A model generated the notes under the pieces. That model had not been told where the DNA came from. It did no database searches and worked only from the letters and a program-made list of their open reading frames with translations. A DNA stretch of 41,495 nt from Candidatus Firestoneibacteriota bacterium (GTDB lineage: Bacteria > Oederibacteriota > D2-FULL-39-29 > CAIOVX01). The stretch's first letter is position 1. Each line of letters opens with the position of its first letter. Location of the stretch: the NCBI GenBank assembly GCA_903915125.1, contig CAIWRR010000064.1, positions 1 through 41,495 of the forward strand. The letters are read 5' to 3'. Made by a program: the position numbers and the translations under genes. Positions 1-41,495 of the stretch are shown piece by piece.

Positions 1-13
1 ACACCTATAAAGA

Positions 14-43
14 GAAACTCCGGCCTTCAGGCCGCAGAGTTTC
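14..43. repeat. Imperfect hairpin GAAACTC-CGGCC-TTCA-GGCCG-CA-GAGTTTC
   Basis: Inverted repeat read directly. It loosely resembles IS200/IS605-type end hairpins (inference). Confidence 0.6.
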
Positions 44-62
44 ATAAGGTTTATAACGTAAA
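41..62 (+). repeat. 9-bp repeat array copy A (partial): TTCATAA-GGTTTATAA-CGTAAA
   Basis: Same unit and CGTAAA terminus as the copies at 5448, 9851, 9934 and 17847. Confidence 0.65.
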
Positions 63-78
63 GCAAAACAATAACGGA

Positions 79-2151
79 GTGATGATGAAAGACCTGCTGG
101 TTGAAATAGGTGTTGAGGAGATCCCCGCGGGGCAGCTGAAAGGCGCCTCTGAGCAGTTCGCGGGTGGTATCAGAAAAGCGCTTGCTGACGCAAGAATAGA
201 GTCCGGCGCTGTTGAAATATTTGCAACCCCGAGAAGGATTGGGGTCGTTTTTAAATCGGTTTCCGAGGGGCAAAAAGAAGCCGCGGCCGAAGTAATGGGG
301 CCTCCGAAACGCATTGCTTATGACGCTGACGGCAAGCCCACGCAGGCGGCGCTCGGTTTCGCGAAGACCAACGGAGTCGATATCGCGGAAGTAAGAATAA
401 AATCGCTTCCAAAAGGCGAGTATCTTTGTGTTATGAAGCTCGAGAAGGGGCAAAAGACGGAAGCCCTCCTGCCTGAAATTATCACAAAGCAGATAGCCTC
501 AATAAGCTGGGCGAAAACTATGAAATGGCACGGCGACGCGAGATTCGTGCGCCCTGTCCGCTCGCTGCTCTGTCTCTTCGGGAAGGAACTCCTGAGGGTT
601 GAATACTCTGATGTTATTTCCTCAAACAGGGTTTTTGGGCACAGAATCCTAAGCCCCAACCCGGCGCAGGTATCGGAACCGGAAAAATACAGGGATATTC
701 TGAAGAAGCTTTTCGTCACGGCGTCTTTTGAAGAGAGAAAGGCGCAGGTGCTTGAGGAAGTGAAAAAGGCGCTTGCCGGGATTCCCGGAAGGGCGCTCCT
801 TGACGAAGACCTGGTTGAAGAGATTACAAACCTTGTTGAGTTTCCCTCCGGAATACTCGGCTCATTCGACAGGAAATACCTTGAGCTTCCCGGAGAGCTG
901 CTGATAGAGGTTATGAAAAAGAATCAGAAGTATTTCCCGGTGCTGGATTCCTCGGGCCGGCTGCTTCCGTATTTTATCTGCATAAGAAACGGTTCAAGCC
1001 TGCACAATGAGATAGTCAAAGAAGGAAACGAAAGGGTCCTGCGCGCTAGGTTTGAGGACGCTGCCTTCTTTTTCAACGAGGATAAAAAGACCCGCCTCGG
1101 CGACAGGGCGGTGAAGCTGAAAAATGTGGTCTTCCAGGTAGAACTTGGAAGCCTTTACGAGAAGATAGAAAGGATTAAGGTCCTTTACGCAAAGGCCTCG
1201 GTGTCATTTCCCGGTTCAGATGCTCAAAAGGTGAACAGGGCGCTGGAACTCTGCAAGGCGGACCTGGTGACAGATATGATACGCGAGTTCCCTGAACTGC
1301 AGGGGATAATGGGCAGGGAGTACGCCAAGGTTGACGGCGAAGACGCTGAAGTTGCCTCGGCTATCGCGGAACATTACCTGCCAAAATTCTCGGGGGACGC
1401 TCTTCCTCAGACGGTTACCGGCAGAGTATTGAGCATACTTGACCGCATAGACACAATCAGCGGCTGCTTTGCCATCGGGCTGGTTCCGACCGGCTCGCAG
1501 GACCCTTACGGCCTCAGAAGAAGCACTCTCGGCGTTATAAATGAAATATTGAAGTTCAATCTGGACCTTTCCGTGAAGGAGCTTGTTAAATACTCGCTTG
1601 AGACTTACGGGAGTAAGTTGAAAGGCGACGCAGGCAAAATATGCAATGATATCCTGGAATTCTTTAAGGGCAGAATGGATGTAATCCTTCGGGAAAAGGG
1701 CCTGCGCTACGACCTTGTGAACGCCGTCCTCGCTACAGACTGCAGCAATATCACCGAGGCCTTTAAACGGGCCGGAGTGCTTGACGCGCTCGCCAAAGCG
1801 GAAGGTTTTAACAATACAATGGTGACTTTCTCGAGGGTCATTAATATTATTCCGAAAGATGGAAAGCCTGCGGCAGTTAAATCGGGGCTTTTTAAGGATG
1901 AGTCCGAGAAAAAGTTGTTTGAACTTGCTGTGGCGGCGGAGAAGGAATTCAAGCAGTTGACTGCCGGCGGGAAATACGCCGAAGCTTTTGCGCTTCTTAC
2001 AAAACTTGCTCCGGCGATAGACGAGTTCTTCACCGGCGTAATGGTGATGGACAAGGACCAGGAAGTCAAGGCGAACCGCCTCGCTCTGCTCGCGTTCATC
2101 AGTTCCATGTTCCTTCAAGTGGGAGATTTCTCGAAGATTAATACCAAGTAA
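79..2151 (+). CDS. glyS: Glycine--tRNA ligase beta subunit
   Basis: N-terminal DLLVEIGVEEIPA, TPRR, F(V)RPVR, KADLVTDMIREFPELQGIMG, PTGSQDPYGLRR and C-terminal NRLALL motifs. True start may be ATG 82 or 85 after GGAG. Confidence 0.97.
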   Translation: MMMKDLLVEIGVEEIPAGQLKGASEQFAGGIRKALADARIESGAVEIFATPRRIGVVFKSVSEGQKEAAAEVMGPPKRIAYDADGKPTQAALGFAKTNGVDIAEVRIKSLPKGEYLCVMKLEKGQKTEALLPEIITKQIASISWAKTMKWHGDARFVRPVRSLLCLFGKELLRVEYSDVISSNRVFGHRILSPNPAQVSEPEKYRDILKKLFVTASFEERKAQVLEEVKKALAGIPGRALLDEDLVEEITNLVEFPSGILGSFDRKYLELPGELLIEVMKKNQKYFPVLDSSGRLLPYFICIRNGSSLHNEIVKEGNERVLRARFEDAAFFFNEDKKTRLGDRAVKLKNVVFQVELGSLYEKIERIKVLYAKASVSFPGSDAQKVNRALELCKADLVTDMIREFPELQGIMGREYAKVDGEDAEVASAIAEHYLPKFSGDALPQTVTGRVLSILDRIDTISGCFAIGLVPTGSQDPYGLRRSTLGVINEILKFNLDLSVKELVKYSLETYGSKLKGDAGKICNDILEFFKGRMDVILREKGLRYDLVNAVLATDCSNITEAFKRAGVLDALAKAEGFNNTMVTFSRVINIIPKDGKPAAVKSGLFKDESEKKLFELAVAAEKEFKQLTAGGKYAEAFALLTKLAPAIDEFFTGVMVMDKDQEVKANRLALLAFISSMFLQVGDFSKINTK

Positions 2152-2162
2152 AATACGGAGTG

Positions 2163-2171
2163 TGCTATACT
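2163..2171 (+). promoter_or_regulatory. Extended -10 (TGcTATACT), probable leaderless promoter
   Basis: TATACT at 2166-2171 is 6 nt before ATG 2178, with no SD in between. Confidence 0.55.
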
Positions 2172-2177
2172 TAACCG

Positions 2178-2423
2178 ATGAAAATTCAATTCGACCATCC
2201 ATACGTAAAGCTTGCAACGCTGAAAGCGGTGGAGCGTTACGGAACCACGACAAATATCGAGGCCAACGAGCAGCTTCTGAAGAAGTTCGGCAAGACAATC
2301 TGGAGAAAAAAACAGATAGAAGCCATCCATAAGGCGTTCGGCGTTAGTTTTGACAAGAACGACATAACGATGAACCTTGCGGCGGCCCTTGCAGCCCTCG
2401 AAATACTTAAAAAGGAAAAATAA
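2178..2423 (+). CDS. Small hypothetical protein (81 aa)
   Basis: Fills the gap between glyS and the HAD gene, is co-directional, and has a promoter-like -10 immediately upstream. Confidence 0.75.
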   Translation: MKIQFDHPYVKLATLKAVERYGTTTNIEANEQLLKKFGKTIWRKKQIEAIHKAFGVSFDKNDITMNLAAALAALEILKKEK

Positions 2424-2429
2424 CCGCCG

Positions 2430-3110
2430 ATGAAACTAGTGATCTTTGATGTTGATAACACCCTTACCAATACAGGCAGGGCCGACCAGGATTGTTTCCT
2501 GCAGGCCGTAAACTATGTTTTTAACATAAAAGACATAGATACCGACTGGTCTCACTACAAGAATGTAACCGCCATTTCAATTCTGGATCAAATACTCCGC
2601 GCGAAGTCAGGGAAAGTCCCCAGGAAAAGAGAGATTTCGGATATGCGCGACGCGTTCCTGTCAAACCTGAAAGAAAAGTCAAAAAAGCGGCCGGGAGAGT
2701 TCTCGGAAGTGCCGGGCGCTTCAAATATGATGACGGAACTTCTCAGGAAGAGCGAATTTGCTTCCGCTATCGCGACGGGAAGTTTCGCGGACGGGGCGGC
2801 GTTTAAGCTTGAATTCGCAAAAATACCCTACAAGAAATATTGCATCGCTTCAGGCGCGGAATGTTTTACCCGGGAAGAGTTGATAGATATAGCAGTGACG
2901 AAGGCAAAGTCTGTTTACGGCGTCTCGAACTTTGAAAGCGTAATCAGCGTCGGCGACGGCATCTGGGACCTTAAGACCGCTTCGAATATCGGCATGCCCT
3001 TTGTCGGGGTGGGTAACAAGCAGGTGCTTGAACAGAACGGGGTGAAGTACTGGGTCAACGATTACCGCGACCTGCCGGGTTTCTTCAGTATGCTGGCTGG
3101 CGCTGTTTAG
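2430..3110 (+). CDS. HAD-superfamily hydrolase (phosphoglycolate phosphatase-like)
   Basis: Motif I FDVDNTLT, motif II ATGS, motif IV VGDGIWD. Confidence 0.9.
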   Translation: MKLVIFDVDNTLTNTGRADQDCFLQAVNYVFNIKDIDTDWSHYKNVTAISILDQILRAKSGKVPRKREISDMRDAFLSNLKEKSKKRPGEFSEVPGASNMMTELLRKSEFASAIATGSFADGAAFKLEFAKIPYKKYCIASGAECFTREELIDIAVTKAKSVYGVSNFESVISVGDGIWDLKTASNIGMPFVGVGNKQVLEQNGVKYWVNDYRDLPGFFSMLAGAV

Positions 3111-3523
3111 GAGATTTTCTTTTGCAGGACAAGCAGATCTGTTCTTGTGCCCCAGCCGGACTTCTTCCAGAACTTTCTTCCGCTGATATTACTTTTGTAT
3201 ACGAAAATATTGCATTTTGCTATTTCCAGCGCGTTTAAACCGTAGAGGCAGGCGTTAACCAGGCTTGTTCCTATACCTTTGCTTCTGAAATCCGGAGCCA
3301 CGGCGAGATGATGAATATAACCTCTTCTGCCGTCGTGCCCGCATAACACCGCGCCTATGATTCTTTTCTCCGACACGGCCACAAACGAAAGGCCGGGATT
3401 CCTTTTTAAATAAGAGTTTATCTCTTTCTTGTTGTCGCCGTCTCCGGTTCCTATGCCTTTTGTGTTGCTCCAGAGCGCAACCACTTGAGCATGGTCTTTA
3501 ATGGTCATTATTCTGATTAACAT
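3107..3523 (-). CDS. GNAT acetyltransferase (YpeA-like)
   Basis: GHDGRRGYIHHLAV and RSKGIG acetyl-CoA motif. Start moved to ATG 3523 because GGAGGA precedes it. Confidence 0.9.
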   Translation of the reverse strand: MLIRIMTIKDHAQVVALWSNTKGIGTGDGDNKKEINSYLKRNPGLSFVAVSEKRIIGAVLCGHDGRRGYIHHLAVAPDFRSKGIGTSLVNACLYGLNALEIAKCNIFVYKSNISGRKFWKKSGWGTRTDLLVLQKKIS

Positions 3524-3612
3524 GCTGGAATCCTCCATTATTTTGAAGTCTCTTTATGATATTATACATTATTGTGACCGTCCTGTAAAAGGCTAGGCCA
3601 ACTAGAGGTGGT

Positions 3613-4386
3613 ATGAAAAATAATTCTGTTTTTGACCAGTCGCCGTATACTTGCAGGATGGATTGGGGAATTCACGGCGCAATATCTGCCGCGGACAGGG
3701 GCGATATTATTATAATTGTTGATGTATTGAGCTTCTCTTCGGCGGTTGCCGCGGCAGTTCATCACGGTGCGGTAATCTACCCTTTCCCGATGTCAGGCAA
3801 AATAGCGGATTTTGGCAGGGCGACGGGCGCTAAAGTTCTGAAGGGAAAGAGAGAGGCAAAGCTGTCCGGGGAGCCGTCACTCTCGCCTGTTTCGTTCAAC
3901 AGGGCCTGTAAAGGAAAGAAATATGTTATGTCTTCTTTGAACGGCGCGGCTTGCGCGAAGGCCTCCGCAAAAGTTCCGGCTCTTTTTGCAGGGTCTCTTC
4001 TGAACGCGAGAAAGACCGCAAAGGCGGCGGAAAGCGTAAGGGAAAAAACTAAATCGAGTATCACCGTTATTGCCTGCGGAGAAAGAATAAACGGAAGCCC
4101 TGAACTTCGCCCGTGCATTGAGGATTATCTTGGCGCCGGAGCCATCCTAAATGAACTTTCCGGAAGTAAATCCCCGGAAGCCGGCGTCTGCTCAGGCGCT
4201 TTTGAAAATGCAAGTTCAAAACTTGAGCAGTTAGTAGGCGATTGCGCCAGCGGCAGAGAATTGAAGGCGGCCGGATTTGGAAAGGATGTATTGTTCGCGG
4301 CGAGACTCAATGTCATAAGAGAAGTGCCCGTACTTATCCAGGACGACCTGCATAAACCATACTTCAAGGCATATTCTTCTGAATGA
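3613..4386 (+). CDS. comB: 2-phosphosulfolactate phosphatase (ComB) family protein
   Basis: IVDVLSFSS, SLSP, SLNGA, ACGE, RPCIEDYLGAGAI, SGREL motifs. Confidence 0.85.
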   Translation: MKNNSVFDQSPYTCRMDWGIHGAISAADRGDIIIIVDVLSFSSAVAAAVHHGAVIYPFPMSGKIADFGRATGAKVLKGKREAKLSGEPSLSPVSFNRACKGKKYVMSSLNGAACAKASAKVPALFAGSLLNARKTAKAAESVREKTKSSITVIACGERINGSPELRPCIEDYLGAGAILNELSGSKSPEAGVCSGAFENASSKLEQLVGDCASGRELKAAGFGKDVLFAARLNVIREVPVLIQDDLHKPYFKAYSSE

Positions 4387-4460
4387 AAAACTCCGGTCTC
4401 CGGGGGATATATAATGAGCGAAATTATTTTAAAATAGGGAATAAACCCTAAAACACTTAA

Positions 4461-5408
4461 TTGAAATTACAGGGAGCCGCTAAAGTGCCGCAAACGGAAA
4501 GAAACATAAGAAAAGGGAAGCTATATGGCGTTATTGCTGCTTTAACCTGGGTCACAATCTGGCCGCTCTCGAAGATAATAACCAGGGATTACCCTTCAAT
4601 AGACCAGTTTTTTATTGCGTTCGTCAGGTTTTTTTCAGCGGCCCTCGCGATATTTTGCATCTTTCTGATAAAGAAAGAAAGGTCATTCCTTTCGACCGTA
4701 AAAAACCACTGGCGGCTTGCGCTGCTTCTCGGTTTTTTTGGCATTTTTGGCATGGGTTCGCTGGTATTTTTCTCAATCAAATATACCAGTTCGGTGAACT
4801 CCGCGCTGCTGATGAATTCCAACGCCATGTTCATAATAGTATTCTCCGTGTTTATCGGGGAGAAGATCACGCCTGCCAAAGGAATCGGCGCGCTGCTCGG
4901 GGCTTTCGGATGCTACCTGATAATCAATAACGGTTTTGGCCTCAAGCTGTTTTCCAGCGCGACCTTGAAAGGAGACCTGCTCGCGCTGGGAGCCGCGGTT
5001 TGTTGGGCAATATATACGGTTGTAGGCAGGGCCAGGGTTAAGAATGTAAATTCCACTCATATTTCCGCTCTGAACTTCTTCTTTGGCTCGCTGATGATAC
5101 TGGCGCTTACCTTTATACTTGGCGTACCGGCAACGGGCATATTCCAGCCGGTGCCTTTTTCAATGATGCTCTACATCGGCCTGATACCAACGGCCTATGG
5201 TTTTACCATCTGGTATTACGCGCTGGAGCATGTTGAAGCCGGCGCGCTCGGGCTTTACCAGTTCCTGGTACCGCTTCTAACAGCCATCATAGGCGTCTTA
5301 TTCCTTAATGAAACCTTCACTGTTTTTACTTTTTTCGGAATGGTTGCAATATTGTCGGGAATAATTCTTACCGGAATTATCGGCGGAGAAAAACCCGCGG
5401 GTGATTAG
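4461..5408 (+). CDS. DMT/EamA family transporter
   Basis: About 10 hydrophobic segments in two EamA-like halves; GDLLAL..A.CWA.Y motif. Start uncertain (GTG near 4484 possible). Confidence 0.88.
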   Translation: MKLQGAAKVPQTERNIRKGKLYGVIAALTWVTIWPLSKIITRDYPSIDQFFIAFVRFFSAALAIFCIFLIKKERSFLSTVKNHWRLALLLGFFGIFGMGSLVFFSIKYTSSVNSALLMNSNAMFIIVFSVFIGEKITPAKGIGALLGAFGCYLIINNGFGLKLFSSATLKGDLLALGAAVCWAIYTVVGRARVKNVNSTHISALNFFFGSLMILALTFILGVPATGIFQPVPFSMMLYIGLIPTAYGFTIWYYALEHVEAGALGLYQFLVPLLTAIIGVLFLNETFTVFTFFGMVAILSGIILTGIIGGEKPAGD

Positions 5409-5418
5409 AGTTATAATG

Positions 5419-5446
5419 AAAAGGCCCCGGTCTCCCGGGGCCTTTT
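5419..5446. terminator. Bidirectional intrinsic terminator
   Basis: AAAAGGCCCCGG-TCTC-CCGGGGCCTTTT between convergent EamA and fba genes. Confidence 0.85.
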
Positions 5447-5447
5447 G

Positions 5448-5480
5448 TTTACGTTAAGAACGTTACAAACGTTATGAACG
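5448..5480 (-). repeat. 9-bp repeat array copy B: CGTTCATAA-CGTTTGTAA-CGTTCTTAA-CGTAAA
   Basis: Begins 1 nt after the fba stop codon and ends at the terminator. Confidence 0.9.
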
Positions 5481-5481
5481 C

Positions 5482-6390
5482 TTATTCGTGATGTTTAATC
5501 TCAGACGCCGTAATTCCGCTCTTCGCCCCTGCTATAATTCCCTTTCCCTTGCAGCCGAAGTAGCCGATATATTCCCTTACTCTGTCCTTAACCGCGTTCT
5601 TGCCCGGGAGGAGGATCTTTCTCATATCTTTTTCCGCGGGGTTCTTGTTGTAGGTCGCGCCGACTGCTTCGACGAAGGAAACGGAAAGCTGGGTCGCCAC
5701 ATTAATCTTGCAGAGGCCGTTCGCGATGCCTTCTATTATTGAAGCCGGGTCAACGCCGGACGAGCCGTGAAGCACCAGTGGTATATTTACGACCTGGCGA
5801 ATTCTCTTAAGCCTCGGTATATCAAGCTTCGCGGTTCTGTCCTTCATTGCATGGACTGAGCCGATCGCGACTGCGAGGGAGTCTATCTTGGTGAGTTCAA
5901 TGAATTTTACCGCTTCATCCGGCTGGGTCATTGCTTTTTCAACCTGTTCAGGAGATACTTTGTCGGCTGACTGGAGCACTTTGCCGAGTTCCGCTTCCAC
6001 AGGGATGCCGCAGGCGTGGGACATTTCCGTGATCTTCGCCGTCATCTTTACGTTCTCTTCGAAGGAGAGCGCCGAGCCGTCGAACATAAGGGAAGTGAAG
6101 CCGGCCCTTAAACACCTTACATTCTGCAGGTAATCAGTGCCATGGTCAAGGTGAAGGATTACCGGGACCGATGCGAGTTCCGCGGCCGCTTTTACTATTG
6201 CGGTCGACATTTCAAGGCCCGCGTATTTTATCGCGCCCTGGCTTACCTGGATGATCACAGGCGCTTTTTCTTCTTCCGCTGTCTCTATGATAGCTTCCAC
6301 GAACTCCATATTGTTCGCGTTAAACGCGCCGATAGCGAATTTCTCCGCCTGCGCTTTGAGCAACCATTCCTTGCTGTTTACTAACGGCAT
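5482..6390 (-). CDS. fba: Class II fructose-1,6-bisphosphate aldolase
   Basis: GAFNANN, HLDHG, FTSLMFDGS, VEAELG, LVLHGSSG, KINVAT; AGGAGG SD. Confidence 0.93.
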   Translation of the reverse strand: MPLVNSKEWLLKAQAEKFAIGAFNANNMEFVEAIIETAEEEKAPVIIQVSQGAIKYAGLEMSTAIVKAAAELASVPVILHLDHGTDYLQNVRCLRAGFTSLMFDGSALSFEENVKMTAKITEMSHACGIPVEAELGKVLQSADKVSPEQVEKAMTQPDEAVKFIELTKIDSLAVAIGSVHAMKDRTAKLDIPRLKRIRQVVNIPLVLHGSSGVDPASIIEGIANGLCKINVATQLSVSFVEAVGATYNKNPAEKDMRKILLPGKNAVKDRVREYIGYFGCKGKGIIAGAKSGITASEIKHHE

Positions 6391-6431
6391 ACTTGCCTCC
6401 TAAAAAAGAATTTAGATACCTTTGTTTGGCC

Positions 6432-6458
6432 AAAAAAAAGCCCCCTTACGGAGGCTTT
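6432..6458 (-). terminator. Intrinsic terminator after ndk
   Basis: Minus strand reads AAAGCCTCC-GTAA-GGGGGC followed by T8. Confidence 0.7.
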
Positions 6459-6490
6459 AGTTCGCTGTTTGAGGAACAGAAAAGTTAAGC

Positions 6491-6994
6491 CTACGCCCAG
6501 ACCTTCATCGTGACATCCTTAAAGGTAGCCACTTTGGAGGCATAAACGTCAACTATGACGTCTTCGGGTTTAAACCAGAGTTTTATCTCGCGTTCCGCGT
6601 CTGTTTCGTCGGAGGAAGCGTGAATGACATTTTCGTAAACGCCTTTAGTGGTGATTCTGCCGTAGGCGCCTCTGATTGATACCGGGTCGGCTTCTTCAGG
6701 ATTGGTCGCTCCCGCAATTTCTCTGACTTTCTTGATGGCATCTTTGCCCCAATAGACCATTGCGAGCACTTTATGCCTGTCGTGATATTCGCCGAGGAGG
6801 TATTTGATAACATCATCGAAGAAAGGTTTATCTTTGAGATGCCGGTAGTGTTCCGCGGCGAGCTCCCTGTTGACCTTAACCACTTTCGCGGCTATGATCT
6901 CAAGTTTTGTTTCTGAAAGCCTGGTGAGGATGTTCCCGGTCAGGGATTTCTTCAGTCCGTCGGGTTTAACTATTACAAGGGTTGATTGGCTCAT
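6491..6994 (-). CDS. ndk: Nucleoside-diphosphate kinase
   Basis: TLVIVKPDG, GATNP..A.P.SIRG, catalytic NVIHASS, AEREIKLWF. Confidence 0.95.
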   Translation of the reverse strand: MSQSTLVIVKPDGLKKSLTGNILTRLSETKLEIIAAKVVKVNRELAAEHYRHLKDKPFFDDVIKYLLGEYHDRHKVLAMVYWGKDAIKKVREIAGATNPEEADPVSIRGAYGRITTKGVYENVIHASSDETDAEREIKLWFKPEDVIVDVYASKVATFKDVTMKVWA

Positions 6995-7000
6995 AGGTTA

Positions 7001-7031
7001 ATCTTATAACATACGGCTTTTCCTAAGTCAA
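7001..7031 (-). promoter_or_regulatory. Sigma70-like promoter for ndk, possibly leaderless
   Basis: TTGACT (7031-7026) and TAAGAT (7006-7001) 6 nt before ATG; no SD. Spacer is 19 nt, or 17 nt to the alternative TATAAG. Confidence 0.45.
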
Positions 7032-7068
7032 CGGGAAATCTGCCGAAGAGGCAACCCAATATTTTTGG

Positions 7069-7097
7069 TTGACTTTAGCGCCGGGAAGTAATACTTT
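7069..7097 (+). promoter_or_regulatory. Sigma70-like promoter for the glutaredoxin cluster
   Basis: TTGACT-17 nt-TACTTT upstream of a GGAGG SD. Confidence 0.5.
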
Positions 7098-7124
7098 TGT
7101 TATATAGCAAAACGGAGGTTGTTT

Positions 7125-7406
7125 ATGAATATTGTCCACGTTGCCGGTGAGAATAAAGGTAAGGTGATGATTTACGCTCTTTCCACCTGTATCTGGTGCC
7201 GCAAGACTAAACAGCTTCTGAAGGACAAGAAAGTCGCTTTTGATTACTGTGATGTGGATCTTGAAGAGGGCGCTGAGAAAGAGGCCGCGCAGAAAGCAAT
7301 AAAGAAATGGAATCCCTCGGTATCTTTTCCCACACTTGTTATTGATAATCATGACGCCGTGCTTGGCTACCAACCTGACGAAATACAGGAGAAGCTGGGG
7401 CTATGA
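7125..7406 (+). CDS. Glutaredoxin-like (NrdH-redoxin) protein
   Basis: YALSTCIWCRKTK CxxC motif and SFPTLVI cis-Pro motif; ATG 7125 after GGAGG. Confidence 0.92.
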   Translation: MNIVHVAGENKGKVMIYALSTCIWCRKTKQLLKDKKVAFDYCDVDLEEGAEKEAAQKAIKKWNPSVSFPTLVIDNHDAVLGYQPDEIQEKLGL

Positions 7407-7912
7407 CAGAAGAAGAGAAGGCTCTTGAGGCTGAAGCAGGCAGAGTTTATACGAAAATAAAGAAAGACGCTGAAGCAAACGGCTATCATTTGAACCCTGA
7501 TGCGCAGTTTGCAGGGGACCTTGTACGCGGTTTGCTCATTAATGAAAAGAGGTATGGCTACGCTGCCTGTCCGTGCAGGCTTGCTTCAGGCGTCAAGAAG
7601 GAAGATCTCGACATCATTTGTCCCTGTGATTACAGGGATGCGGATCTGGCAGCGCACGAAGCCTGTTATTGCGCGCTTTATGTGTCCGGCGGAATAAGCG
7701 CCGGCAAGGGAACGGCGAAAGCAATTCCTGACAGAAGGCCTCCCAAAGAAGCTCGCGCCGGGGTAAAGACAAAACCGGTTTTGGACAGGCAGTTGCCATC
7801 AATGCCGATTTGGCGCTGCAAAGTGTGCGGCTACCTTTGCGCCAGAGAACAACCGCCGGAAATATGCCCGATATGTAAAGCCGGAAAAGAACGGTTTGAG
7901 GTTTTTGCCTGA
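7403..7912 (+). CDS. Ferredoxin-thioredoxin reductase catalytic domain fused to a rubredoxin-like domain (ferredoxin:glutaredoxin/disulfide reductase type)
   Basis: CPC, CPCDY, CYC motifs plus C-terminal WRCKVCGY...CPIC; ATGA overlap with the glutaredoxin gene. Confidence 0.92.
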   Translation: MTEEEKALEAEAGRVYTKIKKDAEANGYHLNPDAQFAGDLVRGLLINEKRYGYAACPCRLASGVKKEDLDIICPCDYRDADLAAHEACYCALYVSGGISAGKGTAKAIPDRRPPKEARAGVKTKPVLDRQLPSMPIWRCKVCGYLCAREQPPEICPICKAGKERFEVFA

Positions 7913-7914
7913 TT

Positions 7915-8079
7915 ATGAATATATCTGATTTCTGCGTTGATTGTTGGTGCTGCAAGAAAGCCCGCGAGAAGCGGGGAAGTTTCTGGTATGGCTTTGTGAA
8001 ATTTATATATCATTCCCTCTGGTGTCCTTACTGCAAGGCTTACGAAAAGGAAACCGGCAAGAAACCCTACGAGAGCTAA
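7915..8079 (+). CDS. Small Cys-rich protein, 54 aa, absent from the ORF track: MNISDFCVDCWCCKKAREKRGSFWYGFVKFIYHSLWCPYCKAYEKETGKKPYES
   Basis: ATG 2 nt after the FTR stop; CxxC(x)CC and CPYC motifs; fills the intergenic gap. Confidence 0.8.
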   Translation: MNISDFCVDCWCCKKAREKRGSFWYGFVKFIYHSLWCPYCKAYEKETGKKPYES

Positions 8080-8136
8080 ATTTCAGCGGCAGGAAACCGG
8101 TCAATGGGTTTCGCCCTGATAAATCATGGAGGAAGC

Positions 8137-9843
8137 ATGGCGGCTTTGGAGAATGTACTGAATAAGAGCGACAAAAGCAATTCGTTGTTTGAGGCGGAAA
8201 TAAGGAAGATAAAAATTCCGGTCTGCAAGCAGTTCTTGAAAGGCGGAAAGATTTCGCCGGTTGATTTTAAGGCTTCAAAAGATTCAGTATCCTCAAAGGA
8301 CTCAACTAAAGTCTTTGCTAGTTTCCCCAACCTTAGGGAGACCGCTTCAAAAGTAATGCAGGGAGTGCGCGGCGGTAAGAGACCTAAACTAAAGGGCAAG
8401 AGGATTGCCGTGCTCTTCTCCGGCGGGCCTGCAGCCGGCGGACACAACGTGGTCGCCGGGCTCTTTGATATGCTCGCGGCTTCCAAATGCACGCTGCTCG
8501 GCGTTAAGGCCGGGCCAAAGGGGCTCATAAACGGGGACCTTTTTATGGTTAAAGCGGAAGATATCAAAAGAATTAAGAATACCGGCGGTTTTGATTACCT
8601 CGGTTCTGACAGAACCAAGATAAAGACTGAAGAGCAGTTCGCCGCGGTAAAGAAGACCTGCGTGGACAACAAACTTGACGCTATTGTGGTGGTAGGCGGA
8701 GACGATTCCAATACCAATGCCGCTGTTCTCGCGGAGTATCTTTATATAGGAGTCAAACCGGACGGTTCCGGCGTTCAGGTAATAGGCGTTCCCAAAACTA
8801 TAGACGGAGACCTGCAGATAGGAAAGTTCCTGCCAATATCTTTCGGTTTTGACACCGCGACTAAGATTTTTGCCGAGATGGTTGGCAATATACTTCAGGA
8901 TACGCCGTCCTCCAGGAAGTACTGGCATTTCATTAAACTCATGGGACGCGCGGCAAGCCACGTCGCTCTTGAGGTGGCGCTTCAGACTAAACCTGCGATA
9001 GCTCTTATCTCGGAAGAGGTCGCGGAAAAGAAAATGGCCCTCGCCGATATAGTCAAGCAGATAGGCGACACCGTAATCAACCGCGCAGGAAACAAAATGA
9101 ATTATGGCGTGGTGGTTGTTCCGGAAGGGTTGATTGAATTTATTCCGGAAATGAACCTGTTGATTCACGAGCTTAATCATATTGTCGCGAAACACGAGAA
9201 AGAAACTGCGGAACTGGAACTTGCAAAGAAGATAGATTTTGTGAGGGCAAAACTTTCCGAAGAGCACAGCAGTCTCTTTGCGAGCCTGCCGCATTACATC
9301 CAGGAGATGCTGCTCTTTGACCGCGATTCCCACGGCAACCTTCAGGTTTCTCAGATACCGACAGAAAAGCTGCTTATTGATATGGTGAAGAAGTACGTGA
9401 AAAAAACAGCTCCCGAGACGAAATTTTCCACGCTAAACCATTTCTTCGGCTATGAAGGCAGGTGCGGCGCGCCTTCGCTCTTTGACGCGGCCTATTGTTA
9501 TAACCTGGGCCTTACAGCAGGCGCGGCTATCGTTAACGGTATGACCGGCTACATAGTGTCTTTCACGCAGCTTGATAAAGGCGGAGAGATTCTTGCTATT
9601 CCTCTTGTCGGACTCTTAAATATCGAGATGAGACACGGCAAGGAAGAGATGGTGATAGAAAAAGCGCTTGTTAAGACCGATTCTCCGGCCTTCATGTATT
9701 TCGCCGTTAACAGGGCCAGGTGGGGAGAAAAAGACCTCTTTACGTCTCCGGGGCCGCGCCAGCTCTGGGGGCCTGTCTGCAACCAGATGCCTATGACAGT
9801 GGCGTTAAATCAGGGGTATGGGAAATTAGGGTTTAAAATATAA
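8137..9843 (+). CDS. pfp: Pyrophosphate--fructose-6-phosphate 1-phosphotransferase (long-clade PPi-PFK)
   Basis: SGGPAAGGHN, GGDD (Asp indicates PPi specificity), PKTIDGD, LMGR, FGYEGR; ATG 8137 after GGAGG. Confidence 0.93.
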   Translation: MAALENVLNKSDKSNSLFEAEIRKIKIPVCKQFLKGGKISPVDFKASKDSVSSKDSTKVFASFPNLRETASKVMQGVRGGKRPKLKGKRIAVLFSGGPAAGGHNVVAGLFDMLAASKCTLLGVKAGPKGLINGDLFMVKAEDIKRIKNTGGFDYLGSDRTKIKTEEQFAAVKKTCVDNKLDAIVVVGGDDSNTNAAVLAEYLYIGVKPDGSGVQVIGVPKTIDGDLQIGKFLPISFGFDTATKIFAEMVGNILQDTPSSRKYWHFIKLMGRAASHVALEVALQTKPAIALISEEVAEKKMALADIVKQIGDTVINRAGNKMNYGVVVVPEGLIEFIPEMNLLIHELNHIVAKHEKETAELELAKKIDFVRAKLSEEHSSLFASLPHYIQEMLLFDRDSHGNLQVSQIPTEKLLIDMVKKYVKKTAPETKFSTLNHFFGYEGRCGAPSLFDAAYCYNLGLTAGAAIVNGMTGYIVSFTQLDKGGEILAIPLVGLLNIEMRHGKEEMVIEKALVKTDSPAFMYFAVNRARWGEKDLFTSPGPRQLWGPVCNQMPMTVALNQGYGKLGFKI

Positions 9844-9850
9844 ATATATC

Positions 9851-9883
9851 CGTTCATAACGTTTGGAAGGTTTATAACGTAAA
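9851..9883 (+). repeat. 9-bp repeat array copy C: CGTTCATAA-CGTTTGGAA-GGTTTATAA-CGTAAA
   Basis: Begins 7 nt after the pfp stop codon. Confidence 0.85.
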
Positions 9884-9904
9884 CCGGAAAGACTTAAAAA
9901 AAGA

Positions 9905-9930
9905 AAAAGGCCTGAGAAATCAGGCCTTTT
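9905..9930. terminator. Bidirectional intrinsic terminator
   Basis: AAAAGGCCTGA-GAAA-TCAGGCCTTTT between convergent pfp and helicase genes. Confidence 0.88.
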
Positions 9931-9933
9931 CGT

Positions 9934-9975
9934 TTTACGTTATAAACGTTAAGAACGTTACAAACGTTATAAACG
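9934..9975 (-). repeat. 9-bp repeat array copy D: CGTTTATAA-CGTTTGTAA-CGTTCTTAA-CGTTTATAA-CGTAAA
   Basis: Begins 8 nt after the helicase stop codon on the minus strand. Confidence 0.92.
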
Positions 9976-9983
9976 ATATTTAA

Positions 9984-11261
9984 TTAATGTTTACTCTGGT
10001 ATAAAATCTTAATCCCCGGCCCGGTATAAATATCCGAATCCTTCACCTCTGCTTTAGTCTGTCCCTGTCGGGCGCCCTTAAGCCCTCTTTTCCTTCCGCC
10101 CCACGAACTTCCCGCGGAAATAGTTGAGGACAGCTTTTCCGACGGATAAATAGGGTGCGAAGCGAGCGGTATTGACGCGTTAATTATTTTCTCGATGCTT
10201 TTTACGTCAGCGCCCTGGTCCGGAGTCGCAAGTGTTATGGCGTGCCCCTTTCTGCCTGCTCTGCCGGTCCTGCCTATGCGGTGAACATAATTCTCCGGAT
10301 CGTCAGGTATCTCGTAGTTTATGACAAGTTCGATGTCGGTCACGTCAATGCCGCGAGCGGCTATATCAGTTGCCGCGAGTATTCTGAATTTGCCTGATTT
10401 GAACCCGTCGAGGGCTTCTTTCCTCTGGGACTGTGTCCTGTCGGAATGAATCTCGGAGGCTTTGTGCCCGAGCTGGCGGAGCGTTGAAGTTATTTTTGCT
10501 GCAGCTCTCTTGGTTCTGGTGAAGAGCAGAACCGAACCGCTATATTCCTTTAAGAGTTCGTTAAGCAATTTATTCTTGAGTTCCTTACTGACAACGAAAA
10601 GTTCCTGCGTGACAGTTTCCGCCGCGGTACCTGACGGCGCGATCTCCGTCCGGACCGGCAGCTGCATGTATCTTCTCGCGATATCAACTATTCCAAAAGG
10701 CATTGTTGCCGAGAAGAGCATTGTCTGTCTTTCCTTGGGAATCAACCTGATGATCCGCTCTATCTGCGGAAGGAAGCCCATATCGAGCATCCTGTCTGCT
10801 TCGTCCAGAACAAGGACTTCAACATTTTTAATATTTACGGTTTTGCGCTCCAGATGGTCGTTAAGCCTTCCCGGAGTGGCTATAATGATTTGAGGGTTAT
10901 GAGCTAAGGCCTGGTTCTGACCGAACATAGATACTCCGCCTATAAGCACGGCAGTCTTCATTTTGAAGAGGGGGGCAAGTTTTTGAAATGATTCTTCGAC
11001 CTGGATGGCTAATTCCCTTGTTGGCACAAGCACAAGTCCGCGTCCCTTGCCGTTCGCAAGCCGCTGTATCATCGGTATAGCGAATGCAAGGGTTTTTCCT
11101 GTGCCTGTCTGCGCAATGCCAATAATGTCTTTTCCTGCTATGGCCTGCGGGATTGCTTTGCTCTGGATGGGGGTCGGAACCTTGAAATTTAACTTCTCGA
11201 GAGCATCGAAAATGCCCGGCGCAATGCCGAGCCCGTAAAAACTTTCTTTTTCATTTTCCAT
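9984..11261 (-). CDS. DEAD-box RNA helicase (RhlE-like)
   Basis: Q motif PTPIQ, AQTGTGKT, PTRELA, TPGR, DEAD, SAT, ARGID, HRIGRTGR. Confidence 0.96.
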   Translation of the reverse strand: MENEKESFYGLGIAPGIFDALEKLNFKVPTPIQSKAIPQAIAGKDIIGIAQTGTGKTLAFAIPMIQRLANGKGRGLVLVPTRELAIQVEESFQKLAPLFKMKTAVLIGGVSMFGQNQALAHNPQIIIATPGRLNDHLERKTVNIKNVEVLVLDEADRMLDMGFLPQIERIIRLIPKERQTMLFSATMPFGIVDIARRYMQLPVRTEIAPSGTAAETVTQELFVVSKELKNKLLNELLKEYSGSVLLFTRTKRAAAKITSTLRQLGHKASEIHSDRTQSQRKEALDGFKSGKFRILAATDIAARGIDVTDIELVINYEIPDDPENYVHRIGRTGRAGRKGHAITLATPDQGADVKSIEKIINASIPLASHPIYPSEKLSSTISAGSSWGGRKRGLKGARQGQTKAEVKDSDIYTGPGIKILYQSKH

Positions 11262-11267
11262 ACAAAT

Positions 11268-11276
11268 ACAATAACA
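11268..11276 (-). promoter_or_regulatory. Extended -10 (TGtTATTGT), probable leaderless promoter of the helicase
   Basis: TAnnnT hexamer 6 nt before ATG; no SD. Confidence 0.45.
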
Positions 11277-11349
11277 CTATTTGGGCGAAAAATAAAGGTA
11301 TTAAAGGTTTTATGGCAATTATCCTGCAAGGTTTACGATTGGTTTTTGC

Positions 11350-11378
11350 TTGATTTTGGACGCCTAAAATGATAAAAT
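11350..11378 (+). promoter_or_regulatory. Sigma70-like promoter of the nuoJKLMN operon
   Basis: TTGATT-17 nt-TAAAAT with TG extended -10. Confidence 0.6.
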
Positions 11379-11442
11379 CCCTAATCTTTATTAGCTTTTT
11401 TCACCCGGAAGATTCCGGAAAACCTTATTGACGTGAGGGAAA

Positions 11443-11931
11443 ATGCTGATTCTATTGCTCTTTGCCGTAATCGCGATAATAGCCGCGATTCTGGTGGTTT
11501 CAATGAAGAACATAATGCATTGCGCGCTTTTCCTCGCGCTCTTTTTGTTGAGCGTTGCCGGCATATTTTTCTATCTTGACGCAGACTTTCTCGGTATTGT
11601 GCAGATACTTGTCTATGTGGGCGGCATTATTGTTCTCATTCTCTTCGCCGTCATGCTAACCTCCAGGGTTTCCAGCGCGCTTTTGGAACAGACGAACGAG
11701 CAGAAAGGCCTTGCCATAGCAGCCTGCCTTCTTTTGGCGGCGGCTATTACGGCCGCGGCATTCAGAACGCCTCTTGCAACCACGTTAAACCCTGTGAAGG
11801 CTGAAGGGACCACGCATTTTACCGGAGAACTTCTGCTAACTGTCTACGCGCTTCCGTTTGAAATAGCCTCTATAGTGCTTCTTGTGGCGCTTATAGGCGC
11901 TATTGTTCTTGCCGGCAAGAAGGGAGAGTAG
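11443..11931 (+). CDS. nuoJ: NADH-quinone oxidoreductase subunit J
   Basis: ADFLGIVQILVYVGGIIVLILFAVML and Y.LPFEIAS..LLVALIGAI motifs. Confidence 0.93.
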   Translation: MLILLLFAVIAIIAAILVVSMKNIMHCALFLALFLLSVAGIFFYLDADFLGIVQILVYVGGIIVLILFAVMLTSRVSSALLEQTNEQKGLAIAACLLLAAAITAAAFRTPLATTLNPVKAEGTTHFTGELLLTVYALPFEIASIVLLVALIGAIVLAGKKGE

Positions 11932-11933
11932 TT

Positions 11934-12239
11934 ATGATGTTTTTGCCCCTCATAGGCCTCTCGGCGATAATCTTCGCAATAGGCGTTTACGGAGCGCTCA
12001 CGAGAAGGAATGCCATCGGCATACTGATGTCTCTTGAACTTATGTTCAATGCGGCAAACATTAATCTCGTAACTGCAAATAAATATCTTAACCTTGAAAA
12101 CAGCGTCGGAATAATCTTTCCGATATTTATTATAACCATTGCTGCCGCGGAAGCCGCGGTTGGCCTCGCGATCATTCTTTCCCTTTACCGTCAAACAAAG
12201 ACGGTTTATGTCGAGAAGATTAATATAATGAAATGGTAG
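11934..12239 (+). CDS. nuoK: NADH-quinone oxidoreductase subunit K
   Basis: RRNAIGILMSLELMFNAAN and AAAEAAVGLA motifs. Confidence 0.95.
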   Translation: MMFLPLIGLSAIIFAIGVYGALTRRNAIGILMSLELMFNAANINLVTANKYLNLENSVGIIFPIFIITIAAAEAAVGLAIILSLYRQTKTVYVEKINIMKW

Positions 12240-12245
12240 GATAAC

Positions 12246-14160
12246 TTGATAAACCACGCATACATAATACCTTTCCTGCCGCTCGCGGCCTTCGCCGTAA
12301 ATATCTTTTTCGGGAAGAAGCTGAAAGGTGTTTCCGCCTACATAGGCATAGCAGCTGTCTCTGCCGCCTTTTTGATGTCGCTCTCGATATTTTTTGCTTT
12401 TCTCGGGGGGGCTCAGCGGTTTGAAGTAAATCCGGAATGGCTTAACCTCGGCGCCGTGAAATTCGGAATGGGATTCCTGGTGGACGGGATGACCTCGGTA
12501 ATGCTTATAGTTGTGACGCTTGTAAGCCTGCTCGTTCAGATATATTCCATCGGGTACATGCACGGCGATCCGAGATATCCGAGGTATTACGCTTACCTGG
12601 GTCTCTTCACTTTCTCAATGCTGCTCCTTGTCATTGCCAATAACTTCGCGATGATGTTCGTGTCCTGGGAACTTGTGGGCGTAAGTTCTTACCTGCTGAT
12701 TGGTTTTTGGTTTGAAAAAAAAATCGGCTTCCGATGCGGGCAAGAAAGCTTTCATTACAAATAAATTCGGCGATTTCGGTTTTTCAATCGGCATCATGAT
12801 GATCTTCGCGTTCTGCGGCACGCTTAACTTTGGCGAGGTCGCGGACGCCATATCCAAAGGCACGCTTTCGGGCAGCGCTTTGACGCTTGCGGGAATACTC
12901 GTGTTCTGCGGGGCTGTCGGAAAGTCAGCGCAATTCCCGCTGCATGTCTGGCTTCCCGACGCGATGGAAGGCCCGACCCCGGTATCTGCCCTCATTCACG
13001 CGGCCACCATGGTTGCTGCAGGCGTATACCTTGTGGCAAGAACCTATTTTCTCTACGCGGCTTCACCGACGGCTTCGGCTGTCGTCGCTTATACCGGAGT
13101 GTTCACCGCCTTCTTCGCGGCTACGATGGCTCTTGTCGCAACCGATATCAAGAGAGTGCTGGCGTTTTCCACAGTCAGCCAACTGGGCTATATGATAATG
13201 GCGCTCGGCGTAGGCGGTTATACTGCCGGAATGTTTCACCTGACAACTCACGCTTTCTTCAAAGCGCTGCTCTTCCTCGGAGCGGGTTCAGTGATACACG
13301 GAGCGGCAACGCAGGATATTCGGGATATGGGCGGCCTGGGCAAGCATATGAAAATCACGATGGTAACTTTCTTCATTGCCTGCCTGGCGATATCGGGTAT
13401 ACCGCCGTTCTCCGGCTTTTACAGCAAGGACGAAGTGCTCCTTGCCGCGTTCAATTACAGCAAACCGGTCTATATCGTAGCGACTTTCACCGCATTCATG
13501 ACGGCGTTCTATATGTTCAGGCTTTTCTTCAGGACCTTTACCGGAGAGATGAGGACAAAGCTTCACCCGCACGAATCACCTTATACAATGACTATCCCGC
13601 TTATGGTTCTTGCGGCGCTCTCAATAGTTGCCGGATGGCTCTTTGTCCAGGGGCACGCGTTTGAGTCGCTGGTACATTTTAAGGAAGGAGCGGCGGAAGA
13701 GGGGAATGCTCTTGTTGTCTGGATTTCTATCGCGGCCTCTGTAATAGGCATCGGACTGGCTTTGGCTGTTTATGTCCTTAAGATTGTTCCTGACGGATTT
13801 TTTAGAAACAAATTTCCGCGTATTCATAAGGTGCTCATAAACAAGTGGTATGTTGACGAGTTCTACGACAAAACCGTGATCAAGCCGTCGCTCAATCTGG
13901 CGCGCAGGTTGTTTTCTTTCGACGCCAAATATATTGACGGCGCTGTAAATCTTACCGGTATAATAAATGTGGTGATAAGCAAACTTCATAATGTTTTCGA
14001 TAAAGCCGCTGTTGACGGCGCCGTGAACGGAGTCGCTGAAGCGGCTCAAAGCGGAGGCGGGCTTCTCCGCAGGGTCCAGACAGGACTAGTGCAGAACTAT
14101 ATGCTCCTGCTGGTTGCGGGCGCGGCGCTGGCTGTTGTCGTTTTCTTCTTTGTAAAATAG
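12246..14160 (+). CDS. nuoL: NADH-quinone oxidoreductase subunit L, split by a +1 frameshift at an A9 run (12715-12723)
   Basis: 5' part ends WELVGVSSYLLIGFWFEKK; 3' part continues SASDAGKKAFITNK...GKSAQFPLHVWLPDAMEGPTPVSALIHAATMV. Removing one A gives a continuous protein of about 637 aa. Confidence 0.92.
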
Positions 14161-14166
14161 CAGGTT

Positions 14167-14252
14167 GATTTCACGGATTCGGGAGGGCGATTACGCGGAT
14201 TAGCGAGAGCATGGTTTAATCTTCGCAATCGGTTTAAGGAATCTGAGTAATT
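14167..14252. repeat. Intergenic imperfect inverted-repeat element: 2x GATT-N5-GATT followed by 2x AATC-N5-AAT(C/T)
   Basis: GATTTCACGGATT and GATTACGCGGATT, then AATCTTCGCAATC and AATCTGAGTAATT, in the nuoL-nuoM gap. Confidence 0.65.
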
Positions 14253-14297
14253 CTGAAGAACTTGTTTTTCGAATAGTTTCAGTTGAAAGGAGGAAGG

Positions 14298-15779
14298 ATG
14301 CTATTAACACTGGTGACATTCATCCCGCTCATCGGAGGGTTGGCTCTCTTATTCGTTCCGAAGGGCAAGGACGATATCGTAAGGGGCATAGCAACCGCGG
14401 CAGCCGCGGTCGCGCTTATTCTGTCGGTTATAGTCCTTCTGGGATACGACAAGAGCCTGGCCGGAATGCAGTTTGTTGAACATCGCATCTGGATTCCTTC
14501 CCTGAATGTCACATATTATTTGGGAGTGGACGGGCTGAGCATCGCGATGCTCGTTCTTACTACGCTGCTTTCACTTATCTCTGTCATATATTCCTACAAT
14601 ATTACCTCAAGGGTAAAGGAGTACTTTTTCTTCTTCCTGCTTCTTGAAACCGGCATGCTCGGGGTTTTCCTGGCTCTTGATTTCTTCCTTTTTTATGTCT
14701 TCTGGGAAATCACCCTTGTCCCGATGTATTTCCTCATCGGCATCTGGGGCGGCCCGCGCAAGGAATACGCGGCAATTAAGTTCTTCCTTTACACCTTGTT
14801 TGGAAGCGTCATTATGCTGTTGGGTATTATCGCGCTCTATTTCGCGAGTCCTTCGCATACTTTCAATATGCTTGAGCTGGCTGAACAGGCTCCGACGTTC
14901 ACAAAATTGTTCCAGAATGTTATTTATGCGGCGCTCTTTATCGGATTCGCCATAAAGGTTCCGGTCTTCCCGTTCCATACCTGGCTTCCGGACGCCCACG
15001 TGGAAGCGCCGACGGCAGTCAGCGTAATCCTTGCCGGCGTACTGCTCAAAATGGGCACTTACGGAATGCTTAGGGTCAGTTTTAGCATACTTCCGCAGGC
15101 TGTTTTGTATTTTGCCATGCCGCTCGCGGTTCTGGCAATGATAAACATAATTTACGGCGCCTACTGTGCGATGGCGCAGAAAGACCTGAAAAAAATGATT
15201 GCCTACTCTTCAATCAACCACATGGGTTATGTTTTGCTGGGAATGGCGGCTATGACAACGGCCGGTTTAAACGGAGCCATCTTTCAGATGTTCAATCACG
15301 GTATCATAACCGGAGCGCTCTTCCTTCTGGTGGGTGTTATTTATGACAGGGCGCATACAAGGGACATCGAAGGTTTCGGCGGGCTTGGTTCAATTATGCC
15401 TGTTTATACGGGTATTATGATGGTTGCGGTTTTTGCTTCCCTGGGCCTCCCCGGTCTCTCGGGTTTCTGGTCTGAATTTATGTGTTTCCTCGGCGCATTC
15501 CAGGTTCAAAATACGTGGATGAAGATTATTACCGGCCTCTCAGCGATAGGCATCGTGGTGACAGCGGCGTATTTCCTTATAATGATTCAGAAAGTATTCC
15601 TTGGGCCGGCCAATGAAAAGTGGAAGAGCCTGCCGGAGATTAATAGGAGAGAACTTATCACTGTCGTTCCTCTTATTGTCATTATGGTGGTTCTGGGCTT
15701 CCTGCCGAGAATAGTTATGGAACTTTCTTCCAAAAACGTTGATTCAATGGTTAAGATGCTGGGGGCTATCAAGCCATGA
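14298..15779 (+). CDS. nuoM: NADH-quinone oxidoreductase subunit M
   Basis: FYVFWEITLVPMYFLIGIWGG, KVPVFPFHTWLPDAHVEAPT, LKMG.YG, LGLPGLSGF..EF; ATG 14298 after AGGAGG. Confidence 0.95.
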   Translation: MLLTLVTFIPLIGGLALLFVPKGKDDIVRGIATAAAAVALILSVIVLLGYDKSLAGMQFVEHRIWIPSLNVTYYLGVDGLSIAMLVLTTLLSLISVIYSYNITSRVKEYFFFFLLLETGMLGVFLALDFFLFYVFWEITLVPMYFLIGIWGGPRKEYAAIKFFLYTLFGSVIMLLGIIALYFASPSHTFNMLELAEQAPTFTKLFQNVIYAALFIGFAIKVPVFPFHTWLPDAHVEAPTAVSVILAGVLLKMGTYGMLRVSFSILPQAVLYFAMPLAVLAMINIIYGAYCAMAQKDLKKMIAYSSINHMGYVLLGMAAMTTAGLNGAIFQMFNHGIITGALFLLVGVIYDRAHTRDIEGFGGLGSIMPVYTGIMMVAVFASLGLPGLSGFWSEFMCFLGAFQVQNTWMKIITGLSAIGIVVTAAYFLIMIQKVFLGPANEKWKSLPEINRRELITVVPLIVIMVVLGFLPRIVMELSSKNVDSMVKMLGAIKP

Positions 15780-17233
15780 ACACTGTGTCACTTAAGGATT
15801 TTATATACCTGATTCCGGAGTCCTTTGTCCTCTGTCTGGGTATTTTGATACTTATATTGGATCTTTTTACCCCTGTCAATATTAGGCGCAAGCATGTACT
15901 CAATATTTCAGTTTTGGGGCTGCTGCTTTCTCTGCCGCTCCTTGTTTACGCTCCCCCAAAAGGCCTGATATTGGGAGACATGGTTTCAATTGACACCTAT
16001 GCCATCTTCTTTAAATGTATAATAGTCCTCTCGGCTGTGTTTGCGCTGACTATGGCAAAGTTCTACGCTCCGATAAAGGATGAGGTTATAGGAGAATTCT
16101 CGGCGCTTGTTGTTTTCGCAGTCCTCGGTATGATGTTCATGGTTTCATCGAGCGACCTTCTGATGATATTCTTGAGCGTGGAATTCGTAAGTATTGCTTT
16201 CTTCATTCTCACTGGATACATCAAGAACGACCCTAAGTCTGCAGAGGGAGCGCTAAAGTATTTCCTTATAGGGGCTTTTTCGGCAGGCATCTTTGTCTAC
16301 GGAATGTCACTGGTAATTATCTCAACCGGAACCTCAAATTTGAAAGCTATGTCCGGAATATTGCACGCTCCAGCGGGCTACAGCCCGCTCTTTTTAACCG
16401 GATTCCTGCTTATGCTGGTTGGGTTCGGCTACAAGATTGCGATGGTGCCGTTCCATACTTGGGCGCCCGACGCCTATGAAGGCGCTCCGACTCCGGTAAC
16501 CGCGCTTCTTTCCGCCGCTTCAAAGGCAGCGGGTTTTGCGGTATTGCTGAGGGTGGCATTGGCCGCCGTGACCGGCAGAGCAGACCTGGTACTGGCATTG
16601 GCGGTGCTTTCCGCGCTTACGATGACTGCCGGAAACCTGATGGCGCTCCAGCAGAACAATGTCAAAAGGCTGCTTGCTTACTCAGGAATAGCTCACTCAG
16701 GCTATATCCTAATGGGGGTTGTCGCGGCGTGCTCAGGAACTGAACCGGAGCTTGGAATTACCTCGGTGTTGCTCTACGCTTTTGTCTACATGCTCATGAA
16801 TATAGGCGTATTTGCCGTGATAATTGCTTTCTTCAATAAAACCGGAAACGATGACATGCAGTCCTACTCCGGTATTTCAAAGAGCAATCCTTATCTCTCG
16901 CTGGTGCTGGTCGTTTTTCTCGTTTCGCTCGCCGGGATACCTCCTACGGCCGGGTTTATCGGGAAATTTTACGTTTTCTCGGCAATAATAAAAGCCGGCC
17001 CTAAGTTCCTGTGGCTTGCGATTGTAGGAATAATGAACAGCGTGGTTGCGCTCTACTACTATTTCAGAATTGCCTATTTTGTCTATTTTGGCGCGCAGAA
17101 AGACGACGGAAAAGTTGAGATCACTGCCGGACTTGCCGTTATAGCGGGTGTTACCGCAGGTCTGGCCCTGCTAGTCTGCATTTATCCGGGACCGTTTATT
17201 TCCGCAGCCAAGGTATCTGTCTTAATACCATGA
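15776..17233 (+). CDS. nuoN: NADH-quinone oxidoreductase subunit N
   Basis: EGALKYF, KIAMVPFHTWAPDAYEGAPTP, KRLLAYSGIAH, SLAGIPP.AGF.GK; ATGA overlap with nuoM. Confidence 0.95.
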   Translation: MNTVSLKDFIYLIPESFVLCLGILILILDLFTPVNIRRKHVLNISVLGLLLSLPLLVYAPPKGLILGDMVSIDTYAIFFKCIIVLSAVFALTMAKFYAPIKDEVIGEFSALVVFAVLGMMFMVSSSDLLMIFLSVEFVSIAFFILTGYIKNDPKSAEGALKYFLIGAFSAGIFVYGMSLVIISTGTSNLKAMSGILHAPAGYSPLFLTGFLLMLVGFGYKIAMVPFHTWAPDAYEGAPTPVTALLSAASKAAGFAVLLRVALAAVTGRADLVLALAVLSALTMTAGNLMALQQNNVKRLLAYSGIAHSGYILMGVVAACSGTEPELGITSVLLYAFVYMLMNIGVFAVIIAFFNKTGNDDMQSYSGISKSNPYLSLVLVVFLVSLAGIPPTAGFIGKFYVFSAIIKAGPKFLWLAIVGIMNSVVALYYYFRIAYFVYFGAQKDDGKVEITAGLAVIAGVTAGLALLVCIYPGPFISAAKVSVLIP

Positions 17234-17835
17234 CGAAAATATTCATGGCGTTTCTCTTTGCAGTCTGGGCTATACCGGTTCTTGCCGATAATCAGCCTCA
17301 GCCGCAGGCGACTCCCGAGAGAAGTCAGCCGGTTTTTGGTCCCAAAATTGAAGAACTCTCCGTGAAACAGGCAGAAATAGCGGGCGAGATTCTTACAATT
17401 AAAGGTTCTGTCAGGTGGTTGTCTGAAAGAATTAGTATTGTAACGAAGGACGTTGCCTCCGGGAATAATGCGTCTGAACTTCTCGGGGCTGATTTGAAAA
17501 AAACGCAGGCTGGTTTGGATAGGGCTATAAAACAAGCCTCTGCCTTTGCGGATGACCTTGATTCTTTGAAGGCAAAACTGGGTTACCTTGCAGATGAATC
17601 AAAGGTCAGGTCTGACGATTTTAGGAGTTTGCGCGAGAACATCTCTTCTTTGAAGAAAAGCGTGGATGAGAACACCGAGAGCCTTATTGATTGCCGTAAA
17701 ACATGCCTGCAGCTGCGCGATGAATTAAACAAGAGCAGCAGGTTGACGCCGGAAGATCCTGCCGGCTGGCCCTATTGGGGAGTGGCCGGGACGGCGGTTG
17801 GGATACTCGCGTTGATTTTAGCGATAGTGAAATAA
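17230..17835 (+). CDS. Hypothetical exported coiled-coil protein with C-terminal membrane anchor
   Basis: Signal-peptide-like N-terminus, heptad-rich middle, hydrophobic C-terminus; ATGA overlap with nuoN. Confidence 0.75.
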   Translation: MTKIFMAFLFAVWAIPVLADNQPQPQATPERSQPVFGPKIEELSVKQAEIAGEILTIKGSVRWLSERISIVTKDVASGNNASELLGADLKKTQAGLDRAIKQASAFADDLDSLKAKLGYLADESKVRSDDFRSLRENISSLKKSVDENTESLIDCRKTCLQLRDELNKSSRLTPEDPAGWPYWGVAGTAVGILALILAIVK

Positions 17836-17846
17836 TACCATAAAAA

Positions 17847-17888
17847 AGTTTGTAACGTTCTTAACGTTTGTAACGTTTGTAACGTAAA
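17847..17888 (+). repeat. 9-bp repeat array copy E: AGTTTGTAA-CGTTCTTAA-CGTTTGTAA-CGTTTGTAA-CGTAAA
   Basis: Lies 11 nt after the upstream stop and just before the yicC SD. Confidence 0.92.
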
Positions 17889-17904
17889 CAACCAGGAGAC
17901 TATT

Positions 17905-18771
17905 ATGAATAGCATGACGGGGTTTGGGCGGGGAGTTAAAGAAGCCAAGGGCGTCCGCTATTCAGTGGAGATAAGTTCGGTAAACCACAAGTACTTCGAT
18001 GTGAGTTTCCGCATGCCCGGATCAATGAACGAATATCAGAATAAGCTGAGAGAATTGCTGCACGCAAAAATTGACCGCGGTCATATTGAAGTCAATATTT
18101 TCGCATGGGAAAACAAGGAAGAGAAAGAAATAGTCGTAAACAGCAAGCTTGCGCGGAAATATCTCGGCGCGCTATCGGGGCTTGGAAAGACGCTGAAATT
18201 AGACGGGGGAATATCCATAGACCAAATACTTAAGTTTAACGACATAATCAGGACCTCGGAACATAAGGAAACCAGCTTCCCTGCGCTAAAAGAGGCTTTC
18301 GAGACAGCCCTTAAGAGCCTGACGGCCGCAAGAAAGAATGAAGGCGCGAAAGTCTGTAAAGACATAAGCGCCAGGACAGGTTCTCTGTCAAAGATGCTCG
18401 ATACCATAATAAAGATCAACGCCAGAATAATGCCGGAAAAGAAAAAGGCAGTAACGGAAAAACTGCAGGAGATATTTAAAAATGTAGAGAAGATAGACCA
18501 GAACAGGATTTGCGCGGAAGCTTCTTTGATGGTTGAAAGGGCGGACATCTCCGAAGAAATAGCCAGACTCTCGGGGCATATCGAGGAGTTTAAGCGGATA
18601 GCCGGGGAAAACAAACCCGCCGGCAGGAAGTTTGATTTCCTCCTGCAGGAGTTCATGAGGGAGATTAACACCATCGGCAGCAAATGCAACACAAATGAAA
18701 TATCCCATATTGTTGTCGCCTTCAAGGAAGAACTTGAGAAGGTGAGGGAGCAGGTTCAGAATGTTGAATAG
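17905..18771 (+). CDS. yicC: YicC/YloC family endoribonuclease
   Basis: MNSMTGFGR, SVNHKY, DISEEIARL..H, GRKFDFLLQE..RE.NTIGSK, REQVQNVE. Confidence 0.95.
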   Translation: MNSMTGFGRGVKEAKGVRYSVEISSVNHKYFDVSFRMPGSMNEYQNKLRELLHAKIDRGHIEVNIFAWENKEEKEIVVNSKLARKYLGALSGLGKTLKLDGGISIDQILKFNDIIRTSEHKETSFPALKEAFETALKSLTAARKNEGAKVCKDISARTGSLSKMLDTIIKINARIMPEKKKAVTEKLQEIFKNVEKIDQNRICAEASLMVERADISEEIARLSGHIEEFKRIAGENKPAGRKFDFLLQEFMREINTIGSKCNTNEISHIVVAFKEELEKVREQVQNVE

Positions 18772-18790
18772 CAGCGTCTTTAGCCGGGTT

Positions 18791-19393
18791 ATGAAAAAAT
18801 GGAGCAGGACGAGAGGCAGGCTTGTGGTGATTTCCTCGCCGACTGCCGGTGGCAAGACAACTGTCTGCGCCGCGCTTATAAAATCCGACAGAACCTGCGT
18901 GCGCTCTGTTTCGTGCACTACTCGGCGCCCGAGAAAGGGCGAGGAAGACGGGGTTGACTATTATTTTCTGGGGGAAAAAGCATTCAAAGAGAAAATAAAA
19001 CAGGGTTTCTTCTTGGAATGGGCTAAAGTGCACGACAGTTATTACGGGACGCCCGGAAGGTACGCCGAAGACCTTCTTAAAAAGGGCAAGAACGTAATTT
19101 TAACAATCGACGTGAATGGGGGCAAGCAGGTTAAGAGGAATTTTAAGGACGCGTGTTTTATCTTTCTTCTGCCGCCGTCTTTCAATGAAATGCTCAAGAG
19201 GATTAAGAGGAGAGGGACGGAAAGCAGGGCCGCGGTGAGCCTGCGTCTTTCAACGGCTGAAAAGGAGTTGAAAGAACTGCCGGCGTATCAATACCTTGTG
19301 ATAAATGACAGTCTTAACGACGCTGTCTGCAGGATAAGATCTATTATTAAAGCTGAGAATTCAAAGATAAAGCATGCCAAGGAGGCACATTAA
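18791..19393 (+). CDS. gmk: Guanylate kinase
   Basis: P-loop SSPTAGGKTT, SCTTRRPRKGEEDGVDYYF, LEWAKVH..YYGTP, IFLLPPS. Start placed at ATG 18791 to avoid overlap with yicC. Confidence 0.95.
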   Translation: MKKWSRTRGRLVVISSPTAGGKTTVCAALIKSDRTCVRSVSCTTRRPRKGEEDGVDYYFLGEKAFKEKIKQGFFLEWAKVHDSYYGTPGRYAEDLLKKGKNVILTIDVNGGKQVKRNFKDACFIFLLPPSFNEMLKRIKRRGTESRAAVSLRLSTAEKELKELPAYQYLVINDSLNDAVCRIRSIIKAENSKIKHAKEAH

Positions 19394-19605
19394 TGTCCAC
19401 ATTCAAGCTTGAAAAGATGCTCGACAAGGTTGACAACAAATATATGCTGACGGTTATCGCCGCAAAACGAGCGAGGGTTCTGAATGACAGGAGTTTCGAT
19501 TTTGACACAAAGTCCGCTTTCCGCAAAGCAACAAGCATCGGACTGGAAGAGGTTCTTGAAGGGAAAGTGACGCTGAAAGCAGAGGGCAAGAAGAAGTCGA
19601 AGTAA
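19393..19605 (+). CDS. rpoZ: RNA polymerase omega subunit
   Basis: NKYMLTVIAAKRAR...K..SIGLEE...GK; TAATG overlap with gmk; canonical position after gmk. Confidence 0.92.
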   Translation: MSTFKLEKMLDKVDNKYMLTVIAAKRARVLNDRSFDFDTKSAFRKATSIGLEEVLEGKVTLKAEGKKKSK

Positions 19606-19625
19606 GTTCCCTTCCAAGGACTAAC

Positions 19626-20321
19626 GTGAGCATTAACGCAAGGGAACAGATAAAGAAACATATCAAAAGGGCCGTAGAGGATGACGGTTATATTTGTTTT
19701 AGGGAAAAGCCCGATAAACCCGAAGGCGCGAAAACTCCGCTTTTCGGGGGGAAGGCCGAAGCTCTCAAGGCGCTCTATGAAAGCATTAAAGACTGCAGGA
19801 AGTGTATTCTGGGTGACTCGCGGAAAAACTTCGTTTTCGGAGAGGGGGATCCCGAGGCAAAGCTGGTTTTTGTCGGCGAGGCCCCCGGTGCGACCGAGGA
19901 TGATCAGGGAAGACCTTTTGTTGGGAAAGCCGGCAAGCTGCTGGACAAAATAATAGAGTCCATAGGTTTCAAGAGAGAAGAGGTCTTTATTCTTAACGTG
20001 CTGAAGTGCCGCCCTCCTGATAACAGGCCGCCTGAACCTGAAGAGGAAAATCTCTGCATTCCGTATCTGAAGGCTCAGATTGAAATTATCGCCCCAAAAA
20101 TTATCTGCACGCTGGGAAATCCGGCGACTCATATTTTGTTGAAAACGGAGATAGGCATTACCAGACTCCGCGGCACAATGCAGGATTACAACGGAATAAC
20201 TGTAATTCCGACCTACCACCCTTCCGCCTGTCTCAGAAATCCTAACCTTAAAGTAGATGTCTGGCATGATGTAAAGCTGCTGAGGAAGGAATATGACAGA
20301 ATATGTCGAAGCGGCGATTAA
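19626..20321 (+). CDS. Uracil-DNA glycosylase family 4 (Fe-S)
   Basis: CRKC, VFGEG, GEAPG..ED..GRPFVG.AG, NVLKCRPP.NR.P, TYHPS. Confidence 0.93.
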   Translation: MSINAREQIKKHIKRAVEDDGYICFREKPDKPEGAKTPLFGGKAEALKALYESIKDCRKCILGDSRKNFVFGEGDPEAKLVFVGEAPGATEDDQGRPFVGKAGKLLDKIIESIGFKREEVFILNVLKCRPPDNRPPEPEEENLCIPYLKAQIEIIAPKIICTLGNPATHILLKTEIGITRLRGTMQDYNGITVIPTYHPSACLRNPNLKVDVWHDVKLLRKEYDRICRSGD

Positions 20322-22149
20322 TGCGCCGGGAGATATTTCTTTCACATATCTGGTTCCGGAAGAGCTGAAAGGACGTCTTTCTTTATACCAGCGCGTTATT
20401 GTTCCTTTAGGCAACAGAAAAGCCATAGCCTTTGTAATAGGATTCCCTGCATCTTCTCCTGTTAAAAATCTCAAGAATATTTTGGCTGCTTATGACCCTT
20501 TGCCTGTCCTGGATAAGAATTTATCTGGCCTTGCGTTTTGGATGGCGGAAGAATATGCTTCTTCATTTGGAATGTGCCTTCACGCGATGCTTCCCGATAA
20601 GTTGAAAGTCTTCCCTCCTTTGAGAGGCAAGTTCCCGCCTTTGCCCGAGAGTTTTGTTGACGGCAGCGGTATTAAGCCTTCAGTACGGTCAATTGAACTT
20701 CCCGGAGCAAAAAGGAATGAGGAATACCTGGATATAATAAAAAAAACGGCGAAGGCCGGCGGCAAATCAATGATAATTCTTCCTGAAACGGAATCAATAC
20801 CTGGTTTTGCGGCGAAAGTCAGAGATGCCGGGGTACCGGTTGTTGAGTCGCACTCGAAACTTGCGCAAGGCAAACAATATTTAGCCCTTGCAGCCATGCA
20901 AGGCGAGGGGCCTCTGTGCGTTGTTGCTTCAAGACAGTGTCTCTTTCTGCCGGTTAGAGACTTGCGCGCAGTAATTCTCGAGGAAGAGAACGCCTCTATA
21001 TACAGGAGCGACGAAACTCCCAGATTCCTTGCCAGGGATGTACTGGTTGAGCGCGCAAAAAGCTCGGGATTTGAAGTTATTCTTGGTTCTTACCTGCTTT
21101 CGGTGGACACAAGGCTCCGTTTTCCTCCAGAAAAGAGCGAGTACTTTAAACCCGGCAGGATAACAGTAGTTGCTTTTAAGAACAGGTTTAGGATGCTCTC
21201 TCCGCTGGCCGTTAAGCCGCTTGAGGATGCTCTAAAACGCGGGAAAAACGCCGTTCTCATAACTACCAGAAAGGGTTACGCCACTGCGGTTTTTTGCGAC
21301 GATTGCGGCGATGTTATCCGCTGCAGTAAATGCGGTATACCGCTTGTTTTGCACAAAGAAGAGAACGTCCTGCGCTGCGGCTACTGCGGCGGGAAAAGCC
21401 CGGCCCGTGATGTTTGTCCAAAATGTAAAGGTGTACTCCTGTCAGGCATAGGCGATGGAGTTGAGCGAGCGGAATCTGAGCTTAGTGAACTTATTCCGGG
21501 GGTAAGTATCGCAAGGATTGACGCCGAAGTTCTTAAAAAAAAATCTGACCGGACCGGCTCTTTGGCAGAGTTTAGATCCGGGAACGGCAAGCTCGCGGTT
21601 GGAACCCACCTCGCCATTGGCTATCTGGCTGGCATGGAAGACGGAGCCGCTGTGATATCCGGTATTGAGCACATAATGAACAGAAATGATTTCCAGGCTG
21701 TTGAAAAAGCTCTTTCTTTTGTCGCAAAAGCAGCTGATACCGCTCCTGCTTCCGCAAAACTGATATTGCAGGTCAGGGATCCCAAAAATCCCGTGGCCAG
21801 AGCCGTCCAGGGCGGATCGGTTGCCGAGTTTATGAAAATAGAACTTGCTCAAAGAAAGGAGCTTCTTTACCCGCCATTCTCAAGACTGGCTTTTGTGACT
21901 CTTAACGGCAGGACAGAAGAAGAGCTTAAGACCATCATTGGAATATTTGGCGTTTCCCTGGAGACGCACAGCGGGGATGCAGTCGAAATTCTTGGCCCGC
22001 TTGAACTCGGTAAATCTCTTGGGGGACACAGGGCTCAATATCTTCTGCGCTCACAGAAAGGGGTCGGCGCCTTAATTAAGACGGCTAAGTCAAAACTTTT
22101 CCAGGATAAAAAGTTAAGAGCTAGAATGCCTGATGTAAATATTATTTGA
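20293..22149 (+). CDS. priA: Primosomal protein N' (PriA), helicase motifs degenerate
   Basis: N-terminal FTY.VP...V.VPLG 3'-DNA-binding domain, RKGYAT..CxxC..CxxC..CxxC..CPxC zinc region, R..L.YPPF; follows gmk-rpoZ. Confidence 0.88.
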   Translation: MTEYVEAAINAPGDISFTYLVPEELKGRLSLYQRVIVPLGNRKAIAFVIGFPASSPVKNLKNILAAYDPLPVLDKNLSGLAFWMAEEYASSFGMCLHAMLPDKLKVFPPLRGKFPPLPESFVDGSGIKPSVRSIELPGAKRNEEYLDIIKKTAKAGGKSMIILPETESIPGFAAKVRDAGVPVVESHSKLAQGKQYLALAAMQGEGPLCVVASRQCLFLPVRDLRAVILEEENASIYRSDETPRFLARDVLVERAKSSGFEVILGSYLLSVDTRLRFPPEKSEYFKPGRITVVAFKNRFRMLSPLAVKPLEDALKRGKNAVLITTRKGYATAVFCDDCGDVIRCSKCGIPLVLHKEENVLRCGYCGGKSPARDVCPKCKGVLLSGIGDGVERAESELSELIPGVSIARIDAEVLKKKSDRTGSLAEFRSGNGKLAVGTHLAIGYLAGMEDGAAVISGIEHIMNRNDFQAVEKALSFVAKAADTAPASAKLILQVRDPKNPVARAVQGGSVAEFMKIELAQRKELLYPPFSRLAFVTLNGRTEEELKTIIGIFGVSLETHSGDAVEILGPLELGKSLGGHRAQYLLRSQKGVGALIKTAKSKLFQDKKLRARMPDVNII

Positions 22150-22249
22150 GGCAGAAAGACGCGCCCTGTCCCCGGGATTCGTGAGTGGTCAGGGTCAGAA
22201 AGTCAGATGATTGAGTGTTTGTGGAGGTTGAGGCATAAGGGAGGATTGA

Positions 22250-23371
22250 GTGGAAAATGAGATTAAGCATAATCTAAGAATGCGGATGGACGCAGTAATT
22301 CTAACAGCAGCTTTTTTAGCGCTATTTACAGCGCCCTTATTCCCCGCGAAAGTAATGACAGGCATAATCGGAGACCTTCTGTCCGACGATTCCGCATTAA
22401 GGCAAAAGGCGCTTTACAGGCTTGATTCCTGTGATGCGAAAGAAAAAGAAGAAATCATTAAATCCCTTGTACTTGGCGCCTGTAAACGAGAGGTTTCCCA
22501 GAAATACGCCTTGCAGGATCTTAAAGCCATTGGTGTTTCCGCTATTTCCCCGGCCATGAATATTCTCGATGATTACAGTCTTGCCGAAGAGCAACCCTGG
22601 GCGGGTTTATGCGTGTCAATCGGGAATCCGGCTATTCCTGTTCTCAAACAACTCTTAAATTCAGAGCAGAACAGGTCTCTTGCGGCAGCGGCGCTTATCC
22701 TGATGATTGATCCGAAGATTCCCGATGTTACCTGCTTTCTTTCAAGGGCTTTAAGCAGATCAAAAGATGACAAGTTGTCAATGTTTTGCCTGAGAAATCT
22801 AAGCCATGCAATTAACCCAACGGACTCGGATATAAAAGCAATAAGCGGACTTGTTGAGGCCGGAGGGAGTATGGGCTCTGCCTCGCTAAATTGCCTGGAT
22901 AAATTCGGCGTTAAATCTGCGTCGGCCGCGCCGGTAGTCATAAAAGCCCTTAAAAAAGGGGAAAAAGACAGCAAGGTCCTGGCCTTAAAGGTTCTGGGCG
23001 GCATGGCAGAAGCTTCGTATGAGTCAGTGCCATATATATGCGAGCTGGCTGCCGGAGGAGACCTGGTAATGCGGTTGAATGCTCTAAGGGCTTTGGGTCA
23101 AATAGGCGTAGACCCGTCCCGCGTTCTGCCGGTTCTTGAGGAAGCGCTAAAAGACGACGATGAGTTCGTAAGGGCCTCAGCAGGAGAGGCAACCGGACTT
23201 TTTGACAAGAAAGCCGTTCGTTCCGTCCCGGTTCTTTCCTCTGCGTTGATGGCGTCAAAAAACATTTACACGCAGGATAAAATAATCCAGGCATTGAGGC
23301 GCATTGGCACTGAAGAAGCCATCGCGGCTGTTGACAGGTTCAGGAAGGAAGTAAGGCAAAAGAAAAATTGA
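22250..23371 (+). CDS. HEAT-repeat protein, probably exported
   Basis: Repeated VP.L..AL.D....VR..A..ALG patterns and a hydrophobic N-terminal stretch. Start uncertain (GTG 22250 or ATG 22280/22286). Confidence 0.82.
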   Translation: MENEIKHNLRMRMDAVILTAAFLALFTAPLFPAKVMTGIIGDLLSDDSALRQKALYRLDSCDAKEKEEIIKSLVLGACKREVSQKYALQDLKAIGVSAISPAMNILDDYSLAEEQPWAGLCVSIGNPAIPVLKQLLNSEQNRSLAAAALILMIDPKIPDVTCFLSRALSRSKDDKLSMFCLRNLSHAINPTDSDIKAISGLVEAGGSMGSASLNCLDKFGVKSASAAPVVIKALKKGEKDSKVLALKVLGGMAEASYESVPYICELAAGGDLVMRLNALRALGQIGVDPSRVLPVLEEALKDDDEFVRASAGEATGLFDKKAVRSVPVLSSALMASKNIYTQDKIIQALRRIGTEEAIAAVDRFRKEVRQKKN

Positions 23372-23382
23372 ATGGAGATAGT

Positions 23383-25179
23383 ATGATAACTATCCAGGAT
23401 TATGTGCATCGCATGAGAAGTTTTGCCGGGAAAACTTTTATTTCCCGGGACGAAGGCGGAACAGTAACTTTAATTGACTTCGGTCAAGCCGCAGGAATTG
23501 TAGATTCTTACTCAAAGGGATTCCTTGAACTTGGCCTGCTGCCTGGAGACAGGGTCGCCGTCTTTTCCGATAATATCCCGGAATGGATACTGATTGTTCT
23601 CGGGATAAATAATGCCGGATTAGTAGATGTACCGCGCGGCGAAAACTCCGATGAAGAAGAGATCAGGTACATAATAGAACACAGCCGTTCAAGATTAGTG
23701 ATAGCCTCCGACGAAACTATGGCAAGAAAGGCTGCAAAATACTCGCACTCTCAGGTCCTGGGTCTTTACACCATAAAGAAAGCAAACGGACTAAAACATA
23801 TTTCAGAGATCAGCGGCATAGGCGCTAAAAGCGACGCTAAAATCCCGCCGGTTTCAGGCAGTTCTTCCTGCAGCATCATCTACACCTCGGGAAGCACAGG
23901 CGCGCCAAAGGGCGTGGAACTTTCGCACGGCAATTTTACGGAGAACGCCGAAGCCTGTACCAGAGCCATAAAAATAAATTCTGCCGATAAATTCCTTTCG
24001 ATTCTTCCCGCCTGGCACGCGTTCGAAAGGATCATAAAGCTCTTTGCGCTTTCACAAGGTTGCGAGACCTTCTATTCCTCGCCTAAAAATCTTCTAAGAG
24101 ATCTGAAGGGGCAGGACCCGACTATTTTGGCCTCTGTGCCGAGAGTTTGGGAGACCATCTACGGCGCCGTAATGAGGAAGGCAGGCGAGAAGGGCAAGCT
24201 GAGAAAAGCTGTTTTCGATATCGGCGTAAAGTCTATTATTGATTCAGGGAAGAAGAATAAAACGCTGCATCCCTCCAAATTAATTGGGCAGTTGGTGAAA
24301 CCATATTTTGACTCAAAAGTATTCTCTGAAATAAGGGCGCAGCTGGGCGGCAGATTCCGTTACGGCGTTTCAGGCGGCAGTAAACTGCCCGCGCATATAG
24401 ACGATTTTTTTGCTGCGGCCGGCATTGAGCTGATAGAAGGTTATGGCCTTACGGAAACTTCTCCGGTGCTCGCAGTGCGGCGTCCCGGAGAAGCGGCCCT
24501 TTATACCGTTGGACCGCTTCTTGACAATGTCAGCGGCAGGATAATAGATCATGAAACCGGCAGAGAAATGCCGGCTGGTTGTGAAGGAATCCTATACGTG
24601 AAAGGCCCGAATATAATGAAAGGGTATTATCGCGATTATGAGAACACGCGTAAAGTACTTGACAGTGAAGGCTGGTTAGATACCGGTGACCGCGGGTATT
24701 TTGATCCGGCCGGCAACCTGGTTATAACAGGAAGGGAAAAAGACATAGTGGTGCTCTCTAACGGCGAGAATGTAAATCCTGTTAAGATAGAAGAGCGCCT
24801 TGCAAAAAGCGAATTTATTGAGAGCATTTTGATAACAGGACATGATTGGAAACATATAGGCGCGCTGATAGTCCCGCGTTTTGAGAAGTTAAATGGTTGG
24901 TGCCTTGCGGCAGGAGTAACTTACAATGAAGAAAATCTCTCATTGACGCTCGCGGAGCCGCGGGTAAGAGAATTATTCAGGCAGGAAATAAGGAAATTCA
25001 TAAACCCTAAGGAAGGATTTAAGGAATACGAACTGGTTCGCGAGTTTCGTCTGCTGCCTCAGTCTTTCATGATAGGCAGAGAGCTAACGGCCACACTGAA
25101 AATGAAGAGAAGGGTTATTGTCGAGCTTTATTCGAAATATGTGGAGAACATGGGTGAAAAGTTAAATAGGGGGCTATAA
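23383..25179 (+). CDS. Long-chain fatty acid--CoA ligase (AMP-binding)
   Basis: IIYTSGSTGAPKG, EGYGLTETSP, GWLDTGD.G, GREKD.IVLSNGENV.P, ELT.TLK.KR; ATG 23383 after GGAG. Confidence 0.93.
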   Translation: MITIQDYVHRMRSFAGKTFISRDEGGTVTLIDFGQAAGIVDSYSKGFLELGLLPGDRVAVFSDNIPEWILIVLGINNAGLVDVPRGENSDEEEIRYIIEHSRSRLVIASDETMARKAAKYSHSQVLGLYTIKKANGLKHISEISGIGAKSDAKIPPVSGSSSCSIIYTSGSTGAPKGVELSHGNFTENAEACTRAIKINSADKFLSILPAWHAFERIIKLFALSQGCETFYSSPKNLLRDLKGQDPTILASVPRVWETIYGAVMRKAGEKGKLRKAVFDIGVKSIIDSGKKNKTLHPSKLIGQLVKPYFDSKVFSEIRAQLGGRFRYGVSGGSKLPAHIDDFFAAAGIELIEGYGLTETSPVLAVRRPGEAALYTVGPLLDNVSGRIIDHETGREMPAGCEGILYVKGPNIMKGYYRDYENTRKVLDSEGWLDTGDRGYFDPAGNLVITGREKDIVVLSNGENVNPVKIEERLAKSEFIESILITGHDWKHIGALIVPRFEKLNGWCLAAGVTYNEENLSLTLAEPRVRELFRQEIRKFINPKEGFKEYELVREFRLLPQSFMIGRELTATLKMKRRVIVELYSKYVENMGEKLNRGL

Positions 25180-25217
25180 CCCGCTATTCCTCGCGCTCGA
25201 AAAACGCCGGAGCAAAG

Positions 25218-27767
25218 ATGAGACATGTAGCAATAAGATTGGTGTGTGTTTCCCTCCTTTTCACAATCAATGCGGCTTTCGGGCAAACGTTTCATCAAAT
25301 AGGTCTATCCGGCGGCGGCGCCACCTATTATCCGGCCATTTCCCCTGTAAATAAGAACTTAATGTTCGCGAGTTGTGATATGTCAGGTTTCTACAAGAGT
25401 CAGGATACCGGTATGACCTGGAATCTTGTTGATTTTCATCAGCTAAACAGCTGTAATCAATGCTACCCCGCTTTTGATCCGACTGACCAATCTAAAATCT
25501 ATAACGCATCTAAAGCTATTCTTAAAATCAGCAGCGACGCAGGAAGCACCTGGTCTACCGTGCGATCATACTCACCGGATAGCGCGATTTACAGGCTATA
25601 TGTCGACCCGTTTAGTCCGAGCGTAATCTACGCTGGGACAAACGCCGCAATTTATAAAAACAGCACGAAATGCACTGACATCACGGATTCGGCCCCAGCA
25701 GCCGGTTTCTACATATCCAATTCGGGATCAAAGTACGAGTATGCGGCAACAGCAAAAAACATCTGGCGCTCAGGCAACGACGGCGCAAACTGGGCAGTTA
25801 AAAGTCCGGCAGGCCCATCCGGTTTGAACAGTTTCTGCGGCGGGAGCAATGGCGTTACCACGAGACTGTACTGCACGGGAACCGACGGAAAGGTTTATGT
25901 TTCCGTTACTAACGGCGATAACTGGGCTGCCGCTTCCACTTCGGGCATTCCACTGACAGACAGGGGGTATCTATATTCGGTCGTTTGCGCTGAAACCAAT
26001 CCCGATGTTGCCTACGCAATGGTCAACAATGCCGCGGTTTCCTGGGATCTGAATATTTATAAGACTTCAGACGGAGGGAACAGCTGGACCAATGTTTTTA
26101 TTGCTAATCCTTTTGCCTGGCAATCAAGTCCTCCGGCAGATCCGCCGGGAGACAACGTTACGCTCGGCTGGCAGGCATATGATGAGCCGGGATGGAACAG
26201 CACTTTTACCTACGGCTTTTATGCCTGCAGGACTGATCCAAATTATGTGATTGGAGCCGGCGGAGGAGAGGTTTACCTTACAACCGACGGAGGCGCCACC
26301 TGGAACGGAGTCTATGTTAAATACGCCGATACCGGAACGCGCGGCAAGCACAAAAAATGGCAGAGCAACGGGCTGAATGTAACAACAGTCTGGAATTATT
26401 ACATACATCCGGCGGACTCGACGAAACACTATATTTGCTATACCGATATAGGACTGGCGCAGAGCAATGACAGCGGTCTGACCTGGTTCTCTTCTTGGAC
26501 CGGAACTCCTTTTCCCAACACTTTCTACGATCTGGCTTTTGATCCCAATTCACCCGGCACAATATATGGCGCTGGTTCTGCGGATCACGACATACCTACC
26601 GGCTGGGGGCAATCACAGGACACGCCGGATTATCCGGGCGGTCCGGTCATTAGCGCAGATTACGGCAAGACCTGGGCGGCAATGAGTTTTTCAGGCTTGA
26701 CGACGAAGATCTGGTCTCAGGGAACCTATCCCTATCCCTGCACAGGTATAGCGGTGGATACCGCGGGGACAGCCCTTTATATAACTCAATACGGCGATGG
26801 AGTTTATAAGTCCGTAAAGAGCGGCGGAGTTTGGGGCGCCTGGACCAAATTAAATGTTCCTGCCATAAACAATAACAATCACTTCTACAAAATTAAAGTT
26901 CACAAAGACGGGACAATCTTTGCCGGGTTGGTTGGGAGGATCACTTATAGCGGAGGAACGTGGGGTTCCGGCAGCTGGCAGACTCCTGATGCCGGAGCTG
27001 TTTATGTGTCCAAGGACGGCGGCACCACATGGAGTAATATCGCTCAGAATGTTTATTTGGGAGGTCCTTTGTACAATACAAGGCTTTTCGAGGCGGATCC
27101 GGAGAACAGCAATATTGTTTATCTCTGCGCGGCTGCATCGCGGAACGGCTCTGATTACGGCGTGTACAAAACCGTTAATGGCGGAGTTTCCTGGAGCAAG
27201 TTCACTTTTACCGGCACATATAATCAAACCTATGGAATGGCAACGCCGGAAACCGTCAGCATTGACCCGTCTAATACTGCGGTGCTCTACTTATCCTCAA
27301 ATGATAACAGCCTTTGGAAGAGCCCTGACGGAGGCATTACCTGGTCAGCGGTTTCTTTCCCGTTTCTTCCAATTGATAATGTAAGAGTCGATTCGGCAAA
27401 TGACTCCATATATATATGCTCCTATGGCTGCGGGGTTTGGACAAGCTCGCAGGGCGTTACGTTGCCGCCTCCGACAGGCGGGACTACAACTATAAACTCT
27501 GTGGTTTTTCCCAATCCCTGCAATCTTTCAGAGGGCAAGAGCGTTAAGATTGCGTCTATTTCTCTCCAGCCGACTGCACTCGAGATTTATAATAGCAGCG
27601 GCGCGCTTGTCAGGCGGCTGACGGTGTTCTCACAGGACGCGAATGGATTTTTTGTTGTTTGGGACGGGAAGAACAGCAATGGAGATATGGTCGCGCGTGG
27701 AATTTACCTCTATTCCATAATGTCGCCTGCAGGCAAAAAGACAGGAAAGATTGGTATAATTAAGTGA
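25218..27767 (+). CDS. Secreted BNR/Asp-box beta-propeller protein (GH74/VPS10-like) with FlgD-Ig / T9SS-type-A-like C-terminal domain
   Basis: Signal peptide; many S/T-x-D-G-G-x-T/S-W repeats; GGG...CDMSG and YTDIG motifs; tail FPNP...IYN..G.LVR.L...WDGKN..G..VA.GIY.Y. Confidence 0.85.
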   Translation: MRHVAIRLVCVSLLFTINAAFGQTFHQIGLSGGGATYYPAISPVNKNLMFASCDMSGFYKSQDTGMTWNLVDFHQLNSCNQCYPAFDPTDQSKIYNASKAILKISSDAGSTWSTVRSYSPDSAIYRLYVDPFSPSVIYAGTNAAIYKNSTKCTDITDSAPAAGFYISNSGSKYEYAATAKNIWRSGNDGANWAVKSPAGPSGLNSFCGGSNGVTTRLYCTGTDGKVYVSVTNGDNWAAASTSGIPLTDRGYLYSVVCAETNPDVAYAMVNNAAVSWDLNIYKTSDGGNSWTNVFIANPFAWQSSPPADPPGDNVTLGWQAYDEPGWNSTFTYGFYACRTDPNYVIGAGGGEVYLTTDGGATWNGVYVKYADTGTRGKHKKWQSNGLNVTTVWNYYIHPADSTKHYICYTDIGLAQSNDSGLTWFSSWTGTPFPNTFYDLAFDPNSPGTIYGAGSADHDIPTGWGQSQDTPDYPGGPVISADYGKTWAAMSFSGLTTKIWSQGTYPYPCTGIAVDTAGTALYITQYGDGVYKSVKSGGVWGAWTKLNVPAINNNNHFYKIKVHKDGTIFAGLVGRITYSGGTWGSGSWQTPDAGAVYVSKDGGTTWSNIAQNVYLGGPLYNTRLFEADPENSNIVYLCAAASRNGSDYGVYKTVNGGVSWSKFTFTGTYNQTYGMATPETVSIDPSNTAVLYLSSNDNSLWKSPDGGITWSAVSFPFLPIDNVRVDSANDSIYICSYGCGVWTSSQGVTLPPPTGGTTTINSVVFPNPCNLSEGKSVKIASISLQPTALEIYNSSGALVRRLTVFSQDANGFFVVWDGKNSNGDMVARGIYLYSIMSPAGKKTGKIGIIK

Positions 27768-27854
27768 TTATCGGTGAAGAAATATTCCAAAGAAAAATGC
27801 TTTTATGATAAAATGTTAAAGAGGTTAAATCCTGTTATATTTAAGGGAGGAGGC

Positions 27855-28388
27855 ATGAAAATGGGCTGCTTTATGTTTAGCGCGGTATTCTGGGGCGTAA
27901 TAGTAGTAGTAATCGGACTCTCAATAATTTCAAATGCATTTGGCATAAAAATACCAATCATGAAGATCATGCTTGGTTTGCTCTTTGTTTACATGGGGAT
28001 GTCTATGCTTACGAGCGGATTTGGCTGCAAGGCAAAGTGCAAATCCTTTATGAGCGACCTAAAGGTTGATCCGTCTGATGCCAAAGAAGGCGAGTACTCG
28101 GTAATCTTCGGAAAGGGAGAGGTGGATTTAACCGCGCTTTTGCCAAAACAAAACGGGGAAGCGGTTAAAGTAAAGACCATCTTTGGAGAGAGTCATATTA
28201 AAATTGATCCGTTGAAACCTTTTAGGATAAAAATAAAAGCAGTCTTTGCAGGCGCGAGCACGCCCGACGGGAATGTTGTTTCGTTCGGGGAGTATACCTA
28301 TAATACCGAAGCTGCGAAGAATTCAGAAAATGTTATCAGCGTTGAAGTGAGCACGGTATTTGGCGGAGTAAAGATAACCGATAAGTGA
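27855..28388 (+). CDS. LiaF-like membrane protein (N-terminal TM segments plus beta-rich C-terminal domain)
   Basis: FWG..VV.IGL N-terminus; repeated IFG....DL, IFG, VFA, VFGGV motifs; ATG 27855 after GGAGG. Confidence 0.7.
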   Translation: MKMGCFMFSAVFWGVIVVVIGLSIISNAFGIKIPIMKIMLGLLFVYMGMSMLTSGFGCKAKCKSFMSDLKVDPSDAKEGEYSVIFGKGEVDLTALLPKQNGEAVKVKTIFGESHIKIDPLKPFRIKIKAVFAGASTPDGNVVSFGEYTYNTEAAKNSENVISVEVSTVFGGVKITDK

Positions 28389-28413
28389 TTTGTTTCCGTG
28401 TGTCTAAAGGATT

Positions 28414-29304
28414 ATGAAAAAAGTTTTCTTGCTGCTGCTTTTAATAACGGCGTCTCTGGCCGCCGGGAAAATTAAGGTAATCACGAGTATATTTCCTGTT
28501 TATGACCTTTCAAGGCAGGTCGGCGGAGAGCTTTGTGATGTATCGATGTTGATACCTCCCGGCATAGAAGCGCATTCCTATGAACCTACTCCTAAGCAAA
28601 TAGCCGGGCTGGGAAAATGCGACCTATTGATTTATACCAATCCATATATGGAACCATGGATAGCGAAGGCAGCGCGGGGTGCAGGGGTTAAATCCGAAGA
28701 TCTGGTAAATTCCTGCGAGAATGTTGCTCTGCTGAGCGGAACAAATGATGAAGAAGCTGATCATCATGGCCATGGTGGAAAGGACCCTCACGCCTGGCTT
28801 GATATAGAGAATGCCGCGAAGATGACGGAAACCATTGCGTCGGCATTTGAAAGAAAGGATCCTGCGAACGCATTGCAGTACCGCCGCAACGCTAAGCTCT
28901 ATATAAAAGCGCTTCTCGATTTTGACTCTGCAGCGAAGAAATCAATCTCGGGTTTTAGGAAGAAGAAATTCTATTTCGCCGGGCATTTTGCCTATGGCTA
29001 TTTCGTAAACCGCTATGGGTTGAGCTACACTTCACCTTTTAAGGGCTTTTCTCCGGACGCAGAACCTACGCCTAAAGCTCTCGCGAAGATGTCTGAGCAG
29101 ATAAAAAAGGACGGTACAACCATTATTTACAGGGAAGAGCTGCTTTCTTCGAGGCTCGCGGACGCTCTTGCTTCCGAAGGCGGGTTGACTGTGCTTGAAC
29201 TCTCAGCCGCGCACAATGTTTCCAAGAAAGAACTGGAAAAGGGCGTAACTTTTCTGTCCATACTTAGCAATAATCTGAACAATCTTGAACGGGGGCTAAA
29301 GTGA
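28414..29304 (+). CDS. znuA: Zn/Mn ABC transporter substrate-binding protein
   Basis: EAHSYEPTP, His-rich loop followed by DPHAWL, HFAYGYF..RYGL, AEPTP. Confidence 0.9.
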   Translation: MKKVFLLLLLITASLAAGKIKVITSIFPVYDLSRQVGGELCDVSMLIPPGIEAHSYEPTPKQIAGLGKCDLLIYTNPYMEPWIAKAARGAGVKSEDLVNSCENVALLSGTNDEEADHHGHGGKDPHAWLDIENAAKMTETIASAFERKDPANALQYRRNAKLYIKALLDFDSAAKKSISGFRKKKFYFAGHFAYGYFVNRYGLSYTSPFKGFSPDAEPTPKALAKMSEQIKKDGTTIIYREELLSSRLADALASEGGLTVLELSAAHNVSKKELEKGVTFLSILSNNLNNLERGLK

Positions 29305-30083
29305 GCGTTGTCGAATTCAAGAAGGTCACATATATCGCTTCAGGGAAAGCTGTCCTGGACAACATAAGTTTTACTGTTTCTCAAGGAAACTTTGTCGGTA
29401 TTGTAGGCCAGAATGGCAGCGGAAAGACTACCCTCATCAAGACTCTCCTGGGCTTGTTGGAAAAATCTTCCGGAGAGGTGAAACTATTCGGAGAAAACCC
29501 GGCGCGTTTCAGAGACTGGAAAAAAGTCGGCTACATACCGCAAAAAGTCATGACAGGCGAGAACAGATTCCCATTGACTGCGTCCGAAGCAGTGGGTCTG
29601 GGGCTGCTTTCAGGGATGAAAAGCCCGAAATCGATAGACTCCGCGGATAGAGCTAAAGTTAAAGCAACTCTGGAAACACTAAATATTACCGGAATAGCGG
29701 ACAAACTTGTAGGGAGCCTCTCGGGAGGGCAGCAGCAGCGCGTTATGCTGGCCAGAGCCCTTGTGAATGACCCTGAACTTCTGGTTCTTGATGAACCGAC
29801 CGCCGCGCTTGATGTCTCGGCCGGAGAAGCCTTTATGAAACTGATCAGAGACCTCAACGAAATGCGCAAAGTTACGGTTCTGTTGGTTACCCATGATATA
29901 GCTAACATCGGTAAATACGCCGATAAGATGCTTTATATTGACAACAAAATGGTTTTTTTCGGCACCTTCGGGGATTTCTGCGTCTCACCGGATGCGGCGC
30001 TCTATTTTGGAAAGTACGCGCAGCATATTATCTGTCACAGGCATGACCATGAAAGGGCGGAAGGAGTTGCGCGCGATGTTTGA
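29301..30083 (+). CDS. znuC: Metal ABC transporter ATP-binding protein
   Basis: GQNGSGKTT, GYIPQ, LSGGQQQR, LDEPT, VTHD, His-rich C-terminus; GTGA overlap. Confidence 0.9.
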   Translation: MSVVEFKKVTYIASGKAVLDNISFTVSQGNFVGIVGQNGSGKTTLIKTLLGLLEKSSGEVKLFGENPARFRDWKKVGYIPQKVMTGENRFPLTASEAVGLGLLSGMKSPKSIDSADRAKVKATLETLNITGIADKLVGSLSGGQQQRVMLARALVNDPELLVLDEPTAALDVSAGEAFMKLIRDLNEMRKVTVLLVTHDIANIGKYADKMLYIDNKMVFFGTFGDFCVSPDAALYFGKYAQHIICHRHDHERAEGVARDV

Positions 30084-30882
30084 GGCTTTACACTACTCTT
30101 TTATACAGAAGGCGCTGCTTGCGGGCGGATTTATTTCGGTGCTCTGCGCCGTCCTTGGGGTATTTCTGGTCTTAAAAAAATTCTCGCTTATAGGCGACGG
30201 GCTCTCGCACGTGACTTTTTTCTCCATAGCCCTCGGACTCTTCTTTAAAACCTCGCCGTTGTATGTGTCTGTGCCCGTAGTTGCCGTCTCTTCACTCGGT
30301 ATCTTAAAACTTACCGAGAAAGGGAAAGTTTTCGGCGACACGGCAATTGGCATTGTTTCTTCATTGGGTATTGCAGGAGGCGTGATAATTGCCAGCCTTT
30401 CCGGAGGGTTCAATCTGGACTTGATGAGCTACCTTTTCGGAAGTATCCTGACAATACAATGGGCAGAAGTAGTCCTTTCGGTGGCACTTTCTGCGCTTGT
30501 CATAGCCCTGGTAATCTTTTATTATCACGACCTGGTGGCGGCTACTTTTGACGAAGAATCAGCAAAAGTTATGGGAATAAACACAGGGCGGGTAAATAAG
30601 GTGCTGGTGCTCCTGACTTCGCTTACAGTAGTTCTTTCGATGCGCATAGTCGGGATTATGCTGGTTTCGAGTTTTCTGATAATCCCGGCGGCTTCAGCCC
30701 TTCAGCTCGGTCTCAGCTTCAGGTCAACCATACTGGCCTCCGCTGCGTTCGGTTTTGTTTCCGTCATAAGCGGGATATTCATTTCCTACGCAGCTGACAT
30801 TCCGGCCGGCGCTTCAATAGTAATGGTGAGCTTCCTGCTATTCTGCGCTGCTTTTGGTTTAAGGAAGGTTACCGGGAGATGA
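30076..30882 (+). CDS. znuB: Metal ABC transporter permease
   Basis: LGVFLVL...SLIGDGLSH, SYLFGSIL, FDEESA, VG..LV..LIIPAA.A; ATG 30076 after AAGGAG. Confidence 0.92.
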   Translation: MFEALHYSFIQKALLAGGFISVLCAVLGVFLVLKKFSLIGDGLSHVTFFSIALGLFFKTSPLYVSVPVVAVSSLGILKLTEKGKVFGDTAIGIVSSLGIAGGVIIASLSGGFNLDLMSYLFGSILTIQWAEVVLSVALSALVIALVIFYYHDLVAATFDEESAKVMGINTGRVNKVLVLLTSLTVVLSMRIVGIMLVSSFLIIPAASALQLGLSFRSTILASAAFGFVSVISGIFISYAADIPAGASIVMVSFLLFCAAFGLRKVTGR

Positions 30883-32102
30883 TAGAAAAAACAGAAGCCC
30901 TTGAGCGCCTCCTGCAGGTTGGCATAGCGCTTTCCAGCATGGAAAATCTTGACAGCCTGCTGGACCTGATACTGATGGAAGCGCAGGGAATTATGAGCTG
31001 CGACGGCGCTTCCATATTTCTTGTGGAAAATAACAAGCTAATATTCAAAGCTATGCGCTCAGGCACGTATTTTAAAATGTGGGGAGAGGAAAAAACAAGA
31101 GCAATATTTAAAACTTTTGAAATGCCGCTGACAAAAAACAGCATCGCCGGTTATGTGGCCTTAACGGCAACCGCTCTTAATATCTCTGATGTGTCGCGTA
31201 TACCGGCGGGCGAGCAGTACAGGTACGACCACACTTTGGACGAGCGATACGGGTATAAGACCGTTTCTTTACTGGTTATGCCGATTAAGAACAAGCAGAA
31301 TGAGGTTGTAGGCGTACTGGAAATGATAAATGCAGTTGAAAATGGGAAGGTCACGCAATTCAGCAGCGTAGATACGGAGATAGCGGAATCATTTTCTTCA
31401 CAGGCCGGAGTCGCGATACAAAATACCAGCCTGACCGAACAGCTAAGGGAAGCAAATTATGACACCATTTTCAGGCTTTCGGTCGCCGCGGAATATAAAG
31501 ATAAGGAAACCTCAAACCATATTAAAAGAGTAAGTTTCTATGCAAGGTTGATAGCCGACAGGCTCAGATATTGCTCGGAAGACTGCAAGCTCATCTTTTG
31601 GGCCGCGCCGATGCATGATATCGGGAAGCTCGGAATACCCGATGCAATACTCCAGAAGCCTGGGCCGCTTAGTCCCGAAGAACGCAAGAAAATTGAGAAG
31701 CATTGTGTAATAGGCGCGAAAGTGCTAAAAGATTCAAAGGTCCCCGTGATCCTTAAATCCAAGGTTGTAGCTTTGACCCATCATGAGAAATACGACGGCA
31801 CCGGATATCCTTTAAAGTTGAAAGGCAATGAGATACCGGTCGAAGGCAGGCTGGTAGCTATAGCGGATGTTTTCGATGCGCTGACAAGCAAGCGTGTTTA
31901 CAAAGCACAGCTTCCTGAAGATCAGGCTTTAAAAATCATGAAGGAAGGCAGAGGCACTCATTTTGACCCTGAAATGCTTGATTGTTTTTTTGACAGTATT
32001 GATGATGTCAGCGAAATCAGGAGTAGGTATGAGGATAAGGCTGAAGATATTGACAGACTGAAAGAAGTTGAGAATGAAGATCTTAAAGAATTGCTTAAGT
32101 AA
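30879..32102 (+). CDS. GAF + HD-GYP domain protein (cyclic dinucleotide phosphodiesterase)
   Basis: GAF domain (SIAGYVA, D...GY.T.S.L..P), then ET.NH..R, MHDIGK, HHEKYDGTGYP, ADVFDALTSKR.YK. Confidence 0.92.
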   Translation: MIEKTEALERLLQVGIALSSMENLDSLLDLILMEAQGIMSCDGASIFLVENNKLIFKAMRSGTYFKMWGEEKTRAIFKTFEMPLTKNSIAGYVALTATALNISDVSRIPAGEQYRYDHTLDERYGYKTVSLLVMPIKNKQNEVVGVLEMINAVENGKVTQFSSVDTEIAESFSSQAGVAIQNTSLTEQLREANYDTIFRLSVAAEYKDKETSNHIKRVSFYARLIADRLRYCSEDCKLIFWAAPMHDIGKLGIPDAILQKPGPLSPEERKKIEKHCVIGAKVLKDSKVPVILKSKVVALTHHEKYDGTGYPLKLKGNEIPVEGRLVAIADVFDALTSKRVYKAQLPEDQALKIMKEGRGTHFDPEMLDCFFDSIDDVSEIRSRYEDKAEDIDRLKEVENEDLKELLK

Positions 32103-32123
32103 TTCAGGTGCACGGAGGTTTTT

Positions 32124-33080
32124 GTGGAAACTATAGTAACCGGAGGCGCGGGATTTATTGGCAGCTGTCTCATTGCGAAGCTTAATTCCGAAGGTATCAA
32201 CGATATAATTGTTGTCGACCGAATAGGCAAGTCGGACAGTTGGAAAAACCTGTCCGGAAAGAAAATAAACGACTATCTGGATATTGACGTCCTTCCGGAA
32301 TACTTGAAAAGGAAAAAGCCGGGGCTTATTCTTCACATGGGGGCCTGCTCTGCAACAACTGAGACGGATACCTCCTATCTTATGGAGAACAACTACAGGT
32401 ATACCCGCATGCTCGCCGAATATTCCGCGGCAAATAAAGTGCATTTCCTGTATGCGTCTTCCGGCGCGACTTATGGCGACGGTGCCTTTGGCTACAGCGA
32501 TGCGAACGAGGTTTCAAAAAAGCTGGCGCCGCTCAACGCATACGGCTATTCAAAACAGCTCTTTGACTTGTTTGCTATACGAACCGGACTTGACAGAAAG
32601 ATTACCGGTTTCAAGTTTTTCAATGTGTTTGGCCCGAATGAATATCACAAAGGCGATATGCGCAGTGTCATAGCAAAGGCCTTCCCCTCGATACTTGCGG
32701 GAGAGAAGATGAAACTTTTCAAGTCTTACCTGAAAGATTACAAAGACGGCGAACAGAAAAGGGATTTTGTCTATATAAAAGACGCCGTTGAGATGGTTTG
32801 GTATTTTGTTGAGCATCCGGAGAAAAAAGGAATCTTCAATATAGGGACAGGAAAGGCGCGAAGCTGGAATGATCTCGCAACGGCGATGTTTACGGCTGCC
32901 GGAAGAAAACAGCAGATAGAATACATTGCGATGCCTGAAAGTCTGCGCGATAAGTACCAGTATTTTACGCAAGCCGACGTTTCGAAGCTGCAAAAGAGCG
33001 GCTGCGCTCATAAATGCATGGAGCTTGAAGAATCTGTGAAAGATTATGCTTCGTACCTTGCTGCCGGCAGGTATATCTGA
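32124..33080 (+). CDS. hldD: ADP-L-glycero-D-manno-heptose 6-epimerase
   Basis: TGGAGFIGS, HMGACSATTE, YASS.ATYG, PLNAYGYSK, FFNVFGPNEYHKG.M.S, YQYFTQA. Confidence 0.94.
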   Translation: METIVTGGAGFIGSCLIAKLNSEGINDIIVVDRIGKSDSWKNLSGKKINDYLDIDVLPEYLKRKKPGLILHMGACSATTETDTSYLMENNYRYTRMLAEYSAANKVHFLYASSGATYGDGAFGYSDANEVSKKLAPLNAYGYSKQLFDLFAIRTGLDRKITGFKFFNVFGPNEYHKGDMRSVIAKAFPSILAGEKMKLFKSYLKDYKDGEQKRDFVYIKDAVEMVWYFVEHPEKKGIFNIGTGKARSWNDLATAMFTAAGRKQQIEYIAMPESLRDKYQYFTQADVSKLQKSGCAHKCMELEESVKDYASYLAAGRYI

Positions 33081-33112
33081 AGGGCGTGAAATCAGCGATT
33101 AACGGAGGGTAA

Positions 33113-34153
33113 TTGGCTAAATATTTTATTTCGGGGGGGGCGGGATTTCTGGGAATAAATCTTATCCGCTGCCTATTGGATAAAGGTGAAGATGTCGTTT
33201 CTTACGATGTTCTGCCTTTCGATTACCCTGATGCAAAGGACCGGATCACACACATAGTCGGGGACATCAGGGATGCAGGCCTTACTGAGAGGGCAATGCG
33301 GGGCTGCGATATAGCCGTGCATACTGCTGCCGCGCTTCCGCTTTACAGCAGCCGTGATATCTTGACCACCGATGTTGACGGCACGAAGAATATGCTCAGC
33401 GGAGCTTTTACAAACGGCATCAAACGGTTTGTGCACATATCTTCAACCGCAGTCTACGGTATTCCCGACCATCATCCTCTGCTCGAAAACGACAGGCTTG
33501 AAGGCGTGGGCCCCTACGGGAAAGCCAAGATACTTGCCGAAGAACTCTGTCTTGAATACAGAAAGAAAGGGATGTGTGTTCCCATAATCCGGCCTAAATC
33601 TTTCGTCGGACCTGAACGCCTTGGGGTTTTTGCGCTCTTTTATGACTGGGCTAAAGACGGGCGCGGTTTTCCCATGATAGGGAGCGGAAATAACCGCTAC
33701 CAGCTTCTTGATGTGGAAGATCTTTGCTCCGCCATCTGCCTGGCTGCAACCAAAGAAGAAATCATAGCAAACGATACCTATAACATCGGGGCTAAAGTCT
33801 TTACAACTATGAAGGAAGATTACCAGGCGGTTTTGGATAAAGCGGGGTTTGGAAAGAAGATTAAGGGTTTTCCTGCCTGGCCGCTAATAGCCGCGCTTCG
33901 AGTCCTGGAATTCTTCAAACTCTCTCCGCTCTATAAATGGGTATACGAAACTGCTTCCAAGGATTCTTTTGTTTCAATAGAGAAAGCCGAAAAGAAACTC
34001 GGGTATGCTCCAAAATTCTCAAACAAAGACGCCCTTCTAAGGAACTATGAATGGTATCTTGCCAACCTAAAGAGTTTTGAAGGAAAGAAGGGGGTCTCGC
34101 ACCGCTCGCCATGGAAACAAGGAATTCTCGGATTTGTGAAACTGCTCTTTTAG
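33113..34153 (+). CDS. NAD-dependent epimerase/dehydratase (extended SDR)
   Basis: GGAGFLG, HISSTAVYG, catalytic YGKAK; TTG start after GGAGG. Confidence 0.9.
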   Translation: MAKYFISGGAGFLGINLIRCLLDKGEDVVSYDVLPFDYPDAKDRITHIVGDIRDAGLTERAMRGCDIAVHTAAALPLYSSRDILTTDVDGTKNMLSGAFTNGIKRFVHISSTAVYGIPDHHPLLENDRLEGVGPYGKAKILAEELCLEYRKKGMCVPIIRPKSFVGPERLGVFALFYDWAKDGRGFPMIGSGNNRYQLLDVEDLCSAICLAATKEEIIANDTYNIGAKVFTTMKEDYQAVLDKAGFGKKIKGFPAWPLIAALRVLEFFKLSPLYKWVYETASKDSFVSIEKAEKKLGYAPKFSNKDALLRNYEWYLANLKSFEGKKGVSHRSPWKQGILGFVKLLF

Positions 34154-34194
34154 TTTATAAATCGGCTCCGCGCTAAAATAAAGGAAAAATATAT

Positions 34195-37053
34195 ATGAGT
34201 AATATGTTTCAGAAAGAAGCAGAACGAATACTCTCTCTTGAAACGAAGAGCCGGGTGAATACTCTCGGCGGCTACGGGCCTTCAGGAGAAGTAATCTACG
34301 AGAAACACCCGTTTGGGTGTCCTTCAACGCTTATGACAAGCCGCGACAACGGCAAAGCTGTCTTCATGACAAATGGTTCCGTCTCCTTTGAGGTAAAGAC
34401 AAAAGAAGGAATGGATATTACGGTTCTTGCAGGAAGCTTCGATGCGAATGAAAAACATGAGACAAGCGCCCCCTCGGCCAATATCTGGCTCTCTCTTGAT
34501 GCCGGGAAAAAACAACGCTTAACCTCCTTAATAAACGCCGGATGTAACCTTAACTGCGTTCCTGTGTCTATGAAAATAGTCAAAATAGGCGATCCCGGAA
34601 GGGCTATGTGGTATGTCTATGAATTTAAGACTGAAACAGGCGATCATTTTAGCACAGCAGTAAAACATTCTTTTATCGCCTCAAAACAAGGCCCGGCGCT
34701 TATTCGACAAGCCTATATAAAAAATCTGGGAAAAAAACGGCTTAAGGGGAATCTTTGGGCCTATTTTAACCTTCAAGGAACTCAGAAATTTGTCTACAAC
34801 AAGCCGCTCTGGTATGACACAGGGCTTGCCGTAAACCCGGAAGAGACGGTTGTTTCATGCCGTGTTCCCTATACTGAAATACTGCAGTTGAAAAGAGTTT
34901 CCGGAATAACCGCTGGCGGTGTAACTATAAAAGAAGCCACCTGTGATTACACCGGATTTATAGGCGATACAGCTGCAGCCGCGCTTTTCCCGCAGGCTGC
35001 GCTGAAAGGAAGCTTCTTAAACGTTAACGGCAGGAAATTAAACAGATTTTCTGTGCCGACTATTTCAGCGGTCAGGGCTTCTTTCGACCTGGAGCCGGGG
35101 AAATACGGTGTTCTTGAGCAGAGTTTGCAGTATATGACAGATCCGGGGATTATCGAGGATTTTAAGTCAGGTTCTTCCTGTAGTTATCCCGGATATAAGA
35201 ATGTTGAAAAGGCGTTTACGGCCGCCGCTAAAAAACTTCTTAAAGTCACACTCGACGCGGAACGGCTGCTAAATGAAAAGACACCTGCAGCTGCGGCGTC
35301 AAGGCCGGCTTTTGAAATAGAGTTTCCCGAATCAAATGTCGTTACGGAATATGCGAGATCAGTTTGGACCGGGGTGCAGGAACTTTATGAGAATTGCAGA
35401 GCGCACGGCTCTATGCTTGCCGACGGGATAGAACTTGGCACAAGGGACCGGGGTCAGGATATGTGGCCTAAAATGAAAGAAGACGCCGCGCGGGTCAGAG
35501 CCGACCTTATACACGCTCTGAGTTTCAGGTATGTGACTGTTAAAAGCGGGCATAAGTGGTCCGCGCCAATGACCAGGACAGAAAAACTGCACGGCATGTT
35601 CCCCCGGCAATTCCCGAGCAGGTGGTTTGACAGATCAAAATCAGTGCTAAATGATAACCGTCCTTACAATGACAGCGCTGTCTGGCTTTTAAATTCTCTC
35701 AGGAAATATATTGGCGAGACCGGAGATCTTGGAATTCTTGAAGAAAGAGTCAAGTGCGTGCGCCTTACAAACCCGGATCAGCCTGAACAATCAGGGATTG
35801 CAGGCCTGGAAGCTACTTTAAGCGTGGCAGAAACAGTCCTTGAGATATTTGAATGCTACGGGCGTCACGCCAAAGACTCTCCTTATGGCATGGTCCAAAT
35901 GATGTACGGCGACTGGTGCGACCCCGTTGATATGATAGGGACTTTGATACCAGGTGACGCTTCAACCAGGGGTAAAGGAAGAGGTGTAAGCGTCAGATTG
36001 AGCGCGCATGTTTTTAACAGCATGGTTGAGTTTATAGATTTATTCTGTGCCAAAAGTTATCGCTGTAAGATGTCTAATGAGTTGCAGCCGCGAATAGAAA
36101 GTCTCAAGAAGGCAGCCAGCGAACTTAGGAAGAACATTGTGAGATTTGGCTGGGAGAGCGGAGAACAAGGAGCTTTTCTTGACGCAATTCACGAGTTTGA
36201 GCAAGACGGGAAAACTCCGGATTACGCCGCGGGAGAGACAGGCTATACTATTGGTTCGCTAAAACGCGGGGAATTTGACGGAATAAAACGCCGCGAACTG
36301 CTGACTCAGGCGCATTGCATTCCTCTGCTTTCGACGAAGAGGGAGTATTTGGATGGAATAAAGAACAGCGAAAGCATGCTGAAACAGTTGTTGCGCACCG
36401 TTGACGAGGTTTTATACGACAGAGAACTTGGGTTCAAACTCTTCAGCCCGCCAATCTCTAATGACGGGAATTCTCTTAAGCTGGTAGGCAGAATGGGGAT
36501 GATACCGGCAGGGACGGCGGAAAACGGGGAGTACCATCACGCCCAGCTTATGATGGATTTCTTCAGATTGGGTGTTCCGGGCGAGGCTGACACTGCCTGG
36601 TCGCAATTTAAGGCGGTAATATCTGCGACGAGGGATGAGTCTCTTGGCGGGCCTTTTGATATGCCGTCAACTTCCTACGCGTCTGATCCTGATGATCCGC
36701 ATTACGGCAAGGGAATGTATTTCGGGCTCTCAGGCTCCACGGACTGGATTATAGAATTTCTTCAGGAAGTAGCCGGGGTCAGGCTCTCCCTGCATGATTC
36801 CGAATGCCCGGCGATAGAAGTTACGCCGAAGCTTCCGGCGGAACTTAAAGGCAGGTTGGTTTTTAGAAGAATGATTCACAGGGCGGCCGGAACCGGGTTT
36901 GAAAGGATACCGTTAGAACTGAAAATTTCGAGCGCGAGCGGGTTAACTGAAAAAATTATGACTGTAAGGGTTAACGGGAAATCCTGTAAGAGGGCCGCTG
37001 TTGAATCGTTAAAAGGCGTCAAAGAGGTCAAAATAGATATACTTTACTGCTGA
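34195..37053 (+). CDS. Divergent GH94-like glycoside phosphorylase
   Basis: GTRDRGQD (cf. G.RD..QD), ND..VWL, GDWCD (cf. catalytic GDWND), ENGEYHHA (cf. ENG..Y.HA), LSGSTDW (cf. TGSA.W). Confidence 0.75.
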   Translation: MSNMFQKEAERILSLETKSRVNTLGGYGPSGEVIYEKHPFGCPSTLMTSRDNGKAVFMTNGSVSFEVKTKEGMDITVLAGSFDANEKHETSAPSANIWLSLDAGKKQRLTSLINAGCNLNCVPVSMKIVKIGDPGRAMWYVYEFKTETGDHFSTAVKHSFIASKQGPALIRQAYIKNLGKKRLKGNLWAYFNLQGTQKFVYNKPLWYDTGLAVNPEETVVSCRVPYTEILQLKRVSGITAGGVTIKEATCDYTGFIGDTAAAALFPQAALKGSFLNVNGRKLNRFSVPTISAVRASFDLEPGKYGVLEQSLQYMTDPGIIEDFKSGSSCSYPGYKNVEKAFTAAAKKLLKVTLDAERLLNEKTPAAAASRPAFEIEFPESNVVTEYARSVWTGVQELYENCRAHGSMLADGIELGTRDRGQDMWPKMKEDAARVRADLIHALSFRYVTVKSGHKWSAPMTRTEKLHGMFPRQFPSRWFDRSKSVLNDNRPYNDSAVWLLNSLRKYIGETGDLGILEERVKCVRLTNPDQPEQSGIAGLEATLSVAETVLEIFECYGRHAKDSPYGMVQMMYGDWCDPVDMIGTLIPGDASTRGKGRGVSVRLSAHVFNSMVEFIDLFCAKSYRCKMSNELQPRIESLKKAASELRKNIVRFGWESGEQGAFLDAIHEFEQDGKTPDYAAGETGYTIGSLKRGEFDGIKRRELLTQAHCIPLLSTKREYLDGIKNSESMLKQLLRTVDEVLYDRELGFKLFSPPISNDGNSLKLVGRMGMIPAGTAENGEYHHAQLMMDFFRLGVPGEADTAWSQFKAVISATRDESLGGPFDMPSTSYASDPDDPHYGKGMYFGLSGSTDWIIEFLQEVAGVRLSLHDSECPAIEVTPKLPAELKGRLVFRRMIHRAAGTGFERIPLELKISSASGLTEKIMTVRVNGKSCKRAAVESLKGVKEVKIDILYC

Positions 37054-37088
37054 TAAGCTGAGAGCTGGAAAGAAGCCCTAATATGAAA

Positions 37089-37117
37089 TTGCTAAAAGAG
37101 CTGGAAATTGCTATAAT
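37089..37117 (+). promoter_or_regulatory. Sigma70 promoter of tRNA-Arg
   Basis: TTGCTA-17 nt-TATAAT with TG extension, 8 nt before the tRNA. Confidence 0.75.
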
Positions 37118-37125
37118 TCAACACC

Positions 37126-37199
<74 letters not shown>

Positions 37200-37215
37200 T
37201 AACAATAAATTCGAA

Positions 37216-37272
37216 GTCCGCCTGCAGTTCCTGCAGGCGAGATCTCGCCTATTTGCAAGCAAATAGGCGGAC
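37216..37272. repeat. 57-bp nested palindrome (double hairpin with terminal inverted repeats) within 7-bp degenerate repeats
   Basis: Ends GTCCGCCT/AGGCGGAC; hairpins CGCCTGCAG-TTC-CTGCAGGCG and CGCCTATTTGC-AA-GCAAATAGGCG; central perfect palindrome AGGCGAGATCTCGCCT. Confidence 0.85.
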
Positions 37273-37325
37273 AACGAAGTTCGAAATTAGAAACTGAGAA
37301 ACTGTGTTTGCTTTGAGGAGTGCGT

Positions 37326-37760
37326 ATGAAGAAGACTATTCTGGCTATCCTGATGTTCCTGTCGGTCTCCGTGTTTGCCCAAACTGCCGATGAATATTTC
37401 AAGAAAGGCATTGAGGCGGCGCACCACGGTCATATTGACGGGGCTATAGATAACCTGAAAAAAGCTCTAGAACTTTCCCCGGGTCTTGCGGATTGTCATC
37501 TTAATCTCGGAGTCCTTTACGCAAACAAAAAAGATTATGACAACGCTCTAACCGAGATACAGGCTTCAATAAACGCGAATCCTTCCAACTCAATGTCGCA
37601 CTATGTCATGGCCATGCTTTATGAGAAGAAGAAGGAGAGGCAAAAAGCAATTTCAGAATGGGAAGCTGTATTAAGGCTCAAACCCGCGGATGACCTTGCG
37701 GAAACTGCCGGAAAGCATATAAGGCATAACAAGGAACGCCTGAATGAGAAGGGCCAATAA
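37326..37760 (+). CDS. Exported tetratricopeptide-repeat protein
   Basis: Signal peptide and about 3 TPR units; ATG 37326 after GAGGAG. Confidence 0.88.
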   Translation: MKKTILAILMFLSVSVFAQTADEYFKKGIEAAHHGHIDGAIDNLKKALELSPGLADCHLNLGVLYANKKDYDNALTEIQASINANPSNSMSHYVMAMLYEKKKERQKAISEWEAVLRLKPADDLAETAGKHIRHNKERLNEKGQ

Positions 37761-38315
37761 ATGAAAAATATATTCATAATGCTTATTATAGCCCTCCTTT
37801 TCACGGGCTGCGCTGTCAGGTATTCCGTAAAAAAGGGATATGATTTCACAAAAATAAAACGCATAGCCGTCTGTGAGTTTTCAGGAAATTCCGTTTTTGC
37901 CAATTCCGGAGACATCGTTGCCGACGAATTTGTCATGCAGATGATAGATAAAGGCTACAATGTCATGGAGCGGAACAAAGTAAACCTGCTGATCAGGGAA
38001 AGGAATTTAGATTCATCAGATTACAGCAGACTCGGAAAACTTCTCGGCGTGGATGCAATTTTGACAGGTTCTGTTTCCAAATATTCGGAAGATGCCGGCC
38101 GCACTTTTTATTACACGGACTCAAGCGGCAATACAAGGACTGATGTCTCAATGTCGCGCGCTGTCGTAGGCGTTTCAGCGAGGCTTATCGACGTAAATAC
38201 CGGCGAGATTGTTTGGACCGCCAGAAATGACGACGAGGCTTTTGATGTCGCAAATGCCGTCACTTTTGTGGTTGCCGGACTGCTGGATTCATTCAAAACG
38301 ATAAAGCTGCAGTAA
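37761..38315 (+). CDS. CsgG/HfaB/LpoB-like lipoprotein
   Basis: Lipobox LFTGC; IAV..F, ER......E, LGKLLGVDAILTGSV, ARLIDV.TGEIVW. Confidence 0.8.
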   Translation: MKNIFIMLIIALLFTGCAVRYSVKKGYDFTKIKRIAVCEFSGNSVFANSGDIVADEFVMQMIDKGYNVMERNKVNLLIRERNLDSSDYSRLGKLLGVDAILTGSVSKYSEDAGRTFYYTDSSGNTRTDVSMSRAVVGVSARLIDVNTGEIVWTARNDDEAFDVANAVTFVVAGLLDSFKTIKLQ

Positions 38316-38329
38316 TTTTCCGGAGAACT

Positions 38330-38578
38330 ATGGGTATGATAAGCAAATACGGCTTTCAGTGGCTGCCGGGAGTAATGCTGACTATCCTTTCAATTAAGTT
38401 TCACCCGCCGGTTATAAGCATCGGTCATGGAACTGTCGGGACTCTTCTTGACAGTGCCGGTATGCTGATGGCTGCTCCGGTATTCCGCGGGCTTAGAAGT
38501 TCGTTTGAGACGATTAGCAAGGGTATGTTTGCGGACTGCTTCTTTGAAGATCAACGCGTTTGGACGGCGGGCAGGTGA
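38330..38578 (+). CDS. Possible small hypothetical protein (82 aa)
   Basis: Fills the gap, GGAG upstream, and its stop TGA overlaps the likely tadA start (GTGA). No recognisable motif. Confidence 0.4.
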   Translation: MGMISKYGFQWLPGVMLTILSIKFHPPVISIGHGTVGTLLDSAGMLMAAPVFRGLRSSFETISKGMFADCFFEDQRVWTAGR

Positions 38579-39027
38579 CACGCGACCTGTTTATGCTTGA
38601 AGCGCTTAAAGAAGCCCGCAAAGGGGCTGAGAAAGGAGAAGTGCCCGTAGGCGCCGTAATAGTCCTGGATGGAAAGATTATTGCCAGGGCTCACAGCCTT
38701 GTGCGCAAAAAAAAAGATCCCACCGCTCACGCAGAGATACTCGCAATCCGGAAAGCATCCGCCAGGAACCAATATGAGAGGTTAAATGGCGCTGAGATGT
38801 ACGTTACTCTGGAACCCTGCTCCATGTGCGCAGGCGCGATGGTGCTATCCAGGATAGAGAAGCTCTATTTTGGCGCGAGCGAGCCGAACACAGGCGCGGC
38901 GGGAACTGTATTTAATGTAGTTTCGGATCCTCATCATAATCACAGGATAAAGGCCTATAAAGGCGTGCTTGAAGCTGAAAGCAGCGAAATGTTAAAAGCA
39001 TTCTTTAAGGATAAAAGAAGAAAATGA
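38575..39027 (+). CDS. tadA: tRNA adenosine(34) deaminase
   Basis: FM.EAL.EA, GEVPVGAVIV, DPTAHAE, YVTLEPCSMCAGA, LKAFF..RR; GTG 38575 is the likely start. Confidence 0.93.
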   Translation: MTRDLFMLEALKEARKGAEKGEVPVGAVIVLDGKIIARAHSLVRKKKDPTAHAEILAIRKASARNQYERLNGAEMYVTLEPCSMCAGAMVLSRIEKLYFGASEPNTGAAGTVFNVVSDPHHNHRIKAYKGVLEAESSEMLKAFFKDKRRK

Positions 39028-41384
39028 AGGCGAAGCTGGTCTCATACGCCGGAGCGGCACTGCTGCTCATTACGCTTTCGCTTTATCTGCTAACCGCTTG
39101 TCCTACGATTTATGCAGGCGATACGGGGGAGCTGGTGTCCGCCGCCTATACGCTCGGTGTCCCCCATCCGCCCGGTTATCCGCTGTTTTGCCTCACCGGC
39201 AAAATGCTGACTTTTCTCCCTGCCGGGAATGTCGCTTTTAGAGTGAACCTGCTTGCCGTCCTAACGGCCGCCGGCGCAATCCTGATATTCTTCCTGCTTT
39301 CAAAAAAAGTCTATGATGTTAAGGGATGCTTTAACATATTACTGCTGCTTCTTCTCTGTTTAATCGCAGCTTCTTCAAGAGTATTCTGGAACCAGTCTGG
39401 TATGGCAAAAGGCGCGCTCTATACCATGACAGCCTTCCTGCTTCTATCTTCTGTTCTTGCTCTGGAAACTTGGAGGAAAAACGGCCGTACTTGGCACTTC
39501 ATTGTTGCTGCCTTTCTGGCTGGTCTTTCTGTTGTAAGTCATCAGACGGCGCTGGTCTTTATTCCGGCATTTGTAACTTACTCGGTATTTACATCAATTC
39601 AAAAGAAAACACATTTCACTGTTTTTATCATGGGAACTGTTGCCTTCGCGGCCGGACTTTCCGTATTCTTTTACCTTATGCTAAGCGCGGCCCGCTACCC
39701 GCAAGTAAACTGCGGCAATCCTTCAACTTTTCAGGGAATGCTTCAGCATGTTCTGCGCTCGCAATACGGCGGACTTACAAAATACCCAAGGTCAATTTCT
39801 CTTTTTTTGCAGGAAGTAAAGGCTTGTTTCTTAATATTTACCGCGCAGTTCCCAATCTGGGTCCTGTTTATCCCATTTGCAGGCATGTTTGCCTCTTTTA
39901 GAAAGATGCTGCCACTGTTCCTGCTTTCCGCGGTTATCATAACAGCTCTTGTTTTCGGACTAATGGTGGGTACTGTCTATGACATAACCGCGGCAATGCT
40001 GGAGACCACTTCGGTCTTCATGATTCCCGCCTATTTCTTCCTGTGGTTATGGGCGTATCCGGGGACCGGGAAAATTATTGGCGGCAAGAACTCGCTTTTT
40101 CTGAAACTCTTGTTATTGCTCCTTACGGTTTCGGCGTTATTTTACAATGTTTATGTTAATGGCGGCTACGCTGATAAGAGTGCTAATTTCATGGCCGAGA
40201 GATACGCGGTTGATACGCTTCGATCCTGTCCCCCTGATTCCGTTATCTTTATGTCGGAAGACAGTCCGATGTATCAGTTGCTCTACGCGAAGACGGTTAA
40301 CAGAGCGAGACCGGATGTGAAAATAATAGATGAGACGGCCACAGCTTTCAGAACAGTCCTTACAGAAAGTGACAGCGGCGTAATTTTTAAGGGAGAAGTA
40401 TTAAAACGGGCATCTGAATATATGGAAGGCGCGCTTAAGAACGGAATGCCGGTGCTTTGCACTTCCGAAAGCTCGTTTCTTAACACCACAAAGTCTGGGA
40501 GAACCCCTTCCGGGCTGCTCTATTTGATAAAAGGCCCGAATATGCTTTCGGGGCCTAAAACAAATTATTGGGAAAACTGCCTGATTCCTGAGCCGCCTCT
40601 AAAAAGCGATGTCTTTAACAGGGATATGTACGCCCGTTATCATTTCATGAAGGCGGAAAGTCTCTTTGAATCCGGCAATAAAAAAGGTTTTATTGAGGAA
40701 ATGAAAAAAGCGGAAAGCATCTCTCAGGATATGGACTGGGTCCGTTCCGAAATGGCTATGATTTATGGAAACAGGGGTTTTAAGGCTGAAAGTCTGTCTG
40801 CCTATGAGTCTGCCGCGGCTCTTTTCAGGTATTCTACCGAAAGAAGGAATAACCTTGCTAACGCCTACCTCGCCGCAGGGCGGATAGCCGAGGCCATAAG
40901 GGAACTTGAAACCGCGTGCTCTTTAGACAAGAACCTCGCGGCGCCGCGTCATAATCTCGGCAATGCCTATTTCGCGGCAGGAAAGAGGGAAGAGGCGCGA
41001 GCCGCTTACGAAGAAGCCGCGCTGCTTGGTCAGACCGAAAGCCTTGACTCTCTGAATAACCTTGCCGGAGACCTTGAGAAAAAAGGGATGAAAGAGCAGG
41101 CCCTCCAGGAATATATCCATATTCTGTCCATTAATAAAGGCTATGTCTTTGCCTGGATAAACGCGGGAAACATATTTTACGGGCAGAACAAGCTTGAGGA
41201 CGCTATACGTTTCTACTCAAATGCGGCGGCAGTTAGGCCTGATTACCCGGAAGGATATTTTAACCTCGGTGTTGCTTACTACAAGAAAGGAGACCTTGTC
41301 TCGGCCAAGCAGTATTGGCAAAGGACCCTGCAGATAGCTCCTGCGCACGCAGGAGCGCTAAATGCGATTAAGCTTGTAAAGTAG
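39024..41384 (+). CDS. DUF2723 (TMEM260-like) membrane glycosyltransferase with C-terminal TPRs
   Basis: GDTGEL.SAA..LGVPHPPGYPLF, AFRVN, multiple TM segments, C-terminal TPR array; ATGA overlap with tadA. Confidence 0.85.
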   Translation: MKAKLVSYAGAALLLITLSLYLLTACPTIYAGDTGELVSAAYTLGVPHPPGYPLFCLTGKMLTFLPAGNVAFRVNLLAVLTAAGAILIFFLLSKKVYDVKGCFNILLLLLLCLIAASSRVFWNQSGMAKGALYTMTAFLLLSSVLALETWRKNGRTWHFIVAAFLAGLSVVSHQTALVFIPAFVTYSVFTSIQKKTHFTVFIMGTVAFAAGLSVFFYLMLSAARYPQVNCGNPSTFQGMLQHVLRSQYGGLTKYPRSISLFLQEVKACFLIFTAQFPIWVLFIPFAGMFASFRKMLPLFLLSAVIITALVFGLMVGTVYDITAAMLETTSVFMIPAYFFLWLWAYPGTGKIIGGKNSLFLKLLLLLLTVSALFYNVYVNGGYADKSANFMAERYAVDTLRSCPPDSVIFMSEDSPMYQLLYAKTVNRARPDVKIIDETATAFRTVLTESDSGVIFKGEVLKRASEYMEGALKNGMPVLCTSESSFLNTTKSGRTPSGLLYLIKGPNMLSGPKTNYWENCLIPEPPLKSDVFNRDMYARYHFMKAESLFESGNKKGFIEEMKKAESISQDMDWVRSEMAMIYGNRGFKAESLSAYESAAALFRYSTERRNNLANAYLAAGRIAEAIRELETACSLDKNLAAPRHNLGNAYFAAGKREEARAAYEEAALLGQTESLDSLNNLAGDLEKKGMKEQALQEYIHILSINKGYVFAWINAGNIFYGQNKLEDAIRFYSNAAAVRPDYPEGYFNLGVAYYKKGDLVSAKQYWQRTLQIAPAHAGALNAIKLVK

Positions 41385-41415
41385 ATGGGCGGATGCTCAG
41401 ATGCGCGGATGCGCA
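41384..41415 (+). repeat. 8-bp tandem repeat: GATGGGCG-GATGCTCA-GATGCGCG-GATGCGCA
   Basis: Four degenerate units beginning at the DUF2723 stop codon. Confidence 0.7.
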
Positions 41416-41495
41416 GTAACTTCAAAGACATCGACCAGAAACTGAAGATTGGATGCAATGGAGAACGAGAGTTTAGAACTACGGCTACCTTAGAG

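Follow-up and report, generated by a model that had tools for sequence, protein, structure and literature searches.

Results and Discussion

Five oriented arrays beside genes

The window, the whole stretch of 41,495 nt that we analysed, comes from a lake bacterium of the candidate phylum Firestonebacteria with a genome of 2.01 Mb (coded G000). Five short tandem arrays, A to E, stand in it beside genes that include glyS, a class-II fructose-bisphosphate aldolase gene (fba), a phosphofructokinase gene, a DEAD-box helicase gene and yicC (Table 1). All five had been listed in an initial annotation of the sequence and all five are there: the motif AACGTTNNNAACGT matches 13 times in the window against 0.05 expected (100 shuffles, largest value 2), and Tandem Repeats Finder reports 9-nt periods at arrays B, D and E. 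As that annotation had it, each copy is sense to the gene that ends beside it, and one reading frame carries TAA, in fact in every unit of the window arrays.

Table 1. Arrays, hairpins, mobile-element end and flanking genes in the window
Feature	Position	Strand	Description
MITE-1 right end	1..45	+	Non-autonomous mobile element of ~115-140 nt, ending ...GCAGAGTTTCAT
Array A remainder	46..62	+	AAG (end of split unit), GTTTATAAC, terminal GTAAA
Two-way terminator-like hairpin	5423..5446	.	GC-rich stem with flanking A and T runs
Array B	5448..5479	-	Three units, GTTCATAAC GTTTGTAAC GTTCTTAAC, plus GTAAA
Class-II fructose-bisphosphate aldolase gene	5482..6390	-	Array B head 2 nt after its TAA
Phosphofructokinase gene	8104..9843		Array C starts 8 nt past its TAA
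Array C	9852..9883	+	GTTCATAAC GTTTGGAAG (degenerate middle unit) GTTTATAAC plus GTAAA
GC-rich terminator hairpin	9909..9930	.	GGCCTGA-gaaa-TCAGGCC with T run; enclosed by arrays C and D
Array D	9934..9974	-	GTTTATAAC GTTTGTAAC GTTCTTAAC GTTTATAAC plus GTAAA
DEAD-box helicase gene	9984..11261	-	Array D head 9 nt after its TAA
Array E	17848..17888	+	GTTTGTAAC GTTCTTAAC GTTTGTAAC GTTTGTAAC plus GTAAA; 12 nt beyond the stop of a gene whose end is 17835 and 16 nt ahead of the yicC start
yicC start codon	17905		AGGAG between array E and the start codon

Array A, which is sense to both glyQ and glyS, stands in the spacer between them and is the 3' remainder of an array split by MITE-1, which inserted 3' of TTTAT within a unit; the other half sits at the end of contig C238. 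The array had been placed from position 41; its plus orientation stands but its start does not, positions 1-45 being the end of MITE-1. This end is not a member of the array family, and it shows that arrays tolerate insertions. Positions 1-40 have 29 BLAST matches in G000 (19 near-full-length), and MITE-1 has many copies in the related genomes G001 and G002, whose orthologous glyQ-glyS spacers lack it and hold an uninterrupted array.

Array B separates the aldolase stop codon from a hairpin between the convergent aldolase and EamA-family genes. The site downstream of fba is also occupied in G001, G002, G003 and G005, and its occupancy spans family f3 and two genera of f1. Array D is the tail-to-tail partner of array C, and the two arrays with the hairpin between them are predicted to fold as one long stem (plus strand, -48.6 kcal/mol with z=-8.0; minus strand, -48.0 kcal/mol with z=-9.3). 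The solo arrays E, B and A have no notable fold (z=-0.27, -2.1 and -0.39), that of array E being without significance; the site of array E has 3+2 units in G001 and 1 unit in G002.

Anatomy of the array family

A strict caller found 237 arrays of the unit GTTYNTAAV in the genome, with unambiguous orientation in all 237. Arrays have 2 (71 arrays), 3 (50), 4 (102), 5 (11), 6 (2) or 8 (1) units, so that the mode is four with a sharp fall at five, and 163/237 carry a terminal piece, GTAAA, GTAAG, GAAAA or GTAAT. Among 775 units six positions are fixed, each more than 99% invariant, and positions 4, 5 and 9 vary, position 4 being a pyrimidine in 741. Identical adjacent units are depleted (77/538 vs 20% expected, p=0.0006), and unit orders are nearly all unique: the commonest four-unit order occurs three times among 102 arrays. 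The same oriented unit and terminal piece at 237 loci, the avoidance of identical neighbours and the preferred size bear out the earlier view that these are not slippage microsatellites, a class we reject. The almost wholly unique orders and the dissimilar neighbours speak against a second earlier suggestion, that some mechanism adds repeats at gene ends.

The AACGTT palindrome that had been noted at unit junctions is dispensable, and a role for it is not supported: 52/237 arrays lack it and use AAGGTT or AAAGTT instead. AACGTT is rare outside arrays (191 found vs 532 expected for the whole genome), but this deficit is not specific, because TTCGAA is similarly under-represented (469 vs 1080).

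Placement and polarity relative to genes

Placement was counted against gene positions from crude ORF calls, outside which 233/237 arrays fall. The genome scan that had been proposed for orientation and stop distance upheld the pattern of the window: the array head has a same-strand gene upstream in 142 cases and an opposite-strand gene in 61 (p=1e-8), and the head follows the preceding stop codon at a median of 9 nt (IQR 4-32), while the tail precedes the next start codon at a median of 92 nt. Of the spacers that measure 40 nt or more, 19/70 between convergent genes, 68/551 between co-directional genes and 3/78 between divergent genes hold an array. The stop codon before an array is TAA in 90/107 cases, compared with 794/1730 genome-wide; this excess persists when the stop lies 5-60 nt away (59/69), and the leader is A/T-rich. 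Only one of the 31 tRNA and tmRNA genes, a tRNA-Lys gene, has an array within 150 nt, in sense, 12 nt past its 3' end.

About 30% of arrays are inverted, with the head against the ribosome-binding site of the next gene. These antisense arrays precede start codons by ~8-25 nt. Among the 61 arrays whose head has an opposite-strand gene upstream, 10 or more are solitary and adjoin a start codon or ribosome-binding site. At the yicC site of G005, G008 and G009 there is only an antisense array, beside the ribosome-binding site, and in an unrelated genome, G101, heads point toward start codons 12 times and toward stop codons four times. The rule that the head faces the nearest gene body covers the stop- and start-codon cases more simply than does a model based on RNA.

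Arrays are not themselves intrinsic terminators, an identity we rejected since a GC-rich hairpin with a U run is not an array property. A general link to terminators, as first annotated, also failed: only 19/100 sense arrays have a hairpin with a T run in the 90 nt past the tail. Terminator-like hairpins occur at 35/119 gene ends with an array and at 112/577 without one. Nor did the gene classes flanked, which had been put forward for examination, show a link to arrays, and the link to codon bias is weak. Among the flanked genes, which stand in conserved synteny, are glyS, fba, pfk, secA, groES, the DEAD-box helicase gene and a nuo-adjacent gene. Arrays cluster most densely upstream of ybaB and of a response-regulator operon; nothing connects these genes to the arrays.

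Inverted pairs

Neighbouring arrays form 39 tail-to-tail pairs and a single head-to-head pair, and the former are predicted to fold into a long A/U-rich stem. Partnered arrays reach -22 to -35 kcal/mol against downstream sequence, where random sequence gives about -13. The base at position 9 is common to the partner arms in 74% of comparisons against 51% in shuffles, a value reached by 0/3000 shuffles, and is not common to tandem neighbours. The unit centres of partner arms are less alike than chance (37% vs 45%). Of the arrays with at least three units, 63 have no partner.

Conservation in place and dialects

Of the 62 mappable arrays of G001 and G002, 48 have the same place and orientation in G000, whereas unit number is kept in only 19/52 orthologous arrays. 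In the 14 orthologous arrays of equal length, differences affect 2/324 sites at the fixed positions, 7/54 at position 4 and 15/54 at position 5 (22/108 for both centre positions together), and 97/420 in the 30 nt after the tail. Arrays thus keep their places and their units are under position-specific constraint; purifying selection could be imitated by gene conversion between copies. In the comparison of orthologous junctions that had been called for, the clearest site differing between species is not empty and holds unrelated hairpins. One spacer has an array pair in G002 and GC-rich hairpins in G000.

GTT units were found in 10/10 genomes of f1 and f3, families that belong to one order, and in 0/88 other genomes of the phylum searched (98 in total); the sister family f2 is without arrays. 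Dialects with GTC units of 9 nt and of 10 nt occur only in f3, and abundance varies 100-fold among related genomes, from 2 matches in G007 to 269 in G001. GTTYNTAAV arrays with other tails appear in genomes titled Ignavibacteriales, Bdellovibrionales and Gammaproteobacteria and in that of an unclassified bacterium. The family is therefore not restricted to one genus, and because arrays are present in independent genomes, assembly artefacts are ruled out.

Candidate readers and movers

Searches for known RNA-binding readers found an RRM_1 domain in 0/3 genomes of the genus and neither Hfq nor CsrA in any of five genomes; Rho is present in 5/5, including the array-free G004. Y1-transposase genes (PF01797) number three in G000 and give seven matches in G004, and the two checked closely are flanked by inverted repeats, GGGGACAG...CTGTCCCC, not by arrays. 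No match to the integron integrase model TIGR02249 reaches its cut-off of 265 bits in any of the five genomes; the best scores 86.5 in G000 and 87.8 across all five, and the sub-threshold matches, which occur in all five, are XerC/D-like. Neither target-site duplications nor element boundaries are seen at arrays. Arrays are insertion targets: an array stands no more than 70 nt from 31/53 MITE-2 hairpin copies and from 16/29 IS-end copies, though only 2% of the genome is that close. Because insertions of 75-140 nt are tolerated, single array copies are not essential.

Relation to known repeats

REP/BIME elements and REPINs with their RAYT transposases occur as hundreds of extragenic copies, mostly at gene 3' ends and within operons. 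A REP is an imperfect palindrome of 20-40 nt with a GTAG or CGTC head; REPs have lineage-specific dialects, occur as singlets and inverted doublets, are favoured targets of insertion sequences, and have been proposed to act in mRNA 3' protection and termination. The arrays resemble them in high copy number, extragenic position (233/237), lineage dialects, singlets with inverted doublets and use as insertion targets. We rejected this identity: a single array is a direct repeat without a fold rather than a self-folding palindrome, the two Y1 genes checked closely are not flanked by arrays, and PF01797 does not track arrays, as G004 shows. Of MITE features, the pairs have inverted arms, but no duplication is seen and 48/62 sites are common between species. 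With no matching Rfam family and neither the REP fold nor a linked transposase, the earlier expectation of no match held for described REPs.

Integron attC sites lie directly downstream of an ORF in the same orientation, conserve AAC/GTT triplets and fold into an imperfect hairpin with unpaired central bases. Arrays resemble them in all three respects; an attC or gene-cassette origin was rejected, the five genomes having no integrase match at the cut-off, the flanked genes being housekeeping genes in conserved synteny, and 63 arrays being solo. The lineage dialects and the inverted pairs near terminators resemble those of DNA uptake sequences (DUS/USS); a gene orientation as strong as that of the arrays is not expected for uptake signals.

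To our knowledge, short oriented intergenic repeats (TAACTGA, STRR) have been noted in a few bacteria and never explained; STRR are cyanobacterial heptamers. The closest precedent for GTTYNTAAV arrays in the literature searched is the TAACTGA repeat, an intergenic direct repeat of marine Beggiatoaceae, some Cyanobacteria and Bacteroidetes (MacGregor, 2015; PMC4679880), for which that report gives 169 sets of 2-6 copies each, leaves the function unexplained and proposes an RNA-binding reader. As presented there, both families consist of 2-6 short units head to tail in more than 100 sets per genome, almost all intergenic, oriented to genes and often interrupted by related variant units; both have a patchy phylogenetic spread with no evident transfer mechanism and no link to gene function, and both units contain TAAC. 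By the same account they differ in that TAACTGA is an exact heptamer, whereas our unit has 9 nt (10 nt in relatives), a degenerate centre and a fixed terminal piece. TAACTGA repeats point to start codons, end 1 nt before them and replace the ribosome-binding site, whereas the arrays of this genus have their heads behind stop codons and leave ribosome-binding sites intact; pairs in inverted orientation, common here, are a single case there. Long simple sequence repeats with units of 5-11 nt (Mrazek, 2007, as described in PMC4679880) and STRR likewise have tandem short units, over-represented in scattered lineages and mostly non-coding, but their runs of identical units are thought to be slippage-born, whereas here neighbours avoid identity and arrays have a head, a tail, a preferred size and orthologous positions.

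The initial annotation had proposed an undescribed system. In the literature searched no description matches the array family, nor does any Rfam family, and to that extent the proposal stands, but TAACTGA is a described analogue. Besides this analogue, that annotation had missed the inverted ~30% of arrays and the span of two families with its dialects. Beyond TAACTGA and STRR, the array family adds orthologous sites across species, genera and families, which those lacked, together with constraint within the unit, dialects, a grammar of head to gene and tail to spacer, and covariation between arms.

A candidate transcript-level module

We suggest, with a probability of about 40%, that the arrays are an order-wide, selectively maintained UTR module that acts at the transcript level and is read by a putative co-evolving factor. 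The module would be an 8-base core, GT(T/C)YNTAA, in head-to-tail copies separated by 1 or 2 bases, and in this genome takes the apparent form of 2-5 copies of the 9-nt GTTYNTAAV, usually closed by a shortened unit such as GTAAR. We infer that RNA rather than DNA is read, that the reader is a protein, and that the effect is on mRNA. Dialects of sequence and period imply a co-evolving reader, the confinement of GTT units to f1 and f3 within the phylum also favours such a reader over universal machinery, and a spacer of 1 or 2 nt would suit a single-stranded target better than phased duplex sites. Unstructured alone, the array could serve as a cis element in the UTR that starts immediately after the terminating ribosome, lining up identical docking sites that may each take one protomer of a putative sequence-specific factor, with the likely effect of fixing or protecting the 3' end of the upstream cistron. 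Inverted tail-to-tail arms would pair into a long stem of 7-bp helices interrupted by 2x2 mismatches, which might act as an intercistronic or terminal stem-loop. Against this, the 61 arrays with an opposite-strand upstream gene would be transcribed as the complement, to which one RNA reader would not bind. An extended form of the proposal, a "UTR code", is at best tentative: a dedicated putative co-evolving protein would polymerise head to tail at the boundaries of about one gene in ten, setting mRNA 3' ends or stability after stops and coupling translation of the next gene through complementary arrays at ribosome-binding sites. Its co-evolution with the site would account for both dialects, GTT and GTC, and for periods of 9 and 10 nt. 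The protein would occur in two Firestonebacteria families, and similar arrays are seen in four or more unrelated genomes.

Alternatively, the arrays, or their tail-to-tail pairs, may be selfish REP- or MITE-like repeats, spread or renewed by a putative transposase, recombinase or conversion and persisting downstream of genes, where they do least harm; we think this rather doubtful, as we do its corollary that placement reflects target choice (A-rich, TAA-rich sequence) and tolerance instead of host function. Tolerance predicts the order of occupancy seen, convergent above co-directional above divergent, and the excess of TAA among preceding stops, the missing link to gene class with the weak one to codon bias, the 100-fold spread in abundance, the patchy distribution over f1 and f3 but not f2, and the same unit with other tails in other phyla all fit a selfish repeat. 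So does the use of arrays as insertion targets, which known REPs share. Freshly copied inverted ends, however, should be alike, and the arm centres are the opposite; unit orders are nearly all unique, orthologous arrays stay put with their fixed positions nearly unchanged while centres drift, and neither target-site duplications nor element boundaries are seen. As for candidate movers, the two Y1 genes checked closely have a different repeat at their flanks, such genes also occur in G004, which lacks arrays, and no integron integrase was found in the five genomes. Unlikely, in our judgement, is a DNA-level array, in which a nucleoid-associated or regulatory protein would bind the duplex head to tail and mark the boundaries of genes, for instance by insulating topology or transcription there. 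MetJ and omega repressor bind tandem boxes in this way, one protomer per unit; two to five units (mode four) with fixed flanks and a free centre are typical of operator arrays, and one rule, head to gene body and tail to spacer, would hold for stops and starts, in this order and in G101. The near absence of head-to-head pairs and the dense clusters upstream of the response-regulator operon and ybaB also agree with DNA binding. Against it, the unit is asymmetric (a symmetric site would need A at position 4), a core that recurs at either 9 or 10 nt would turn adjacent duplex sites relative to each other, and the position-9 covariation of inverted arms requires strand pairing. A polar roadblock, moreover, fails in operons, where a pair fills the space from stop to ribosome-binding site and leaves no room for a promoter.

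We regard as very improbable an RNA-RNA network, in which sense arrays of 3' UTRs, possibly as released fragments, would pair in trans with antisense arrays at the ribosome-binding sites of other genes and couple their expression. The two kinds of array are suitably placed, any sense array could pair with any antisense array, and the energies of partnered arrays exceed those of random sequence. The idea is purely inferential, though: most antisense arrays of G000 already have a cis partner in the same spacer, genes bracketed by both kinds are not above chance (3/39 vs 92/1525, p=0.51), and Hfq and CsrA were not found in the five genomes. Least credible of all are readings that deny the arrays a common origin or function: minisatellites born of slippage, or a side effect of methylation or restriction at AACGTT. 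Unit number does differ between species at the same site, and AACGTT is scarce outside arrays, but one oriented unit and tail recur at all loci with identical neighbours depleted and sizes dropping sharply beyond four; AACGTT is absent from the GTC dialects as from many GTT arrays, and its deficit is shared with TTCGAA.

The transcript-level module predicts a reader gene that is present in the two array families and absent from the sister family f2. If such a reader exists, the arrays would represent a new level of control, global and acting at gene ends, in a phylum that is uncultivated; if it does not, they would be a clean example of a selfish repeat that looks functional. Contig ends are within 300 nt of 82/237 arrays, and the arrays, with the mobile elements that target them, account for much of the fragmentation of these assemblies.

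Array composition

All five arrays reported by the initial annotation were confirmed in the window sequence with slightly refined limits and, as it had claimed, each has the same sense as the gene ending alongside. The AACGTTNNNAACGT pattern had 13 matches in the window where 100 shuffles predict 0.05, and Tandem Repeats Finder reported a 9-nt period at B, D and E. Across G000, the genome that holds the window (2.01 Mb in 277 contigs, 88% complete, with an assembly fragmented at the very elements studied), we called arrays as at least two successive units at a 9-nt period, each matching GTTYNTAAV at no fewer than 7 of 8 constrained positions. This caller is strict enough to pass over A and C, which are degenerate copies; it found 237 arrays, none of ambiguous strand, comprising two (71 arrays), three (50), four (102), five (11), six (2) or eight (1) units.

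Among the 775 units, positions 1-3 (GTT) and 6-8 (TAA) were each more than 99% invariant. Position 4 was mostly T (461) or C (280); position 5 was A (336), G (263), T (150) or C (26); and position 9 was C (533), G (171), A (59) or T (12). The unit is asymmetric, because a symmetric GTTNNNAAC site would require A at position 4. The shortened terminal unit, or tail, was GTAAA in 95 of the 237 arrays, GTAAG in 35, GAAAA in 17 and GTAAT in 16, and the leader before the arrays is A-rich (56-73% A at -4 and -3). Position-9 C is missing throughout 52 of the 237 arrays, which therefore lack AACGTT; the palindrome initially remarked on at unit junctions is a by-product of one flavour, or position-9 variant.

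The order of units hardly ever recurs between arrays, and in four-unit arrays the outer units are mostly of T type, the inner ones more often of C type. Neighbouring units with identical centres are depleted (77/538, 20.2% expected; p=0.0006) and the size mode is four, bearing out the earlier view that these are no slippage microsatellites. Chance and slippage are excluded as the origin, and growth by 9-bp target duplications of insertion sequences is contradicted by the same deficit of identical neighbours. The densest cluster of the genome (contig C9, 5975-6213) is a tandem series of five whole arrays, each joined to GTAAACAAAAGACAAAA to give a period of 53 nt, at a contig end upstream of an OmpR-type response-regulator/histidine-kinase operon.

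Coordinates of the window arrays, whose flanking genes were named by Pfam, and of mobile-element features in G000
Feature	Location	Strand	Context
Array A	window 46-62	+	before glyS; 3' part of array split by small mobile element with right end at window 1-45
Array B	window 5448-5479	-	after class-II fructose-bisphosphate aldolase; 2 nt past TAA stop
Array C	window 9852-9883	+	after phosphofructokinase gene; 8 nt past TAA stop
Array D	window 9934-9974	-	after DEAD-box helicase gene; 9 nt past TAA stop
Array E	window 17848-17888	+	between last gene of nuo-linked cluster and yicC
MITE-1	window 1-45 (right end); also contigs C271, C253, C248, C238, C212, C210, C153, C120, others		
MITE-2	e.g. C60:646-724, C161:2768-2840, C185:7180-7440		three tandem copies on C185
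Larger-element ends	contigs C104, C128, C168, C199, C240, C247, C2, C142, C197, C226, C267 (examples)		
Y1-transposase (PF01797) genes, ~225-232 aa	C240:1531-2208, C25:5857-6530		bracketed by inverted repeat

Placement relative to genes

Crude ORF-based gene calls (1861 genes over 92% of G000) place only 4 of the 237 arrays within a called gene. Upstream of the head, the first-unit end of the array, the adjacent gene is on the same strand in 142 cases and on the opposite strand in 61 (p=1e-8); 30 arrays at contig ends have no gene there. Both the orientation bias and the closeness to stop codons proposed from the window thus hold genome-wide, the distance from stop to head having a median of 9 nt (IQR 4-32); that from tail to next start codon has a median of 92 nt. 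The stop codon before an array is TAA in 90/107 cases compared with 794/1730 genome-wide (p=5e-16), and where it lies 5-60 nt from the array in 59/69, compared with 273/585 in array-free genes with comparable spacers. When spacers of 40 nt or longer are compared, 19/70 convergent, 68/551 co-directional and 3/78 divergent ones contain arrays, and single arrays in co-directional spacers are sense in 28 cases versus antisense in 10 (p=0.005). Of the 31 tRNA/tmRNA genes, a single one, for tRNA-Lys, lies within 150 nt of an array, which is in sense and 12 nt past the 3' end of the gene. The tRNA gene in the window (37126-37199; Rfam RF00005, 71.3 bits) lies between two co-directional genes and has no adjoining array.

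A general link to downstream terminators was not supported, a terminator-like hairpin following only 19 of 100 sense arrays, and the flanked genes, whose classes the initial annotation had proposed to test, are of all kinds; those at the densest clusters have unrelated functions, and we discarded a functional link there. We also rejected in-frame back-up stops (array TAAs share the frame of the gene in 38/107, the chance level), a marker of high expression (codon bias rises only weakly, the top quartile holding 31% of array-bearing genes; p=0.002), gene cassettes bracketed by arrays (3/39 vs 92/1525; p=0.51), promoters (hexamer spacings within 9-nt units are 4, 13 or 22, never 17) and replichore-type polarity of the Chi or KOPS-like kind (both orientations interleave on one 134-kb contig of G002, another genome of the genus).

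Conservation between species

All five window sites hold arrays in the same orientation in G001 and G002, the other genomes of the genus (coding identity ~80-85%). Unit number and type differ among the three genomes: site E has four units in G000, 3+2 in G001 and one in G002, and C/D in G001 shows a wholesale switch to the AAGGTT flavour. Mapping 62 arrays of G001 and G002 onto G000 via their upstream flank, in related genomes that are not independent samples, we found an array in the same place and orientation at 48 sites, a single unit at 4 and none at 10. The comparison of filled and empty junctions proposed initially therefore came out filled at 48 of 62; it came out otherwise at the 10 sites without an array, and one spacer that holds an array pair in G002 carries unrelated GC-rich hairpins in G000. 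Unit number was kept at only 19 of 52 mapped sites.

In 14 orthologous arrays of equal length, whose flanks are 87.5% identical, we counted differences at 2/324 sites for the six fixed positions, position 4 at 7/54, position 5 at 15/54, position 9 at 2/54, and the 30 nt beyond the tail at 97/420. The caller tolerates one mismatch per unit, so the contrast between fixed and variable positions does not come from detection alone; gene conversion may be an alternative source of the constancy. We conclude that the arrays form an old family that has been retained in place and is under constraint at particular positions of the unit.

Distribution and dialects

Counts in other genomes are pattern matches, not curated arrays. 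Patterns containing AACGTT match 3/30 genomes, and 3/98 with the tail included, a genus-restricted picture that is an artefact, because such patterns miss the AAG- and AAA-type arrays of G003 (sister genus) and G005 (family f3). Downstream of fba, both of these genomes carry sense arrays of AAA, AAG and AAT flavours followed by a terminator, and G004, of family f2, has none. A flavour-neutral pattern, three units of GTTYNTAAN, has matches in 10 of the phylum's 98 genomes searched: 4/4 in family f1 (strand hits 242, 269, 263 and 43) and 6/6 in f3 (91, 109, 35, 74, 2 and 6), with 0 in f2 (G004, 96% complete), f4 and 86 other genomes of the phylum; the reversed-pattern control gave 0 in every genome. 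Family f3 has further dialects, GTCYNTAAN with a 9-nt period in 5/6 genomes and GTCYNTAANN with a 10-nt period in 4/6, neither of them in f1 or f2. At the yicC site, four genomes of f3 (G005, G008, G009 and G006) have antisense arrays beside the ribosome-binding site, not the sense array of this genus. Given these dialects, any reader of the arrays, a hypothesised factor recognising them, must be sequence-specific and itself evolving, since universal machinery would keep the motif constant.

Outside the phylum, multicopy AACGTT-type arrays occur in at least four genomes (strand hits 88, 62, 28 and 9; reversed control 0). Of 10 arrays examined in a genome labelled Ignavibacteriales, 8 lie in sense behind a stop codon. 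Two small genomes have the tail GAGTTMAGYGG and heads mostly toward start codons, and in G101 heads face starts in 12 cases versus stops in 4. Matches in Bacteroidales, which are perfect or very long runs, were not counted as members of the family, nor were those at 20 loci of viral contigs, where short repeats like (GTTTGTAAC)n are perfect or nearly so and all lack a GTAAR tail. The literature searched, including that on Firestonebacteria (titles and abstracts), yielded no description of the 9-nt unit. Closest among described repeats are the TAACTGA heptamers (PMC4679880). They resemble the arrays in the size and number of their sets, their intergenic orientation, their patchy spread and their unexplained function, but have another unit and sit at start codons.

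Paired and solo arrays

Arrays within 120 nt of each other lie tail-to-tail in 39 cases, in tandem in 35 and head-to-head in 1 (p=7e-11). Co-directional spacers begin with the stop codon and a sense array, continue with a 20-50-nt spacer and an antisense array, and after a further ~8-15 nt reach the ribosome-binding site and start codon, and therefore one rule covers all cases: the head points toward the nearest gene body. The two arms of a pair agree at position 9 in 74% of aligned units versus 51% in shuffled partners (reached by 0/3000 shuffles), and at positions 4 and 5 together more rarely than shuffled partners do, in 37% versus 45%; tandem neighbours show no position-9 sharing. Selection for a hairpin at unit centres was rejected, centre identity between arms being actually depleted. 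Paired arms, if formed, would be 7-bp helices split by 2x2 mismatches. The region spanning C, a hairpin and D has a predicted fold of -48.6 kcal/mol (z=-8.0), and solo arrays E, B and A have no notable predicted fold. Among arrays of at least three units, 74 lie close to a partner on the opposite strand, and 63 are genuinely solo; a strong hidden complement lies downstream in only 6 of 52 testable solos.

Candidate readers and possible function

Searches of 5 genomes detected neither Hfq nor CsrA, and Rho is present in 5/5. No integron integrase turned up in 5 genomes. A PUF search gave no hits, but its control was silent too. RRM_1 searches drew a blank in the genus (0/3 genomes) but not in array-free genomes; among 12 genomes searched it is present only in G004 (C72:13636-13830) and in the array-free relative G011 (C21:3819-4013), and in none of 9 array-bearing genomes (f1 0/3 plus G000, f3 0/6). 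RRM_1 and the arrays therefore have opposite distributions, perhaps by chance. Pairing with 16S rRNA in the style of a translational enhancer was rejected, the 16S rRNA of G002 having no 9-mer match; predicted array/16S duplexes in that genome reach -24.2 kcal/mol for sense arrays (shuffles -25.6) and -21.0 for antisense (shuffles -23.2).

We tentatively favour, with a probability of about 40%, a role for the arrays as a transcript-level module. Pointing this way are the sense bias, the start of arrays just past a stop codon and also past a tRNA 3' end, the depletion from promoter-only (divergent) spacers, the unstructured solo arrays, a spacer of either 1 or 2 nt, and the covariation of inverted arms, which needs strand pairing. 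The reading is weakened by antisense solo arrays beside start codons and by the failure of our searches to turn up a candidate reader. By analogy with REP stem-loops, the arrays might define or protect mRNA 3' ends.

The arrays could themselves be a selfish REP-like repeat, a less likely but live reading. They fail the defining tests of REP/RAYT, integron attC, intrinsic terminators and microsatellites, and Rfam gave nothing at gathering score except a tRNA, its sub-threshold hits at C/D being generic hairpin families. Neither Rfam nor the literature searched gave a matching REP or MITE, the identity against which the initial annotation had cautioned. Binding at the DNA level is likewise live, though rather unlikely; as a roadblock, such an array fails inside operons, where an array pair fills the entire spacer, and this failure in turn favours the transcript-level module. 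The boldest variant, a network of RNA-RNA contacts in trans between arrays, strikes us as highly improbable.

Mobile elements at arrays

Arrays are insertion targets of mobile elements. MITE-1, a non-autonomous element of ~115-140 nt (CTTTCAGATGCCGG...GCAGAGTTTCAT) with hairpins near both ends, is always inserted 3' of TTTAT, the unit centre, and no duplication was seen. A blast search with its right end gave 29 matches in G000, 19 of which are near-full-length, and G001 and G002 also have many. Several of the 29 have unit-like flanks, but no more than 2 of 32 signature copies are found within 70 nt of an array that the caller recognised. MITE-1 breaks the assembly at the left edge of the window, and the remaining half of site A is at the end of contig C238. 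MITE-2 (~75 nt, two hairpins, CCGCACTTCGTGCG...GCCGGACTCCGTCCGGCATAGCAGAATAAC) interrupts arrays directly behind ...ATAAG/C, and its hairpin has 53 copies, 31 of them within 70 nt of an array, a zone that makes up only 2% of G000. A larger element with inverted terminal repeats has a shared 13-mer end (GTGTTGCACTTCC...) equally close to an array in 16 of 29 copies. Its two related ends, GTGTTGCACTTCCACATTGAATGTTGC and GTGTTGCACTTCCTTATTGAACTCGTG, both abut array units in either orientation and lie ~40-115 nt from many contig ends, and the element never assembles. A contig end is no more than 300 nt away from 82/237 arrays (8.3% expected), and contigs of four metagenome DNA runs break and pile up at arrays, yielding no usable polymorphism in unit number.

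With no duplication seen, hairpins near their ends and a fixed left pentamer, both MITEs resemble the IS200/IS605 family in behaviour. G000 has three Y1-transposase genes with a flanking repeat of their own, and such genes also occur in array-free relatives. The inverted repeat around those on C240 and C25 is GGGGACAG(N)GCC...GGC(N)CTGTCCCC, and the combination of Y1 genes with their own REP-like repeat is a RAYT-like arrangement unrelated to the 9-nt arrays. A GGGACAG motif similar to this repeat lies upstream of yicC in G004.

Elsewhere in the window, contigs of 4/4 metagenome runs join 3525 to 4471, skipping 3526-4470, and a segment is missing in G001 (~3592-4470) and G002 (~3095-4472); it is therefore variable within and between populations. 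The segment carries a 2-phosphosulpholactate-phosphatase-like gene (3613-4386). Right behind the last gene of the window, at 41383-41416, is a short tandem repeat with an 8/16-nt unit (AGATGCGCGGATGCGC), in ~2 copies of the 16-mer.
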